From NCBI GenBank assembly GCA_963931445.1, contig OZ007016.1, positions 129,546 to 193,545 of the forward strand: a stretch of DNA of 64,000 nt, read 5' to 3'. Positions 1 through 64,000 of the stretch are shown here, one piece after another. The first letter of the stretch is position 1. Each line of letters starts with the position of its first letter. The stretch is from an uncultured Clostridia bacterium (lineage in GTDB: Bacteria; Bacillota; Clostridia; TANB77; CAG-508). The position numbers were made by a program, and so were the translations under genes. A model generated the notes under the pieces. That model had not been told where the DNA came from. It was given only the letters and a program-made list of their open reading frames with translations, and made no database searches.

Positions 1-462
1 GTATGTGTTGGAAAAATTAAAGAAAATTATTTAAAAGATGCTATTTTAGAATATTCTAAAAGGCTTTCTAAGTATTGTAAATTAGATATTATAGAAATAG
101 ATGATGAGCAAATTCCTAATAATTTAAATTCTAAATTATGTGAAAATATAAAAAATATAGAAGGAAATAAGATATTATCTCACATAAAAAATAGTTATGT
201 TATTTCTTTAGATTTAAAAGGAAAACAATATTCTTCTGAAGAGTTTTCTCTAAAATTAGAAAATATTGCAATAAATAATAATAGTAATATAACATTTATT
301 ATAGGTGGTTCTTTAGGGCTTTCTAATGATGTAATATTAAAATCAAATGAATTAATTTGTTTTTCTAAAATGACTTTTCCACATCAATTAATAAGAGTTT
401 TTTTATTAGAACAATTATTTAGAGCCTATAAAATACAAAATAATGAAACTTATCATAGATAA
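1..462 (+). CDS. rlmH: 23S rRNA (pseudouridine1915-N3)-methyltransferase RlmH, 5'-truncated at window edge
   Basis: Frame-1 translation from position 1 (VCVGKIKENYLKDAILEYSKRL...IIGGSLGLSNDV...) matches the SPOUT RlmH family. Stop TAA at 460-462. Confidence 0.8.
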   Translation, partial: VCVGKIKENYLKDAILEYSKRLSKYCKLDIIEIDDEQIPNNLNSKLCENIKNIEGNKILSHIKNSYVISLDLKGKQYSSEEFSLKLENIAINNNSNITFIIGGSLGLSNDVILKSNELICFSKMTFPHQLIRVFLLEQLFRAYKIQNNETYHR

Positions 463-955
463 ATATTTTTTTATTTTTTAATATATAAGATTGTAGAGGG
501 ATTTTTAAAAAAGAAAAGAAGTGATATGAAATTAACTTAAAATTAATTTTATTTTTTCTATATTTATTTATAGAAGAATTTTCTCATAAGAGAAATAATT
601 TTTAAATTTTTAATTATTTTATTTTTATTATTTTTTTATTTTTCGGGGGCAAAATAATTAAAAGATATCCCTCTACAAGATTAAAAACTTTTTAGATTAA
701 ATATTAATTATTATATAATTAAAAAATAATAATTAATATTTTTTAATTTTTATTTAAATAATATTTTATTTTTGTAATTAATCTCATAGCTAATAATTTA
801 ATTAGAATATTTTTTATTATAAAAAATATTGTTATAAAGATTAAAATTTTAAAGAATAAACTAAACATTATATGTTCCTTTGTTGTTTTAAAGTTTACAT
901 TATGAATTTTATGTATACATTTTACACTCATCTTTTTTAAATGTCAATAAAAACT

Positions 956-1486
956 TTAAGACAAAATTCGACATACAATTGTAGATGCAACCATTCCAGC
1001 AATATCTGCTGCTAACGCACCAAGTAGTATCCATCTAGTTTTCTTTATTCCTACAGCACTTGTATAAATTGCTATTGTATAAAATGTTGTTTCTGTAGAT
1101 CCCATTATAGTTGAAGTTATAAAACCTGTTAAAGTATCTACTCCATAATTTCGCATAATATCTACTGCTACTGCCATTGATGCACTCCCAGAAATAGGCC
1201 TTAAAAGAGCTAGTGGTAATATACTACTTGGTATTTTTAATATATTAGTAATTGGTGTTATTAAATCTACTATTGCCTCAATAAGTCCAGAAGTTCGTAA
1301 TGCACCTATTGCTAAAAATATTCCTAGCAATGTTGGAAACATTTTAAATACAATTTCAATTCCTTCTTTTGCTCCATCTAAAAATCTATCAAATACTTTT
1401 TCTTTTTCTTTTAATCCTATAGCAATTATTGTAACAATAATTGCAGGTATTGCCATATTAGACATATACTGTACTATATTTAACAT
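956..1486 (-). CDS. spmB: spore maturation protein B (nucleoside transporter-like membrane protein)
   Basis: 176-aa polytopic membrane ORF immediately downstream of spmA. SD aaaggtga is 5 nt before the ATG. Confidence 0.75.
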   Translation of the reverse strand: MLNIVQYMSNMAIPAIIVTIIAIGLKEKEKVFDRFLDGAKEGIEIVFKMFPTLLGIFLAIGALRTSGLIEAIVDLITPITNILKIPSSILPLALLRPISGSASMAVAVDIMRNYGVDTLTGFITSTIMGSTETTFYTIAIYTSAVGIKKTRWILLGALAADIAGMVASTIVCRILS

Positions 1487-2065
1487 TTATTTCACCTTTT
1501 TTATTAATATTTTTGTAACTAAAATTCCTACACTTGCTGCAATTATAGTTGCTATCCATACAGGAATTATAATTAAACTAGGATTTTGAGAATTAAGCGA
1601 TGTTCTAATTGCTATTACATTAGATGGAATTAATTGAATTGATGCAGTATTTATTACAATAAACATCATCATAGAATTTGTTAAAACATCTTTATTTTTA
1701 TTTTCTTTTTGCATGGTTTTCATTGCTTTTATTCCTAATGGTGTAGCTGCATTTCCTAATCCTAAAATATTTGCAATCATGTTCATTGAAATTTCTTGTT
1801 TTGCTTTTTCTTTATTTTTTAACTCCGGAAACAAAAAATTAATTAATGGTTTTAATAAATTATTTAATTTATTTATTAAAGATGTATTTTTAGCTATCTC
1901 CATTATTCCATTCCATAAGCATATAGTTCCCAAAAATGTTATAGAAAGCTCTACTGCTTCAGCTAAAGAGTTAAAAATTCCTGTATTTAGACTATCTATT
2001 TTTCCAGAAAAAACAGCATATATAAATGATAAAATAATAAAAATCGGCCATAATATATTTAACAT
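1487..2065 (-). CDS. spmA: spore maturation protein A
   Basis: 192-aa membrane ORF with an N-terminus typical of SpmA (MLNILWPIFIILSF...). Adjacent to spmB on the same strand, with SD aggtga. Confidence 0.75.
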   Translation of the reverse strand: MLNILWPIFIILSFIYAVFSGKIDSLNTGIFNSLAEAVELSITFLGTICLWNGIMEIAKNTSLINKLNNLLKPLINFLFPELKNKEKAKQEISMNMIANILGLGNAATPLGIKAMKTMQKENKNKDVLTNSMMMFIVINTASIQLIPSNVIAIRTSLNSQNPSLIIIPVWIATIIAASVGILVTKILIKKVK

Positions 2066-2166
2066 TTACTTCACCTATTTAATATTATTCTATAATTATT
2101 TTATTTATTCATTATTGTTGTGTAGTATTTTGTCGAACGATTTTTTTAAATTTATACAGCTTTTTA

Positions 2167-2214
2167 TTGCCTTTTTTACATATTTATGCTATCATATAAA
2201 AAGATTTTGTCGAA
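2167..2214 (+). promoter_or_regulatory. abrB promoter (-35 TTGCCT 2167-2172, 17-bp spacer, -10 TATCAT 2190-2195) with Spo0A boxes TGTCGAA at 2131-2137 and 2208-2214
   Basis: The -35 and -10 hexamers and the TGTCGAA motifs are read directly from the sequence. Spo0A represses abrB in Bacillus and Clostridium through 0A boxes of this type. Confidence 0.5.
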
Positions 2215-2241
2215 TTTTGTAGAAATAAGAGGAGGATTTAT

Positions 2242-2484
2242 ATGAAATCAACTGGGATTGTTAGAAGAGTAGATGAATTAGGAAGAGTAGTTATTCCTAT
2301 AGAAATAAGAAATAAGTTTGGAATAGCTGAAAAAGATCCTATTGAAATATATGTAGATGGTTCAAATATTGTACTAAAAAAATATGAGCAGAATTGTATA
2401 TTCTGTGGCAATACAAAAAATCTTGTAGAACATAATGGAAAATTAATATGTAGCAAATGTATATCTCAATTATCTGAAAAATAA
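2242..2484 (+). CDS. abrB: transition-state regulator AbrB (clostridial form with C-terminal Cys pairs)
   Basis: N-terminus MKSTGIVRRVDELGRVVIPIEIRNKFGIAEKDPIEIYVDG matches the AbrB/SpoVT swapped-hairpin domain. SD agaggagg precedes the ATG. Confidence 0.9.
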   Translation: MKSTGIVRRVDELGRVVIPIEIRNKFGIAEKDPIEIYVDGSNIVLKKYEQNCIFCGNTKNLVEHNGKLICSKCISQLSEK

Positions 2485-2499
2485 TATCTTTCTTTAGTA

Positions 2500-2668
2500 A
2501 CTAGTCTTTTTTTATTATTGTATAGGAAAAATCGACTTTTTACTTGATATTTCAGTATCTTTAACGATTTTTTCTATACAACAAGGTTAAGTTTCCTTGG
2601 GCTGTGCATATTTGCGAAGCAAAATGCTACAAAAGGCAAAGCCACTTTTCTTATTCAATAATTTAATT
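2500..2668 (-). repeat. structured intergenic repeat, copy A (full length, reverse orientation relative to copy D)
   Basis: Shares the blocks ttgtatagg-aaaaatcgac...gtcgattttt-cctatacaa, aaccttgttgtatag, ccaaggaaacttaacc and the hairpin gcattttgcttcgcaaatatgc with copies at 10790, 19125 and 40434. Confidence 0.7.
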
Positions 2669-2672
2669 CTTC

Positions 2673-3503
2673 TTATACAAATAATTTATAAATTTCATTT
2701 TTGGGTACATTTTTATTTTTAGCTATTTGTTTTATTATATCTTTTTTTTCCATCCCTTGAGATTTATAAAATTCATATTGTTCTTTTATAGATTTATTTA
2801 ATATTTCTTCTTTCTCTTCTCTTTGATTAAAATTCATATCTAATAAAATAATATATTCACCTTTTATTTTTTCTTCTTTGTTTAATTTTTCAATTAAATT
2901 ATAAATATTATTTCTTTCGAATTTTTCATGAATTTTTGTAAGTTCTTTTGCTATTACACAATTCACATTACCTACGCTTTCTAGGATATCTTCTAATGTT
3001 TTAATAAGCTTATGTGGTGCTTCATATAATATAATAGTTTTATCTTCATTTTTTATTCTTTCTAATATATTTTTTCTATTTTTTTTGTTTAGTGGTAAAA
3101 AACCATAAAACGCAAATTCTTTAGTGTTTAAACCAGATGAAATTAAAGCATTTATCAATGCACATGCACCTGGTATTGGAATAATTTCTATGTTTTGTTT
3201 AATTGCTTGTTTTACAACTTCTTCTCCTGGATCAGATATTCCTGGAGTTCCAGCATCTGTAACAATAGCAATATCTTGCCCTTCTAATAATTTATTAATT
3301 AAAATATTTACTTTTACTTCTTCATTATGCCTGTGATAACTTATTAATGGCTTACTTATTTCATAATAATTTAATAATTTTAATGTATGTCTTGTATCTT
3401 CTGCTGCAATTAAATCTACTTGTTTTAATATATTAATTGCTCTAAAAGTAATATCTTCTAAATTTCCTATTGGTGTTGCTACTAAGTATAATTTACCTAA
3501 CAT
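2673..3503 (-). CDS. rsmI: 16S rRNA (cytidine1402-2'-O)-methyltransferase RsmI (YabC-like tetrapyrrole methylase fold)
   Basis: N-terminus MLGKLYLVATPIGNLEDITFRAINILKQVDLIAAEDTRHT is the RsmI signature. Confidence 0.85.
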   Translation of the reverse strand: MLGKLYLVATPIGNLEDITFRAINILKQVDLIAAEDTRHTLKLLNYYEISKPLISYHRHNEEVKVNILINKLLEGQDIAIVTDAGTPGISDPGEEVVKQAIKQNIEIIPIPGACALINALISSGLNTKEFAFYGFLPLNKKNRKNILERIKNEDKTIILYEAPHKLIKTLEDILESVGNVNCVIAKELTKIHEKFERNNIYNLIEKLNKEEKIKGEYIILLDMNFNQREEKEEILNKSIKEQYEFYKSQGMEKKDIIKQIAKNKNVPKNEIYKLFV

Positions 3504-3514
3504 TTATTTTCTCC

Positions 3515-4267
3515 TTATTTTTTTCCATAAATTTTATAAATTTCTTCACTATATTTTCCATCTTTTTCATATATAAATAAAGGCTTTTCTACTTTTAAAA
3601 ATGGATTTGCATTTTTTATTCCTTTTATTAAAACTAATGTAGGTTCTTTATTTATATTTGAATAAACAAACCTTATTTTTTTTGGTTCTATTTTATATTT
3701 TCTCATACTACTTAATATATCTACTAATCTATCTGGTCTATGTACCATATAGAATTCACCTTTATCTTTTAGCAAATATTTTGATACTTCTAAAAAGTCA
3801 TCTAAATTTGCTGTTATCTCATGCCTCGAAATATATTTATATTCATTTTCATTTATTTTACCTGTTTCAATTTTTTTATATGGAGGATTTGTTACAATAA
3901 AGTCAAAACTTTCTTTTTTTACTATTTCTAAGTTTTTATTTTCTAATATTTCTTTAATATTAATATTTAAAATATCAATTTTTTCTTGTAATCCATTAAG
4001 CTCAACACTTCTTTTTGCCATATCGGCTACATCTTTTTGAATTTCTATTCCTATAATTTTTAATAAATTAGTTTTACTTGAAAGTAATATACTAATTATG
4101 CCAGTTCCTGTTCCTAAATCTATACCAATTGAATTATTTTTTATCTCTTTCGCAAAATCAGATATTAAAACACTATCTATTCCAAAACAAAAACCTTCTT
4201 TATTTTGTATTATTTTTAAATTTTTATATTCTAAATCATCTATTCTTTCATTTTCTTTTAATTCCAT
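3515..4267 (-). CDS. tRNA1(Val) adenine-N6 methyltransferase (YabB/TrmN6-like); start taken at the second Met (MELKENE). A GTG three codons upstream at 4276 is possible.
   Basis: NPPY motif (IVTNPPYKK) and a Rossmann GxGxG motif (DLGTGTGII). Conserved position next to rsmI. Confidence 0.7.
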   Translation of the reverse strand: MELKENERIDDLEYKNLKIIQNKEGFCFGIDSVLISDFAKEIKNNSIGIDLGTGTGIISILLSSKTNLLKIIGIEIQKDVADMAKRSVELNGLQEKIDILNINIKEILENKNLEIVKKESFDFIVTNPPYKKIETGKINENEYKYISRHEITANLDDFLEVSKYLLKDKGEFYMVHRPDRLVDILSSMRKYKIEPKKIRFVYSNINKEPTLVLIKGIKNANPFLKVEKPLFIYEKDGKYSEEIYKIYGKK

Positions 4268-4363
4268 AAAATGCACCCATTACATAAATTTTTAAATATT
4301 ATATAATAATTCTTGTTTGTTTTCAAGATTAACATAATGATAATTTAAAATTTACAAATTAGT

Positions 4364-4391
4364 TGACATTTACAAACAAAAGTTCTATAAT
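4364..4391 (+). promoter_or_regulatory. near-consensus sigma-A promoter for the KilA-N gene (TTGACA 4364-4369, 16-bp spacer, TATAAT 4386-4391)
   Basis: Both hexamers are read directly from the sequence. Confidence 0.5.
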
Positions 4392-4412
4392 ATTATTACA
4401 CCAAAAAAGGAT

Positions 4413-5300
4413 GTGATAATTTTGAAAAAGGAAACTATAAAAACAGAAATAAAAGTTAAAAATAACTTAGTTAGGATTATTAGAATTGATAATGTTGACT
4501 ACATATCTTTGACAGATTTAGCTAAATATCAAAATGCAGATGACCCATCAGGTGTTATAAGAAATTGGATGTCAAACAAAAATTCTTTTGAATTCTATAA
4601 CCTTTGGGAGGAACTGCACAATGAAAATTTTAATTCCGTGGAATCTCACAGAATTAAAATTAATGAAGTTGGTTATAATCGTTTTACAATGACACCAAAT
4701 CGATGGAAAAAGGACTTTAATGCTATAGGAATAATTCCAAGTAGTGGAAAATATAGTGCTGGAACATTTGCTCATCCAGATATTGCTTTTGAATTTGCTA
4801 GTTGGCTTAATACAGAATTTAAACTTTATTTAATTACGGAATTTGAAAGATTAAAACAAAATGAAGGCTATCAAAATAAAGTAGAATGGTCTGTAAGAAG
4901 AGAATTAGCAAAAACTAATTATAAAATACATACTAATAGTATAAAAGAAAATTTAGTTCCAACTTTAACTGAAAAACAAAAACAATATATCTATGCAAAT
5001 GAAGCTGATTTATTAAATGTTGCACTATTTGGCAAAACAGCTAAAGAATGGAAAGATGAAAACTCCAATTTAGATGGAAATATGAGAGATTATGCTAATA
5101 TACTTCAATTAGTAATTTTAACTAATCTAGAAAATTTGAATGCAGAAATGATAAATCAGGGAATCTGTCAAAGTAAAAGATTAGAGAGATTAAATAAAAT
5201 AGCAAAAAAACAATATGAAATTTTACAAAATAGTAAAGGTATAAAAGAATTTGCAAATTTAGATAAGAAAGGTATTTCGCCAAGTATGCCTCCAAAGTAA
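4413..5300 (+). CDS. KilA-N domain protein (phage/mobile-element DNA-binding family). Start uncertain: GTG at 4413 or TTG at 4422.
   Basis: N-terminal region (LVRIIRIDNVDYISLTDLAKY...NWMSNKNSFEF) matches the KilA-N fold. Not part of the conserved origin gene set. Confidence 0.6.
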   Translation: MIILKKETIKTEIKVKNNLVRIIRIDNVDYISLTDLAKYQNADDPSGVIRNWMSNKNSFEFYNLWEELHNENFNSVESHRIKINEVGYNRFTMTPNRWKKDFNAIGIIPSSGKYSAGTFAHPDIAFEFASWLNTEFKLYLITEFERLKQNEGYQNKVEWSVRRELAKTNYKIHTNSIKENLVPTLTEKQKQYIYANEADLLNVALFGKTAKEWKDENSNLDGNMRDYANILQLVILTNLENLNAEMINQGICQSKRLERLNKIAKKQYEILQNSKGIKEFANLDKKGISPSMPPK

Positions 5301-5380
5301 ATGCGAATTTTAAAATTTATAAATATTTTCCTTTAACTATTTTTCTTATTATGACATACTATATTATAAAGGTGATTGTA

Positions 5381-5533
5381 ATGAATAATAATAGACAAAA
5401 TTGTGAAAAAAATAGACTTAATTTTAAATGCAAAAAAGAAAATGCTATAAACTCTTTATTTGAGGTTGAGCATTTTCTTTGTAATTTGAAAAAAATCTGT
5501 AATACAATTAATTTATATAAAATATTAAAATAA
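5381..5533 (+). CDS. small Cys-rich hypothetical protein (50 aa, four Cys)
   Basis: SD aaaggtga is 5 nt before the ATG. CxxxxxxxxC...C...C spacing. No recognisable family. Confidence 0.25.
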   Translation: MNNNRQNCEKNRLNFKCKKENAINSLFEVEHFLCNLKKICNTINLYKILK

Positions 5534-5554
5534 TTATTTTTCTGTAATATTATT

Positions 5555-6115
5555 TTAGTTATTTTCTTCTTTTATTACTACAAATGGATCATCAAATCTT
5601 ATTTTATTATCTTTAAATGCTTTATTTTCTTCGCCATCTATTAATATTTTAACTGAATTTACTTCTGTTAAATTAGTCATTGTATTAACAATTGAATATA
5701 TTGTAATGCTTTCTTTTTCTTCTCCTCCTTCATGATTTTCCACAAATTCTTTTGATAAATCTAAATATAATATATCTCCTTTTAATTCTATTTTATTTAT
5801 TTTTGTTCCTTCTGGTATTGTTTTTGATAAGGTTTGATTATTTGGTCCTTGAATTAACATTTCCATTAACTTATTATATGGCTCTTTTACTAATTCTTTT
5901 GCATCAATTAATCTTCCTTCTGAAACTAAACTTTTTGTATTACTATTATAAAAGTATAATGATACTATTGTTTGTCTCATTTGTTCTTCTGATATTTCTT
6001 CTTCTGGAATTATTTCATTTGTTTCATTATTTCTATTTTTTGTAAAAAAATAAAAAGCTCCTATTCCAATTAATATCAAGACAATAATTATTAATATAAT
6101 TAATTTTTTATTCAT
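5555..6115 (-). CDS. GerMN-domain sporulation/germination lipoprotein-like protein
   Basis: N-terminal TM/signal sequence followed by a GerMN-like region (...VSLYFYNSN...YLDLSKEF...). Confidence 0.6.
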   Translation of the reverse strand: MNKKLIILIIIVLILIGIGAFYFFTKNRNNETNEIIPEEEISEEQMRQTIVSLYFYNSNTKSLVSEGRLIDAKELVKEPYNKLMEMLIQGPNNQTLSKTIPEGTKINKIELKGDILYLDLSKEFVENHEGGEEKESITIYSIVNTMTNLTEVNSVKILIDGEENKAFKDNKIRFDDPFVVIKEENN

Positions 6116-6393
6116 AACATTCCTCCCATTCTTTTTTATTAATTCATAATTATTATAGACAAGTACTTTTTAGAACTATTTTTTTAATTTAATAAAATAA
6201 ATGAATTTATGGTCACTTTATTCTTATCTATTTTTAATACTATTTTTCTTTTGTATTTTCTGCTGGAAAGCTCATTTTACCTATATTTTCCATTTGACAA
6301 ATTACTATTTTCCGTATACAATTAAGAATGTATTATTAGATTTAAACATATTATTTTTATAATATGTTCTTAAATTTGAAAGGAAGAAATATA

Positions 6394-9300
6394 ATGAGCA
6401 ATTTATTACATATTGGATTAGATGTTGGTTCTACTACCGTAAAAATAGTTGTTATGGATAGTGAACTAAATACTATATATAGAAATTATCAAAGACATTT
6501 TTCAGATACTAAGAATACAGTTTGTAATGTATTAGAAGATTTGGCAGAAAAATACCCAAATTTTGAATTTACAATAGCTCTTACTGGTTCTGGTGCTATG
6601 TCTGCTGCAAAATTTTTGGATTTACCTTTTATTCAAGAAGTAGTTTCTTGCAAAAGAGCAGTAGAAAAATATATTCCTAAAACAGATGTAGTTATTGAAC
6701 TAGGTGGTGAAGATGCAAAAATAATTTATTTTGATAAATCTATTGAACAAAGAATGAATGGAACTTGTGCTGGCGGTACAGGTGCATTTATAGACCAAAT
6801 GGCTTCACTTTTAAATACAGATCCTACTGGTTTAAATGAGCTTGCTAAAAACTATAAAATGATATACCCTATAGCTTCTCGTTGTGGTGTATTTGCTAAA
6901 ACTGATATACAACCACTTTTAAATGAAGGAGCAGCTAAAGAAGATATTGCTGTATCTATTTTTCAAGCTGTTGTAAATCAAACTATTAGTGGACTTGCTT
7001 GTGGAAGACCAATTAGAGGAAATGTTGCATTTTTGGGTGGACCCCTTAATTATTTATCAGAATTAAGAAATAGATTTATAGAAACTCTAAAATTAAAAGA
7101 TGATCAGATAATTCTTCCAGAAGAAGCTCACCTTTTAGTTGCTAAGGGAGCTGCATTAGATTCTATAGATTCACATTCTATAACAGTAGAAAAATTAAAA
7201 AGTAAAATTGAAGTTTTAAAAGTCTCTCATGATGATACTTCAAATCCTTTAAGTCCATTATTTTCAATAGATGCAGATTATGAAGAATTTAAAAACAGAC
7301 ATAATAAAGATACTGTTGAAAAAAGAGATTTGTCTACTTTTGAAGGAGATTGCTATGTAGGAATAGATGCTGGTTCTACAACTACAAAATTAACTTTAAT
7401 TGATAGTGATGGAAAACTTTTATATTCACTTTATGGAAGTAATGAAGGAAATCCTCTTCAAAGTGTTATAAAAGCTCTTAAAAAATTATATTCTGTACTT
7501 CCAGAAAAAGCAGCAATTAGATATAGTGGTGTTACTGGTTATGGTGAAAAACTAATACAAACTGCTTTAAATGTAGATTTAAACGAAATTGAGACTATTG
7601 CACATTATACAGCTGCTAAAAAATTTATGCCAAATGTTACTAGTATTGTAGATATTGGTGGTCAAGATATGAAATACATAAAAATGAAAAATGGAGCAAT
7701 AGATAATATAATGCTTAATGAAGCTTGTTCATCAGGTTGTGGATCTTTTATTGAAACTTTTGCTAAAAGCTTAAATCTCTCAATAGAAGAGTTTGTAAAA
7801 TCTGCAATAGAAGCAAGAAGACCCGTAGATTTGGGTTCAAGATGTACAGTATTTATGAATTCTAAAATTAAACAAGCTCAAAAAGAAGGATATTCTGTAG
7901 GAGATATATCAGCAGGACTTTCTTATTCTGTAATTAAAAATGCAATTCAAAAAGTTATGAAAGTGAGAGATGTAAAAAAATTAGGTGCACATATAGTTGT
8001 ACAAGGTGGTACTTTCTATAATGATGCTGTACTTCGTGCATTTGAATTAATTGTTGGAAGAAATGTTGTAAGACCAGATATTGCAGGCCTTATGGGTGCT
8101 TATGGTGTTGCACTTTTAGCTAAAGAACAATATGAAGCAAATTTAGATATGGAGTATAAATCAACTATTACTAAACTCGAGGATTTAGATAACTTAAAAA
8201 TAGATATTTCTCATATTCGTTGTAATGGTTGTGAAAATCATTGCTTGCTTACTATTAATAAATTCAGTAATGGCACAAAATATATTTCTGGAAATCGTTG
8301 TGAAAAAGGTGCTGGAATTGTAGGTGGTGTAAACGAGCTCCCAAATTTAATAAAATATAAATATGAAAGAATTTTTGGTTATACTCCATTAGAAGAAAAA
8401 GATGCTCCAAGAGGTACTATTGGAATTCCTAGAGTCTTAAATATGTATGAAGATTATCCTTTTTGGTTTACATTTTTAACTAATCTAGGTTTTAGGGTAA
8501 TTCTCTCTGAAAAAAGTAATAGAAAAACTTATGAAAAAGGTATGGAATCTATGCCTTCTGAATCAGTTTGTTTTCCTGCTAAATTATCACATGGTCATAT
8601 AATTGGATTAATTAATAAAGGAATTAAAACTATATTCTACCCTTGTATGCCTTATTCTAGGAAGGAGTATAAAAAAGCTGATAATCACTATAATTGTCCT
8701 ATAGTTATATCTTATTCAGAAGTTTTAAAAAATAATGTAGAAGAAATAAAAGAAAAAAATATAAAATTTTTAAATCCTTTTTTACCTTTTGATGCTAAAA
8801 ATCTAGCAAAAACTATATTAGAGTTGCCAGAATTTAAGGAATACAATTTCACAAAGAAAGAATTAATGGATGCTGCAAAAAAAGCTGAGGAAGAATATCA
8901 AAACTGCAAAAATGATATTCATAAAAAAGGTCAAGAAACTCTTGAATATATAGAAAAAAACAATTTAAAAGGAATAGTCTTAGCAGGTCGTCCATACCAT
9001 GTGGATCCAGAAGTAAATCATGGAATAGATACTTTAATTACAAGTTTGGGCTTATGTGTTCTTACTGAAGATAGTATTTCTAATCAAACAGAAGTTAAAC
9101 GCCCAATAAGAGTTGTTGACCAGTGGGTTTTTCATGCAAGGCTTTATGCTGCTGCAGACTTTGTAGGAAAACATGATAATTTAGAATTAGTTCAATTAAA
9201 TTCTTTTGGTTGTGGTGTAGATGCAGTTACAACTGATCAGGTAGAAGAAATTTTATCAAGTTTTGGAAAAATGTACACATTAATAAAAATAGATGAAATA

Positions 9301-10716
9301 AATAATTTAGGCGCAGTAAGAATAAGAATTAGATCTCTTTTGGCAAGTATGAATAAGCGTCTTGCTAATAAAGAAAATCTAAAGGGCGATGGAAATTACG
9401 AAGTAACTAAAAAAATATTTACAAAAGATATGAAAAATGATTACACTATACTTATACCTCAAATGGCACCAATACATTTTGAATTATTAGAAGCAGCTGT
9501 TCGTTCTTCTGGATATAAAGTTGAATTATTAAGAGAATGCACAGAACATACAGTAGAAACTGGATTAAAATATGTAAATAATGATGCATGTTATCCATCA
9601 ATATTAGTAACTGGACAAATGATTGAAGCATTACAATCTGGAAAATATGATTTAAATAAAACAGCTTTAATAATGTCTCAAACAGGTGGAGGATGTAGAG
9701 CTACAAATTATATAGGATTTATTCGTAAAGCATTAAAAGATGCTGGATTTGAAAATATTCCTGTAATATCTTTTAATGTAGTTGGAATGGAAAAAATGCC
9801 TGGATTTAAAATAACTCTTCCTTTAATTGAAAGGTTATTAAAAATGGTAGTATATGCAGATTTATTGCAAAAAATGCTTACTAAAAACAGAGCTTATGAA
9901 GTTAATAAAGGAGAAACTCAAGCATTATTTGATTCATGGATGGAAAGATGCAAAAAATTATTAGAAAAATCAACAATGCAACAATTTAAACAAAGTATTT
10001 ATGACATAGTTAATGATTTTGAAAAAATAGAATTAGATACATCTATAGAAAAGCCTAAAGTTGGTATTGTTGGTGAAGTATTAATAAAATACCATCCTTT
10101 TGGAAATAATTTTATTGCAAATAAATTAGAAGAAGAAGGTGCAGAAGTTATTCTTCCTGATTTTATGGGATTTGTAAAATTTATAGCCACACATAAAATA
10201 ACCTTTAATCAGTTGATAAAGGTAGATAAATTTAAAGCTAAATTATTTAAAACTGCAATTAAATTAATAGATATATTAGAAAAAGATGCCAAAATAGCCT
10301 TATCGAATTCTAAAAAAGGTTATTTACCAACATGTGATATATGGGAATTAGAAAATAAAGTAAAAAATATACTTTCTATAGGAAATCAAACTGGAGAAGG
10401 ATGGTTTTTAACTGCAGAAATGATAGAATATATAGAGCATGGTATACCAAACATAGCTTGTGTACAACCTTTTGCTTGTCTTCCAAACCATGTTGTTGGA
10501 AAAGGCGTAATTAAAACAATTAGAGATTTATATCCTGAAGCTAATATATCACCTATAGATTATGATCCCGGTGCAAGTGAAGCAAATCAAACTAATAGAA
10601 TAAAATTGCTTATGACAGTAGCTAAGGATAATTTAAAGAAAAAAGAATTAGAAAAAACTGCTATAAATAACGAAAATATCAAAGGAAAAAATAAAACAAA
10701 AATAAAACAAAAATAA
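6394..10716 (+). CDS. fused 2-hydroxyacyl-CoA dehydratase activase-like protein: two BadF/BadG/BcrA/BcrD actin-fold ATPase domains followed by a DUF2229/HgdB-like dehydratase domain. The tool ORF opens at 6364; start taken at 6394 (MSNLLHIGLD), which follows SD gaaaggaag.
   Basis: Two ASKHA P-loops (LHIGLDVGSTTVKIVVMD and CYVGIDAGSTTTKLTLID). The Cys-rich C-terminal region is typical of the ~1400-aa CoA-substrate-specific enzyme activase fusions found in Clostridia. Confidence 0.7.
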   Translation: MSNLLHIGLDVGSTTVKIVVMDSELNTIYRNYQRHFSDTKNTVCNVLEDLAEKYPNFEFTIALTGSGAMSAAKFLDLPFIQEVVSCKRAVEKYIPKTDVVIELGGEDAKIIYFDKSIEQRMNGTCAGGTGAFIDQMASLLNTDPTGLNELAKNYKMIYPIASRCGVFAKTDIQPLLNEGAAKEDIAVSIFQAVVNQTISGLACGRPIRGNVAFLGGPLNYLSELRNRFIETLKLKDDQIILPEEAHLLVAKGAALDSIDSHSITVEKLKSKIEVLKVSHDDTSNPLSPLFSIDADYEEFKNRHNKDTVEKRDLSTFEGDCYVGIDAGSTTTKLTLIDSDGKLLYSLYGSNEGNPLQSVIKALKKLYSVLPEKAAIRYSGVTGYGEKLIQTALNVDLNEIETIAHYTAAKKFMPNVTSIVDIGGQDMKYIKMKNGAIDNIMLNEACSSGCGSFIETFAKSLNLSIEEFVKSAIEARRPVDLGSRCTVFMNSKIKQAQKEGYSVGDISAGLSYSVIKNAIQKVMKVRDVKKLGAHIVVQGGTFYNDAVLRAFELIVGRNVVRPDIAGLMGAYGVALLAKEQYEANLDMEYKSTITKLEDLDNLKIDISHIRCNGCENHCLLTINKFSNGTKYISGNRCEKGAGIVGGVNELPNLIKYKYERIFGYTPLEEKDAPRGTIGIPRVLNMYEDYPFWFTFLTNLGFRVILSEKSNRKTYEKGMESMPSESVCFPAKLSHGHIIGLINKGIKTIFYPCMPYSRKEYKKADNHYNCPIVISYSEVLKNNVEEIKEKNIKFLNPFLPFDAKNLAKTILELPEFKEYNFTKKELMDAAKKAEEEYQNCKNDIHKKGQETLEYIEKNNLKGIVLAGRPYHVDPEVNHGIDTLITSLGLCVLTEDSISNQTEVKRPIRVVDQWVFHARLYAAADFVGKHDNLELVQLNSFGCGVDAVTTDQVEEILSSFGKMYTLIKIDEINNLGAVRIRIRSLLASMNKRLANKENLKGDGNYEVTKKIFTKDMKNDYTILIPQMAPIHFELLEAAVRSSGYKVELLRECTEHTVETGLKYVNNDACYPSILVTGQMIEALQSGKYDLNKTALIMSQTGGGCRATNYIGFIRKALKDAGFENIPVISFNVVGMEKMPGFKITLPLIERLLKMVVYADLLQKMLTKNRAYEVNKGETQALFDSWMERCKKLLEKSTMQQFKQSIYDIVNDFEKIELDTSIEKPKVGIVGEVLIKYHPFGNNFIANKLEEEGAEVILPDFMGFVKFIATHKITFNQLIKVDKFKAKLFKTAIKLIDILEKDAKIALSNSKKGYLPTCDIWELENKVKNILSIGNQTGEGWFLTAEMIEYIEHGIPNIACVQPFACLPNHVVGKGVIKTIRDLYPEANISPIDYDPGASEANQTNRIKLLMTVAKDNLKKKELEKTAINNENIKGKNKTKIKQK

Positions 10717-10740
10717 ATATGAATACCAAATGTAGATAGT

Positions 10741-10772
10741 AAGGTAGAAAAATTTAACAGTTTTCTACCTTA
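10741..10772 (+). terminator. rho-independent terminator after the activase gene
   Basis: Hairpin aaggtagaaaa...ttttctacctt followed by a T-run. Confidence 0.6.
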
Positions 10773-10789
10773 TTTTTTTAGTCATAGAA

Positions 10790-10868
10790 GAAAAGTGTCT
10801 TCTCCAAATGAGCGTTTTGCTTTGCAAATACGCTCGTCCCAAGGAAACTTAACCTTGTTGTATAGAAA
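10790..10868 (+). repeat. structured intergenic repeat, copy B (partial: left half only)
   Basis: Contains gagcgttttgctttgcaaatacgctc + ccaaggaaacttaaccttgttgtataga, then stops at the boundary of the AT-rich macro-repeat. Confidence 0.65.
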
Positions 10869-10899
10869 AAATAAATACAAAATTAATTTTAAAAATAAA

Positions 10900-11835
10900 A
10901 AATTTAAAACTTCCTATTTTTTTATAAATTTTTATAAATATTTTTTAATTTATTTTTTAATTTTTTTTTAATTTTTTATTATATTCATTTTTACATTTAT
11001 TTTTTATTATTATTAATATAATTTAAAATTAATTATTTTTTATTATTTATTTTTTTATAAATATTTTTTAATTTTTTTATTCTATTTAATTAATTATATG
11101 TTTTTGTTTTAACAATTTTTCTTATTAATTTTTTTAACAGTTTTAAAACTATAACTTTCTTTATTTTAGCCTTAGGTTTGTCATTTAGGTAATTGTGTTA
11201 TTCTTTATATAAATATTTGCCATTTTAATTTTCAGTTGCTTTTCATAAACTTTATTAAAGTTATTTGGGTATTATCTTTATGTTTACTATGCTTCTTTTC
11301 AAAAATATTTTTGTTTATTTTTTTATTTATCAGTAATCCGTTATATTATTTTTAATAATATTTACTTTTTTTATTTATTTTATAAACAAAAGTATTCACA
11401 TTTTTGTTTACTTTTAATTATTTTTTTATTTATTTTTCTTAACTATTTTTCTTCTGTATATTAAATTTTAAGATTTTTATGCCTTTTTGACAATTTCTTA
11501 TTATTTTTTCTATTAGTTTTTTAAGATTTTAATATTTTATTTTTTACTATTTTTTATGGAACATATTTTTTATTTTTTAATTTTTTATTTATTAATTTAT
11601 TTATTTTTATTATTAATAATATATTTTAAATTAATTATTTATTTTATAATATTTTTTTAATAATTATTTTTATAAATATTTTTTAATTTATTTTTTAATT
11701 TTTTTTTAATTTTTTATTATATTTATTTTTACATTTATTTTTTATTATTATTAATATAATTTAAAATTAATTATTTTTTATTATTTATTTTTTTATAAAT
11801 ATTTTTTAATTTTTTTATTTTAATAAGTTTATATA
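10900..11835. repeat. extremely AT-rich noncoding macro-repeat, block R1 (~1.3 copies of a ~730-bp unit)
   Basis: The same long sequence, for example ...ttctatttaattaattatatgtttttgttttaacaatttttcttattaa...gccttaggtttgtcatttag..., recurs at 15100-16570. Internal recurrence period is about 748 bp. Confidence 0.85.
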
Positions 11836-11913
11836 ATTATATAAATTATTATTTTTTACTTGTTTTTTTTTATTATTCACGATATAATGTTATTTACTAA
11901 TAGGAGGTATAAC

Positions 11914-12468
11914 ATGCTACTAGGATTAGCTGGTGTTTCAGGAGTAGGAAAATCATTTTTTAAAGATAAACTAGTCGAAAAATTAAATTTTGAAAAGATT
12001 AAAATTATAACAACTCGTAAAATAAGAAATACTGAAAAAAATAATGAAGATAAAGTTTTTGTTACAAATAAAGATTTAGCCAATCTAAGAAATTCAAACA
12101 AACTTGCTTATGAATTTAATATGCTCGGAAATATTTATGCATATACAAATGAAGAACTTTTTTCTAATAAAAATACAGTTTTTGAATTACATTACAATAC
12201 AATATATGATTTTAAAAAAATCTGTCCAAATCTTTGTTCAATATATATTATGCCAAATAATATAAAAATACCAAAAGAACAAATAAAAAAAAGGCATTTA
12301 GATCCGGATACAGAAAAAAAACGATTACTAGAAATTGATGAACATTATAACAATATACTTTCAAATGAAAATTTAAGAAATCAATTTAATTATTTTTTTA
12401 AAAATAATTATGATAAAGAATCTGAAAATAAATTTATAAATTTAATTAAAGAATTAATAAATAACTAG
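11914..12468 (+). CDS. P-loop NMP-kinase-like protein (guanylate-kinase-like). The tool ORF opens at 11860; start taken at the ATG after SD taggagg.
   Basis: Walker A GVSGVGKS. A TTR(K) motif about 30 residues downstream (IITTRKIRNTE) resembles the guanylate kinase family. Confidence 0.45.
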   Translation: MLLGLAGVSGVGKSFFKDKLVEKLNFEKIKIITTRKIRNTEKNNEDKVFVTNKDLANLRNSNKLAYEFNMLGNIYAYTNEELFSNKNTVFELHYNTIYDFKKICPNLCSIYIMPNNIKIPKEQIKKRHLDPDTEKKRLLEIDEHYNNILSNENLRNQFNYFFKNNYDKESENKFINLIKELINN

Positions 12469-12480
12469 GAGTATGAAATT

Positions 12481-13315
12481 ATGGTTAAAAACTATTTTTC
12501 ACTTGATGAAGATTTTACAAAAATAATAATAAAATCATTGCCAAATAAGGAAATTATTAAAATAAAACCTATATCTACAGGTTGGACAAATATTGTTTTT
12601 GAAGTAACTACCAATTTACGGAAATTATTTTTTTAGATTTCCAAGGGATAACTTTTGGATTAGAACTATTGTAAAAGATTATGAGTTTTCTAAATACATA
12701 AATGGTAAGACTGATTTTAAAACTGTTGAACTTCATCTATTATATGATAACGGCAGACCGTATAGTATTCATAAAAAAATAGATGGAACTGTTTTAGCTG
12801 ATATAATGGATGACTTGTCTACTGAAGAAATTAAAATTGTGACAAAAGATATATCTAAATTTATGTATCAATTACATAATATCAAATTTCAAAATAATGA
12901 AGTATTTAACACCAAAAATATAGGTTTAAATTTAACCGATTTTTTAGATGAATTACTTGATTTACATGTATCACCAGAAGATAAAGTATTTTGGAAATAT
13001 GAGGAATTTAAAAAGAAAGATCATAATGTTCTTGTTCATGGTGATTTAAATTCAAGTAACATATTACTTGATGAAAATAAACATATTGCAGCTGTTATTG
13101 ATTTTGGTTTTGGAGGTTTTGGAAATCCATATTTTGATATAGCTCGTATTATCGGAAGATGCCCTTCTTCTTTTAAGAATGAAATTATTACAAGCTATGA
13201 ACAAATATCAAATAAACATTTAAATTTCCCTATCTTAAATACTGAAATTAAAATCTGGGATAATATAGACAATTCATATATTAACTATATGAGAAAAATA
13301 GGAATTTATAATTAA
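12481..13315 (+). pseudogene. aminoglycoside/choline-kinase-type phosphotransferase (APH family), frameshifted
   Basis: The first frame ends ...TGWTNIVFEVTTNLRKLFF* at 12634-12636. The +1 frame continues GNYFFRFPRDNFWIRTIV... to Brenner motif HGDLNSSNILLD and DFGFGG. A single-base frame change lies near the T-run at about 12620. Confidence 0.65.
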
Positions 13316-13340
13316 AGTAATACTTTTGTATTACTTTTTA
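13316..13340 (+). terminator. hairpin terminator after the APH pseudogene
   Basis: agtaatacttttgtattact followed by a T-run. Confidence 0.45.
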
Positions 13341-13513
13341 TTTTTATAGTATAAATATGTATAACTATATTTTTACTATAAATAATTTTTTAAAATATTA
13401 ATATTAAATTTTAAAAATCACAAACTTCTTTATTTTATAAATTTTTTATAACTACTTTTCTCTTTTTACAAAACAAAAAAAGATATGAAATCAATCTGTT
13501 TCATATCTTGTAA

Positions 13514-13604
13514 TGGCGGAAGCTGAGGGATTTGAACCCTCGCGGCCCTTACGAACCCTAACAGTTTAGCAAACTGTCCCCTTCAACCACTTGGGTAAGC
13601 CTCC
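13514..13604 (-). tRNA. tRNA-Ser (anticodon GCT)
   Basis: The reverse complement folds as ggaggcttacccaagtggttgaagggg...tttGCTaaa...long variable arm...ggttcaaatccctcagcttccgcca, with an encoded CCA. Confidence 0.85.
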
Positions 13605-13653
13605 ATATAATTATAGAAGCTAGATAATATCTCTTCTCTAACTTCTATTAATT

Positions 13654-13745
<92 letters not shown>

Positions 13746-13836
13746 AAGTCTTATTTTTGAAATAATGACAATATATATATTACCACATTTTTAATTGTAT
13801 TGTCAATAGAATTTGTTACAAATATTATACAATTTT

Positions 13837-15065
13837 GTATATGTGTCAATGATGTGAAACAAACTATTATAAAAAAATTGTAGTATATTGAATCTACTTA
13901 AGAAAAATATAATAAATTAACATTCCGCTTGGCTCCATGCATGACTTTATTACATTTTTCTTAAGTTTATAAATTTTATGCTACTGCTAATTCTAGTTCT
14001 TCCCTTTTTTCTTTTGGTGTTAAATATCCTAATACTGCCATTGGTATATTGTTTGATCTTTTTAAATATGCTTTTCCTTGCTTTATTAAGTCTTCTAAGC
14101 TATAGAATTTTAAATAACTATAAAATCTTTCATTATCATTTCTATGGCTTCTCTCTACTTTTCCATTATGTTCTGGTGTCCTTGGTCTTATCTTGTAATG
14201 CCTTATTTCTAATTTCTTCAATAATGTATCCATTGGATGTTCTTTCTTTACTTTTGCTTGATTGTAGCTAAATTCTGTTCCATTATCTGTTTGTATTGTC
14301 TTTGGTTTATAGCCAAAGTACTCTACGCATCTTTTTACAAAATCTACTGTATTTGTTGGAGTTAACTCTTCATACCACCATAAAAATCTTTCTCTACTTG
14401 CTTCATCTATGCATGTATATTGATAATATTGTTTATCTTCTGGCAATTTTACTTTGCATTCATTTGGTACATATTTTGCATCTATTTGCCATTTTTCTCC
14501 TATATTTTTTGGCGTTTCATATTTTTTATTATGTTTCTTTTTGGATGTATTTTTTATATTCATTCCCTTGTAAAACTTTATATTTAGCCTTTTCATTACT
14601 CTATACAATGATGTTATTTTCCTTGTATATCCTTTTTCTCTCTTTAGCTTCGCCCATAATTCGCATAGCGTTATTCTTGGGTTTCTTCTTACATAATTTC
14701 TTATCCAACGTATTTCTTGATTTGTGTGCGATTTTGGATGGCGTGTTTTGGGTTTATGGCTCTTATCTTCTAGGCTTTCTTTTGTTCCATTGTACTTTTT
14801 TAACCATCTCCATAATGAAATTCTTGATATATGATATTTTCTACATGTATACTCTATATCTCCGTTATTCATATATGTTTTTACTGCATTTTCTTTTGTT
14901 TTTAAATCATGTGGTAAATATCTCTTGGTATTTTTTGAATTTTGTGTTATACTATCCATAAGTGATTCAAGTCCTTTCGTATAATTTTTATTTTCAACAA
15001 TTCAATTATACTACTTGAATCACTTTTTTTCTACTTCTTTTGTTTCACATCAATTGTAACACTAC
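13837..15065 (-). mobile_element. insertion sequence (~1229 bp) with ~28-bp imperfect terminal inverted repeats ending in ...gatgtgaaac, flanked by perfect 27-bp direct repeats (13810-13836 and 15066-15092)
   Basis: Left end gtatatgtgtcaatgatgtgaaac; right end gtttcacatcaattgtaacactac. Direct repeat aatttgttacaaatattatacaatttt lies on both sides. Contains a single transposase ORF. Confidence 0.75.
13976..14959 (-). CDS. DDE transposase with an integrase (rve) catalytic core and an N-terminal HTH (IS481/IS3-superfamily-like)
   Basis: Catalytic residues in WQIDAKYV, IQTDNGTEF and HNGKVERSHR. 327 aa. Confidence 0.7.
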   Translation of the reverse strand: MDSITQNSKNTKRYLPHDLKTKENAVKTYMNNGDIEYTCRKYHISRISLWRWLKKYNGTKESLEDKSHKPKTRHPKSHTNQEIRWIRNYVRRNPRITLCELWAKLKREKGYTRKITSLYRVMKRLNIKFYKGMNIKNTSKKKHNKKYETPKNIGEKWQIDAKYVPNECKVKLPEDKQYYQYTCIDEASRERFLWWYEELTPTNTVDFVKRCVEYFGYKPKTIQTDNGTEFSYNQAKVKKEHPMDTLLKKLEIRHYKIRPRTPEHNGKVERSHRNDNERFYSYLKFYSLEDLIKQGKAYLKRSNNIPMAVLGYLTPKEKREELELAVA

Positions 15066-15099
15066 AATTTGTTACAAATATTATACAATTTTATAATTT

Positions 15100-16800
15100 T
15101 CTTTTTTATCTTTTATAATGTAAAAATAATATAATTATTTTATTTATTAATTTAATTATTTATTTTATAATATTTTTTTTATAATTATTTTTATAAATAT
15201 TTTTTAATTTTTTTTTAATTTTTTTTTAATTTTTTATTATATTTATTTTTACATTTATTTTTTATTATTATTAATATAATTTAAAATTAATTATTTTTTA
15301 TTATTTATTTTTTTATAAATATTTTTTAATTTTTTTATTCTATTTAATTAATTATATGTTTTTGTTTTAACAATTTTTCTTATTAATTTTTTTCACAGTT
15401 TTAAAAATATAACTTTCTTTATTTTAGCCTTAGGTTTGTCATTTAAGCAATTGTGTTATTCTTTATATAAATATTTGCCATTTTAATTTTCAGTTGCTTT
15501 TCATAAACTTTATTAAAGTTATTTGATTATTATCTTTATGTTTACTATGCTTCTTTTCAAAAAAATTTTTGTTTATTTTTTTATTTATCACTAATCCGTT
15601 ATATTATTTTTAATAATATTTACTTTTTTTATTTATTTTATAAACAAAAGTATTCACATTTTTGTTTACTTTTAATTATTTTTTTATTTATTTTTCTTAA
15701 CTATTTTTCTTCTGTATATTAAATTTTAAGATTTTTATGCCTTTTTGACAATTTCTTATTATTTTTTCTATTAGTTTTTTAAGATTTTAATATTTTATTT
15801 TTTACTATTTTTTATGAAACATATTTTTTTATATTTTAATTATTTATTTATTAATTTATTTATTTTTATTATTAATAATATATTTTAAATTAATTATTTA
15901 TTTTATAATATTTTTTTTATAATTATTTTTATAAATATTTTTTAATTTTTTTTTAATTTTTTATTATATTTATTTTTACATTTATTTTTTATTATTATTA
16001 ATATAATTTAAAATTAATTATTTTTTATTATTTATTTTTTTATAAATATTTTTTAATTTTTTTATTCTATTTAATTAATTATATGTTTTTGTTTTAACAA
16101 TTTTTCTTATTAATTTTTTTCACAGTTTTAAAAATATAACTTTCCTTATTTTAGCCTTAGGTTTGTCATTTAAGCAATTGTGTTATTCTTTATATAAATA
16201 TTTGCCATTTTAATTTTCAGTTACTTTTCATAAACTTTATTAAAGTTATTTGATTATTATCTTTATGTTTACTATGCTTCTTTTCAAAAAAATTTTTGTT
16301 TATTTTTTTATTTATCACTAATCCGTTATATTATTTTTAATAATATTTACTTTTTTTATTTATTTTATGTTTCTAAATTTTCATATTTTTGTTTACTTTT
16401 TATTATTTTTTTATTTGTTTTTCTTAACTATTTTAATCCTTAATATTAATTTAAATTTTTTTCATACCTTTTTGACAATTTTTTATTATTTTTTCTATTA
16501 GTTTTTTAAGATTTTAATATTTTATTTTTTAGTATTTTTTATGGAACATATTTTTTTATATTTTAATTATTTATTTATTAAATTAATTATTTTTATTTAA
16601 AATTATATTATTAAATTAAATATTAATTTAATAATATAATTTTAATAATTATTTCAATAAATATTTATTAATTTATTTTTTAATTTTTATTTACTATTAA
16701 TTATTTATTATTTATTTATTACATTTATTTATTATTTATTTTATAATGTACAAAAAAATAATTTTTTATATATTAATATTTTGCATATATAAAAAATTAT
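15100..16800. repeat. extremely AT-rich noncoding macro-repeat, block R2 (two full ~727-bp units at 15125-16570 plus a diverged partial unit)
   Basis: The marker gccattttaattttcag recurs at about 15477 and about 16204, giving a period of 727 bp. Nearly identical to block R1. Confidence 0.85.
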
Positions 16801-16807
16801 TTTTTTA

Positions 16808-17308
16808 TTATTTTATATTATTTATTGCTTTATTGATAGCTTCTTTTTCTTCTTCTGATAATATATGTTTTGAAATTCCTTTTTCTATAGGTTTTGCATA
16901 TATATTTGAATTGTCTCTAGCATATATTCCACTTAACACTACTCCAGTGTTATAATCATCTAATAATGCTATAGAAAAACTTAAATCACTACCTACATCT
17001 TTAAATGCATTATATCTTACAATTCCTATTTTTTGAGTACATCTTTTAATATTATCATCCATTACTTTACAATATGATATTATTTCTTCATTCTTTTTTT
17101 CTAATTTTTCTACCTTTATTATATAGTCTCTCATAATTTCTTCTATATTATTTCCATTACCTAATTTATTCATAAATTTAGAATAACTTGTTCGTAATTT
17201 TTTTAAATTTATTACATTTATAATATATAGCACACATAATACATCTACTAATATAAATAATATAAAGAAAAAAAATTCTGATTTAAAAAAATTAAAAAAT
17301 ATATCCAC
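16808..17308 (-). CDS. DUF4446-family protein (conserved partner downstream of parB in Clostridia). GTG start.
   Basis: N-terminal TM then a coiled-coil region. Position immediately after spo0J. Confidence 0.5.
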   Translation of the reverse strand: MDIFFNFFKSEFFFFILFILVDVLCVLYIINVINLKKLRTSYSKFMNKLGNGNNIEEIMRDYIIKVEKLEKKNEEIISYCKVMDDNIKRCTQKIGIVRYNAFKDVGSDLSFSIALLDDYNTGVVLSGIYARDNSNIYAKPIEKGISKHILSEEEKEAINKAINNIK

Positions 17309-17331
17309 TTTAATTTTCCTTTCGACTTTTC

Positions 17332-18177
17332 TTATTTAATTAATCCTAATATTCTTTCTAAATCATCGTATGAAGAATATTGAATAATTATTTTTCCAGA
17401 CTTCTTTTTAGCATCTAATTTTACCTTTGTCCCAAAAAATCCTTGAAAAGAATCTTCTATATCTCTATAAATCGCTTCTAACTTAGGATTATTTTTTTCT
17501 GATACTTTAGTATTTTTTATTTTTCTTTCTATATCTCTAACAGATTCTCCTCTTTCTATAATATTTAGTGCAGCTTTATATTGTCTTTCAGGATCTTCTA
17601 TAACAACTAAATTTCTACAATGCCCTTCTGTAAGTTTTCCTTCTTGTGCTAATTCTATTACTCGAGGATCTAAGTTTAATATTCTTACTGAATTTGCAAT
17701 ATTGCTTCTACTAATTCCAATTGAATCTGCTAACTCTTTTTGTGTCATTCCATAATCATCTATTAACTCTTTTAAACCTTTCGCTTTATCTATTGGATTC
17801 AAGTCAACTCTTTGTAAATTTTCAATTAATGCTATTTCTTTATTATTTCTTTGAGTAATATCATCTTTTATTATACATGGCATTTCAGTTAATCCAGCTT
17901 TTTTTGCCGCTCTCCATCTTCTTTCTCCTGCAACAATTTCGTAATAACTATCTTTTTTATTAACTATAATAGGCTGTAATACTCCATAAGTTTTTATTGA
18001 ATTTGCAAGTTCATCTAATGCTTCTTCATCAAATTTTTTTCTTGGTTGATCATTATTTGGTTCTATTTCTATTATTTTTATTTTGTGAATTTTATCAAAT
18101 GAATTTTCTTCTTCTTTTTGTAATAAATTTTCAGTAAATAATGCATCTAATCCTTTTCCTAATCCTGTTTTTTTCAT
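17332..18177 (-). CDS. spo0J: chromosome partitioning protein ParB/Spo0J. The tool ORF opens at 18195; start taken at MKKTGLGKGL, which follows an SD.
   Basis: GLGKGLDALF, ParB box IVAGERRWRAAKKAGL and an HTH. Confidence 0.9.
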   Translation of the reverse strand: MKKTGLGKGLDALFTENLLQKEEENSFDKIHKIKIIEIEPNNDQPRKKFDEEALDELANSIKTYGVLQPIIVNKKDSYYEIVAGERRWRAAKKAGLTEMPCIIKDDITQRNNKEIALIENLQRVDLNPIDKAKGLKELIDDYGMTQKELADSIGISRSNIANSVRILNLDPRVIELAQEGKLTEGHCRNLVVIEDPERQYKAALNIIERGESVRDIERKIKNTKVSEKNNPKLEAIYRDIEDSFQGFFGTKVKLDAKKKSGKIIIQYSSYDDLERILGLIK

Positions 18178-18240
18178 ATTAATCATTCCTTGCATATATA
18201 TTTAGGTTTTTATTATGGTTTTACCTATAAACCTTATATT

Positions 18241-19033
18241 TTATAATGCATGTTTTCCTCTTCCATCTGATTCATTTTTCTTTAAAAATTCTTTTACAAA
18301 TTTTTCATAGCTTTTAGCACCTTTAGACCTTGGATCATATATGCTTATAGGCATTCCATAACTTGGTGCTTCACTAAGTTTTACATTCCTAGGAATAACA
18401 TTTTTATATACTTTATCATTAAAATATTTTTTAACTTCTTTTACAACTTGATTTGATAGATTAGTTCGTACATCATACATTGTAAGTAATGCACCTTCGA
18501 TTTCAATATCTTTATTTAGGTGTTTTTTTACTAAGTTAATGGTATTTAATAATTGGCCTAACCCTTCTAAAGCGTAATATTCGCATTGTACTGGAATTAA
18601 TACACTATTTGAAGCTGTAAAAGCATTTAATGTAATTAATCCTAAAGATGGTGGACAATCTATAATAATAAAGTCATAATCATTTTTAATTTTATCCAGT
18701 TTTTCCTTTAGTCTATGTTCTCTTGACATTACAGAAACAAGTTCAACCTCAGCCCCAGCAAGATTTATATTCGATGGACATAAATTCAAGTTTTTAATGT
18801 TTGTCTTTTTGACAACATCACTTGCTTCTATTTCATTTATCAAAATATCATATACTGATAGTTCTACATCATTTCTATCAATTCCTACTCCACTAGATGC
18901 ATTTCCTTGAGGATCTGCATCTATTAGTAATACTTTTTTACCTTTTTTGGCAAGTATAGTACTTAAATTAACTGAAGTTGTAGTCTTTCCTACTCCTCCC
19001 TTTTGATTTGCTACTGAAATAATTTTACCCATA
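18241..19033 (-). CDS. soj: chromosome partitioning ATPase ParA/Soj. The tool ORF opens at 19089; start taken at MGKIISV, which follows SD aggagg.
   Basis: Deviant Walker A KGGVGKTTTSVNLS. Confidence 0.9.
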
Positions 19034-19124
19034 TTTATGCCTCCTAAAAATAACATATTAATAATATAAAATAATTTATAATATGTCAATAATATTTTTA
19101 TTTTTATTTTTATTTTTATTTTTT

Positions 19125-19450
19125 TATTGTATAGGAAAAATCGACTTTTTTCTTGATATCTCAGTATTCTTAAGGATTTTTGCTATACAACAAGGTTAGG
19201 CATCCTTAGACTGTCCGAGCGAAGCGAGTGACATGTATTTCGCACTTGCTCCAGAGGCATACTTGGCGAAATGCCTTTCTTATAATTAGCTTTATTATTA
19301 TTTGTTTAACTTAGATATAAGAAAAATAGCTTAGTAACATGCGCATTTTACTTTACAAATATGTAGAATCAGTAGGAACTTAACCTTGTTCTATAGTCAA
19401 AATTGGTCGATTTTTCTTTTGAAAATAAAATATTATTTTCACTTTAAGTT
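19125..19450 (+). repeat. structured intergenic repeat, copy C (composite; a full copy plus an extra right-end fragment) lying between rsmG and soj
   Basis: ttgtataggaaaaatcgactttt...cttgatatctcagta...ctatacaacaaggtta. A GC-richer variant hairpin region. A second aaccttgttctatag...gtcgattttt fragment at 19380-19420. Confidence 0.65.
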
Positions 19451-19515
19451 GCATAGTATTTCCTATACAATAAAAAAAAAGAGAATATTCCATATTCTCT
19501 ATTTTCCGAATCAAA

Positions 19516-20232
19516 TTAAAGTGGCTGTTTTGTAGGTATTCCAGCTTTTCTTGGATATATACTAGGCGTATTTTTTATTTTTCTTATTATAACTATATTT
19601 CTTTGCATTTCTCCTGGTAACTCCATAAAATTTATTTTTTCAATTTTACCTCCTAAAATATTTATTGCATTCTCTGCTTCTTTTATTTCTTCTTCTATAT
19701 TTGGTCCTTTCATACAAATGCAAATTTCATCTTTTTTTACTAAGGGTAACATATATTCAACAAGTACTCTTAAATTAGCAACTGCTCTAGATACAACTAC
19801 ATCAAATTTTTCTCTATAAATATCTATTTTTGCTAAATCTTCTGCTCTTGAATGTATAAGATTTATATTGTTTAAATTTAAATCTTTTTTTACATTTTGT
19901 AAAAAATTTATTCTTTTTCCTAAAGAATCTACTAATGTAAAATTGTTTTGATTATTTAATATCTTTAATGGAATTCCTGGAAATCCAGCCCCTGTACCAA
20001 TATCAATAATATTTCTTTTATTTTTTATATATTTGTTAATACTAATGCTATCAATAAAATGTTTATAAATTATATCTTTTTCTTGTGTAATTGCTGTTAA
20101 GTTTATTTTTTTGTTCCATTCAATTAAAGTTATCATATATTTATATAATTTCTGGGCTTGCTCTTCTGTAATATCAATATCTATTTTTTTTGCAGATTTA
20201 ACTAATTCTTCTTTAAATTCTTTATATTCCAT
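19516..20232 (-). CDS. rsmG: 16S rRNA (guanine527-N7)-methyltransferase RsmG (GidB)
   Basis: SAM-binding motif GTGAGFPGIP. Conserved position downstream of mnmG. Confidence 0.9.
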   Translation of the reverse strand: MEYKEFKEELVKSAKKIDIDITEEQAQKLYKYMITLIEWNKKINLTAITQEKDIIYKHFIDSISINKYIKNKRNIIDIGTGAGFPGIPLKILNNQNNFTLVDSLGKRINFLQNVKKDLNLNNINLIHSRAEDLAKIDIYREKFDVVVSRAVANLRVLVEYMLPLVKKDEICICMKGPNIEEEIKEAENAINILGGKIEKINFMELPGEMQRNIVIIRKIKNTPSIYPRKAGIPTKQPL

Positions 20233-20252
20233 AAATTAAGTCTTCCTCCATA

Positions 20253-22136
20253 TTATTTATTTTTCAATTTTACTTGTTCTAAATATATTAAAAGTACTGA
20301 TATGTCAGCAGGAGAAACTCCTGATATTCTTGATGCTTGACCTATTGAATTTGGTTTTATTTTATCTAGTTTTTGCCTTGCTTCTAATCTAAGCCCTTTA
20401 ATTGTATTATATTCTATATCTTTTGGTAATAATTTTTCTTCTAAAGCTTTAAATTTTTTTACTTGATCTTCTTGTAGTTTTATATATCCTTCATATTTTA
20501 CTTGTATTTCTACTTCTGTAGCAACATCATCTGGTAAATTTGGTCTATTTTTATCTATTTCTATTAATTTCTTATAAGAAAGTTCGCTTCTTTTAATTAA
20601 ATCAGATAATCTTACTCCATTTGTTATTTTTGATGTGTTGTTTTTATTTAAAAATTCGTTAACTTCGGCTGTAGGCTTGATTATAGTATTATTTAATCTA
20701 TTAATTTCCTTAGTAATTTTATCTTTTTTGTCTAAGAATTTCTCATATCTTTGTTTTGAAATTAATCCTATCTCATATCCCAATTTTGTTAATCGCAAAT
20801 CTGCATTATCTTGCCTTAATAGTAGTCTATACTCAGCTCTTGATGTCATCATTCTATATGGTTCATTTGTTCCTTTTGTTACTATATCATCTATAAGAAC
20901 TCCTATATATGCTTGTGATCTATCTAATATTATAGGTTCTTTTCTACCCAATTTTCTTGCAGCATTAATTCCTGCTATTAATCCTTGTACTGCTGCCTCT
21001 TCATAACCAGATGTTCCATTTATTTGTCCTGCGAAAAACATTCCACTTATATATTTATGTTCTAATGATAATTTCAATTCTGAAGGCTCTATGCAATCAT
21101 ATTCTATGGCATATGCGGGTCTTGTAAATTCTGCTTTTTCAAGTCCGGGAATTGTTCTATACATTGCTATTTGAACATCTTCTGGTAAAGAAGAACTCAT
21201 TCCTTGTATATACATTTCATCTGTATCTCTTCCAATTGGCTCTACAAAAATCTGATGTCTTTCTTTATCTGCAAACCTTACTACCTTGTCTTCTATTGAT
21301 GGACAATATCTTGGACCTGTACCTTCAATTTTTCCTGCATATAATGGAGACCTATTTAAATTAGCTCTTATTATATCATGCGTTTTTTGATTTGTATATG
21401 TTAAATAACATGGTAATTGTTCTACATTTTCATCTAATTTATCTTCAAATGAAAAAGCTTCTGGTTTATGATCTCCTTCTTGAATTTCCATTTTTGAAAA
21501 ATCAATACTGTTTTTATTTATTCTAGCAGGTGTTCCCGTTTTAAATCTTACTAATTTTATTCCTATATTTTTTAATATGTCTGACAATCGATTTGCGGGA
21601 AATACTCCATCTGGTCCACTCTCAAATGCATTTTCTCCTATGAATATTTTTCCTTTCAAATATGTACCTGTAGCTAGAATCACACTATCAACATAGTAAA
21701 TAGCACCTATGTTAGTTTTAACATAAGTAACTTTATTATTTTCAACTCCTATATCAACTATTTCAGCTTGTTTTAAATATAAATTTTTTTGTTTTTCTAA
21801 TGTATGCTTCATTTCTGCTTGATACTTTTTTCTATCTGCTTGTGCCCTCAATGAATAAACAGCTGGGCCTTTAGAGGTATTTAACATTCTTATTTGTGTA
21901 TATGATTTGTCTATATTCTTTCCCATTTCTCCACCAAGACAATCTAGTTCTTTTACTAGATGGCCTTTTGAGCTTCCTCCAATATGTGGATTACATGGCA
22001 TATTAGCCACAGCTTCAAGACTTATAGAAAATACCAGTGTTTTAAATCCTAATCTTGCTGCAGCCAATCCTGCTTCACAGCCTGCATGACCTGCTCCTAT
22101 TACTGCTATATCAAATTTTCCAGCATTATATTCCAT
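20253..22136 (-). CDS. mnmG: tRNA uridine 5-carboxymethylaminomethyl modification enzyme MnmG (GidA)
   Basis: FAD-binding motif [11 protein letters not shown]. 627 aa. Confidence 0.95.
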
Positions 22137-22398
22137 TTTTTTACTCCTTACTTAATTTTTTAATATGAAACTGATTATATATCAATCAAACAATATTATT
22201 ATCTTTTAAATATTAATATGTTTTTTTAATATTTCTAATTTAAACTACTTTGTTTATTTTCGTTTGTTTTTGTCTTTTTGTCAATTTTGTATATGTGTCG
22301 AATTTTGTCGACTCTTCAAAGTCTTTACTTAACTCATTTGTAAACATATACTATTTTCGTTTTTTGTCGTATTTTTGTTCTGTTTGTCAAAAAGTAAA

Positions 22399-23778
22399 TT
22401 ATTTACCTAGACAAAACTTGGAAAATATTGTATTAATTATGTCTTCTGATACATTATCTCCGGTAATTTCTCCTAAAACTTCTAATATGTTTTTAATATA
22501 AATAGCTATAATATCTACTGTCATACTATCATTTATATTTACAATCGCATTTTGAGTATATTCAATAGCTTTGTGTATTATATTTTTATGTCTAATATTA
22601 GTAATAACAATTCCATCATTTAAATTTATTTCTTTGTTTTGAAATAAAGAAACTATTTCATCATATAAATTTTCTATTCCTTCTTTTGTCTTCATAGATG
22701 CCTTTATAACGGTTTTATTTATTTTAGATATATAATTTATTGTTTCATTATTTTTTTGGCTTAAATCGCTTTTATTTAACAAAATAATTGCTTTTTTATT
22801 TTTAATAAAATTTAATATTTCAAAATCTTCTTTTTCTAATTTTTTAGAACTATCAAAAATTGCAATTATTAAATCTGCCTCATCTATTAGATTAATTGCT
22901 TTTTCTACACCTATTTTTTCTACAAAATCATCTGTATTTCTTATTCCTGCTGTATCAATTATTTTTAATGGAATACCTTTTATATTAACAAATTCTTCAA
23001 TTGTATCTCGTGTTGTACCTTCTATTTCGCTTACAATTGCTCTATCTTCATCTAAAATAGTGTTTAATAAAGAGGATTTTCCTGAGTTCGGTTTCCCAAT
23101 TATTACTGTTTTTAATCCATCTTTTAAGATTTTACCTGAATTAAAGCTTTCTTCTAATAATTTTAATTTTTCTTTTATTTTATTTAATAAATTTTCAGCT
23201 TTTGAATATGTTGTTTCTTCTATATCATATTCTGGATAATCAATTGAAGCTTCTATGTCTGCCATAATACTTAATAATTCTTCTCTAATTGATTCTATTT
23301 CTTTAGATAATTTTCCTTGTAATTGATTAAAAGAAGCCTCTGCTTCTCTATCTGTTTTTGCATTAATTATATCTATTACAGACTCTGCTTGTGATAAATC
23401 TATTCTTCCATTTAAAAATGCTTTTTTAGTAAATTCTCCTGGTTTAGCTAACTCTGCACCATTTAATAAACATTGTTCCAATATTCTTCTTTCTACAATT
23501 ATTCCTCCGTGTGAATTAATTTCACACATATTTTCTGTTGTATAGCTTTTTGGAGCACGAAAAAAAGATACTAATACTTCATCTATTTTTTCTTTTGTCT
23601 TAAAATCTATAATATACCCATATTTTATAGTATAACCTTCTACTTGTTCCACATCTACTTTTTTATTTACTGGTACAAATATTTTCTTTAATATTTTAAA
23701 ACATTCTTCTCCACTCATACGAATAATTCCAATTCCGCCAGTCCCTGTTGCAGTTGATATTGCTGCGATTGTCCCCAT
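22399..23778 (-). CDS. mnmE: tRNA modification GTPase MnmE (TrmE). The tool ORF opens at 23793; start taken at MGTIAAI, which follows SD aaaggag.
   Basis: G-domain motifs GKPNSGKSSLLN and DTAG. C-terminal CLGK. Confidence 0.95.
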   Translation of the reverse strand: MGTIAAISTATGTGGIGIIRMSGEECFKILKKIFVPVNKKVDVEQVEGYTIKYGYIIDFKTKEKIDEVLVSFFRAPKSYTTENMCEINSHGGIIVERRILEQCLLNGAELAKPGEFTKKAFLNGRIDLSQAESVIDIINAKTDREAEASFNQLQGKLSKEIESIREELLSIMADIEASIDYPEYDIEETTYSKAENLLNKIKEKLKLLEESFNSGKILKDGLKTVIIGKPNSGKSSLLNTILDEDRAIVSEIEGTTRDTIEEFVNIKGIPLKIIDTAGIRNTDDFVEKIGVEKAINLIDEADLIIAIFDSSKKLEKEDFEILNFIKNKKAIILLNKSDLSQKNNETINYISKINKTVIKASMKTKEGIENLYDEIVSLFQNKEINLNDGIVITNIRHKNIIHKAIEYTQNAIVNINDSMTVDIIAIYIKNILEVLGEITGDNVSEDIINTIFSKFCLGK

Positions 23779-23883
23779 AAAATCTCCTTTCAAATTTAAA
23801 AAATCAAAGTAAAATATAATAGCATAATATAAGATATTCTATCTTATACTTTACTAAAATCTTCACTTTGACTTCCGATTTTT

Positions 23884-24588
23884 TTATTTTTTTGATATTA
23901 CTATTTTTCTATATGGTTCTTCACCAATGCTATATGTTTTTACCTTATTACTTGCTTGCAATCTGCTATGAATTATTTTTCTTTCATAAGCCATCATTGG
24001 CTCTAAAGTAATAGATTTTCCTGTTTTTAAAACAGTTTTAGATATTTTATCTGCTAATTCTTCTAATGCTTTTTCTCTTTTTTCTCTGTAATTACTAATA
24101 TTTAATACTACTCTTACATTTTGTTTTGAATTTTTATTAGCAATTGAATTTAATATTATTTGAAGAGAATTTAAAGTTTCTCCTCTATATCCTATTAGTT
24201 TTTTTGCTTCTTCCCCGTTTATATCTACTTTTATAAATCCATTTTCCAAATCTGTTGTTATTGTATATTCTAAATTTTTAAAATTTTCAATAAATTGTTT
24301 TAAAAATTTAATTAGTTCATTTTTACTATCTTCTAATTGTTCTTTATCTATATTTCTCTCTATATGATTTTCCTTTAATTTATTTGAATTTCTATGATTT
24401 TCAATATCTTGCTTCAAAGTTAGTTCTACTTTTACTATCCTTGGAGACAATATACTAAAAAAGCTTCTTTTTTCATGTTCTTCAATTACTTTTATATCAA
24501 CTCTATCTTTTGAAACATTTAATTGTTTTAATCCGTTTGATATTGCTTCTGAAGTAGTTTTTCCCTCTGATATAATAGATTTAAGCAT
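23884..24588 (-). CDS. jag: Jag/KhpB (KH + R3H RNA-binding protein, SpoIIIJ-associated)
   Basis: Conserved position next to yidC. R3H-like C-terminus. Confidence 0.8.
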   Translation of the reverse strand: MLKSIISEGKTTSEAISNGLKQLNVSKDRVDIKVIEEHEKRSFFSILSPRIVKVELTLKQDIENHRNSNKLKENHIERNIDKEQLEDSKNELIKFLKQFIENFKNLEYTITTDLENGFIKVDINGEEAKKLIGYRGETLNSLQIILNSIANKNSKQNVRVVLNISNYREKREKALEELADKISKTVLKTGKSITLEPMMAYERKIIHSRLQASNKVKTYSIGEEPYRKIVISKK

Positions 24589-25441
24589 TTTCGTTTTCCT
24601 CCTTGTGTTTCATAAATAAATCTATAAATAACTTTTCAATAATCATTAGTAAATTACTTACAAACCAATATAATGCTAATCCTAATGGAGCTATAAATGC
24701 TATAAACACAGACATTAATGGTAACATATACATCATATTTTTGTTCATTGCTTCCATAGCTTCTAATTCGCTTGGTTCATTTTGAATTTCATTATTTTTT
24801 CCATCTGTTATAGCTTTATTTTTATTATTCTTTTTGCTGTTTAAATTATTTGTAATTTTTATTGATACTACTGATGAAATAACATATAGAATTGGAATAA
24901 TATATACAGTCCAATCATTTAAATTACTGCTTGGAACTTTACTTAAATCTAATCCTATAAAATTCATGTTTAAGTTAACTCTTTCATCTTGTAATCCAAA
25001 TTTATTTATTATTTCTATTTCTTTATATGTAGATTGATTTTGTTCTTGTTCTAATGTTTTCTTATATTCATTAATAACATTCACATCTATTTTTTTCATA
25101 TATGTTAATGGCTGACTAACTAGCCAAAAAACAGAAAGAATTATAACAATTTGAATTATAGAGCTAAAACATCCTGCAAAAGGACTTAATTTTTCTCTTT
25201 TATATAAATCTATTGTTTCTTGATTTAATTTTTCAGGATTATTTTTATATTTTCTTTGTATTTCTTTCATTTCTTCTTGAAGTTCTGCTGACTTTTTAAG
25301 AGACTTTTGTTGTTTTATTGTAATTGGTATTAATATAATTCTTAATATTACTGAAAATACAATTATAGCAATACCATAATTATTAAATACTGAATATAAA
25401 GCATTTAATAAATATCCGAATAAATTTGAAATTGCTCCCAT
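24581..25441 (-). CDS. yidC: membrane protein insertase YidC/SpoIIIJ/OxaA
   Basis: Polytopic membrane protein between yidD and jag. Confidence 0.85.
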   Translation of the reverse strand: MGAISNLFGYLLNALYSVFNNYGIAIIVFSVILRIILIPITIKQQKSLKKSAELQEEMKEIQRKYKNNPEKLNQETIDLYKREKLSPFAGCFSSIIQIVIILSVFWLVSQPLTYMKKIDVNVINEYKKTLEQEQNQSTYKEIEIINKFGLQDERVNLNMNFIGLDLSKVPSSNLNDWTVYIIPILYVISSVVSIKITNNLNSKKNNKNKAITDGKNNEIQNEPSELEAMEAMNKNMMYMLPLMSVFIAFIAPLGLALYWFVSNLLMIIEKLFIDLFMKHKEENENA

Positions 25442-25452
25442 ATTTCCTCCAA

Positions 25453-25671
25453 TTATTTTAATGGATCATATCCACCTTTTGAAAATGGATTACACCTTAA
25501 TAATCTTTTTATTCCTATAAAAGTTCCCTTTATTGCACCATATTTTTCAATAGCTTGTTTCATATACTCTGAACAAGTAGGATAATATTTACACTCTATT
25601 CCTATAAACTTAAAAATTGGTGAAATAAATTTTTTATAAAGTTTTAACAAGAAAAGTAAAATATTTTTCAT
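25453..25671 (-). CDS. yidD: membrane protein insertion efficiency factor YidD
   Basis: YYPTCSEY...[12 protein letters not shown] signature. Confidence 0.85.
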
Positions 25672-25684
25672 AACATACTCTCTA

Positions 25685-26023
25685 TTATATAAGATTTGCC
25701 ATTTTTAATTTTTTTATCATATCATTTTTTATAATATGAAAATCAGCATTCTCTGGCTTTTCTTTTTTATTCCATAAAAAAACTATATTATAACCCTGTT
25801 TTAAATTATTTTTTATCAATATGTAGTTTTCTCTAATTAGCCTTTTTATTTTGTTTCTTTGAACTGCATTACATTTTCTCGAGCTTACGGCTATACCAAT
25901 TACATTAAACTCTTCTTTATTTTTTAAAACATATATAGATATTTGTTTTCCTATATAAAATTTTCCATTTGACAACACATTTTTAAATTCATAATTTTTC
26001 TTTAATGTTTTTATTTTTCTCAT
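25685..26023 (-). CDS. rnpA: RNase P protein component. The tool ORF opens at 26032; start taken at [16 protein letters not shown].
   Basis: RLKKN-like N-terminus and position after rpmH. Confidence 0.85.
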
Positions 26024-26074
26024 TAAAATCACTCATATTTCCAAAAAAAGATCACTTTTAAGTGACCTAAAATT

Positions 26075-26209
26075 TTACGCACTTAGTTTTTTTCTTCCTT
26101 TTGCACGTCTTGCTTTTAATACATTTCTTCCTGATTTAGTTTTCATTCTTTTCATAAAACCATGTTCTTTTTGTTCTTGTCTTTTTTTTGGTTGAAAAGT
26201 TCTTTTCAT
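26075..26209 (-). CDS. rpmH: 50S ribosomal protein L34
   Basis: Hand translation [44 protein letters not shown] with SD ggaggtg. This ORF is absent from the supplied track because it is shorter than 60 aa. Confidence 0.9.
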
Positions 26210-26339
26210 TTTGCACCTCCCATAATATATAACCAATTTTGGATTTTTTTAATAATAAGCTTTATTATTATATATCAAAATGCTTGCTAAGTCAATATTA
26301 AATAAAGATTTTTTAAATAAATATTTTTTTTTATTGACT

Positions 26340-26390
26340 ATTTTGTGGATTATTTGATATTATATAACAATATTGTGGATAATTATGTGT
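26340..26390 (+). promoter_or_regulatory. DnaA boxes upstream of dnaA (oriC upstream part)
   Basis: tgtggataa (reverse complement of the TTATCCACA consensus) at 26379-26387. A one-mismatch box tgtggatta lies about 30 bp upstream. Confidence 0.6.
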
Positions 26391-26450
26391 ATAATTTTAT
26401 ACATCATATATATATAACTATATCATAATATTTTGGAAGGATTGAAAATA

Positions 26451-27791
26451 ATGCCAAAAGAAGAATTGAATGAACTTTTAACAAAAGCAAAAGAACTTTT
26501 AAAAAATGAAGTTACAAAAATTGCCTATGAGACTTGGATAAGAGATTTAGATATTGAAAGTGTTGAAAATAATAACATTGTTTTAATTGCTAATAATGCA
26601 TTTCAAAAAGAATCTATACTTTCAAGATATCATGATTTATTTAAAAATACTTTTAAATATATTACCAATAGAAATTGTGAAATAACTGTAATTCTTAAAG
26701 ATGATGTTTCTGAAGAAGAATTGCAAGTTGCTAAACAATTATCTAATACACCTAATGCTTATCCAAATTCAACATTAAACCCTAAATATACATTTGAAAG
26801 TTTTGTTGTTGGTAATAATAATAGATTTGCACATGCTGCTGCTCTTGCAGTAGCAGAAGCTCCAGCAACTGCATATAATCCACTTTTTATTTATGGTGGT
26901 GTAGGGCTTGGAAAAACACATTTAATGCAAGCAATTGCAAATGAAATATTATTAAATAATAGAAATGCTAAAATTTTATATGTTACTTCAGAAACATTTA
27001 CTAATCAACTAATTAATGCTATTAAAGATGGAAAATGTGAAATGTTTAGAAATAAGTATAGAAATATAGATGTTCTTTTAATTGATGATATTCAATTTAT
27101 AGCTGGAAAGGAAAGAATTCAAGAAGAATTTTTCCACACTTTTAATACATTACATGAAAATGGAAAACAAATTATTCTTTCTAGCGATAAACCTCCTAAA
27201 GATATAAATCTAATAGAAGATAGACTAAAATCTAGATTTGAATGGGGGTTAATAGCTGATATTTCTAATCCAGATTATGAAACAAGATTAGCAATTCTTA
27301 GAAAGAAAGCTCAATTAGATAGCATAATAATTGACGATGAAATCTTAAGTGATATAGCTACTAAAATAGATTCAAACATAAGAGAATTAGAAGGAATTCT
27401 TAATAAACTAATTGCTAATGCTTCATTAACAAACTGTCAAATAACTATGGAAATGGCTGAGAAATCGATTAATGATGTTATTACAAAAAAAGATAAAGTA
27501 TTATCATTAGAGTTAATACAAGAAACAATTTCAAAATATTTTAATATAACAGTAGAAGAGTTAAAGGGTGTTAAAAGGTCAAATGATGTTACTTTTCCAA
27601 GACAAATTGCAATGTATTTATGTAGAAATGTTGCACAATTGCCATTAACTAAGATAGGAGCTGGTTTTGGAAAAAGAGATCATACAACTGTAATACACGC
27701 ATGTTCAAAAATAGAAAAAGAAATACAAAATAATGTAAGTACAAAAAGAATTGTGGAAAGTGTGAAAAACATATTACTAAATGACAAGTAA
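26451..27791 (+). CDS. dnaA: chromosomal replication initiator DnaA. The tool ORF opens at 26433; start taken at MPKEEL, which follows SD ggaagga.
   Basis: AAA+ Walker A GGVGLGKTHL. C-terminal DnaA-box-binding helix. Confidence 0.95.
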   Translation: MPKEELNELLTKAKELLKNEVTKIAYETWIRDLDIESVENNNIVLIANNAFQKESILSRYHDLFKNTFKYITNRNCEITVILKDDVSEEELQVAKQLSNTPNAYPNSTLNPKYTFESFVVGNNNRFAHAAALAVAEAPATAYNPLFIYGGVGLGKTHLMQAIANEILLNNRNAKILYVTSETFTNQLINAIKDGKCEMFRNKYRNIDVLLIDDIQFIAGKERIQEEFFHTFNTLHENGKQIILSSDKPPKDINLIEDRLKSRFEWGLIADISNPDYETRLAILRKKAQLDSIIIDDEILSDIATKIDSNIRELEGILNKLIANASLTNCQITMEMAEKSINDVITKKDKVLSLELIQETISKYFNITVEELKGVKRSNDVTFPRQIAMYLCRNVAQLPLTKIGAGFGKRDHTTVIHACSKIEKEIQNNVSTKRIVESVKNILLNDK

Positions 27792-27879
27792 TTGTGTATA
27801 ACCACTTTGAATAACTTTTATAAAAAATATGTTTGATAAAAAAGTGTTTGATTAAAAGTTGTTCAATCTTTACTTACGG

Positions 27880-28104
27880 AACAGCAAGAAAGACTATCCA
27901 CATATATATGTGAAAAGTCTGTTAATAAACTGTTGATAAGTTAGTTATACACATTTCAAAAAATTTTTTGTAGATAACTTTTTAATTTATCCACTAAGTT
28001 ATACACATAAATATTATTAGGGAGATAAGGTTTCCACATAGTTTTCCACATTATCCACATAACCTACTACTACTACTACTAAAATTATTTATATTATATA
28101 AAAA
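27880..28104 (+). promoter_or_regulatory. oriC downstream part: DnaA-box cluster, a (CTA)6 DnaA-trio element (28064-28081) and an AT-rich DUE (28082-28104)
   Basis: Boxes ctatccaca (27895), ttatccact (27990) and ttatccaca (28051-28059), then cc + ctactactactactacta, then aaaattatttatattatataaaaa immediately before the dnaN SD. Confidence 0.65.
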
Positions 28105-28118
28105 GGAGAGATTGCAAA

Positions 28119-29237
28119 ATGAAACTTATTTGTGAAAAGGATAATATCCTTAAAGCACTTAATTCCGTAATAAAAGCTGTAGCTACAAAAACTACAATGC
28201 CTATATTAGAAGGAATATTAATTCAAACTAATGATAATGAAGTAAAATTTACAACATATGATTTAGAAATGGGAATTGAATATATAACAAATTGTGAAGT
28301 AAAAGAACAAGGAGCAACAGTTGTTAATGCAATAATGTTTAGTGAAATTATAAGAAGATTACCAGATTCTGAAATAAAGATATCTACAGATGATAAAAAT
28401 TTGTTAGTTATAGAATGTGAAGGATCTTTATATAAGTTAGCAACTATGAATCCAGATGAATTTCCAGAATTACCACAAATAAATATAGAAAATTCTATAG
28501 AAATAGAACAAAATTCATTAAAGGATATGATAAGAAAAACTATATTTGCAGTTAGTACAGAAGAAAATAGACCAATTTTTACAGGATGTTTATTTGAAAT
28601 AAAGAACAATAAATTAAATGTAGTAGCAGTTGATGGATTTAGATTAGCATGGAAAAGCAAATTTTTACAAAATAAAATAAATGATTTTTCAGCAGTTATT
28701 CCTGGAAGAACTTTAAATGAGATAAACAAAATTATAGTTGATTCATATGACATTATTAAAATTGGAATAGCTAAAAATCAAGCTTTATTCGAAATGGAAA
28801 ACTGTAAAATAGTTACTAGATTATTAGATGGAGAATTTTTAAATTATTCAAGTGTAATTCCAGAAAATTGGGAAACAAGAATAAGAGTTGATAAATCTAA
28901 TATTCAAAATTGCTTTGAAAGAATAAGTTTAATTTCATCTTCAAGTATTGAAAAGGAAAAGAAATATCCAGTAAAAGTAAATATAGATATTGGAAAAGTA
29001 ACTATTTCTTGTACAAATCAAACAGGTGATGCAAAAGAAGAAATGTATGTTACTACAGAAGGGAAAAATTTAGAAGCAGGATTTAATCCTAAATATTTTC
29101 TAGATGCATTAAGAAATATAGATGATCAAGAGGTATATATTGATTTTGGTACAAGTATATCTCCATGTATTATAAGACCTACTCAAGAAGGTGGAGATTA
29201 TATTTATATGGTTCTTCCAATTAGAATGAAAGAATAA
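28119..29237 (+). CDS. dnaN: DNA polymerase III beta sliding clamp
   Basis: 372 aa, N-terminus MKLICEKDNILKALNSV, follows dnaA. Confidence 0.95.
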   Translation: MKLICEKDNILKALNSVIKAVATKTTMPILEGILIQTNDNEVKFTTYDLEMGIEYITNCEVKEQGATVVNAIMFSEIIRRLPDSEIKISTDDKNLLVIECEGSLYKLATMNPDEFPELPQINIENSIEIEQNSLKDMIRKTIFAVSTEENRPIFTGCLFEIKNNKLNVVAVDGFRLAWKSKFLQNKINDFSAVIPGRTLNEINKIIVDSYDIIKIGIAKNQALFEMENCKIVTRLLDGEFLNYSSVIPENWETRIRVDKSNIQNCFERISLISSSSIEKEKKYPVKVNIDIGKVTISCTNQTGDAKEEMYVTTEGKNLEAGFNPKYFLDALRNIDDQEVYIDFGTSISPCIIRPTQEGGDYIYMVLPIRMKE

Positions 29238-29433
29238 ACTAGTTTGAAAAATAATGAATAAAATAAATATTAACAGTTTTACTGAAAATACTTAACAAGT
29301 TATCCACAAACATGTGAATAACTTGTGATAAAACAATAAACAACTGTAAATAATCTCAATAAAACAAATATTTTAAATGTGAAGTATTATAATTAATATT
29401 TAAAATTACTTAAAGTTGCAAAGGACTAAAAAA

Positions 29434-30504
29434 ATGTACATAGAAAAAATAAAATTAAATAATTTTAGAAATTATGAAAATTTAGAAATTAATTTGAATA
29501 AAAATCTAAATATTTTTTATGGAGATAATGCACAAGGAAAAACTAATATTTTAGAAGCAATATTTTTATGCAGCTTAGGAAAATCTTTTAGAACAAATAA
29601 AGAAAAGGAAATGATAAGATTTAATAATGAAAAATCTTTAATAGAAGTATTTTATCAAAAAAAAGATAGAGATGGAAAAATTAAAATTGAACTTAGTGAA
29701 AAAAAACAAATTAGTTTAAATGGAATAAAAATAAAAAAATTAAGTGAACTATTAGGAAATATCAATACAGTTATTTTTACGCCAGAAGATATAAACATTT
29801 TAAAAGATGGACCTCAAAGAAGAAGAAGATTTTTAGATTTAATGATAGGACAATTAAGACCAAATTATGTATATAATTTAAATTCGTATTTAAAAATTAT
29901 TGAACAGAGAAATAATTATTTAAGACAAATACGAGAAGAACATAAACCAGAGGAAATGCTCGAAATTTGGGATGAAAAATTAGCAGAATACAGTGAGAAA
30001 ATTTATATTTATAGAAAAGAATTTATAGAAAAAATTATAAATAAAATAAATCAAATTCATAGTAAGATAACAAATGAAAAAGAAATAATAAAAATTGAAT
30101 ATATTTCAAACTGTGAAAAAAAGGAAAATTATTTAAAATTATTAAAAGAAAGAAGAAAATTAGATATTATAAAAGGTTTTACAACAAAGGGTGTACATAG
30201 AGATGATTTTATGATATATATTAATGGTAAAGAAGTAAATATTTATGGTTCTCAAGGGCAAAATAGAACAGTTATATTATCTTTAAAACTTGCAGAACTT
30301 AATGTTATTTATGATGAAATAGGAGAATACCCAATTTTATTATTAGATGATTTTATGTCTGAGCTAGATGAAAATAGAAGAAAAAATTTTTTAAATAATA
30401 TTAAAAATGCACAAGTAATATTAACAGGTACAGAAAAAATAGATTTACCAAATTTAGAATATAATTTATTTAATGTAAAAAAAGGAATTATATTTAAAAA
30501 TTAA
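29434..30504 (+). CDS. recF: DNA replication/repair protein RecF. The tool ORF opens at 29416; start taken at MYIEKIKLNNFRNY.
   Basis: Walker A GDNAQGKTNILEA. SMC-like signature near the C-terminus. Confidence 0.9.
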   Translation: MYIEKIKLNNFRNYENLEINLNKNLNIFYGDNAQGKTNILEAIFLCSLGKSFRTNKEKEMIRFNNEKSLIEVFYQKKDRDGKIKIELSEKKQISLNGIKIKKLSELLGNINTVIFTPEDINILKDGPQRRRRFLDLMIGQLRPNYVYNLNSYLKIIEQRNNYLRQIREEHKPEEMLEIWDEKLAEYSEKIYIYRKEFIEKIINKINQIHSKITNEKEIIKIEYISNCEKKENYLKLLKERRKLDIIKGFTTKGVHRDDFMIYINGKEVNIYGSQGQNRTVILSLKLAELNVIYDEIGEYPILLLDDFMSELDENRRKNFLNNIKNAQVILTGTEKIDLPNLEYNLFNVKKGIIFKN

Positions 30505-30516
30505 TGAGGTGTTTAT

Positions 30517-30765
30517 ATGTATGTTCATATAGGAAAAGATGTAATAGTAAATTCAAAAAATATTATAGCTATACTAGATATAGAATCATTAGAAAAAAAG
30601 AAAAGTTTAAAAGAAGTATTACAAAATTTAAAAATAAGTGATAATATAATAGATGTATCTGAAGAAAATAAAAAATCTTTAATAATATTACAAAAAGATT
30701 GTAATATCATTGGGTATATAAGCAATATTTCTTCAAATACCATAGCAAAAAGAGCTAATAAATAA
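30517..30765 (+). CDS. remB: DUF370 protein (YaaB/RemB-like)
   Basis: An 82-aa ORF in the conserved recF-gyrB slot. DUF370-like sequence. Confidence 0.6.
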   Translation: MYVHIGKDVIVNSKNIIAILDIESLEKKKSLKEVLQNLKISDNIIDVSEENKKSLIILQKDCNIIGYISNISSNTIAKRANK

Positions 30766-30786
30766 AAAGACAATTAGGGAGGATAA

Positions 30787-32706
<1,920 letters not shown>

Positions 32707-32710
32707 ATAA

Positions 32711-32772
32711 AAAGAAAAGTAAATAAGAAAAATAAACATTAAAAAATAATTCTTATTTACTTTTCTTTTTGT
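32711..32772 (+). terminator. long AT-rich inverted repeat after gyrB (putative terminator)
   Basis: aaagaaaagtaaataagaa...ttcttatttacttttcttttt. Confidence 0.4.
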
Positions 32773-33134
32773 ATAAAAATGTCGAAAAAGAGAACACGAT
32801 TTTTCTTGAAATGACAATAAAAATGTGTTATAAAAATAATGAAAAAGGATTTTAGTTAAGTATGTTTTCTAATAATATCGAAATTTATATTATTCTTTTT
32901 GTTTTGACAATCTAACATAGAATAACTTTATAGGTTAAAGTTGTTAATTTCATATACAATAAACAATTATTTCAAAAAAATTATTTTCTATATTTTTTAT
33001 CAAAAAATTTGTTAAAAAAATAAATTAACTTAATTCTTGGATATAATATTAATTATTCGCCAAAAATAAAAAATCAAATAAATTTTAAATATTTAAATAA
33101 ATAATAAAAGACTATTTAAAAGGAGGAAAATAAA

Positions 33135-33707
33135 ATAAATAAAAAAAATAATAATTCTACTCAAAATTGGTTAAAAATAGATAAAATATTAGAAAATGGA
33201 ATAATAAAAACAAAAGAAAATAAATATTTAAAAATAATAAAAATAAGTCCAATTAATTTTAATTTAAAATCTGAATTAGAAAAAGAAGCTATTTTAAATT
33301 CATATAAATTATTTTTAAAAACTTGTAATTTTAATTTCCAAATTTTAATTCAAAGTAATAAAGAAGATTTATCAAATTATTTTTCTAAAATAAAAAGTAA
33401 TTCTGTACTAGAAGAAAAAAATATTCAAGAGATATCAAATAAATATATAGAATATGTAAAAAAATTAAATAATAGTAAAAAGTCATCTTCAAAAAATTAT
33501 TATATTATTATAGATTATAATAATAGCAATAATGAAACATTAGATATTCAATCTCATGCTATTGAAAATTTAAATAATAAGTATTTTAAAATAAAAGATG
33601 GATTATCAAGATGTGGGAATATAGCAGTAGATATAAATGATCAAGAACAAATAAAAAATATATTATTTTCTTTTTTTAATACCAGAATTTATTTTAATAA
33701 CAAATAA
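33135..33707 (+). CDS. VirB4/TrsE/TcpF-like conjugative ATPase, N-terminal fragment (190 aa). No ATG in frame. ATA at 33135 lies 8 nt after SD aggagg.
   Basis: Hand translation ...NKKNNNSTQNWLKIDKILENGIIKTKENKYLKIIKISPINFNLKSELEKEAILNSYKLFLKTCNFNFQILIQ... is the typical VirB4 N-terminus. Absent from the ORF track because it has no canonical start. Same reading frame as the C-terminal part. Confidence 0.5.
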   Translation: MNKKNNNSTQNWLKIDKILENGIIKTKENKYLKIIKISPINFNLKSELEKEAILNSYKLFLKTCNFNFQILIQSNKEDLSNYFSKIKSNSVLEEKNIQEISNKYIEYVKKLNNSKKSSSKNYYIIIDYNNSNNETLDIQSHAIENLNNKYFKIKDGLSRCGNIAVDINDQEQIKNILFSFFNTRIYFNNK

Positions 33708-33881
33708 AAAATTATATATAAAAAATAATATTAAATAAATTATTTATTAAATATTATTTTATTAAATAATAAAATAAAAATATTAAATAAATAATATTAA
33801 AAATAAAATAAAAAATAATAATAAAAGGTTTATAGATATACCCATTATAAAAAATCTAAATATATAATATAAGGTAAATAA

Positions 33882-35696
33882 ATGAATAAAAAAAATAAAC
33901 AAAAATTAAATTTTTTAGAAGGAACAGTTTCTAATAATGATTTTTTAGCACCATCATATATCAATTTATCTAATCCAAAATATATAGAAATAGATAATGT
34001 TTATTTTTCATCAATTTTAATAATAAATTATTACAGAGAACAAAATGAATTGATATTAAAATCACTTATAGATACCAATATAGATATAAATATTTCTATT
34101 TTTTATGAAAAACAAGATAATTATAAAGCAATAAGAGAATTAACATATCATATAGGAAATGTTGGTGCAGATTTAAAAACAAGTAATCAAAATAAACAAA
34201 ATATAGATATTGTAGCTTTTACATATAATGATGCTAAATATATTAGAAAAGAATTACAAATAAATAATGAGGATTTATATTATTTATACATTTATATTAA
34301 TACATACTCACAAGATTTAAAGGAATTAGAAAATACACTAAACAAAATTGAAGGAATATTAGAAGGTAGAGGACTAAATATTAGAAGAGCATATTTTAGA
34401 CAAGAGCAAGCATATAAAGCTTGTTTGCCATTAATGGAAAATAATAAAATTTTAAAAGAAGTTGCTAAAAGGAATGTATTAACAAGCGGACTTATTTCCA
34501 CATATCCTTTTAGTTCTTCAGCAATTTTTGATGAAAATGGAATATTTAGTGGAATAAATATATACAATAATTCATTAATATTTATTGATAGATACAATAC
34601 TCAAAAATACAAAAATGCAAATATGTGTATTTTTGGTACATCAGGTGCTGGAAAATCTTTTTATACAAAATTATTGATTTTAAGATATAGATTATTAGGA
34701 ATAGAGCAATATATTATAGATCCAGAAAGAGAGTATAACAATTTATGTAAAAATTTAAATGGAGCACTTTTAAAAATAGGCCCTAGTTCTAATACTTATA
34801 TAAATATATTTGATATAAGAAAAGAAAGTTTAGAAGATGAAGAACAAGGTTATTTAGCAAATAAAATTAGTAAATTAATGGGCTTTTTTAATCTTATTTT
34901 TGGAAAAATAAATGAAGAAGAAAGGGCTATTTTAGAAGAAAAAATAATAGAATTATATGAAATTAAAAATATTAACTTTGATGATAAAAGTCTATATAAA
35001 GAGGTAAATTATAGTACAGGAATAGAACTTATTTTTAAAGAAAGTAGAGATATGCCAATTTTAGAAGACTTTTATAATATTTTAGATAAAGATGAAAAAA
35101 CAAAAATATTTAAAATAAAATTAATACCATTTATAAAAGGGTCACTAAAATTTTTTAATAATTACACAAATATAGAATTAAATAATAAATTAATTGTTGC
35201 TGATGTATATGAATTAGGAGAAGAAAATTTAAAATATGGCATGTATTTATTTACGGATTTATTTTGGGACAAAATAAAAAAAGATAGAAAAATAAAAAAA
35301 GCTATTTATTTAGATGAAATATGGAGACTAATTGGCGTAACTTCGAATAAAGATGTTGCAAGTTTTATATATAAAATATTTAAAACTATTAGAAAATATG
35401 GTGGTAGTAGTGTTGCAATAACGCAGGATATATCTGATATTTTCAGTTTAGAAAATGGAAGTTATGGAAAAAGTATTTTAAATAATTCTAGTATAAAAAC
35501 TTTTTTTGCATTAGAAGAAGAAAATATAAAAATATTGGAAAAATACACTAATTTATCAGAAAAAGAGAAAATAGAAATCAAATCTTTAAAAAGAGGAGAG
35601 TGTCTGACATTTGTAGGAGATGAACATATTTTAAATAGAATTTGTGTAGCAGATTTTGAAAGAGAAATAATAGAAAATAAAAATAATAGTATATAA
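33882..35696 (+). CDS. VirB4/TrsE-like conjugative transfer ATPase, C-terminal two-thirds (604 aa)
   Basis: Walker A GTSGAGKS, IIDPEREY and the Walker B region AIYLDEIW. Confidence 0.7.
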   Translation: MNKKNKQKLNFLEGTVSNNDFLAPSYINLSNPKYIEIDNVYFSSILIINYYREQNELILKSLIDTNIDINISIFYEKQDNYKAIRELTYHIGNVGADLKTSNQNKQNIDIVAFTYNDAKYIRKELQINNEDLYYLYIYINTYSQDLKELENTLNKIEGILEGRGLNIRRAYFRQEQAYKACLPLMENNKILKEVAKRNVLTSGLISTYPFSSSAIFDENGIFSGINIYNNSLIFIDRYNTQKYKNANMCIFGTSGAGKSFYTKLLILRYRLLGIEQYIIDPEREYNNLCKNLNGALLKIGPSSNTYINIFDIRKESLEDEEQGYLANKISKLMGFFNLIFGKINEEERAILEEKIIELYEIKNINFDDKSLYKEVNYSTGIELIFKESRDMPILEDFYNILDKDEKTKIFKIKLIPFIKGSLKFFNNYTNIELNNKLIVADVYELGEENLKYGMYLFTDLFWDKIKKDRKIKKAIYLDEIWRLIGVTSNKDVASFIYKIFKTIRKYGGSSVAITQDISDIFSLENGSYGKSILNNSSIKTFFALEEENIKILEKYTNLSEKEKIEIKSLKRGECLTFVGDEHILNRICVADFEREIIENKNNSI

Positions 35697-35807
35697 ATGT
35701 TAATTAAAAAATTTTATTTTTTAATATAATGGAAGTTAATATAATATAATACAGAATAATGTCAAATATAAAAAATATTTTACATTAAAAGAAAGGGTGA
35801 AATTAAT

Positions 35808-37067
35808 ATAATAAAAATAATAACAGCAATAGGTGATGAGAATTTAAATAATAATTTAAAAAAACAAAAAAATATAGAAATTATTTTAAAAGATATTCCA
35901 TATAAAGAAGGAATAATTGAAGTATTAGAAAAATATTCTGAAGTTGATTATATAATATTAAATTATATGTTACAGGGAGAAATTGAAATTGAAGAATTAA
36001 TAAAAAAAATAAATTTAATTAATAAAAATATTAAAGTTATTTTAATTATAAATAAAATAGATGAAAAAATGGAAAAAATATTATACGAAAATAAAATATA
36101 TAAAATAATAAATAATAATCAAATAGAAGAATTAATTGAGATATTAAATTATAATAATGAAAACTTAAAAGAAGTAAATTTTATGAATAATATTCATGAA
36201 AATAATTTGAAAAAACAAAAAAATAAAAAATTAACAAAGAAAAATAAATATATAATTAAAAAAAATATTTTAAAAGATAAAATAATAATAGTAAAAACAA
36301 AAATAAAAAATATATTAATAAATAATATTAGAGAAAAAAATAAATTAAAAGATATTTTAAATAAAAAATTAAACAATAAAACCATTTGCATTACAGGCCC
36401 CCCATCTGTTGGAAAAAGTATAATATCTATAAATTTAGCAAAAATAAATATTTATTCAAAAAATAAAATTTTAATAGTTGATCTAGATTTTATAAATAAT
36501 TCTGTTAATACCATTCTGGGTATAAAAAATATTCCAAAAAATAAAAAAGAAATAAATAGTTTTATTAATATAATAAAAATAAATAAAAAAATTGATTTAT
36601 TATATTTAATAAAAACAAAAGAAAATAATAATTTAAAAATTAAAGATTTAATAAACATTATAAATGATTTAAAAAATGTATACGAATATATTATCATTGA
36701 TACCAATTCAATAGAATTAATTTATTATATGAAATATATTATACAAATAAGTGATTTTTGTTTATTTATTTCAGATGTTAATTTATTAGAGATAAATAAA
36801 TCTATTAAATTATTAGATAAATATATAAATTTTTTTAATATAAATAAAAATAAAATTAATATTATTTTTAATAAATATAATAAAGAAGCAATTAATTATA
36901 ATTTATTAAAAATAATATTTAGCGAATTTAAAATAATTGGAAAAATTAATTATAATGAAAAATATAACAAATTAATTAATAAAAATAATAAACTTAATTT
37001 AATAAATAAAAAAATAAGAAAAGAATATTTAAAAATTAATAATAAAATAAAAAAATTAAATATATAA
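35808..37067 (+). CDS. CpaE/ParA/MinD-like P-loop ATPase with a receiver-like N-terminal domain. Extremely Lys/Asn/Ile-rich. The tool ORF opens at ATG 35967. The in-frame ORF opens at 35772, with ATA at 35808 lying 7 nt after SD aagggtga.
   Basis: Upstream in-frame translation IIKIITAIGDENL...ILKDIPYKEGIIEVLEKYSEVDYIILNYMLQGE has no stop. P-loop ICITGPPSVGKSIISINLA and IIDTNS. Confidence 0.4.
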   Translation: MIKIITAIGDENLNNNLKKQKNIEIILKDIPYKEGIIEVLEKYSEVDYIILNYMLQGEIEIEELIKKINLINKNIKVILIINKIDEKMEKILYENKIYKIINNNQIEELIEILNYNNENLKEVNFMNNIHENNLKKQKNKKLTKKNKYIIKKNILKDKIIIVKTKIKNILINNIREKNKLKDILNKKLNNKTICITGPPSVGKSIISINLAKINIYSKNKILIVDLDFINNSVNTILGIKNIPKNKKEINSFINIIKINKKIDLLYLIKTKENNNLKIKDLINIINDLKNVYEYIIIDTNSIELIYYMKYIIQISDFCLFISDVNLLEINKSIKLLDKYINFFNINKNKINIIFNKYNKEAINYNLLKIIFSEFKIIGKINYNEKYNKLINKNNKLNLINKKIRKEYLKINNKIKKLNI

Positions 37068-37137
37068 AAAATATTTAGTATATTTAACTATTCTATATAA
37101 AATAAATAAATTTAATATAAAAGGAAGGATGATAAAT

Positions 37138-37857
37138 ATGGATCTAGAAAATATAGTTAATTTAAATAAAAATATAAATGAAAATTCCATAAGTCAGGAG
37201 CAAAATAATTTTTTAGAATCTAATTTAGGAAAAATAATAAATTCTGCTTTAGATGTTGGTTTAAGAATGATACTTCCAAATTTTGTAGAAGAAAGTGTTG
37301 TGGAAATTAAGGATACATTTTTAAAAAATGGTTTTAAAGAAGGTATTGGTACAGCAATAAATAATGCAATTAATTTAGGTAAAAGTATTTTGGGAATATT
37401 TACAGGAGAATTTGATAATATTTCTCAAGCAAGAGATGCAATTAAAAGTGGAGGAATAATAGATGGAATATCAAATTTATTAGATTCTATATTACAAAAA
37501 ACAAGTTCATCAGGGTTAATAACTAATAATGTTGCTAGAATGATAAGTAGTGGAAAAAATGCAATATTAGATAGTATAAGCAATAAAATAGAAAACGAGT
37601 TTACAAGTCAGATAGATGGAATTGAAAAATTGGCAAAATATGAAAGCAATTGGAAAGAATATTTTAATAACAAAGACTTTATTGGAATGGAAAGAGAGTA
37701 TGAAAAAATTCAAGAAAAATTAAAGGAAATAATGCCATTAGAAAATACAATAAAACAAGCTAGAGTAATAGAAAATTTACATACTTTAATTAAGAATAAT
37801 AATCAAAATTTTAACTTAACAAAAGAACAAGAAGAATTAGCTAATTTATTAGTATGA
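37138..37857 (+). CDS. hypothetical protein (mobile-element associated)
   Basis: An ORF following SD aaggaagga. No recognisable family. Confidence 0.4.
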   Translation: MDLENIVNLNKNINENSISQEQNNFLESNLGKIINSALDVGLRMILPNFVEESVVEIKDTFLKNGFKEGIGTAINNAINLGKSILGIFTGEFDNISQARDAIKSGGIIDGISNLLDSILQKTSSSGLITNNVARMISSGKNAILDSISNKIENEFTSQIDGIEKLAKYESNWKEYFNNKDFIGMEREYEKIQEKLKEIMPLENTIKQARVIENLHTLIKNNNQNFNLTKEQEELANLLV

Positions 37858-37994
37858 TAGATATTTAATATTAGCTAAAATATATGCTGGCAATTGTATA
37901 AAAATATTGATTTTTACTTGCAAATTTTTGTGTATTTATAGTATAATACAGAGGTAAAATAAATTACGGAAATAGAAAGGACGGAATAATAAAA

Positions 37995-40433
37995 ATGGAA
38001 GAAAATGAAGGAAAAATTATAGAAAGAAATATTGAAACAGAAATGAAAACTTCATATATTGATTATGCTATGAGTGTTATTGTTTCAAGAGCACTTCCAG
38101 ATGTAAGAGATGGTTTGAAACCAGTACATAGAAGAATTTTATATGCTATGTATGAAGATGGAATAACATCAGATAAACCATTCAGAAAAAGTGCTAATAC
38201 TGTTGGTTCAGTACTTGGTAGATATCATCCACATGGAGATGCCTCTGTTTATGATGCTATGGTAAGAATGGCACAAGATTTTTCACTTAGATATCCACTA
38301 ATAGATGGACATGGAAATTTTGGATCAGTTGATGGGGATTCAGCTGCAGCCATGAGGTATACTGAAGCAAGAATGTCAAAAATATCTGAAACAATGCTTG
38401 AAGATATTGAAAAAAATACAGTTGATTTTATGCCAAACTATGATGATAGATTACAAGAACCACAAGTATTACCATCTAAAATACCAACTCTTTTAATAAA
38501 TGGTTCATCAGGTATTGCAGTTGGTATGGCAACAAATATACCACCACATAATTTAACTGAAGTTATAAATGGTATAATAAAAATTATTGATGATGACAAT
38601 GTGACAGACGAGCAATTGATGGGAATTATAAAAGGTCCAGATTTCCCAACAGAAGGATTAATATTAGGAAGAGATGGAATTAAGGAAGCTTATACCACAG
38701 GAAAAGGAAAAATAATAATGCGAGCTGAAGCAGAAATAGAAGAGATGAGTGGAAATAAGCAAAGAATAATTGTAAAATCATTACCATATCAAGTGAATAA
38801 AGCCAAATTAGTTGAAAACATAGCTAATTTAGTAAAAGAGAAAAAAGTGGAAGGAATTTCTGAAGTTAGAGATGAATCTGATAGAGAAGAAAAGGTAAGA
38901 GTGGTAATAGAATTAAAAAGAGATGTAAATGCACAAGTTATATTAAATCAATTATTTAAATTTACTCAAATGCAAGAAACCTTTGGTGTTATAATGCTTG
39001 CATTAGTAAATGGAGAACCTAAAATATTAACATTAAGACAATGCTTAGATAACTATATAGATCATAGAAAAAGTGTAATTCTTCGTAGAACACAATTTGA
39101 TTTAGACAAAGCATTAGCTAGAGCTCACATATTAGAAGGATTAAAAATTGCTTTAGACAATATAGACGAAGTTATTGAAATTATAAGAAATTCTTATGAT
39201 GATGCAAAAGAAAGATTAATGGAAAGATTTGGACTTTCCGATATACAAGCTCAAGCAATACTAGATATGAGGTTAAAAACTTTATCTGGTTTGCAAAGAG
39301 AAAAAATAGAAGAAGAATATGCAGAATTAATGAAATTAATTGAGCACTTAAGAGCAATACTTGCAAGTGATAAGTTAGTATATGATATTATTAAAGAAGA
39401 ATTATTAGAGATTAAAGATAAATATGGTGATGAAAGAAAAACAAAAATAGTTGCAGCAGAAGGAGAATTTGAAGTTGAAGATTTGATAAAAGAAGAACAA
39501 TGTGTTGTTGCTTTAACTCATTTTGGTTATATAAAAAGAATGCCTATAGATACATATAAAAGTCAAAAAAGAGGAGGAAAAGGAATAACAGGAATAGCAA
39601 CTAGAGAAGAAGATTTTGTAAAACAAATTTTTACAGCATCAACTCATGATACTATATTATTCTTTAGTAATAAAGGAAAAGTTTATAGACTAAGAGGTTA
39701 TGAAATACCAGAAGCTGGTAGAACAGCTAAAGGAACAGCTATTGTAAATCTATTGATGTTAGACGGAGGAGAGAAAATTTCAGCAGTTATACCTATTGCA
39801 AATTTTGCAGATGGCAAATATTTATTAATGGGAACTAAAAATGGAATTATAAAAAAGACAGCATTAAATGAATATATGTCAGTTAGAAAATCTGGTTTAA
39901 TAGGAATAACATTAAAAGAAAATGATGAATTAATAGATGTAAGATTAACTGATGGAGAAGATAATGTAGTTCTTGTTACATATAAGGGTATGTGTATAAC
40001 ATTTGATGAAAAAGATGTAAGACCAATGGGAAGAGTATCACAAGGTGTAATAGGAATTAAGTTAGATGAAGATGACTTAGTTATAGGAATGGAATCAATA
40101 ATACAAGGAAGTAAAGCTACACTTCTTGCAATAACTGAAAATGGATTTGGAAAAAGAACTGAACTTGATGAATATAGAGTTCAAACTAGAGGAGGAAAAG
40201 GAGTAATAACATATAAAGTAACTCCTAAAACTGGTAATTTAGTTGGAATAAGAATTGCTACTGATAATGAAGATGTAATGTTAATTACTGATACAGGAAC
40301 AATTATAAGGCTTAATGTATCAGATATTAGTATTTTAGGAAGATCAACACAAGGTGTAACATTAATGAGAACTAATGAAGGAAAAGTAGTTAGTATAGAA
40401 ACAATTCCAATGGATGAAAAATCAGAAGAATAA
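37995..40433 (+). CDS. gyrA: DNA gyrase subunit A
   Basis: [10 protein letters not shown] active-site region, 812 aa. Confidence 0.97.
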
Positions 40434-40580
40434 GAAAAGTGGCTTCGCTACATGAGCGTTTTGCTTCGCAAATACGCTCAGACCAAGGAAACTTAACCTT
40501 GTTGTATAGGAAAAATTGTCAAGAATACTGAGATATCAAGTGAAAAGTCGATTTTACCTATACAATAAAAAACAAAAAAG
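40434..40580 (+). repeat. structured intergenic repeat, copy D (full length)
   Basis: gagcgttttgcttcgcaaatacgctc hairpin + ccaaggaaacttaaccttgttgtatagg + aaaaattgtcaag...actgagatatcaag...aaaagtcgatttta-cctatacaa. Confidence 0.7.
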
Positions 40581-40589
40581 TGAAAATTT

Positions 40590-41621
40590 TTAATTTTCAC
40601 TTTTTTTCTTAAATCTTATATCATCACCAAAGAAATAACAAATATCATAATTTCCAACTAACCTAGAAACTATTCTTTCATCATAATTTGAATATAGATT
40701 TTTTAAGCTTAAATTAGTAGATATAATAGTTTTTGTAATTTTAGTTTGATTTAGTAATCTAGTATTAATAATATTAAACAATTCTGTAAATTTCATATTA
40801 TTTATGCATTCGGTTCCTAAATCATCTATTATTAATAAATCTACTGTAAGAATACTTTCTAAAATATTAGAATCTCTATTTTTACCAAACCTATAATCAA
40901 TTATTGAATCAAGCATAACTGGAGCAGTTTGATATAATACATTTTTACCATTTTTTATAATTTCATTTGCAATACAACTAGATAAAAATGTTTTGCCAAG
41001 TCCAGTATTTCCAGTAAATAAGAGATTTTTTTGAGATGGATTTTCAAAATTTTTAATAAAATTTAAGCATATGTTTTTTATTAAATTAATATTTTCTCTT
41101 GGAGATATATTTGTATGATACTTATTTTCATTAATTTCATTAGAATAATATAACTCACAAAAATTATCAAAATTTTGAGTATTTAAATTTGAAATATTTG
41201 ACATATTATATTGTTCATCATAAAGTTTTTGCTTTAAGCAACTACACATTGATGTTGTATAATTGCTATTAGTTATGTACCCAGTATCTTTACAAATATT
41301 ACATTCATAATGTGGTTCAAAAAAATTAGGTGCAATATTTATAGATTTTAATATTTTATTTTTTTCTTTTTTTAATTTATCGATATTTATAGTTAATTCA
41401 TCTAATAAATCTTTATTATTATTATTTATTAGAGATTTTGTTGTAGAAATAGCAAGAAAAGTTAATTTATTATCTATTTCAGTAAGTTGAGGATATTTTT
41501 TATATATTTCTTGCTTTCTAATTTCGGCATCATATTCAGCACTTGTTTTTTTCTTATTATATTGTAATAATATATTTTTTAATACAGTGTCCGCCATTAA
41601 AATTTTATATGATATAATCAT
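40590..41621 (-). CDS. DnaC/DnaI/IstB-like helicase-loader ATPase with an N-terminal Cys4 zinc motif (mobile-element replication module)
   Basis: Walker A LLFTGNTGLGKTFLS. Walker B LLIIDDLG. CNICKDTGY...CSC. Confidence 0.7.
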   Translation of the reverse strand: MIISYKILMADTVLKNILLQYNKKKTSAEYDAEIRKQEIYKKYPQLTEIDNKLTFLAISTTKSLINNNNKDLLDELTINIDKLKKEKNKILKSINIAPNFFEPHYECNICKDTGYITNSNYTTSMCSCLKQKLYDEQYNMSNISNLNTQNFDNFCELYYSNEINENKYHTNISPRENINLIKNICLNFIKNFENPSQKNLLFTGNTGLGKTFLSSCIANEIIKNGKNVLYQTAPVMLDSIIDYRFGKNRDSNILESILTVDLLIIDDLGTECINNMKFTELFNIINTRLLNQTKITKTIISTNLSLKNLYSNYDERIVSRLVGNYDICYFFGDDIRFKKKSEN

Positions 41622-41657
41622 TAATTAAATATATCATATTCTCCTTTCTTTAAATAA

Positions 41658-42629
41658 TTAATTATTTTTTAAATTTGCATATAAATTATCTAAATTACTA
41701 TATGATCTTTGATCATATTTATCATAAGTAGATTGTTTTTCTAATTTTTTAATATTTTTATTTTTTTCTTTCATTTCGGACAAAAATTCTTGAACATCAC
41801 TAGAAGTTTTAAATCCTCTATCATGCCAATCTGTTAATAATTTATCTAAATAATCAAAAGTAGGATTTACTTTTGATGTAGTTCTTTTTAATGCAATTTC
41901 TATTATATCCATTCCAAAACCATAATCGATAATCCACTTTTCTATATAACCATATTCATATTGAGTAAGATTTCTATTTATACCCAGCTTTTTAGCTATG
42001 GTTTTAGCAATTATATTTATTTTTTCTTGTTTCTCATAATATAAATCTAAATCATTAAAAGTTTTAATATTGTTTTTATTCCATGCTTCTGCAACTGTTT
42101 GAACATAATTTTTATGCAAAGCAGACTTATCAAAACAGTAACCAAATAAAGCAATCATAACTTCTTCATCAAAAGAATATTTTTTAAACCAAAGTTCAAT
42201 TTCAGGATACCAAGTAGTAGGCATTAATCCAGAAAAATATTTATTATTTATAAAATCAATAGCTTTAGCCTTTTTTTGATTTTCTGCAGTTTTTTGTAAT
42301 TGTTCTGCAGAAAGCGCAGTTTTAGGTTTATATAATTTATACAATTCTATTTCTTGAATACTGTTAACAACATAACCAGTATTTTTTTTAGTAATTAAAG
42401 ATTTATCTTCCCAGTACTTTATAGCATCTTGAATGATTTTAACTGGCAATACAAGCTTTTTTGATAAATCATTAATTTTTATATCTTTGTTATATTTAGA
42501 CAAAAATACTATATATAAATATACTTTTATAAAATCACCACTTGATTCTGATAAATATTCAGAGAAAAATATATCTGGTAATTGTGTATTTGAAAAAAGT
42601 AATGATAAATCGTTGCTTTCTAATTTCAT
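41658..42629 (-). CDS. DnaD-domain replication initiation/primosome protein. The tool ORF opens at 42662; start taken at MKLESNDLS, which follows SD aagggggaa.
   Basis: DnaD-like C-terminal region and adjacency to the DnaC-like gene. Confidence 0.55.
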   Translation of the reverse strand: MKLESNDLSLLFSNTQLPDIFFSEYLSESSGDFIKVYLYIVFLSKYNKDIKINDLSKKLVLPVKIIQDAIKYWEDKSLITKKNTGYVVNSIQEIELYKLYKPKTALSAEQLQKTAENQKKAKAIDFINNKYFSGLMPTTWYPEIELWFKKYSFDEEVMIALFGYCFDKSALHKNYVQTVAEAWNKNNIKTFNDLDLYYEKQEKINIIAKTIAKKLGINRNLTQYEYGYIEKWIIDYGFGMDIIEIALKRTTSKVNPTFDYLDKLLTDWHDRGFKTSSDVQEFLSEMKEKNKNIKKLEKQSTYDKYDQRSYSNLDNLYANLKNN

Positions 42630-42766
42630 GTAAAATTCCCCCTTATAAAAGTATGAAAACAATTATACCATTATATAAGAAAAATTACAATTGGAAAATA
42701 ATTAAAATAAAATAGAAAAAAATAGTAAAATGTAGAAAAAAGAATAAAAATAGATAAATTTAAAAA

Positions 42767-43060
42767 TTAATATTTTTTAAACAAATATATTTTAGGGGAT
42801 ATTATATATTTAAATAAATATATAATAATATATAAAATTTTTTCATGATTAAATCCTATTATGCTTAATAAGAAAAAAGGAAAAAATAAAATAATAAATA
42901 AAATGATTTTTAAGGTTATATTTGGAATAATAAAGTGTATAAATAAAAAAATAATTAATCCCCATAAAATATTTAAAATTAAAGTTGAATAATCAATAAA
43001 TCCAAATAATTTATTATTAAAATTGTAGTTTTGCGGAAATATAAATTTCATAATAAACAT
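42767..43060 (-). CDS. small integral membrane protein (VirB3/PrgI-like position in a T4SS module)
   Basis: 97 aa with 2-3 TM segments. Overlaps the stop of the upstream membrane gene. Confidence 0.4.
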   Translation of the reverse strand: MFIMKFIFPQNYNFNNKLFGFIDYSTLILNILWGLIIFLFIHFIIPNITLKIILFIILFFPFFLLSIIGFNHEKILYIIIYLFKYIISPKIYLFKKY

Positions 43061-43950
43061 TAACCTCCTTTCATTAATTTAAAATTTTGTGTAATTTCTG
43101 TTGAAATACCGCCTATAAAATGTTGTACATAAGAATTAGCTTTAATTAGAGCATATAAAGATCCAATACATAATATTTTAGAAAAAATATCTGAAGAAGA
43201 AAAATCCATGGAGAAAATAATTAATAATATAATTGATATAAATGGTTGAATAAAAAGTAAAGATAAGAATACTTTTAACCAAGATTTAAAAAACCAGGAA
43301 CTAGAATTATTTATTAGTGATAAAAAAGCAAATGGAATTAACAAAATAGTAACTTTTATCATTATATATCTTAAAGAATACGTAAATAGTAAATTTATAA
43401 AACTAAAAGAAATAATACTCCTTAAAATTCCATCAAATGAAAAAACATTTATAGAAGAGGAATTTATAGTAATTATTTTGTTTAAATTTTCTACTAATGA
43501 AGAAAAAGAAATATTTGTATTAAAAATGGATTTTCCAATTTCTATAATTATATCAGATATTAAAGAATTAAAATATATAATAAATTTACAAATAAAATAA
43601 GAAAAATTAATAAATATTCCAAAAATTAATAATTTAAAAATAAATTGATAAGGATTTTCAATAGAAATTCCTGTGAAATGAGAATAAATTAATTTAAAAC
43701 AATAATATAAACATACAGCAATTAATAAAGAATTAGCAATTAGTAAAATACCATTATTAGAATTATTTCCAAAAATTTTAGAAAAAATAGAATTTTCCAA
43801 TATATTTGTATTTATAAATGTTATCTTATCTAAAGTTTCATAAATACTATTGTCTATTGATGAAAATAGAGAATTTAATAAATTATTTATTGTATCTATT
43901 ATTAATTGTGAAATATTATTAATTTCTGATATAGAAATATTATTTTCCAA
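43060..43950 (-). CDS. polytopic membrane protein (VirB6/TrbL/TcpH-like T4SS channel component). TTG start.
   Basis: 296 aa with multiple TM segments, between the small membrane genes and downstream of the coupling protein. Confidence 0.4.
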   Translation of the reverse strand: MENNISISEINNISQLIIDTINNLLNSLFSSIDNSIYETLDKITFINTNILENSIFSKIFGNNSNNGILLIANSLLIAVCLYYCFKLIYSHFTGISIENPYQFIFKLLIFGIFINFSYFICKFIIYFNSLISDIIIEIGKSIFNTNISFSSLVENLNKIITINSSSINVFSFDGILRSIISFSFINLLFTYSLRYIMIKVTILLIPFAFLSLINNSSSWFFKSWLKVFLSLLFIQPFISIILLIIFSMDFSSSDIFSKILCIGSLYALIKANSYVQHFIGGISTEITQNFKLMKGG

Positions 43951-43965
43951 ATATACCTCCTAAAA

Positions 43966-44301
43966 TTATTCAACTAAAGATTTTATAGTACTCAAAACTA
44001 AATTTATTGCTAAAATAAAAGCATAAGAAAATAAAGAACCTCTAATTAGCTTTTTAGCAACTCTAATTCTTTCTTCATCACCAAAGCTAAATTTTTTCAT
44101 AAAAACTCCAACGCCAACTGCAACTGCTGCAGCAGGAGTTGCAAGTGTAATAAGCCAAGATTTTATAGTTTCAAATGCATAAGTTAATTTTGAAACAAGT
44201 GGAGAAGTTTCCGATATTGCAAAAGAAATATGCATATTACTATAAAGAAATATTATAAATAAAATAATATAAAAAATAAATTTAATTCTAAAAAATCTCA
44301 T
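43966..44301 (-). CDS. small membrane protein (T4SS-associated)
   Basis: 111 aa, two TM segments, SD caggagg. Confidence 0.4.
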   Translation of the reverse strand: MRFFRIKFIFYIILFIIFLYSNMHISFAISETSPLVSKLTYAFETIKSWLITLATPAAAVAVGVGVFMKKFSFGDEERIRVAKKLIRGSLFSYAFILAINLVLSTIKSLVE

Positions 44302-44325
44302 AATTAACCTCCTGTTATAAAATAA

Positions 44326-46203
<1,878 letters not shown>

Positions 46204-46586
46204 AAAGAATCACCTCATATATGATTATTTTGGATTATTAAAATATTTAGATTTTAAAATTAACTTAGAACCTTGAGAATTGTGAAATATTTTATTATTA
46301 AAAAATAAATAAATTGAATAAAGAGTAATAAAAAAATGCAGAATAAAAATTATAAAAAATAAATCAATTAAATTAAATTTAAACACCACCTTCCAATTTC
46401 TACCAATAATACAACAAATTTTTGAATTTGTCTATACTTTTTACAAAATTTATGATAAAATTATTATGGAGCAAAAAAGCATATACAAAAAGCCTAAGTT
46501 ACTTTAAATAAATTTACAAAGTAATTTATTAATTAATAAAAATTATATATTACAATAAGCTAATAAAAGCTTGAAGGGAGGAAAAA

Positions 46587-46772
46587 ATGAAATTTAATAA
46601 AGATACTAAAATTGGAGAGTTACTAGAGGTAGCTCCAGAAAAAGCAGAAATTTTAATGGAAGCAGGTATGCATTGTTTAGGTTGTCCAGCATCACAAGCA
46701 GAAACTTTGGAAGAAGCATGTGAAGTACATGGAATTAATGTAGAAGAATTATTAAATAAAATAAATGCATAA
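46587..46772 (+). CDS. DUF1858 / hybrid-cluster-protein-associated redox disulfide domain protein
   Basis: MHCLGCPAS motif, 61 aa. Confidence 0.6.
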   Translation: MKFNKDTKIGELLEVAPEKAEILMEAGMHCLGCPASQAETLEEACEVHGINVEELLNKINA

Positions 46773-46890
46773 AATGTAAAAAAATATGAAAATTCACACA
46801 AATTCACACAAATTTCACAAATTGTATTGACAAAATAATAAAAATAGTTTAAAATAATACTTGCGTTCACAAAAACGCAAGTTGAAATCT

Positions 46891-46966
46891 GGGTCATTAG
46901 CTCAGGTGGTAGAGCACTTGACTTTTAATCAAGTTGTCCGCGGTTCGAGTCCGCGATGGCTCACCA
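46891..46966 (+). tRNA. tRNA-Lys (anticodon TTT)
   Basis: gggtcattagctcaggtggtagagcacttgacTTTTaatcaag...ggttcgagtccgcgatggctcacca. Confidence 0.85.
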
Positions 46967-47004
46967 ATCCACTAGGACTTGCAAAAGTCCTAGTACAGAT
47001 TTCT

Positions 47005-47079
47005 GGCCCCGTGGTCAAGCGGTTAAGACATCGCCCTTTCACGGCGGAGACATGGGTTCGATTCCCGTCGGGGTCACCA
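47005..47079 (+). tRNA. tRNA-Glu (anticodon TTC)
   Basis: ggccccgtggtcaagcggttaagacatcgcccTTTCacggcg...gggttcgattcccgtcggggtcacca. Confidence 0.85.
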
Positions 47080-47083
47080 AAAT

Positions 47084-47159
<76 letters not shown>

Positions 47160-47162
47160 ATT

Positions 47163-47198
47163 TAAAGCAGAACTGGAATTTTTCTGGTTCTGCTTTTT
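47163..47198 (+). terminator. terminator after the tRNA cluster
   Basis: agcagaactgg...ctggttctgc followed by ttttt. Confidence 0.6.
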
Positions 47199-47213
47199 AA
47201 CTATAATAGGAGA

Positions 47214-47330
47214 TATGAATAAAGAAGATAATTTGATTTTATTATGTCCAAATTGTCATTCTTTAACATCTACTTATAAAGGAGCGAATTTGAATTATGG
47301 TAGAAAATCAAGAAAAAAATATAGTAAATA
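47214..47330 (+). pseudogene. HNH endonuclease remnant (38 codons; C-terminal zinc-knuckle only)
   Basis: MNKEDNLILLCPNCHSLTSTYKGANL... overlapping the start of the SDR gene. Confidence 0.35.
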
Positions 47331-48052
47331 AAGTAATTATAGTAACGGGTGGATCAAGAGGAATTGGCGCAGAGATCGTAAAAACTTTGGCAAAAGAAGG
47401 CTATACGGTTATTCTTAATTATAATAAATCAGAAGAATGTGCTAAAAATGTGAAGAATGAATTAGCTCAACTAGGAATTACTGTAGATATTTTTAAAGCA
47501 GATGTGTCAAAACCAGATGAAGCAATTAATTTAGTACAATATGCATTAGAAAAATATAAAAAAATAGATGTACTTATTAATAATGCAGGAATTTCACAAA
47601 GCAAATTATTTACTGAAATAACTAACGAAGATTGGAATTATATGATAAATAATAATCTTAATTCAGTATTTTATAGTACAAGAGAAGCTGTAAAAAATAT
47701 GATACATAATAAACAAGGATTAATTATAAATATTTCTTCTATTTGGGGAATTACAGGAGCAAGTTTAGAAGTTCATTATTCAACAGCAAAAGCAGGAATA
47801 ATTGGTTTTACAAAAGCATTAGCTAAAGAACTTGGCCCTTCAAACATAAGGGTTAATGCTATTGCACCAGGAATAATTAATACAAATATGAATAAGGAAT
47901 ATAGTGTAGATGAAATAAATAAAATAAAAGAAGAAATACCATTAGAAAGAATAGGTAATGTAGATAGTATTGCAAAGTGCATAAAGTGGATTATAGAAGA
48001 TGATTATACTACAGGGGAAGTTATTTCTATAAACGGAGGATGGCATATGTAA
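47297..48052 (+). CDS. SDR-family 3-oxoacyl-ACP reductase-like oxidoreductase
   Basis: TGGSRGIG, NNAG and the catalytic YSTAK. Confidence 0.8.
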   Translation: MVENQEKNIVNKVIIVTGGSRGIGAEIVKTLAKEGYTVILNYNKSEECAKNVKNELAQLGITVDIFKADVSKPDEAINLVQYALEKYKKIDVLINNAGISQSKLFTEITNEDWNYMINNNLNSVFYSTREAVKNMIHNKQGLIINISSIWGITGASLEVHYSTAKAGIIGFTKALAKELGPSNIRVNAIAPGIINTNMNKEYSVDEINKIKEEIPLERIGNVDSIAKCIKWIIEDDYTTGEVISINGGWHM

Positions 48053-48124
48053 TATTATATAAAAAAATAAAAACTAGAATTATTCAATAATTTTAGTTTT
48101 TATTTTTGAAATATATAGATATTA

Positions 48125-48589
48125 TTATTCTTCAGTTTTTACTTTTCTTTTATAATTGCCAGATATTATTTTTGGCAAATATGTAATTAATTTATAAACA
48201 GCTAAGCGTATTTTTTTACTCCATAAGTATGTTTTTCTTAACTTTCTAGAAACATCTACTTCATTTTCCTCTTTTACTACTAATGAAAGATCAGCTTTTT
48301 CTATAGGAAAAATATAGTTTTGAGAGTCATTATTATCCCATTCATTATTAGAATTTCTAAAACATAAGTTTAAAGAGTCATTAGATAATAATTCTATTTC
48401 AACTTGAAATCCTAATTCTGTTTTTTCCATTTTAATTTCATTTAAATTGTCCCAATTGTTTCCAAATCCATAGTGAATAAATACTTCTTCAGCATTTTCT
48501 TGAAAAAATTTTCCAGTATAAGAAATTTTTACAATTGTATTTTCTATTAATTTATCTGTATTAAAAAATATGTTTTTTACTAATTCCAT
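48125..48589 (-). CDS. hypothetical protein with a possible carbohydrate-binding (starch-binding-like) beta-sandwich domain
   Basis: HYGFGNNWDN...NEWDNNDSQNY aromatic/Asn-rich pattern. Weak. Confidence 0.3.
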   Translation of the reverse strand: MELVKNIFFNTDKLIENTIVKISYTGKFFQENAEEVFIHYGFGNNWDNLNEIKMEKTELGFQVEIELLSNDSLNLCFRNSNNEWDNNDSQNYIFPIEKADLSLVVKEENEVDVSRKLRKTYLWSKKIRLAVYKLITYLPKIISGNYKRKVKTEE

Positions 48590-48701
48590 TTTAAACTCCT
48601 TTTATCTCTAGTTAATAATACATAGATTATATTATTAAAAAATAAAATATTCAATACTTTTTTGAAAAAAAATGTAAAATTTTATACTTTTAAATAAATA
48701 A

Positions 48702-49289
48702 TTAAAAAATTAATCCTGTATTTGTCCCAAGAACTTTACCAATTATATTGTATTTAGTATCTTCAGAAAGAATAATATCAGTAAATTCTTTGTTATCAGC
48801 TCTTAAAACTAATGCATCTTTTCTTACTATGTATCTTCTAACAATAATTTTATTGTCATATTCAAAAACACCAATATCTTTGTTTTCTAAAGGTGAATTA
48901 AATTCTAAAAATGCATAAACTCCTTTTTCTAGTCTTGGTGACATAGAATCATCAGTTATTTTAAAAGCTATTGATGCAGAAGGAAAATCAATTGGACATT
49001 TAATAAAATCATCTAATGAACCAACAGCTAATATTTTATCATATGGTATATGCTCACACATTTTATTATTTCTTTGTTCTTGTGTAATAATCTTATCATA
49101 AGTATACATTAAAGGTTGATAAGGAATTCCTAAAGCTCTACAAATTGCTTTTAAAGCTCTATGACTCGGATTTCGTTCTTCTTTCTCAATATGTGAGATA
49201 TGTCCAACATTAATATTAGTACGCCTTGCTAGTTCTGCTTTTACTATATTTTTTTCCATTCGTATTCTAGATATCATTTCTCCAATCAT
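48702..49289 (-). CDS. XRE-family HTH + S24 peptidase (LexA/CI-like) repressor
   Basis: N-terminal HTH_XRE (ELARRTNINVGHISHIE). C-terminal S24 motif TDDSMSP plus a Lys further downstream. Confidence 0.7.
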   Translation of the reverse strand: MIGEMISRIRMEKNIVKAELARRTNINVGHISHIEKEERNPSHRALKAICRALGIPYQPLMYTYDKIITQEQRNNKMCEHIPYDKILAVGSLDDFIKCPIDFPSASIAFKITDDSMSPRLEKGVYAFLEFNSPLENKDIGVFEYDNKIIVRRYIVRKDALVLRADNKEFTDIILSEDTKYNIIGKVLGTNTGLIF

Positions 49290-49473
49290 TTAAATCAACC
49301 TCTTTCTATAATTTATAACATATATAATTTTATATATATGATTAAACTGCTTTAATTATTATACAAAAAAAGACAAAAAAAGTCTAGTAAAAAAATATTG
49401 TAAAAAGAAAATATATATGGTAATATAGATTTATTAAATTGTATAAAATTTATTAAAAGGAGAAATAGATTTT

Positions 49474-51207
49474 ATGGAAGATAATAGTAAAAATGTAGAA
49501 GTAAAAGGATCTAGTATTGAAGAATATATAAATGAAAAAAAAGACAGTAAAAGAAATAAATCTAAAAAAATTATAATCATAAGTTCAGTATGTATTTTAC
49601 TTTTGGTAGTAATCTCAGTAATTTTTTCGTTAATAAATATAAATAATGAAAAAATATTAAATAAAGTTACAATAATGGGAATTGATGTTAGTAACATGAC
49701 AATAGATAGGGCAAAAGAGGAATTAAATCAAATAATTAACACAAAATTAAATGAAGAATTAACATTAAAAAAAGATAATTATACTACTAATTTAAATGCA
49801 AACCAAATAAATACACAATTTGATATAGAAAAAGCTGTAAATGAAGCATATAACATAGGTAGAGATGGTAATATAATTACTAATAATTATGGAATAATAG
49901 GAACATTATTATTTGGTAGAAACATTGAATGTCAAATAAACTTTAATAATGAAACATTAGATAAAAAGATAAAAGATATTTCATCAAAATTACCAGGTGC
50001 AGTTATTCAAAACAGTTATTATATAGAAGATGAGAAATTGATAATAGTAAAGGGTTCAGCAGGAGATTCAATTAAAGAAGAAGAATTAAAAAATAAAATA
50101 TTAAACAGTATAAAAGATATAAGTCATAAATATGAAATAATAGAAATTCCAACAGAATATGTAAAGCCAGATGAAATTAATTTAGAAGAAATAAGAAAAG
50201 AAATATATAAAGAACCACAAGATGCATATATATCTAAAAATCCAACAACTGTACATACCCATGTAAATGGTGTAGATTTTGCTATATCATTGGAAGAAGC
50301 AAAAAAAATAATATCTGAAGATAAAAAAGAATATAGTATTCCTCTTAAAATTACAATTCCTAATAAAACTTTATCAGATTTAGGAGAAGAAGCATTTCCA
50401 GAAAAACTTGCAACATATACTACAAGATATGATCCAAGTAACAGTAATAGAAGTAATAATATTTCAATATCTTCAAAAAAAATTAATGGAACAATAGTAA
50501 TGCCAGGAGAAGTATTTTCATATAATCAAACAGTTGGGGAAAGAACAATAGCAGCAGGTTATAAGGAAGCTGGAGCTTATGCAGGTGGAAAAGTTGTTCA
50601 AGATGTTGGTGGAGGAATATGTCAAACATCTTCCACATTATATAATGCAGCGCTTTTAGCTAATTTAGAAATTGTAGATAGAAGTAATCACCAGTTTTTA
50701 ACTTCTTATGTTCCGGCAGGAAGAGATGCGACTGTAAGTTGGGGATCTATAGATTTTCAGTTTAAAAATACAAGGACATATCCTATAAAAATTGTAGCTA
50801 GCGCAAAGAATGGTGTATGCACAATGAGTATATATGGAATAAAAGAAGAAACTGAGTATGAAGTAGTAATTCAACCAGCTGTACTTTCATATATACCATA
50901 TACTACTAAATATGAAAATGATGATACATTAGAAGAAGGAAAAGAAGTAGTGGAACAATCTGGTTACACAGGATGTACAAGTGAAACTTATAAAATTTTA
51001 AAATTAAATGGAGAGGTAGTTTTAAGAACACTATTATCAAAAGATACTTATGATCCAATGACTAGAATAGTAAGAAGAGGAACCAAAAAAGATGCTACTG
51101 TAAGTACAACACCTGAAGGTGAAGAAAATAAAGAGCAAGAAGATAAAGAAGACAAGACAGAAAATATTGTAAATGAAGTAATTAATAAAGAAGAAATAGA
51201 GGAATAA
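49474..51207 (+). CDS. VanW-family protein
   Basis: N-terminal TM, then VanW core VQDVGGGICQTSSTLYNAALLANLEIVDRSNH. Confidence 0.75.
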   Translation: MEDNSKNVEVKGSSIEEYINEKKDSKRNKSKKIIIISSVCILLLVVISVIFSLININNEKILNKVTIMGIDVSNMTIDRAKEELNQIINTKLNEELTLKKDNYTTNLNANQINTQFDIEKAVNEAYNIGRDGNIITNNYGIIGTLLFGRNIECQINFNNETLDKKIKDISSKLPGAVIQNSYYIEDEKLIIVKGSAGDSIKEEELKNKILNSIKDISHKYEIIEIPTEYVKPDEINLEEIRKEIYKEPQDAYISKNPTTVHTHVNGVDFAISLEEAKKIISEDKKEYSIPLKITIPNKTLSDLGEEAFPEKLATYTTRYDPSNSNRSNNISISSKKINGTIVMPGEVFSYNQTVGERTIAAGYKEAGAYAGGKVVQDVGGGICQTSSTLYNAALLANLEIVDRSNHQFLTSYVPAGRDATVSWGSIDFQFKNTRTYPIKIVASAKNGVCTMSIYGIKEETEYEVVIQPAVLSYIPYTTKYENDDTLEEGKEVVEQSGYTGCTSETYKILKLNGEVVLRTLLSKDTYDPMTRIVRRGTKKDATVSTTPEGEENKEQEDKEDKTENIVNEVINKEEIEE

Positions 51208-51213
51208 AGTTAA

Positions 51214-51244
51214 AAAAGAAGAACAAAATCAGTTCTTCTTTTTT
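51214..51244 (+). terminator. bidirectional terminator between vanW and tRNA-Lys(CTT)
   Basis: aaagaagaac...gttcttcttttttaa. Confidence 0.55.
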
Positions 51245-51246
51245 AA

Positions 51247-51322
51247 TGGTGCGCCATAGAGGATTCGAACCTCCGACCATTTGATTAAGAGTCAACTGCT
51301 CTACCAACTGAGCTAATGGCGC
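51247..51322 (-). tRNA. tRNA-Lys (anticodon CTT)
   Basis: The reverse complement is gcgccattagctcagttggtagagcagttgaCTCTTAAtcaaatggtcggaggttcgaatcctctatggcgcacca. The 7-nt loop has U33 and anticodon CTT. The top pair of the anticodon stem is a G·A mismatch. Confidence 0.7.
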
Positions 51323-51442
51323 ATAAATTATATATAACATAAATATTATAATTCCTACTAATACATTTGTCAATATTTTTTCAAATTTAAGTTGTAATAA
51401 TATAAAATTTATGTTAATATAGTAACTTGAGGGGTGATAACT

Positions 51443-52393
51443 ATGTTTAAAATGTATAATACAAATATTGAAACAAATATAACAGAAGAAACAGATAAAT
51501 TTATTAGAGGAAATTGGATTAACATGGTTTCACCGAGTGATGAAGAAATAAAAAATATATGTAAAAATGTAAATATTAAGGAAGATTTTATAAGATATGC
51601 ATTAGATCCAGAAGAAAAAGCCAGAATCGATATTGAAGATGATGATAATACAATATTATTTATTATTGATACTCCTATAATGGAAATTGAATCTGGAGCT
51701 AAAGTATATAGTACAACACCTATAGGAATTATATTTGTTAGGGATGACTATATTATTACAGTATCATTAAATAAAAACCCAATTCTTGAAGATTTAATGA
51801 AAAAAAAGTTAAAAACTATAATAACATATAAAAAGAGTAGAATGCTTTTACAAATATTTTATTCAAATGCAGAAATGTTTTTAAACTTATTAAAAAAGTT
51901 AAATAAAGAAACAGAAATAGCAGAAAGTTTTTTAAAGAGCTCAATGAAAAATAAAGAATTGTTAAAACTATTAAATTTAGAAAAAGGGCTTGTATATTTT
52001 ACCACTTCTTTAAAATCAAATGAAGTAGTAATGGAAAAAACAATGAGAGGAAATTTAATTAAATTATATGATGAAGATGAAGACATATTAGAAGATGCAA
52101 TTATTGAAAATAAACAAGCAATAGAAATGGCTAATATATATAGAGACATACTAACAGGAACAATGGATGCATATGCTTCAATTATATCAAATAATTTAAA
52201 CGGAGTAATGAAGTATTTAACTTCAATAACAATTATTTTAGCAATTCCAACTATGATAGCAAGTTATTGGGGAATGAATGTAACTGTACCAATGCAGGGT
52301 AATCCATTTGGATTTTTATTAATAGTAGTTTCATCTTTATTAATAGGAATAATTGCTACATTATGGCTTAAGAAGAAAGGAATGTTAGATTAA
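51443..52393 (+). CDS. corA: magnesium/cobalt transporter CorA. The tool ORF opens at 51434; start taken at MFKMYNT, which follows SD gaggggtga.
   Basis: GMN motif in YWGMNVTVP. Two C-terminal TM helices. Confidence 0.85.
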   Translation: MFKMYNTNIETNITEETDKFIRGNWINMVSPSDEEIKNICKNVNIKEDFIRYALDPEEKARIDIEDDDNTILFIIDTPIMEIESGAKVYSTTPIGIIFVRDDYIITVSLNKNPILEDLMKKKLKTIITYKKSRMLLQIFYSNAEMFLNLLKKLNKETEIAESFLKSSMKNKELLKLLNLEKGLVYFTTSLKSNEVVMEKTMRGNLIKLYDEDEDILEDAIIENKQAIEMANIYRDILTGTMDAYASIISNNLNGVMKYLTSITIILAIPTMIASYWGMNVTVPMQGNPFGFLLIVVSSLLIGIIATLWLKKKGMLD

Positions 52394-52465
52394 AATATAA
52401 ATAATACATAAAATAAAAGACATAAGTTTTAAGAAACTAGTCTAATTTTAAAAGGAGGAAAATAT

Positions 52466-54046
52466 ATGTTAACTGCAACAGGAGTTACAATTAGATTTGG
52501 AAAAAGAACTTTATTTGAAGATGTTAATATAAAGTTTAACAAAGGTTGTTGCTATGGAATTATTGGGGCAAATGGTGCTGGAAAATCTACTTTTTTAAAA
52601 GTTTTATCTGGAGAATTGGAGCCAAGTAAAGGTGAGGTTTCTAAAGAAAAGACAGAAAGATTATCAGTTTTAAAACAGGATCACTTTGCTTTTGAAGAAT
52701 ATACTGTTATGGATACAGTTATAATGGGAAACAATGAACTATACAAAATTATGAAGGAAAAAGAAGCAATTTATGCTAAACCAGATTTTTCAGAAGAAGA
52801 TGGTATGAAGGCTGCAAAACTAGAAGAAAGATTTGCAGAACTTGATGGATGGAATGCAGAGTCAGATGGTGCAGTACTTTTAAATGATTTAGGAATAGAA
52901 CCAGAAAAACATTATAAACTAATGAGTGAGATAGAGCCAAAAGAAAAGGTTAAAGTACTTTTAGCCCAAGCTTTATTTGGAAATCCAGACATATTGCTTT
53001 TAGATGAGCCTACAAACGATTTAGATTTAAAGAGTATAAATTGGCTAGAAGAATTCTTAATTAATTTTGAAAATACTGTAATTGTAGTATCACATGACAG
53101 GTATTTTTTAAATAAAGTTTGTACACATATAGCTGATGTTGATTTTGGTAAGATTAAGGTGTATCCTGGAAATTATGATTTCTGGTATGAATCAAGTCAG
53201 CTTGCATTAAAACAAATGAAAGAGGCAAATAAAAAGAAAGAAGAGAAGATAAAAGAGCTTCAAGACTTTATTGCTAGATTTAGTGCAAATGCTTCAAAAT
53301 CAAAACAAGCTACTTCAAGAAAGAAATCCTTAGAGAAAATAGAATTAGATGAGATAAAACCATCAAATAGAAGATATCCATACATAGACTTCAAGCCAGA
53401 TAGAGAACCAGGAAAAGATATATTAGAAGTGAGAAATATTTGTAAAACAATAAATGGTGAAAAAATATTGGATAAAGTATCTTTTGTAGTAAAGCCAAAT
53501 GATAAGATAGCATTTTTAGCAGATAATGAAAATGCAAAGACAGTATTATTTCAAATTCTAGCAGGAGAAATGGAACCAGATTCAGGAACTATTAAGTATG
53601 GAACTACTATTACGACAAACTATTTTCCAAAAGATAATAATTATTTATTTGAATCAGATTTATCAATAACAGACTGGTTAAGACAGTATTCAAAAGATCC
53701 TGATGAAACTTATGTAAGAAGCTTTTTAGGGAGAATGCTATTTTCAGGTGAAGAAGCTCTTAAAAAAGTAAATGTTCTATCTGGAGGAGAAAAGGTAAGA
53801 TGCGTACTTTCTAAATTAATGCTTTCTGGTGCAAATTTGTTAATATTTGATGAACCAACTAATCATTTAGATATGGAAAGTATTACAGCATTAAACGAAG
53901 GTATGAGCAAATATAAAGGAATTATATTATTTACTTCACATGATCATCAATTAACACAAACAGTTGCTAATAGAATAATAGATTTAAAGACAGATAAGTT
54001 AGTTGATAGGGAAGTAACTTATAATGAGTACTTAGGAATAGAATAA
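52466..54046 (+). CDS. ABC-F family ATPase (EttA/Uup/YdiF-like, two ABC domains, no TM)
   Basis: Two Walker A motifs (GANGAGKST and the second-domain equivalent). Signature LSGGEKVR. Inter-domain linker. Confidence 0.85.
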   Translation: MLTATGVTIRFGKRTLFEDVNIKFNKGCCYGIIGANGAGKSTFLKVLSGELEPSKGEVSKEKTERLSVLKQDHFAFEEYTVMDTVIMGNNELYKIMKEKEAIYAKPDFSEEDGMKAAKLEERFAELDGWNAESDGAVLLNDLGIEPEKHYKLMSEIEPKEKVKVLLAQALFGNPDILLLDEPTNDLDLKSINWLEEFLINFENTVIVVSHDRYFLNKVCTHIADVDFGKIKVYPGNYDFWYESSQLALKQMKEANKKKEEKIKELQDFIARFSANASKSKQATSRKKSLEKIELDEIKPSNRRYPYIDFKPDREPGKDILEVRNICKTINGEKILDKVSFVVKPNDKIAFLADNENAKTVLFQILAGEMEPDSGTIKYGTTITTNYFPKDNNYLFESDLSITDWLRQYSKDPDETYVRSFLGRMLFSGEEALKKVNVLSGGEKVRCVLSKLMLSGANLLIFDEPTNHLDMESITALNEGMSKYKGIILFTSHDHQLTQTVANRIIDLKTDKLVDREVTYNEYLGIE

Positions 54047-54069
54047 AATACAGAAAAAACATACAAATA

Positions 54070-54108
54070 AAAACTAGACTTAACATATTGTTCTAAGTCT
54101 AGTTTTTT
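54070..54108. terminator. bidirectional terminator between the ABC-F and DUF4352 genes
   Basis: aaaactagactta...taagtctagtttttt. Confidence 0.6.
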
Positions 54109-54118
54109 CTAATTGTTT

Positions 54119-54793
54119 TTAGTCTATAACAAAAGTTATTTTTGAATTATCGTAAGAATTACGAGTATATTCTATTTCTATTGACTTAGCATCTTTAGGC
54201 ACTTCAAAATATACTGTTCCTCTAGCCTTTTTTCCTTCTGGTATTGTTTCATTAAAATAGCCATTTTCAACAGAATAAAAAGCATCACAAGAGAATTTGT
54301 CAGCATAACATTTAAAATTTGAATATGATATATATTTTGAATAGTCATCTGTGTTTTCAAATTCAAAATTTGCTTGTAAAATATTACAATCTTCATCAAC
54401 ATAAGCATAATCATAATAATCTTCAAAATATTTATCTACTGATACCAATGTTACAGTAATATCATCTAAAGTTGCTGAATCTCCTACCAAACATGTTTTA
54501 TCTATTACCTGAACTTCTTCACTTAAAGAATTGATGCTGTTTGTTACTGTATTTGAAACATTATCAAATATGATGAAAACAAAAACTGTAATTAAAATAC
54601 AAATAAATAAAGCAATAGTAGAAAGAACTATTCCAGCTATTGAAAGCCCTCTTGGTTCTTTTTTCTTAGATTTTATTACTAAATCAATTATTCCTAATGT
54701 TAGTGCTAAAATAGCAGGTAGAATTAGTAATATATTTAAAAATGGTGATAATATTAAACAAGTTAATCCAATAACAAATGAAGCAATTCCCAT
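54119..54793 (-). CDS. DUF4352-domain membrane-anchored protein
   Basis: Two N-terminal TM segments, then a beta-rich domain ending KARGTVYFEVPKDAKSIEIEY. Confidence 0.5.
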   Translation of the reverse strand: MGIASFVIGLTCLILSPFLNILLILPAILALTLGIIDLVIKSKKKEPRGLSIAGIVLSTIALFICILITVFVFIIFDNVSNTVTNSINSLSEEVQVIDKTCLVGDSATLDDITVTLVSVDKYFEDYYDYAYVDEDCNILQANFEFENTDDYSKYISYSNFKCYADKFSCDAFYSVENGYFNETIPEGKKARGTVYFEVPKDAKSIEIEYTRNSYDNSKITFVID

Positions 54794-54943
54794 AAAATAT
54801 CCTCCTTTATTTTTAATTTAAAAATATTATATAATATTTTTAGACAAAAAACAACATTTGTATAAATGAAAGAAATAGTGATATAATAAAATGCATGTTT
54901 TATTACTAAAAAGTAATGTGAATATAAAAGAAAGGAAAAAACA

Positions 54944-57127
54944 ATGGAAAAGATTATAAAAATTATTGCAGAAGAGTTAAATATTAAAGAAAAACAAGTA
55001 GAAGCAACTATAAATTTAATAGATGAAGGGAATACTATTCCATTTATTGCTCGTTACAGAAAAGAAGTAACAGGAGGTTTATCTGATGAAATATTAAGAG
55101 AGTTAGGAGAGAGACTTACATATTTAAGAAATTTGGAAAAGAGAAAAGAAGAAGTTTTAAAATCTATTGAAGAACAAGGAAAACTTACTGAAGAAATTTC
55201 TAAATCAGTGGTAGATGCTGTAACTTTGGCAGAAGTAGAAGATATATATAGACCATATAAACCTAAAAAAAAGACAAGAGCAACTATAGCAAAAGCAAAA
55301 GGTTTAGAACCACTAGCTAATATTATATTAGCACAAGAAGATACACAACCATTAGAATTAATTGCACAAAAATTTGTTACAAATGTGGAAAACACTACTT
55401 CAAAAGATAAAATTGTTGCAAATATTGAAGAAGCAATAGCAGGAGCATTAGATATAATTGCAGAAACAATTTCAGATAATCCTATATATAGAAAAAAGAT
55501 AAAGAGTATATGTTATAGAGAAGCTATAATAAATGTAAGGGCATCTGATTTAGAAGAAAAATCAAGTTATGAAATGTATTATGAATTTAATGAGAGTATA
55601 AAAACTCTTCCTAGTCATAGAATTTTAGCAATAAATAGAGGAGAAAAAGAAGGAATACTAAAAGTAAAAATAGATAAACCAGAAGACAAAATATTAAATT
55701 TAATACAAAAAGATATAATAAAAAGAAATACTCAGTTTGAAACATATTTAATAAGTTCTATACAAGATAGTTGGAAAAGATTAATAGAACCATCAATAGA
55801 TAGAGAAATTCGTTCAGATTTAACACAAAAAGCAGAAGAAAAAGCAATAAAAGTTTTTGGAAAAAATGCAAAACAACTTTTACTAGGAGCACCAATTAAA
55901 AATTTAACAGTTATTGGTTTTGATCCCGCATATAGGACAGGTTGTAAAATTGCTGTAATAGATGAAACAGGAAAGGTATTAGATACAACAACAATTTATC
56001 CAACACAACCACAAAACGATATTGAAAATTCTACAAAGATATTATTAGAATTAATAAATAAATATGATGTAAATATATTTGCAATTGGAAATGGTACAGC
56101 TTCAAGAGAATCAGAAATATTTGTAGCAGATGTAATAAAAAAAGCAAAACAGGAACTTAATAAAGATGTGCATTATGCAATTGTATCAGAAGCAGGGGCA
56201 TCTGTATATTCAGCATCAAAACTTGCGACAGAAGAATATCCAGATATAAATGTTTCATTAAGAGGTGCAATTTCAATAGCTAGAAGATTGCAAGATCCAT
56301 TAGCAGAACTTGTAAAAATAGAGCCTAAATCAATAGGAGTTGGTCAATATCAACATGATGTAGATCAAAAGAAATTATCAGAAAGTTTAACAGGAGTAGT
56401 AGAAGATGCAGTTAATAAAGTAGGAGTAGATATAAATACTGCAACACCATCACTTTTGCAATATATTTCTGGAATAAATAAAACTATTGCCAATAATATA
56501 GTAAAATATAGAGATGAAAATGGAAAAATAAAAGAAAGAAAAGAGTTATTAAAAGTTCCAAAATTAGGCAAAACTGCTTTTGAACAATGTGCAGGATTTA
56601 TTAGAATACCAGATGGTAAAAATCCACTAGAAATAACAGCTGTACATCCTGAAAGTTATGAAATTGCAGAAAAGATATTAGATAAAATAGGTTATAGTAA
56701 AGAAGAACTAAAAGATAAGGAAAAATTAAAGAAAATAAAAATGGAATTATTAAAAATAAATATAAGTGATACAGCAAAAGAATTAAAAATAGGAGAGATA
56801 ACTTTAAAAGATATAATAGATGAACTTTCAAAACCAGGGAGAGATCCTAGAGAAGACATGCCAAAAGCAGTATTAAGAGAAGATATTTTGAAATTTGAAG
56901 ACCTAAGAGAAGGACAAATATTAACAGGAACAGTAAGAAATGTAACAGATTTTGGAGCTTTTGTAGATGTGGGAATAAAACATGATGGATTAGTACATAT
57001 ATCAGAACTAAGTAATAGTTATGTTAAAAATCCTTCAGATATAGTATCTGTAGGTGATATAGTAAAAGTAAAAGTAATAGGAATTGATATGGATAAACAA
57101 AAGGTAAAATTATCAATGAAAATATAA
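54944..57127 (+). CDS. tex: transcription accessory protein Tex (YqgF/HhH/S1 domains)
   Basis: 727 aa with a C-terminal S1 domain (GQILTGTVRNVTDFGAFVDVG). Confidence 0.9.
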   Translation: MEKIIKIIAEELNIKEKQVEATINLIDEGNTIPFIARYRKEVTGGLSDEILRELGERLTYLRNLEKRKEEVLKSIEEQGKLTEEISKSVVDAVTLAEVEDIYRPYKPKKKTRATIAKAKGLEPLANIILAQEDTQPLELIAQKFVTNVENTTSKDKIVANIEEAIAGALDIIAETISDNPIYRKKIKSICYREAIINVRASDLEEKSSYEMYYEFNESIKTLPSHRILAINRGEKEGILKVKIDKPEDKILNLIQKDIIKRNTQFETYLISSIQDSWKRLIEPSIDREIRSDLTQKAEEKAIKVFGKNAKQLLLGAPIKNLTVIGFDPAYRTGCKIAVIDETGKVLDTTTIYPTQPQNDIENSTKILLELINKYDVNIFAIGNGTASRESEIFVADVIKKAKQELNKDVHYAIVSEAGASVYSASKLATEEYPDINVSLRGAISIARRLQDPLAELVKIEPKSIGVGQYQHDVDQKKLSESLTGVVEDAVNKVGVDINTATPSLLQYISGINKTIANNIVKYRDENGKIKERKELLKVPKLGKTAFEQCAGFIRIPDGKNPLEITAVHPESYEIAEKILDKIGYSKEELKDKEKLKKIKMELLKINISDTAKELKIGEITLKDIIDELSKPGRDPREDMPKAVLREDILKFEDLREGQILTGTVRNVTDFGAFVDVGIKHDGLVHISELSNSYVKNPSDIVSVGDIVKVKVIGIDMDKQKVKLSMKI

Positions 57128-57146
57128 TTTTATAAAGGAGAAAATA

Positions 57147-58925
57147 ATGGAGTATATATACATGTTATCTAATGTACTTTTAATTATATCTGCAATATTG
57201 ATAAAAAAGAAGAATAAAAAAATGAATTTTTTTTCAACTACTATAGTAATCATTATAGCATATTTATGTTATAACACAATTATTGCTTATTTATTGAATA
57301 TAATTGGAATAAAAATAAATTTAACAAGCATGAGTATTACAAACATTTTAGTAAGTATAATTATATGGGGAGTACAAATAGTAAAATTAAAAAGAGTAGA
57401 AATTCAAAAATATTATATAAATTTAAAAGAAATTTTTATAATTATATTAATATTAATAATAAATATACCCATATTATATAAAGAATTTGGAATATTTGAT
57501 AATTTTAGATTTATATCAACAGATGCAACTATGCATGCAGGAGTTGCCAAAGAATTTTACAAAACCCAACGATTAGTAACATCTTTAGATGGAATACAAG
57601 CAGTAAATCCAACATTTCTTATTGGAGGCTATGTTAATTTAGGAATGATATTGCAAACTTTTCTACCTATAGTTGGAGAGTTTCAAGTATATAGAATATA
57701 TATTATATTTGATATTTTCGTATATTTATTAACAGGAGTGATGTTCTATTATTTATTAGAAAAATATATTAATAATCACATTGGAAAACAGATTATAGCA
57801 ATAATTTTAACTATTATATATATGTTAGGATACCCACTAAATTCATTAATTACAGGATTTCATTATTTTTCTTTGGGAATACTACAAATACTTTGCATTA
57901 TTTTTATATTAAGAGAATATGAAAATAATAAAATTACACTATTATTTTTGCTGAATGCAGGTTTATTATTAACATACAATTTATTTGCACCAGTAATGTA
58001 TATAATAGAATTACTTGTGATTATAATGTACAATAAAAAGGAAAAAGGAAAAATATTAAATAAGAAATCGATAATAAATATAATTATTTCACTAGTTATA
58101 CCTGGAATAATAGGAATATGTTTTTTTATAATTCCAAGAATATTACAAAATATTGATTTAAGTAGTTCACAAAACTTAAATGTTGATGGATATATATATA
58201 TAAATTACATAACAAATATTATAATTTTTATACCATTCGCATTATATGTAACTTATATACAAATAAAAAATAAAGTGTATTCTATAGAGATGATATCATT
58301 TTGGAGTATGACTTTTTTTACATCTTTATTTTTATTAGGAAACACATTAGGAAAAATTTCAACATATTACTATATGAAAAATTATTATGTATTAGTAGCC
58401 TTTGTATTGTTAGTATTTTTTCAAGCAATTTGTTATTTAATAGATAAAAGTAAATTAATAAGGATGTTTGTATATATATTTATAGGTACATATATTATAT
58501 TAATAATATATAATTTAGTTTTTATAAATATTAGTGCATATAATTTTATAGAAAATCCAGATAAATCTATAATAGACATTTATAATAGTAACAAAGCCAT
58601 TATGAAATATATACAGGTTCTATTTCCAAAAGAGAGATTAGAAGCATTAGAATATATTGACAAAAATAATTGCATAAATAATCAAAACATATTACTTATT
58701 TCTAATCATATTGATGAACATTTATTACAATTATTCTTTAACTATCAAAATAGAGGTAATCTAGAACTAAATAATATAAATCAAGAAATTGAAAAATGGA
58801 ATAATGGAAATTACGAATACCTAATAATTTTTCAAAAGGGATATTTTTTAAATAAATATAAAGATATAGAACAAAGAAATATAATATTTGACAAAGGTGA
58901 TGTTTTAATATTAAAAAATGAATAA
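57147..58925 (+). CDS. large polytopic membrane protein with a C-terminal soluble domain (possible GT-C-type glycosyltransferase/YfhO-like)
   Basis: About 12 predicted TM segments followed by a roughly 130-aa hydrophilic tail. No motif I can name. Confidence 0.3.
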   Translation: MEYIYMLSNVLLIISAILIKKKNKKMNFFSTTIVIIIAYLCYNTIIAYLLNIIGIKINLTSMSITNILVSIIIWGVQIVKLKRVEIQKYYINLKEIFIIILILIINIPILYKEFGIFDNFRFISTDATMHAGVAKEFYKTQRLVTSLDGIQAVNPTFLIGGYVNLGMILQTFLPIVGEFQVYRIYIIFDIFVYLLTGVMFYYLLEKYINNHIGKQIIAIILTIIYMLGYPLNSLITGFHYFSLGILQILCIIFILREYENNKITLLFLLNAGLLLTYNLFAPVMYIIELLVIIMYNKKEKGKILNKKSIINIIISLVIPGIIGICFFIIPRILQNIDLSSSQNLNVDGYIYINYITNIIIFIPFALYVTYIQIKNKVYSIEMISFWSMTFFTSLFLLGNTLGKISTYYYMKNYYVLVAFVLLVFFQAICYLIDKSKLIRMFVYIFIGTYIILIIYNLVFINISAYNFIENPDKSIIDIYNSNKAIMKYIQVLFPKERLEALEYIDKNNCINNQNILLISNHIDEHLLQLFFNYQNRGNLELNNINQEIEKWNNGNYEYLIIFQKGYFLNKYKDIEQRNIIFDKGDVLILKNE

Positions 58926-58953
58926 TAAGCTAGATAACTTTCTAGCTTATTAT

Positions 58954-60010
58954 TTAAGATAAATATTTATTTTGAATTTCTTGGATTTTATCATATTCAT
59001 TATCAATAATTTCTAAAAATAATCTTCCTAATTCTGGATCAAACTGTGTTCCAAGATTTTTTTCTATTTCAGATCTAACTATTCCAATGTCTAAGGAATC
59101 TCTATAAGTTCTTTTAGATGTCATCGCATCAAAAGCATCTGCTATAGCAGAAATTCTAGCAAAATATGGAATATCTTCACCTTTTAATTGTCCGAGGATA
59201 TCCTCTACCATCATATCTTTCATGATGATGTTTTACTATTGGAATAATATCTCTAAAAACTTCAGCATTACAAAGTATATGAGCTCCAATAGAAGGATGA
59301 TTTTTAATTTGAGAATATTCATTATCTGTAAGTTTAGCTTCTTTTAGTAAAATACTATCAGGAATACCTATTTTACCAATATCATGGAATAACCCACCTA
59401 TTTGTAATGTTTTAATATCACTATCAGGTAAATTTAATTTTTTACCAATTAAAACAGAATACTCTGCAACTCTATCAGAATGTCCTCTTGTGTACGGATC
59501 TTTTGCTTCAACTGTGTATCTTAAAGTTTGAATACTATCTAAGTAAGCTTTTTCTAATTTTTCATATGTTTCTGAAAGTTCTATATTTATTCTTTTTATT
59601 TCATTCATTTGTGCAATTGATTTAATTCCTGACTCTATAAGTAGTAAAAGCTGATCAAATTTATCACTTTTTTCACAATAACCTTGAATATCCAATTTTC
59701 TTATGGTTTCAAGAGGTGGAGCTAAATCTTTATGTCCAGTAAGTAATAGTATGTATAAATCTTTATTAAATTTACGAATTTCTTCTACTACCTTATCTCC
59801 ATGAATTGGATCCATTATAAAGTCCAGTATCATTAAATCAAAGTGTTCATTCCTTACTTTTTCAATTGCTTCTAGTGGATTTGTAACACCAGTAAATTCA
59901 TAACCAGATCTTTTTAAAAAGATGGAAAGTGAATCTACAATGCCTTCTTCATCATCAACAGCAATGATTTTATAACCATTAGAATTAGCAATAAATTCAT
60001 TTTTTCTCAT
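58954..60010 (-). pseudogene. response regulator with HD-GYP phosphodiesterase domain (RpfG-like), interrupted by a 1-nt frameshift near 59185-59195
   Basis: REC domain (IIAVDDEEG...DLMILD). HD-GYP motifs HDIGK and HHERYDGRGYP end the 277-aa ORF. The next frame continues GQLKGEDIPYFARISAIADAFDAMTS. Confidence 0.7.
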
Positions 60011-60167
60011 AATATCACCTTTTCTTCAAGATATACCTAATTATATAAATTGTTTAATAAAAAATCAATAGGATTTTTAGAAAAAAATCAAAAGTGGTTA
60101 ACATTTACTAAAAATTTGCCTTTAATTTATCGAATAGAATAAATTAAAGGCAAAACTATTTATAGAA

Positions 60168-62180
60168 CTAATTATTTTCAATAGGAAGAATTATATTAAA
60201 AGTAGTACCTTTTCCTTCTTCACTATTAAATGTTATACTTCCATTAAAGTGAGCTCTTATAGTAGAATAAGACATGAATAATCCAAGACCTGTTCCGTTT
60301 TTTCCTTTTGTTGTTATCATTTCTTTAAATAATTTTTGTTTAACTTCCTGAGGTAAACCAGAACCATAATCTTTTATAGATATAATAATATTAGAATTAT
60401 CTTTATTAATTATTAAATCTATTACTTGATTAGGAGTTCCATTATATGACTGGATGCTATTAGAAATCATATTATTTATTACTTGAACTAAACTAGTTAT
60501 ATCTCCATTTAGAGTTGTAGTTTTATCTACATTTAATATAACATTTAAAGTAATTAAAGCATTTTTTAATTCATGTTTCATTAAAATATTTACTCTTTTT
60601 ACAAGTTCGTCAATATCAAAAGAAGTAGCCTCATTTTCAGATAATGTAACAGCTTGACCTTTAACAGCAGTAATTACATCAGACATATATTCAGAATAAG
60701 ATTTAATTTTACTTACCCACTCTGCCATGTCTTTTGCAATTGCATGGTGGTCATCATTTGTAACTTCAGAATCTCCTATAGAAGAATCATATTCATGAAT
60801 TAAATCAGTTAAACCTTCAGCAGCACCGGATATTGACATTATTGGGGTTTTTAGGTTATGAGCAATACCACCGATTAATTGTCCAAGTGAAGCTAAACGT
60901 TCTTTTTCCATAAGCATGTTTTGGTTATCATGAATTTGATTAAGGTGCTTTAGAGTTAAAGATTGTATTTTATTATATGCAATTATTAATCTTCCAATTT
61001 CATCTACAGAAGTAACATATAATAATTTACCAGTAAATTGAGATTCATTGCTAATTGATTCAAGGGAATTAGCAACTGTTTTTACATTTTTTGATAATTC
61101 ATTTGCAAAAGCATATAATATAAGAAAACATAGAGTAGTAAGAATTATTAAAATTGAAATTATATAAGTTGTAGTTTCTTGTGAATATATTTCATAGTGC
61201 ACACCTAAATAATAAGTTTGACCATTTACATCTACTGGATATAAAAGCCCTTGAGCTGATGTACCATAATAATCATATATCATCATATTATTATCAATAG
61301 AAAGTTCTTTAGCATACTTTATAAAAAAATCACTTAATTCTCCAGTTTGCTTAATAATATTAATATTAGAATCTGCAATAAATAAAATATGTGTATTAGA
61401 ATATAAATTTATATTATTAATGGAATTAACTAATTCATCAATATTATTAATAGAAGAAACTGAAAAATTTGCAAATTGGTTTTTATAATGTTCTTTAAGC
61501 ATTTCTCCGTTAATTTTTTCATATATTGATGAAATTGCCAAATATGTAAAAACGATACAAACAGCCATGATAGGAACAATTTGCATAAGTAATCTTTTTT
61601 TTATGCTCATTTCTTTTAATGAACAAGTAGAAATATTTTCTAAATCAATTAAAACTTTTGATAAAAGTTTTCTTATATATATATTTGTAATAGAAATAGT
61701 TAGTGTAGATAATATAAATATAACTAATACTAATTTAAAATCTGATGAAGTTATAAAAGATGTTTGCATAAATAAAACAATAAATGCACAAATCAAAGGT
61801 ACAATAATAAAAAGATTTAATATTGCATTAGGTAAATTTAAGCAAAGTTTTTTTATATTAAATAATGTTTTTTCATAAGTGTTGTCAATTTTATATTTGT
61901 AATTATATATTTGATAATTATCTAAATCTCTAAGCGATACAAATAGTATTGCTGACACAATAGCTATAAGAGCAGAAATTACAAGAATAATTTGTTGATA
62001 ATAGTAAAGTCCAGCAGAAACTTCTTTATCGAATTCAGTATTAATTGTGCCAGGACCATAATTAAGTAAATTTGGAATAACAAGATAAAAAATAACTCCA
62101 GCAATTGAAATAGCTATTGCATATGTTAGAATAATTTTAATTCTCATATGTACTTTTTGTGGTTTTTCAAAAATTTCCAT
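60168..62180 (-). CDS. membrane sensor histidine kinase
   Basis: N-terminal TM/sensor region. HisKA H-box LGQLIGGIAHNLKTP. HATPase G-boxes (DYGSGLP, GTGLGL). Confidence 0.85.
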   Translation of the reverse strand: MEIFEKPQKVHMRIKIILTYAIAISIAGVIFYLVIPNLLNYGPGTINTEFDKEVSAGLYYYQQIILVISALIAIVSAILFVSLRDLDNYQIYNYKYKIDNTYEKTLFNIKKLCLNLPNAILNLFIIVPLICAFIVLFMQTSFITSSDFKLVLVIFILSTLTISITNIYIRKLLSKVLIDLENISTCSLKEMSIKKRLLMQIVPIMAVCIVFTYLAISSIYEKINGEMLKEHYKNQFANFSVSSINNIDELVNSINNINLYSNTHILFIADSNINIIKQTGELSDFFIKYAKELSIDNNMMIYDYYGTSAQGLLYPVDVNGQTYYLGVHYEIYSQETTTYIISILIILTTLCFLILYAFANELSKNVKTVANSLESISNESQFTGKLLYVTSVDEIGRLIIAYNKIQSLTLKHLNQIHDNQNMLMEKERLASLGQLIGGIAHNLKTPIMSISGAAEGLTDLIHEYDSSIGDSEVTNDDHHAIAKDMAEWVSKIKSYSEYMSDVITAVKGQAVTLSENEATSFDIDELVKRVNILMKHELKNALITLNVILNVDKTTTLNGDITSLVQVINNMISNSIQSYNGTPNQVIDLIINKDNSNIIISIKDYGSGLPQEVKQKLFKEMITTKGKNGTGLGLFMSYSTIRAHFNGSITFNSEEGKGTTFNIILPIENN

Positions 62181-62220
62181 TTTAAATTAAGATGACTATA
62201 ATATCATCTAACCCCTTTCT

Positions 62221-64000
62221 TTAATAATTTAAATCTTCTAAAAAATTCATTTTACTAAAAAATCTAATTAAATATTCTGAATCTATATTATTCCATAAAA
62301 ATCCAATTTTTTCAAGATAATTATTAGTAATATCATATTTAATTTTTATTCCAGAAGTGTAATTTATTTTTTTGTCTTTACTAATATCTGATATTATAAA
62401 AGAAAGAGCTTTTTGATTTTCAGGAAGATATAGTTTCTTAATAAATTCATCATTAGGTATTAAATTACAAGGTATATTCATTTTTTGGTATAAGTCTAAA
62501 AGTATATTAATATTAATTAATTTATTAGTTAATATATGAAAGATTTTATTATACAATTTAGGAATTGATAATAAATTTACTATCGCAAGAGAAGCATCAT
62601 CAATAGGTGTAAATTCTAAATATTGTTCTTTTAATGTATCAGGCAAACAACCAATTTTAGCTAGAGCTAATAATCTACAGTAATATGCATTATCAAGTTT
62701 GTTTTTTTGAAATTGTCCATCAGAATATCTTGCCATTAAATTACCTAATCTAAAAATATTTGCTTTAAGTCCTTCATGTTCTGCTTCTAAAATAAGTCTT
62801 TCTGCCTCAAATTTACTATATACATATAAATTATCTTCATAATTTTGTCCAATATAAAAACTGTTTTCATCATAATCACAACTCAAATTATTTGTAACTA
62901 GGAAATTTCCACTAACAGAAGTTGTTGAAATGTGATTTAGAATAATATTAGTATTGTTACAAAATTTAATAAGATTTTGAACAGTTTTAATATTTTCTTT
63001 ATAAAATATATTTGAAGAACCATAATGTTTAGTAATAGCAGCAGTATTTATAATACAATCAATTTTAGATTTTAATTCAAGGTAATTTAAATCAGATAAG
63101 TTAAAATTGTCAAAAGCCAAATCACCAGATACTACTAAAATTCTATTTTGATATGCAATATAAAAAGTCTTTCCAAAATAATAATCCAAAATTTTTATTA
63201 ATCGCTTTTTAGGAGATGAATTATTTTTCTCTCTTATTATACAATATATAGTACAATTAGTATTTTTTATTAATTGATATAGAACATGAGCACCTAAGAA
63301 ACCTGTACTACCTGTTAAAAGAACATTTTTATAAGAAAAGTTCAACATGTCTTTTGAAAGATTATTTTGCATTTCAGTTTTATAAGGAGATACTATTTTT
63401 TTATTATAATTATTTTTACAGTGTTCTCTAGTAGAAAGGTAATTTGCTAATTCTCTAACCGAAGGATATTTATAAAAGTGCTGTGTGTCTAAATTTATAT
63501 TTTCTGCAAATAATTTAGAACTAATGCTTAATATATTTAATGAGTCTGCTGAGCCATCAATAAATAAATCATCCTCGACTCCAAAATCTGTTTTATTTAA
63601 AACTTCTTTACATACATTTAAAATCTTTTTTTCTATTTCATTTTTAGGCTTTGAATAAGATTTTTTGTAAGTAGTAGGTAAAGGAAGTTGTTTATTATCT
63701 ATTTTTCCATTAGGAGTTAAAGGAAATTTATCTATTTGCATAATTGTAGGAATCATATAATATGGCAATTTTTCTCTTAATGTGGTGTAAATTTGATTTA
63801 TATCTAAATTATTGTCTTGAGAAATAATATAAGCCATAAGAATACTCTTACCATCAGATTGATTTTTAATAACTGCATAGACATCTTTTATTAAAGAGTT
63901 TTCTAAAATAACATTTTCTATTTCCTTTAGTTCTATACGAAATCCATGTAATTTTATTTGATTATCTTTTCTTCCAATAAATTCTAAAAGCCCATTATAA
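62221..64000 (-). CDS. NRPS-like adenylation-thiolation-reductase (A-T-R) enzyme, 5'-truncated by the window end (C-terminal >590 aa present)
   Basis: A8/A10 adenylation motifs GRKDNQIKLHGFRIELKEIE (rc of about 63870-63930) and PLTPNGKIDNKQLP. Carrier-protein Ser region. Thioester-reductase NAD(P) motif LLTGSTGFLGAHVL. Confidence 0.7.
   Translation of the reverse strand, partial: YNGLLEFIGRKDNQIKLHGFRIELKEIENVILENSLIKDVYAVIKNQSDGKSILMAYIISQDNNLDINQIYTTLREKLPYYMIPTIMQIDKFPLTPNGKIDNKQLPLPTTYKKSYSKPKNEIEKKILNVCKEVLNKTDFGVEDDLFIDGSADSLNILSISSKLFAENINLDTQHFYKYPSVRELANYLSTREHCKNNYNKKIVSPYKTEMQNNLSKDMLNFSYKNVLLTGSTGFLGAHVLYQLIKNTNCTIYCIIREKNNSSPKKRLIKILDYYFGKTFYIAYQNRILVVSGDLAFDNFNLSDLNYLELKSKIDCIINTAAITKHYGSSNIFYKENIKTVQNLIKFCNNTNIILNHISTTSVSGNFLVTNNLSCDYDENSFYIGQNYEDNLYVYSKFEAERLILEAEHEGLKANIFRLGNLMARYSDGQFQKNKLDNAYYCRLLALAKIGCLPDTLKEQYLEFTPIDDASLAIVNLLSIPKLYNKIFHILTNKLININILLDLYQKMNIPCNLIPNDEFIKKLYLPENQKALSFIISDISKDKKINYTSGIKIKYDITNNYLEKIGFLWNNIDSEYLIRFFSKMNFLEDLNY

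Follow-up and report, generated by a model that had tools for sequence, protein, structure and literature searches.

Hairpin-rich mobile repeats that typically land on the TAA stop codon of a gene in uncultured gut Clostridia

Copies of the repeat in a clostridial contig

The window, i.e. the whole stretch of 64,000 nucleotides analysed from contig OZ007016.1 of an uncultured Clostridia bacterium, carries a repeat at a density of about one copy per 11 kb. The 18-mer CTTAACCTTGTTNTATAG occurs five times in it when up to two mismatches are allowed, against 0.05 expected, and a covariance model found exactly five significant copies (92-117 bits for copy D, 82-105 for A, 72 for B, 50-57 for C1 and 39 for C2). 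A preliminary description of this DNA had listed four copies; the repeat is real and present at all four of those loci, but the number rises to five, plus a 45-nt fragment. Chance similarity or an assembly artefact, for which the low complexity of a 23% GC genome is the only argument, is refuted by the number of matches, by covariance-model E-values of 1e-8 to 1e-28 and by the recovery of the same copies in independent assemblies, long-read contigs included, and of the repeat in the ~59 listed MAGs.

Copy D (40431..40568, plus strand; 117 bits) is a full-length type I element of 138 nt whose P4 loop holds a 29-nt insert. It starts with TAA, which serves as the gyrA stop codon, and a hairpin with a T-run (GTGAAAATTTTTAATTTTCAC TTTTTTT) lies 9 nt downstream of the element. 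Along its plus strand follow the hairpins P1 (40439..40451, GTGGC-TTC-GCTAC) and P2 (40454..40479, GAGCGTTTTGC-TTC-GCAAATACGCTC, 11 bp with one bulged T), the candidate pairing P3 in conserved sequence (40484..40501, CAAGG-AAACTTAA-CCTTG) and the long hairpin P4 (40502..40565, TTGTATAGGAAAAAT...ATTTTACCTATACAA, with the optional insert ...AATACTGAGATATCAAG...). Copy A (2515..2653, minus strand; 105 bits), likewise of type I and full-length, measures 139 nt, has the 29-nt insert in P4 as well and is 87% identical to D. It sits downstream of a TP_methylase (RsmI-like) gene (2673-3503), at a distance of 19 nt, an AbrB/MazE-like gene being convergent with it, and contains the hairpin TAGCATTTTGC-TTC-GCAAATATGCAC.

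The 5' end of copy B (10787..10883, plus strand; type I, 72 bits) is GAAGAAAAG, beyond the terminator of the ORF at 6364-10716. It had been called truncated, which is not simply the case: P1 to P3 are intact, and the long hairpin has collapsed to TTGTAT-11 nt-ATACAA. What was taken for a single composite at 19125-19450 resolves into two separate elements arranged head to head, C1 (19124..19282, minus strand) and C2 (19318..19473, plus strand). C1 is full-length; its 5' module is of an alternative type, type II (TAAGAAAGGCATTTCGC...GCGAAATACATGTCACTCGCTTCGCTCGGAC), and leads into the shared P3/P4, which here contains the 29-nt insert. C2, of type I, is degenerate: many of its pairs are broken, and its P4 insert is a different one. 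C1 sits in the rsmG-soj spacer, a location borne out by the Pfam assignments GidB, ParA and ParB. Three copies had been placed between convergent genes, but this holds only for A and D, B and C lying between co-directional genes. Finally, the fragment (5263..5307, plus strand) consists of 45 nt of the type II 5' module and provides a KilA-N ORF (4413-5300) with its final 12 codons and its stop codon.

Architecture and extent of the family

The canonical unit is 107 nt long (range about 90-186 nt), with four helices and about 35% GC. It reads R-TAAGAAAAG, P1 (GTGGC-TTC-GCCAC), AT, P2 (11 bp plus a bulge, TTC loop), the block YTAACCTTGTTGTATAG (P3), P4 (16 bp, TTC loop) and a TAA-A-rich sequence. 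The unit is built from modules: P1 occurs in expanded forms, the P4 loop takes inserts of 29-78 nt, and there are at least two alternative 5' modules. The second long hairpin with the motif ATACTGA(G/A)ATATCAAG, noted before, was found again in A, C1 and D; the motif, however, is an optional insert of 29 nt, which occurs in seven of the 69 distinct complete copies at the listed loci.

Conservation starts at position -1 (A in 70 copies, G in 11) and runs through TAAGAAAAG, the sequence upstream of the 5' end being unconserved; at the 3' boundary a constant CAATAA is followed by a variable (A/G)AAA(A/G). Terminal inverted repeats are absent, as the ends (R)TAAGAAAAGTGGC... and ...CCTATACAATAA are not reverse complements, and the sole inverted repeat, P4, is internal to the 3' half. 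Both ends do have a subterminal hairpin with a C-TTC-G loop, P1 at 9 nt from the 5' end and P4 at 3 nt from the 3' end.

Of the cells in the helices 93.3% are paired, and 150 are double-changed, compared to 32±4.4 in shuffles (none of 500 shuffles reached 150). Covariation was found for 10 of the 11 pairs of P2, the strongest in the family, and for four of the five of P1; the P3 pairing was left without covariation support because its 3' arm lay inside the search seed. The 11-bp hairpin with a UUC loop reported for D and A stands, with a 1-nt bulge to be added, and the compensatory change from G-C in D to A-T in A is real and generalises over the family (AU 49, GC 23, CG 2). By itself this does not demonstrate that an RNA is under selection, as exceptions of the G·U and A·C type are about equally frequent (80 versus 73), copies lie in both orientations and the window copies contain no promoter-like site.

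The plus strand of copy D folds far better than its shuffles (z=-5.96). The loops of the 69 distinct copies at the listed loci comprise 88 GCTTCGC, 20 GCTTTGC and 31 TCTTCGA, and four of the five GCTTCGC heptamers of the window lie inside elements. On the complementary strand GCTTCGC reads GCGAAGC; GCGNAGC is given as a mini-hairpin DNA motif in an excerpt of PMC13037366. The strand with the GAA loops has the more stable fold in 53 of 69 copies as RNA and in 57 of 67 as DNA.

A scan with a 19-base seed found the repeat in at least 106 stretches, and among the matches listed these represent ~59 gut Clostridia MAGs (at species level), which stem from different studies. The covariance model gave 94 matches with E<1e-12 in 760 kb of the listed loci. 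In an Rfam search of the window and six loci only tRNAs reached the gathering threshold and the repeat was unmatched, the best sub-threshold matches scoring 21 bits (threshold 55) and 14.5 bits (threshold 37). The repeat was absent from the plasmid sequences searched and from deposited GenBank phage genomes, phage collections held a single related variant, and a literature string search did not find the sequence. The earlier remark that this is not a named family therefore holds. The family, which is undescribed, represents a novel case of a well-known type of selfish repeat and not a new regulatory RNA.

Insertion at TAA and position relative to genes

The mobility of the family is directly demonstrated by a strain-level insertion. 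In the window the ORF at 35967-37067 ends in a TAA stop codon (37065-37067) that forms part of an unoccupied target (37061..37075, plus strand; TATA-TAA-AAAATATT). In a relative with a 99% identical GyrA (loci L121/L122) an A-like copy, 95.7% identical to copy A of the window, lies exactly at this TAA, with the junctions ...ATATA TAA/GAAAAG...ATACAA TAA/AAATAG, in which the slashes mark the element ends. New copies arise from existing subfamily members, i.e. by copy and paste, and copies decay by internal deletion. Copy D is missing in sister species with a 93-95% identical GyrA, and is cut to a 55-nt remnant in the relative with the 99% identical GyrA. Exact head-to-tail tandems account for nine of 92 copies at the listed loci.

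Further empty sites are ATAAGAAAAG (L010) and ATAAAAAAAG (L071), and in four empty sites the target approximates ATAARAAAAG. The elements insert at (A)TAA, in many cases that of the stop codon, where an A-rich stretch similar to their own 5' end comes next. An empty site has a single TAA (at most ATAA) and a filled one has two, one on either side of the inserted copy. As the 5' TAAGAAAAG does not vary between copies, in contrast to the 3' flank, the TAA may belong to the element rather than be a duplication.

Copies accumulate between stop codons and terminators. Where a co-oriented upstream ORF was present, the TAA of the element was its stop codon in 12 of 46 copies. By a lenient heuristic of our own, 32 of 67 copies have a sense terminator no more than 90 nt beyond the 3' end (27 of them within 20 nt), and seven of 67 have one on the 5' side. 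Some copies are found in 5' UTRs (L016, L030). No promoter-like site was detected inside any window copy, hits being confined to the flanking sequence, and copies A, C and D gave no terminator-like site on either strand; in canonical and P1-expanded copies elsewhere, P1 on the complementary strand is followed by TTTTCTTAT. The orientation relative to the flanking genes is mixed (34 opposite/opposite, 19 same/same). Among the listed loci the GAA-loop strand agrees with the majority coding strand at 65 and opposes it at 39 (p=0.014). This bias is modest (63%) and not diagnostic of a single-stranded DNA mechanism, because the BOX, RUP and SPRITE repeats show similar values (60.8-63.3%; PMC3049150). 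Two species have different subtypes of the element at the site downstream of the RsmI-like gene, copy A in the window and another at locus L089, which could reflect selection or a hot spot for insertion instead of neutral parasitism.

Nature of the repeat and relation to known systems

The hairpin-rich repeats are mobile DNA elements that typically land on a gene's TAA stop codon. The best overall explanation, in which we have good confidence, is that of small, non-coding, non-autonomous mobile repeats of uncultured low-GC gut Clostridia. A functional structured RNA (a 3'-UTR stabiliser, a processing or protein-binding module, or a small-RNA family), with hairpins selected as RNA, would agree with the strong covariation of P1 and P2, the fold of the copy D plus strand, the many copies between stop codon and terminator, which must hence be co-transcribed, and the double filling of the site after the RsmI-like gene; the bcr1 and BOX repeats, moreover, are transcribed and affect expression (PMC3184786, PMC3049150). 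However, the equal frequency of G·U and A·C implies that there is no strand-specific wobble tolerance. Together with the occurrence of both orientations, the lack of a promoter-like site within the window copies below an unconserved upstream sequence, and the absence of a linked protein at the listed loci (largest nearby cluster n=8, no recurring transposase), this argues against a dedicated RNA. The high density of copies, the degenerate or internally deleted ones (C2, B and the L121 remnant), the gain or loss between near-identical strains and the lack of a matching Rfam family also speak against it, and the structured small RNA of the preliminary description is distinctly unlikely as the primary nature of the repeat.

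The same description had offered a MITE, and indeed the element is small, without an ORF, high in copy number, mobile and polymorphic in presence between strains, as MITE-type elements are. A classical MITE, moved by a DDE transposase with a 3-bp TAA (or 4-bp ATAA) target-site duplication, would explain why an empty site has one TAA while an inserted copy has one on each side, and would be in line with small, AT-rich, highly base-paired, non-coding DNA in which P4 alone resembles two back-to-back inverted repeats. Yet if TAA is counted as the duplication, the termini become GAAAAGTGGC... and ...CCTATACAA, which are not mutual inverted repeats; an IS with matching ends was found neither in the window nor in 860 kb of listed loci; and both the exact head-to-tail tandems and a target that resembles, in its 3' flank, the 5' end of the element would be atypical. 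The classical form is therefore unlikely. As a terminator the repeat fits weakly: a host-domesticated terminator or insulator cassette, analogous to the pneumococcal SPRITE, is suggested by the complementary strand of canonical copies, which ends in GTGGC-GAA-GCCAC and then TTTTCTTAT, by the long stems ahead of the T-tract in P1-expanded variants, by the more frequent co-orientation of the GAA-loop strand with genes and by the enrichment at gene ends. We nevertheless consider it very unlikely, as the window copies A, C and D score as terminators on neither strand and some copies lie in 5' UTRs; in the other orientation an A-run follows, usually with a separate, genuine terminator just beyond, so that the host terminator is retained and not replaced.

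We infer that the repeats are mobilised as hairpins of single-stranded DNA. The GCGAAGC loops of the complementary strand would form extraordinarily stable DNA mini-hairpins, and a trans-acting enzyme that recognises the hairpins as folded single-stranded DNA would keep them by compensatory change. Such an enzyme may be of the HUH/Y1 type (IS200/IS605-, RAYT- or IS91-like) or otherwise independent of terminal inverted repeats, and would be encoded elsewhere in the genome. Approximate probes gave no match to an IS200-type TnpA or Y1-like protein in the window and the 106 listed loci (860 kb), nor a RAYT or TnpA gene next to the copies at these loci; 5' and 3' modules separated by an ORF were likewise not found in the 860 kb. 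The only transposase in the window is an IS481-like rve protein, with inverted repeats (TGTGTCAATGATGTGAAACAAA) unrelated to the element. Effects on the host (extra hairpins, donated stops and donated C-terminal codons) would be a by-product of co-transcription in 3' UTRs. A further possibility, which we consider doubtful, is a mechanism as yet undescribed for bacterial repeats, in which an HUH-type or other enzyme would read GCGAAGC-type mini-hairpins on single-stranded DNA and paste copies precisely at TAA stops, guided by the similarity between the target (ATAARAAAAG) and the element end; if true, this would account for both the donation of stop codons and the exact tandems. A related option is that the host has adopted the element as a standard 3'-UTR module, located between the stop and the terminator.

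Small interspersed repeats influence gene ends, the expression of operons and the quality of assemblies, and have hardly been studied in the uncultured low-GC Clostridia that are common in the guts of humans and animals. The present family rewrites gene termini, having donated a stop codon to gyrA and the final 12 codons to the KilA-N protein, and its polymorphism between near-identical strains could serve as a strain marker. With its lack of inverted repeats, its stop-codon target and its mini-hairpin loops it provides a mechanistic test case that could lead to the mobilising enzyme. It also calls for caution in RNA-motif discovery, as strong covariation is here not indicative of a functional RNA.

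Several known repeats resemble the family. Like it, bcr1 of the Bacillus cereus group is an intergenic Firmicute repeat of 100-155 nt without an ORF, with independent stem-loops that show compensatory changes, a non-conserved distribution among close strains, short A/T direct repeats as flanks, and co-transcription (PMC3184786). By description it differs in its hosts (the B. cereus group versus uncultured gut Clostridia) and its defined 5-bp duplication, where the present family shares only (A)TAA; unlike bcr1, the latter is modular, forms exact tandems and has the same C-TTC-G loop on all hairpins. The BOX, RUP and SPRITE repeats are likewise high-copy parasites enriched downstream of genes, with a strand bias of about 60-63% relative to coding, modified gene ends and slow new insertion, and BOX shares the modularity (boxA-boxB(n)-boxC; PMC3049150). 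That RUP, too, measures 107 bp is coincidental. The terminal inverted repeats of BOX and RUP match ISSpn2 or IS630-Spn1, whereas the present family has neither such repeats nor a candidate IS; SPRITE consists of one 18-bp stem with a U-tract, compared to four helices here. Classical MITEs (Correia/NEMIS, ERIC, Nezha) are also small, non-coding, strongly folded, multicopy and inserted in transcribed intergenic DNA, but their defining terminal inverted repeats are missing from the present family.

The REP/BIME repeats with their RAYT (Y1 HUH) and the IS200/IS605-derived PATE elements are, like the present family, hairpin-based and without inverted repeats. Both are thought to be handled as single-stranded DNA, with target duplications that are absent or ambiguous. 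Arrays and positions after genes, around terminators, are further common features. REPs, as characterised in an excerpt of PMC3733652, are GC-rich palindromes of 20-40 nt with a GTAG or CGTC head; the present element, in contrast, is a 107-nt composite with an AT-rich P4, and a head tetranucleotide is not evident by eye in the aligned copies. The left-end spacer of IS608 is missing as well, and the left-end geometry does not match that of IS608 because the hairpin directly abuts the element end. The present family works most plausibly like the REP/BIME-RAYT or PATE elements.

Copies in the window and their surroundings

Within the window the 18-mer CTTAACCTTGTTNTATAG occurs five times with at most two mismatches, against 0.05 occurrences expected. 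A covariance model of the family (A6/R1), built from 16 canonical members and run over the window with filters off, returned exactly five significant copies: A (2515-2653, minus strand), B (10787-10883, plus), C1 (19124-19282, minus), C2 (19318-19473, plus) and D (40431-40568, plus). The preliminary description had proposed a shared element at four loci, and this is borne out by reading the loci and by a repeat search, but its count of four copies becomes five plus a 45-nt fragment. What it took for a composite copy is in fact a pair of head-to-head elements, C1 and C2; C1 is full length, with a 5' module that differs from those of the other window copies. Copy B, described as truncated, is not simply so: its long hairpin has collapsed. 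Both the hairpin that was quoted and the double change from G-C to A-T between D and A are correct.

The 45-nt fragment (5263-5307) is a piece of the type II 5' module, an alternative to the usual 5' module. A KilA-N domain ORF (4413-5300) ends in it and takes its last 12 codons and its stop codon from it. Repeat DNA has here been recruited into coding sequence. Of the three copies said to lie between convergent gene ends, only A and D do so; the gene upstream of A encodes a TP_methylase (RsmI-like). The location of C1 and C2 in the rsmG-soj spacer stands, the identities of rsmG, soj and spo0J being as originally given. A near-consensus promoter-like site (TTGACA-17-TATTAT, 11/12 matches) at 19061-19089 on the minus strand falls within the opening codons of the soj ORF as called mechanically, with a TTG start at 19089. 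The true start of soj is probably further downstream than this TTG; C1 and C2 lie in the interval that runs from the stop codon of rsmG to the promoter of soj.

The window contains other features of note. Four copies of an extremely AT-rich repeat (GC 5.5-15%, T-skewed, apparently non-coding) lie in 10900-12100 and 14900-16900, starting at about 10929, 11667, 15187 and 15914, with spacings of 738 and 727 nt. Over 300 nt, three of the copies are 92-96% identical. The two tandem pairs flank a segment of about 3 kb with two kinase-like ORFs, two tRNA-Ser genes and an IS481-like insertion sequence (13842-15063). The latter has a single transposase ORF of 327 aa (HTH + rve; 13976-14959, minus strand) and inverted repeats TGTGTCAATGATGTGAAACAAA / TGTTACAATTGATGTGAAACAAA, adjoins the two tRNA-Ser genes and has the same sequence of about 27 nt, AATTTGTTACAAATATTATACAATTTT, on both sides. 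Three genes (33882-37857) separate ORF 30793-32706, presumed to be gyrB, from gyrA, an unusual break in the conserved gene order of the origin region. They encode an AAA_10/TraG-like P-loop ATPase, a CbiA/ParA-like protein of 366 aa and a protein of 239/242 aa for which no significant family match was found, one sub-threshold match being GIY-YIG-like. A weak T4SS-pilin-like ORF of 111 aa is located at 43966-44301.

A structured repeat family of gut Clostridia

A scan of a genome collection with a 19-base seed identified at least 106 stretches. Among the matches listed, nearly all derive from metagenome-assembled genomes (MAGs) of uncultured gut Clostridia from human, rabbit, chicken and other animal samples, about 59 MAGs in number, one of which is Candidatus Merdicola faecigallinarum; two archaeal matches were due to chance. 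The canonical unit is 107 nt long and consists of the start TAAGAAAAG, helix P1 (GTGGC-TTC-GCCAC), AT, helix P2 (GTGCATTTTGC-TTC-GCAAATATGCAC), AGCC, helix P3 (CAAGG-AAACTTAA-CCTTG), helix P4 (TTGTATAGCAAAAATC-TTC-GATTTTTCCTATACAA) and a final TAA.

The 69 distinct complete copies could be divided into five length classes: canonical (106-110 nt; 42 copies), P1-expanded by 23 nt (6), with a 29-nt insert in the P4 loop, the type of window copies A, C1 and D (7), with a larger insert (9) and internally deleted (5). The type II 5' module is found in C1 and in three further loci (L074, L084 and L092), and a further alternative, type III, in L020 (1904-2043) and on a phage contig. All variants keep the start TAAGAAARG and the end P4-TAA. 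Copies are slightly more similar within a MAG than between MAGs (0.888 vs 0.840), and for 20 of 61 the nearest neighbour resides in the same MAG.

Neither plasmids nor deposited GenBank phage genomes gave a BLAST match to the repeat, and a scan of viral contigs with the seed gave none. A scan with the 5' module did identify one phage contig, with ORFs of 138, 186 and 474 aa, that carries a variant (L128 418-600; IMG/VR UViG_3300012344_000297). In this type III variant TAAGAAAAGTGGCTTCGCCAC pairs with a later ACTTTTCTT, and a different internal module is followed by a P4-like hairpin. Related elements are thus also present on phages of these hosts. Rfam, searched with six loci, the window, copy D and a canonical copy under both gathering and E-value thresholds, returned only tRNAs and noise, and a string search of the literature for the core sequences retrieved no paper. 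The earlier statement that the repeat is not a named family therefore holds in Rfam, plasmids, GenBank phages and literature strings alike.

RNAalifold on a MAFFT alignment produced an implausible long-range structure because the P2 variants shift register; a hand-specified structure and a covariance-model alignment were used instead. In the 94 copies aligned in this way 93.3% of the cells are paired, and 150 cells are changed on both sides of the pair, against 32±4.4 in shuffles, none of 500 of which reached the observed value. The suggestion of selection on pairing was therefore right. In slid controls pairing dropped to 34-47%. Changes on both sides were seen at 10 of the 11 pairs of P2, 4 of the 5 of P1 and 4 of the 16 of P4. 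They are absent from the 5 pairs of P3, whose 3' arm is inside the search seed, so that this figure is uninformative on pairing; copies not picked by the seed nonetheless show sequence conservation of the block TAACCTTGTTGTATA.

The exceptions to pairing are strand-symmetric (80 G·U vs 73 A·C), and the argument for an RNA strand that could be made from copy D alone was therefore dropped: the hairpins are preserved equally on the two strands. Folding is better for the complementary strand in 53 of 69 copies as RNA and in 57 of 67 as DNA; copy D favours the plus strand and is atypical of the family. The hairpin loops of the 69 copies read GCTTCGC or GCTTTGC in 108 instances and TCTTCGA in 31, and four of the five GCTTCGC heptamers of the window are inside elements. 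On the opposite strand these loops read GCGAAGC, and GCGNAGC is termed an "extraordinarily stable" mini-hairpin DNA motif (PMC13037366).

Insertion sites and position relative to genes

At the 5' end position -1 (A 70 / G 11) is the first conserved base, and the invariant TAAGAAAAG follows; at the 3' end an invariant CAATAA is followed by a variable (A/G)AAA(A/G)(G). The two ends are not inverted repeats of each other. They do resemble a 10-nt direct repeat, of which only the 5' unit is constant, and do not look like a simple target duplication.

A relative with 99% identical GyrA (P0002; L121-L123) provided two informative sites. Upstream of gyrA, the stop codon of ORF 35967-37067 lies without an element in ...AATTAAATATA TAA AAAATATTTAG... 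in the window, whereas two loci of the relative (L121/L122) read ...AATTAAATATA TAA GAAAAGTGGC...CCGATACAA TAA AAATAGTTTT... at this site. Copy A and the inserted copy are 95.7% identical, against 87% for A and D, which suggests a recent copy from the A subfamily. At the site of copy D, the stop codon of gyrA, the relative has a 55-nt internally deleted remnant with ATAAGAAAAG on both sides and the same terminator beyond; species with 93-95% identical GyrA are without an element here. Strains with identical GyrA (L108-L113) all have copy D and are uninformative on the boundaries. Two further, diverged empty sites have the sequences ATAAGAAAAG (L010 vs L011) and ATAAAAAAAG (L071 vs L016). These empty and filled sites show that insertion occurs at (A)TAA where the A-rich sequence behind it resembles the 5' end of the element itself. 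This resemblance accounts for the exact head-to-tail tandems, in which CTATACAA runs directly into TAAGAAAAG (9 of 92 copies); TAAGAAA directly follows the element in 16 of 87.

The TAA of insertion is often a stop codon, and the element lands between stop codon and terminator. Among the 46 copies with a co-oriented upstream ORF, 12 supply its stop codon with the TAA of the element itself, the copy at gyrA in the window being one. By a lenient heuristic of our own, applied to 67 copies with a reach of 90 nt, 32 have a sense terminator past their 3' end, 27 of these within 20 nt, and 7 have one on the 5' side; a stricter tool called none at the window copies. Relative to the flanking ORFs, 34 elements are opposite to both, 19 have the same orientation as both, 19 lie between convergent and 10 between divergent ORFs. 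The TTC-loop strand runs with the majority coding strand in 39 loci and against it in 65, a modest bias (p=0.014) similar to the 61-63% or so of BOX, RUP and SPRITE (PMC3049150). Clustering of 718 neighbouring ORFs revealed no recurrent protein family near the elements.

Positions in a 5' UTR occur as well (L016, L030). In L016 (6753-6866) the element lies in sense orientation, after a conserved TTGACA...TATTAT promoter and ahead of the ribosome-binding site of the gene that follows; the orthologous sites in two other MAGs (L071, L035) are empty. Downstream of the RsmI-like methylase gene the site is occupied both in L089 (1549-1710), from another species, and in the window (2515-2653). The flanks are 75-81% identical; the subtypes differ, as do the P2 and P4 inserts. 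This site represents an old insertion remodelled afterwards, or else a hot spot near a stop codon that was used more than once.

Mobilisation and relation to known repeats

The element is non-coding, present in high copy number, polymorphic and without terminal inverted repeats; new copies come from existing subfamily members, form tandems and decay by internal deletion. Several other identities were considered. A promoter within P4 (TTGTAT...TACAAT) is ruled out by its spacer of 22-24 nt, and a small ORF from the GTG in P1 by the indels in P2, which break the frame. No resemblance to parS, Noc-binding sites, DnaA boxes or integron attC sites was apparent. An Rfam family is excluded, none reaching threshold in the sequences searched, and a terminator as the identity of the element was likewise rejected. 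Nor, lacking terminal inverted repeats, is the element a classical MITE.

Several features together point to an enzyme that acts on single-stranded DNA: there are no inverted repeats, the subterminal hairpins share identical loops, the loops are of the mini-hairpin type, a target duplication is ambiguous or absent, the target resembles the element end, and orientation is biased. The hairpins would then be recognition features for such an enzyme, supplied in trans and possibly HUH/Y1-like, RAYT-like or IS91-like, on the folded strand. Effects on the host, such as 3'-UTR hairpins and donated stop codons or C-terminal codons, would most simply be by-products.

Neither the 64-kb window nor 860 kb of loci yielded such an HUH/Y1-, RAYT- or IS91-like enzyme. 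Pfam detected no HUH enzyme or recombinase among 20 window ORFs, tblastn with approximate IS200/IS608 TnpA probes gave nothing, and no autonomous parent was identified from module order in any of the loci. The IS481-like element of the window was rejected as parent, its inverted repeats and ends being unrelated to the repeat. Genes for Rpn-family PDDEXK_2 / HTH_Rpn_C proteins ("recombination-promoting nuclease / putative transposase") recur in five loci (L017, L050, L053, L083, L106) and near gyrA in relatives (L124 409-1338, L125 373-1413, L126 409-1338), in some cases directly upstream. As partners they are rejected on present evidence, since they are not adjacent to elements.

The family belongs to the small non-autonomous interspersed repeats. 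It stands out by the targeting of stop codons, the target mimicry and the GCGAAGC-type loops, traits that would add to its interest should the mobilising enzyme turn out to be new. In likely mechanism REP/RAYT or IS200/IS605-derived elements are nearer, but their defining features are lacking or doubtful here. In behaviour the family most resembles bcr1 of the Bacillus cereus group, a strain-variable, transcribed repeat of about 155 bp with short direct repeats and stem-loops kept by compensatory changes (PMC3184786), and the pneumococcal BOX, RUP and SPRITE, which are modular, enriched downstream of genes and judged to be parasitic (PMC3049150).

Follow-up and report, generated by a model that had tools for sequence, protein, structure and literature searches.

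The 64-kb window, meaning the whole stretch of DNA analysed here, carries two blocks of an ultra-AT-rich macro-repeat in an origin-proximal interval of an uncultured gut Clostridia bacterium. The arrays are real, non-coding and tandem. Like arrays are found at the matching position in other species, with a sequence that turns over, and the arrays lack the features of known element classes. As similar arrays of unrelated sequence occupy the matching spot in related species, the repeat looks like bacterial satellite DNA, and the comparative data favour a satellite-like array. Whether it is a non-coding, fast-turnover, satellite-like macro-repeat growing by unequal recombination and gene conversion we regard as about an even call.

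Self-BLAST of the window bore out an earlier sequence-only reading that had described a ~730-bp AT-rich repeat in two same-orientation blocks, and set the unit at 727 bp with 9.9% GC (reference unit 15187-15913). Full copies lie at 10928-11654 (98.1% identity to this unit) and 15914-16637 (94%), with E = 0 and far above chance, and a partial copy at 11666-11842 shows 95% identity across the first 171 nt of the unit; a decayed tail also matches at 16639-16825. Pairwise identity among copies within the genome is 92.5-98%, start-to-start distances are 738 and 727 bp, every copy is in direct orientation and none was found outside the two blocks within the 64-kb window. Block 1 (10894-11842, no strand assigned) holds ~1.3 copies: after a short lead (10894-10927) come the full unit A (10928-11654) and A' (11655-11842), a partial unit limited to the initial ~175 nt. 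Block 2 (15095-16825, also without strand) holds ~2.4 copies: a lead matching the unit tail (15095-15186), units B (15187-15913) and C (15914-16637), which adjoin directly at 15913/15914 and are 94% identical, and a decayed partial unit D (16638-16825). The 3' end of the DUF4446 ORF reaches into the last ~18 bp of block 2. GC content falls from 23.4% across the window to 8.5% in block 1 and 8.8% in block 2, where T makes up 62% and 61% of the + strand, respectively.

Each unit combines ~300 bp of low-complexity, almost exclusively A/T DNA with a ~430-bp core of ~13% GC. The repeat is not a simple microsatellite and has a conserved core containing G and C, in line with the earlier remark that its conserved GC-containing words suggest more than a simple satellite. 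Nested periods of 11-12 bp, ~64 bp, ~123-138 bp and 727 bp form a hierarchy typical of slippage-grown satellites. No ORF of at least 50 aa lies wholly within either block and the longest within the unit is 44 aa, so the description of the repeat as lacking ORFs also stands. A 21-mer sub-repeat, TTTATAAATATTTTTTAATTT (10931-10951, + strand), occurs twice per unit, 111-123 bp apart. Its eight exact copies start at 10931, 11054, 11669, 11792, 15190, 15312, 15928 and 16039, and it is confined to the arrays and species-specific.

AT-rich low-complexity repeats are prone to error and the sequence comes from a metagenome assembly; an assembly artefact, with low-complexity reads collapsed or mis-joined, would have overturned the earlier description. 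We consider this extremely improbable. A long-read contig from another sample (L002) is 99.8% identical across 20 kb with the same repeat structure, and the locus is present in seven long contigs. Contigs from short reads extend into the edges of both blocks, four of them (L003-L006) ending at 16634-16785 and two (L071 and L072) beginning at the edge of block 1. Moreover, analogous arrays occur in short-read MAGs of other species. Because the independent long-read assembly agrees and the short-read contigs break at the repeat edges, the array is not an artefact. Among related contigs, 19/47 terminate no more than ~1.1 kb from DUF4446. The arrays systematically interrupt short-read MAG assemblies at the origin, making the locus invisible in most public genomes of the clade, and its study is possible in long-read assemblies only.

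The window is the oriC region, with dnaA at 26.4 kb. Canonical oriC (26344-28059, no strand) comprises DnaA-box clusters at 26344-26394 and 27793-28059 that flank dnaA (26433-27791), and coincides with the cumulative GC-skew minimum. The arrays lie ~9.6-15.5 kb to its left, where they fill the space separating parA-parB-DUF4446 from a convergent BcrAD-type activase gene. This gene (6364-10716, + strand), encoding a BcrAD/BadFG-type CoA-enzyme activase with DUF2229 of 1450 aa, forms the interval's conserved boundary on the left; it converges with parAB and opposes replication head-on. The conserved right boundary is the DUF4446 gene (16808-17308, - strand), beside parB (17332-18195, - strand) and parA (18241-19089, - strand). 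The parAB genes are a chromosomal operon near rsmG, mnmG, mnmE and dnaA, and ParB is of the canonical chromosomal Spo0J type (ParB_N, HTH_ParB, ParB_C). Between gyrB and gyrA the window has a second ultra-AT-rich insert, which carries VirB4-like and ParA-like genes.

The segment between the blocks spans 3.25 kb. Immediately downstream of block 1 is a guanylate-kinase-like (GK-like) gene (11914-12468, + strand, 184 aa), followed by an APH-family phosphotransferase gene (12481-13315, + strand) split by an extra T in a T-run near 12625-12636; the APH gene is intact in L023 (277 aa). Next come tRNA-Ser(gct) (13514-13604, - strand) and tRNA-Ser(tga) (13654-13745, - strand), the latter with a promoter-like site, TTGACA-18-TAATAT with TG, at 13806-13777. 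A 1229-bp IS (13837-15065, - strand) contains a transposase gene (13976-14959, 327 aa, rve and HTH) and ends in imperfect inverted repeats of ~27 bp. The target duplication, a perfect 27-bp direct repeat, AATTTGTTACAAATATTATACAATTTT, borders the IS on both sides (13810-13836 and 15066-15092), and the IS sits at the tRNA-proximal edge of block 2. It is the only clear insertion in the enclosed segment.

Related genomes place the arrays in context. Kilobase-scale arrays of <13% GC lie downstream of DUF4446 in 22 of the 38 related loci that have at least 300 bp of sequence beyond this gene. In the 6 kb downstream of DUF4446, 22% of the DNA is ultra-AT (22/38 loci), against 0.09% in the 10 kb upstream (1/47). 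A complete HiFi genome (L029) carries a 5.6-kb array with a ~706/1462-bp period and has no kinase genes, L010 carries at least 6.5 units of ~1.05 kb, and L023 has the two-block layout of the window with blocks 84% identical to each other. Across species the arrays share position, composition, strand asymmetry and tandem structure, the A-rich strand always being the parB sense strand. Arrays differ in length (0.4 to >7 kb), in unit size (~170-1460 bp; ~170-420 bp in L067 and L036) and in the side of the tRNA pair on which they lie, and L026 and L027 keep the flanking genes and lack arrays. No homology of the window unit to the arrays of relatives was detectable (nhmmer E >= 1, no better than reversed controls), and k-mer tests of the same comparison were weak. 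Array-bearing species have ParB identities of 61-89%. Background GC is 0.276 with arrays and 0.282 without (p = 0.85); array presence is thus independent of background GC, and AT mutation pressure alone is no sufficient explanation. Head-to-tail copies, the non-coding character and concerted evolution (92.5-98% identity within the window genome, 84% between the L023 blocks, nhmmer E >= 1 between species) are those of a satellite.

The sequence-only reading had seen the enclosed segment as a tRNA/IS/kinase island. Direct repeats do surround a segment with tRNA genes and accessory kinase genes, as in tRNA-linked genomic islands, and tRNA genes are common integration sites. Moreover, the gene content of the interval differs between species (kinases, patatin, AIM24, IS). 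However, there is no integrase, and the tRNA-Ser pair is a conserved neighbour of DUF4446 across the clade: the order parB-DUF4446-tRNA-Ser(tga)-tRNA-Ser(gct) is kept in 19/19 related loci holding tRNA genes there, from a scan of 20 in which L007 has none within its 14.2 kb. The pair is ancestral here and lies wholly within the segment, the flanks are syntenic in relatives, and the repeats are ~900 bp long, as opposed to short att sites, and do not overlap the tRNA 3' end. GK-like and APH genes recur in four other species (L010, L023 and L065; APH only in L018). The island reading was therefore rejected.

An integrated plasmid origin with iterons, also proposed earlier, fares no better. The 21-mer, present eight times, might recall iterons, but its spacing of 111-123 bp and ~600 bp is part of the macro-unit and not that of regular close iterons (~17-22 bp class). 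No rep initiator gene lies beside the arrays, the Pfam neighbours being activase, GK-like kinase, APH, IS transposase, DUF4446, ParB and ParA, and no relaxase gene was found. DnaA boxes (TTATCCACA, up to 1 mismatch) are absent between 5745 and 21984, and hence from the arrays. Searches of 72,556 plasmids and 50,697 phages returned no match to the arrays, and a 20-mer unit word was absent from 185,579 species genomes, its single metagenome match being due to chance. Since copies are confined to two blocks in the 64 kb and the unit word is absent from those species genomes, the repeat does not behave as a MITE or other dispersed mobile repeat. Residual protein similarity is also lacking: the window arrays show none to the interval genes of relatives, and a weak tblastn match to interval genes in the L023 array (27 residues, E = 0.06) is not significant. 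A mobile-element relic, be it plasmid origin or tRNA-Ser island bounded by repeats, is therefore very unlikely and already largely refuted, even with the other ultra-AT-rich insert between gyrB and gyrA counted in its favour.

Only one sequence word is shared with arrays of other species. The 11-mer CTTTTTGACAA (11483-11493, + strand; also 15741-15751 and 16468-16478) occurs once per unit and is found in 7/16 species in constant orientation, whereas the largest sharing of any 11-mer in 100 shuffles had a mean of 2.8 and a maximum of 5. Its sharing in fixed orientation hints at some constrained site. The word contains TTGACA, and could be the -35 box of a regulatory or promoter region for the flanking genes, with the arrays acting, for example, as an extended UP-element or curved DNA for the GK-like/APH operon or the tRNA-Ser genes. 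One copy precedes the GK-like gene by 430 bp in the window and by ~270 bp in L023; in L018 a copy is found upstream of the kinase genes, the GK-like gene itself not being located there. The phasing of A/T tracts (below) could also fit such a role. However, direct reading showed that no species has a conserved -10 box 16-18 bp away from the motif on one strand or the other, and promoter-like strings, noted earlier in the form TTGACA...TATTAG, are not enriched (61 versus 71.5 +/- 9 in shuffles). The motif also occurs in blocks facing just the 3' end of DUF4446, tRNA-Ser has a good promoter of its own, the L029 array faces no kinase gene, and promoter function does not need kilobases of DNA. We therefore think a regulatory role unlikely. 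Rfam families are likewise absent from the arrays, the only Rfam matches being the tRNAs, and RNA folding of the repeat is no better than that of shuffles (z = -0.89 and -0.23).

Of the functions suggested earlier, a scaffold or nucleoid-binding array and a selfish satellite are both still candidates. A tentative possibility is that the arrays function as an element that organises the chromosome in the origin domain and that would act through physical properties, such as extreme AT content, bendability and easy melting, and not through sequence. Candidate roles would be a loading platform for nucleoid proteins or SMC, a centromere-like anchor beside parAB-DUF4446, or, between the convergent transcription units of parAB/tRNA and the activase, a supercoil sink or insulator. 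Consistent with this, position, composition and strand are conserved despite sequence turnover, presence does not follow background GC, and the arrays are the least stable DNA of the origin region: of all 300-bp windows in the 64 kb, the four with the lowest stability fall within them. The periodicity of A/T tracts peaks at ~11.75-12 bp; z is 5.6 for block 1, 10.5 for block 2 and 7.5 for L029, values that the repeated copies inflate. However, this period exceeds 10.5 bp and the phasing is absent from L010 and L067. The 64 kb around oriC contain no canonical parS (TGTTNCACGTGAAACA, up to 3 mismatches) and no CACGTG, but this absence is not unusual enough to serve as evidence. Half-site octamers of parS occur only at the two IS ends. 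Against an organising role stand the lack of any repeated protein-binding motif common to species besides the one 11-mer, the variation in length, unit size and tRNA side, and the two loci that lack arrays between matching flanking genes.

Known systems offer partial parallels. The plasmid partition centromeres sopC (F) and parC (R1) are tandem repeats beside a par operon, sopC lying directly after sopB in F, with units of ~11-43 bp that each carry a conserved site for the cognate ParB or ParR. The arrays are likewise placed directly beside parA-parB, immediately downstream of parB-DUF4446; however, the units here are ~700 bp and share no binding motif, and the ParB is Spo0J-type. The DNA unwinding element (DUE) of oriC is tens of bp long. 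Like it, and like sites of stress-induced duplex destabilisation, the arrays have very low duplex stability close to the origin, but they are kilobases long, have no DnaA boxes in or beside them, and the true oriC flanks dnaA ~10 kb away. Eukaryotic centromeric and pericentromeric satellites are AT-rich tandem arrays with concerted evolution, rapid turnover between species and conserved position. The same set of traits is seen here, as an analogy only, at a scale of kilobases rather than megabases and in a bacterium; we know of no epigenetic centromere concept for bacteria. By this analogy, the fast-evolving arrays of a family of uncultured low-GC gut Clostridia could be a bacterial counterpart of centromeric satellite DNA, fixed beside parAB-DUF4446 ~10 kb from oriC. 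They would organise or anchor the origin domain through their physical properties or an AT-binding protein, and might stand in for canonical parS or add to it. We regard this reading as a long shot.

Among bacteria, most satellites are short, and just 2.7% exceed 1.5 kb, the long-unit ones being apparently mostly coding; intergenic satellites with long repeats are exemplified by Leptospira interrogans (Subirana and Messeguer 2019, PMC6749651). The arrays resemble the non-coding prokaryotic satellites of that survey in being head-to-tail, non-coding chromosomal repeats that evolve by duplication and homogenisation. They differ in having units of 0.7-1.05 kb (~170-420 bp in the two short-unit loci), GC of 2-17% and lengths up to 5.6 to >7 kb. 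Moreover, the surveyed satellites are scattered, whereas these arrays sit at one conserved origin-proximal locus across the clade.

The array occupies intergenic DNA that varies, bounded by the origin-proximal parA-parB-DUF4446-tRNA-Ser cluster on one side and the convergent activase gene on the other. Under the satellite interpretation, long A/T tracts would provide homology for replication slippage and unequal crossing-over, so that cores plus tracts would be duplicated head to tail. Gene conversion would homogenise copies within a genome, across the 3.25-kb tRNA/kinase segment too, while arrays would diverge rapidly between species. Unit A in block 1 shares 98.1% identity with B in block 2, more than the 94.0% between B and the adjacent unit C, which points to recent exchange between the blocks. 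The blocks share a 906-bp direct match at 96.8% with an offset of ~4.26 kb, so recombination between them, as suggested earlier, would be possible in principle. The two-block layout may persist because such recombination would delete the tRNA-Ser(UGA) and tRNA-Ser(GCU) genes. The arrays encode no sequence-specific product (protein, structured RNA, DnaA or ParB site), and any effect would be physical, through duplex instability. Some observations do not sit easily with a satellite: 1-7 kb of non-coding DNA persisting at one locus across these species in ~1.7-Mb genomes with deletion bias is unexpected for neutral DNA, and the independence from GC, the shared 11-mer and the fixed strand asymmetry also count against it.

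Taken together, kilobase-scale non-coding tandem arrays are rare in bacteria, and a position kept beside the partition operon and origin in many species, with complete sequence turnover, is a pattern otherwise linked to eukaryotic centromeric satellites. If neutral, the arrays would show cleanly how a bacterial satellite arises, evolves in concert and persists in small AT-driven genomes. If functional, they would be a sequence-independent, structure-based element of origin-domain organisation.

Self-BLAST of the window with a reference unit (15187-15913; 727 bp, 9.9% GC) confirmed the sequence-only reading of an ORF-free unit of ~730 bp and ~10% GC arranged in two blocks of the same orientation. 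Block 1 (10894-11842, about 1.3 units) contains a full copy A (10928-11654), which is 98.1% identical to the reference copy B, and a partial copy A' (11666-11842; 95% identity over the first 171 nt). Block 2 (15095-16825, about 2.4 units) contains copy B itself, a full copy C (15914-16637; 94.0% identical to B and 92.5% to A) and a decayed partial copy D (16639-16825; about 77% identity), all five copies being in direct orientation. GC content is 8.5% in block 1 and 8.8% in block 2, against a window mean of 23.4%, and T makes up about 62% of the + strand of both. No ORF of at least 50 aa lies wholly within either block, the longest within the unit being 44 aa, and no other non-coding gap in the 64 kb comes near the blocks in length (1128 and 1806 bp, against at most 629 bp elsewhere). 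Each unit comprises about 300 bp of nearly pure, low-complexity A/T, with nested sub-repeats of 11-12 bp, about 64 bp and about 123-138 bp and an exact 21-mer present in 8 copies across the units, and a core of about 430 bp to which the G/C-containing words noticed earlier could be assigned. All four 300-bp windows with the lowest duplex stability in the 64 kb belong to the arrays (GC 1.3-3.7%, stability about -0.90 kcal/mol per bp), compared with -1.10 and -1.12 kcal/mol per bp for the two oriC spacers.

An assembly artefact, with repeats collapsed or mis-joined, is a minor rival explanation. L001 (100% identity) is the window's own contig. The same copy structure recurs in L002, a long-read contig assembled from a different sample and 99.8% identical to the window over 20 kb, and seven long contigs bear the locus. 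Short-read contigs L003-L006 extend from parB and end at 16634-16785, and two others (L071 and L072) start within the end of block 1; such breakage at block edges is the behaviour expected of a true repeat, and an artefact is therefore refuted. Of 47 related short-read MAG contigs (among L007-L067), 19 terminate within about 1.1 kb past DUF4446, so that in this clade the arrays systematically interrupt assembly at the origin.

The window covers the replication-origin region of a MAG from uncultured gut Clostridia. The - strand reads rpmH, rnpA, yidD, yidC, jag, mnmE, mnmG, rsmG, parA, parB, DUF4446, while dnaA (26433-27791) lies on the + strand, flanked by DnaA-box clusters (26344-26394 and 27793-28059) and close to the cumulative GC-skew minimum at about 26 kb. 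The + strand ORFs after dnaA are presumably dnaN and recF, by order and sizes alone, and gyrB, read from its translation, lies downstream on the same strand. The arrays contain no DnaA boxes, and we therefore reject them as oriC or a second origin. Likewise, neither parS, even at 3 mismatches, nor its half-sites occur in them, and a parS array is rejected. Across the entire 64 kb flanking oriC there is no canonical parS (up to 3 mismatches) and no CACGTG hexamer, although both par genes, parA and parB, appear intact. The exact parS pattern TGTTNCACGTGNAACA was found in 1 of 61 related loci (L053), and several relatives have degenerate parS-like 16-mers close to the spacer between mnmE and mnmG.

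Block 2 directly adjoins the DUF4446 stop codon. Block 1 starts about 180 bp past the convergent activase gene (BcrAD/DUF2229, 1450 aa) and is separated from the guanylate-kinase-like (GK-like) gene by 72 bp. A PDB search with DUF4446 returned no homologue and a single-sequence AlphaFold model was too poor (mean pLDDT 48.7), so its candidacy as a DNA binder was dropped. At the left edge of block 1 lies one of four intergenic copies of a dispersed, roughly 100-150-bp repeat with 85-89% identity (2507-2656, +; 10788-10872, -; 19106-19214, +; 40428-40587, -). This repeat holds an internal inverted repeat, TTGTATAG...CTATACAA, and no Rfam family matches it; a MITE and a small RNA or terminator module are both possible identities.

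The 3.25 kb enclosed by the blocks holds exactly the genes first listed for it, namely the GK-like gene, the split APH-family gene, two tRNA-Ser genes and an IS, yet its description as an island was not borne out. The tRNA-Ser(tga) and tRNA-Ser(gct) pair lies downstream of parB on the same strand in all 19 tRNA-bearing loci among 20 related loci scanned, the twentieth (L007, 14.2 kb) lacking any tRNA gene, and sits directly 3' of DUF4446 in most of the 19. In at least 10 species the activase gene marks the end of the interval; the GK-like/APH pair is also present in the related loci L010, L023 and L065, and L018 carries APH. The IS is the only clear insertion. It spans 1229 bp (13837-15065), has imperfect terminal inverted repeats and a gene for a 327-aa rve/HTH transposase, and lies within a target duplication of perfect 27-bp direct repeats (13810-13836 and 15066-15092). 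The IS1202 group has similarly long target duplications, of 16-28 bp, and much larger transposases, of 441-457 aa (PMC10132070). The only two parS half-site octamers in the 64 kb, TGTTTCAC and GTGAAACA, are both at the IS ends. A transposase 43% identical to that of the window occurs in the corresponding interval of L067. The reading frame of the APH-family gene (12481-13315) is broken by an additional T within a T-run near 12625-12636. L010, from another species, and short-read L071 and L072 likewise have the 51-aa N-terminal fragment and a separate remainder, and the gene is intact in L023 (277 aa). Recurrent slippage at this run, or phase variation, may account for the split rather than a sequencing error.

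We scanned 47 related loci with 10 kb parB-upstream for stretches of at least 300 bp at <13% GC. Upstream, 1 of the 47 loci had any (400 of 470,000 bp). Past DUF4446, 22 of the 38 loci with at least 300 bp there had them (31,975 of 143,558 bp), and in many loci they are tandem arrays. The complete HiFi chromosome OZ006978.1 (L029; 1.70 Mb; ParB 86%) has 5.6 kb of non-coding array (~706/1462-bp period; 0-21% GC per 200 bp) separating its tRNAs from the activase gene, and lacks the kinase genes. L010 has at least 6.5 units of ~1.05 kb, L036, L055, L067 and L007 each have their own period (~170 to ~900 bp), and L023 has the two-block layout of the window, without the IS, its blocks being 84% identical to each other. 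T/A-tract phasing of about 11.75-12 bp is present in the window and L029 and absent in L010 and L067; this period probably reflects a 12-mer micro-repeat as much as curvature. Background GC does not differ between loci with and without arrays (0.276 vs 0.282, p = 0.85), which rules out AT mutation pressure as the sole cause.

Between species the array sequence is not conserved. Searched with an HMM of the three window units (nhmmer), other species' arrays gave no match better than reversed controls (E at least 1), and common G/C-containing 9-mers exceeded shuffles weakly and in some species only. One 11-mer, CTTTTTGACAA, is the exception: each window unit has it once, and 7 of 16 species carry it in their arrays, in every case on the T-rich strand. 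Across 100 local shuffles, the highest 11-mer sharing averaged 2.8 and did not exceed 5. CTTTTTGACAA includes TTGACA, but no consistent -10 box follows it on either strand. A promoter reading of the arrays is a minor rival; promoter-like sites are not enriched in them, and a promoter array is therefore rejected. Terminators are absent too. A perfect 5-5-5 palindrome, TTGTCAAAAAGACAA (TTGTC-N5-GACAA), shares its half-site with the array motif; the arrays carry this half alone. The palindrome lies inside the parA coding sequence (18792-18806), with an equivalent in about 25 related loci, so codon conservation probably explains it and we discounted it as a binding site. Similar sequences occur upstream of mnmG.

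A mobile-element reading is likewise a minor rival. A unit 20-mer was not found in 185,579 species genomes, and its sole metagenome match (L068, 37% GC, without further similarity to the window) is chance; a dispersed mobile repeat is thus rejected. The suggested integrated-plasmid origin or iteron region fared no better, as no rep, integrase or relaxase genes were found and plasmid and phage BLAST gave no matches; a plasmid or phage relic is rejected on the latter ground. Apart from tRNAs no Rfam family was matched and folding of the unit gave no signal, and a structured RNA is rejected. A coding or pseudogene origin is rejected given the lack of ORFs and of any significant tblastn match in the arrays to relatives' interval genes (patatin, AIM24 and others). 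Genes here can approach the AT-richness of the arrays, since an ORF at 35967-37067 is intact at 10.6% GC. It lies in a very AT-rich insert of ~5.3 kb (32707-37995) between gyrB (30793-32706) and gyrA (37995-40433), which may be a mobile-element remnant; judged from translations alone, this ORF looks like a ParA/CpaE-type ATPase and that at 33882-35696 like a VirB4/TraE-type ATPase, and a 242-aa ORF is also present.

The main rival, possible but in our view rather unlikely, is that the arrays are kept for a physical role in the origin domain, as a nucleoid-protein platform, centromere-like anchor or supercoil sink. Consistent with this, one locus is kept across species with 61-89% ParB identity, irrespective of background GC, CTTTTTGACAA is common to several of them, and strand asymmetry is fixed, the A-rich strand being the parB sense and leading strand in every case. 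However, array length and unit size vary, as does position relative to the tRNA pair (before, after or both sides), and L026 and L027 lack arrays though both flanking genes are kept, with patatin, AIM24 or others there instead.

As the most likely explanation, with a chance that we put at about even, the arrays are satellite-like, growing and homogenising by slippage, unequal crossing-over and gene conversion, for which the long A/T tracts would provide sites. Copies A and B, 3.5 kb apart, resemble each other more than B resembles C, with which it stands in tandem, and L023 repeats the two-block state with a unit of its own, unrelated to that of the window. Taken together, the two observations bear the signature of concerted evolution. 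Non-coding satellites known from bacteria are usually short; just 2.7% of bacterial satellites exceed 1.5 kb, and those with long units seem mostly to be coding (PMC6749651). Our literature search found no description of kb-unit arrays of 2-17% GC fixed beside parAB/oriC clade-wide, and the finding is real, unusual and comparatively well supported. The blocks share 906 bp at 96.8% with an offset of about 4.26 kb. Their recombination would remove both tRNA-Ser genes, and selection against this loss may stabilise the two-block layout.
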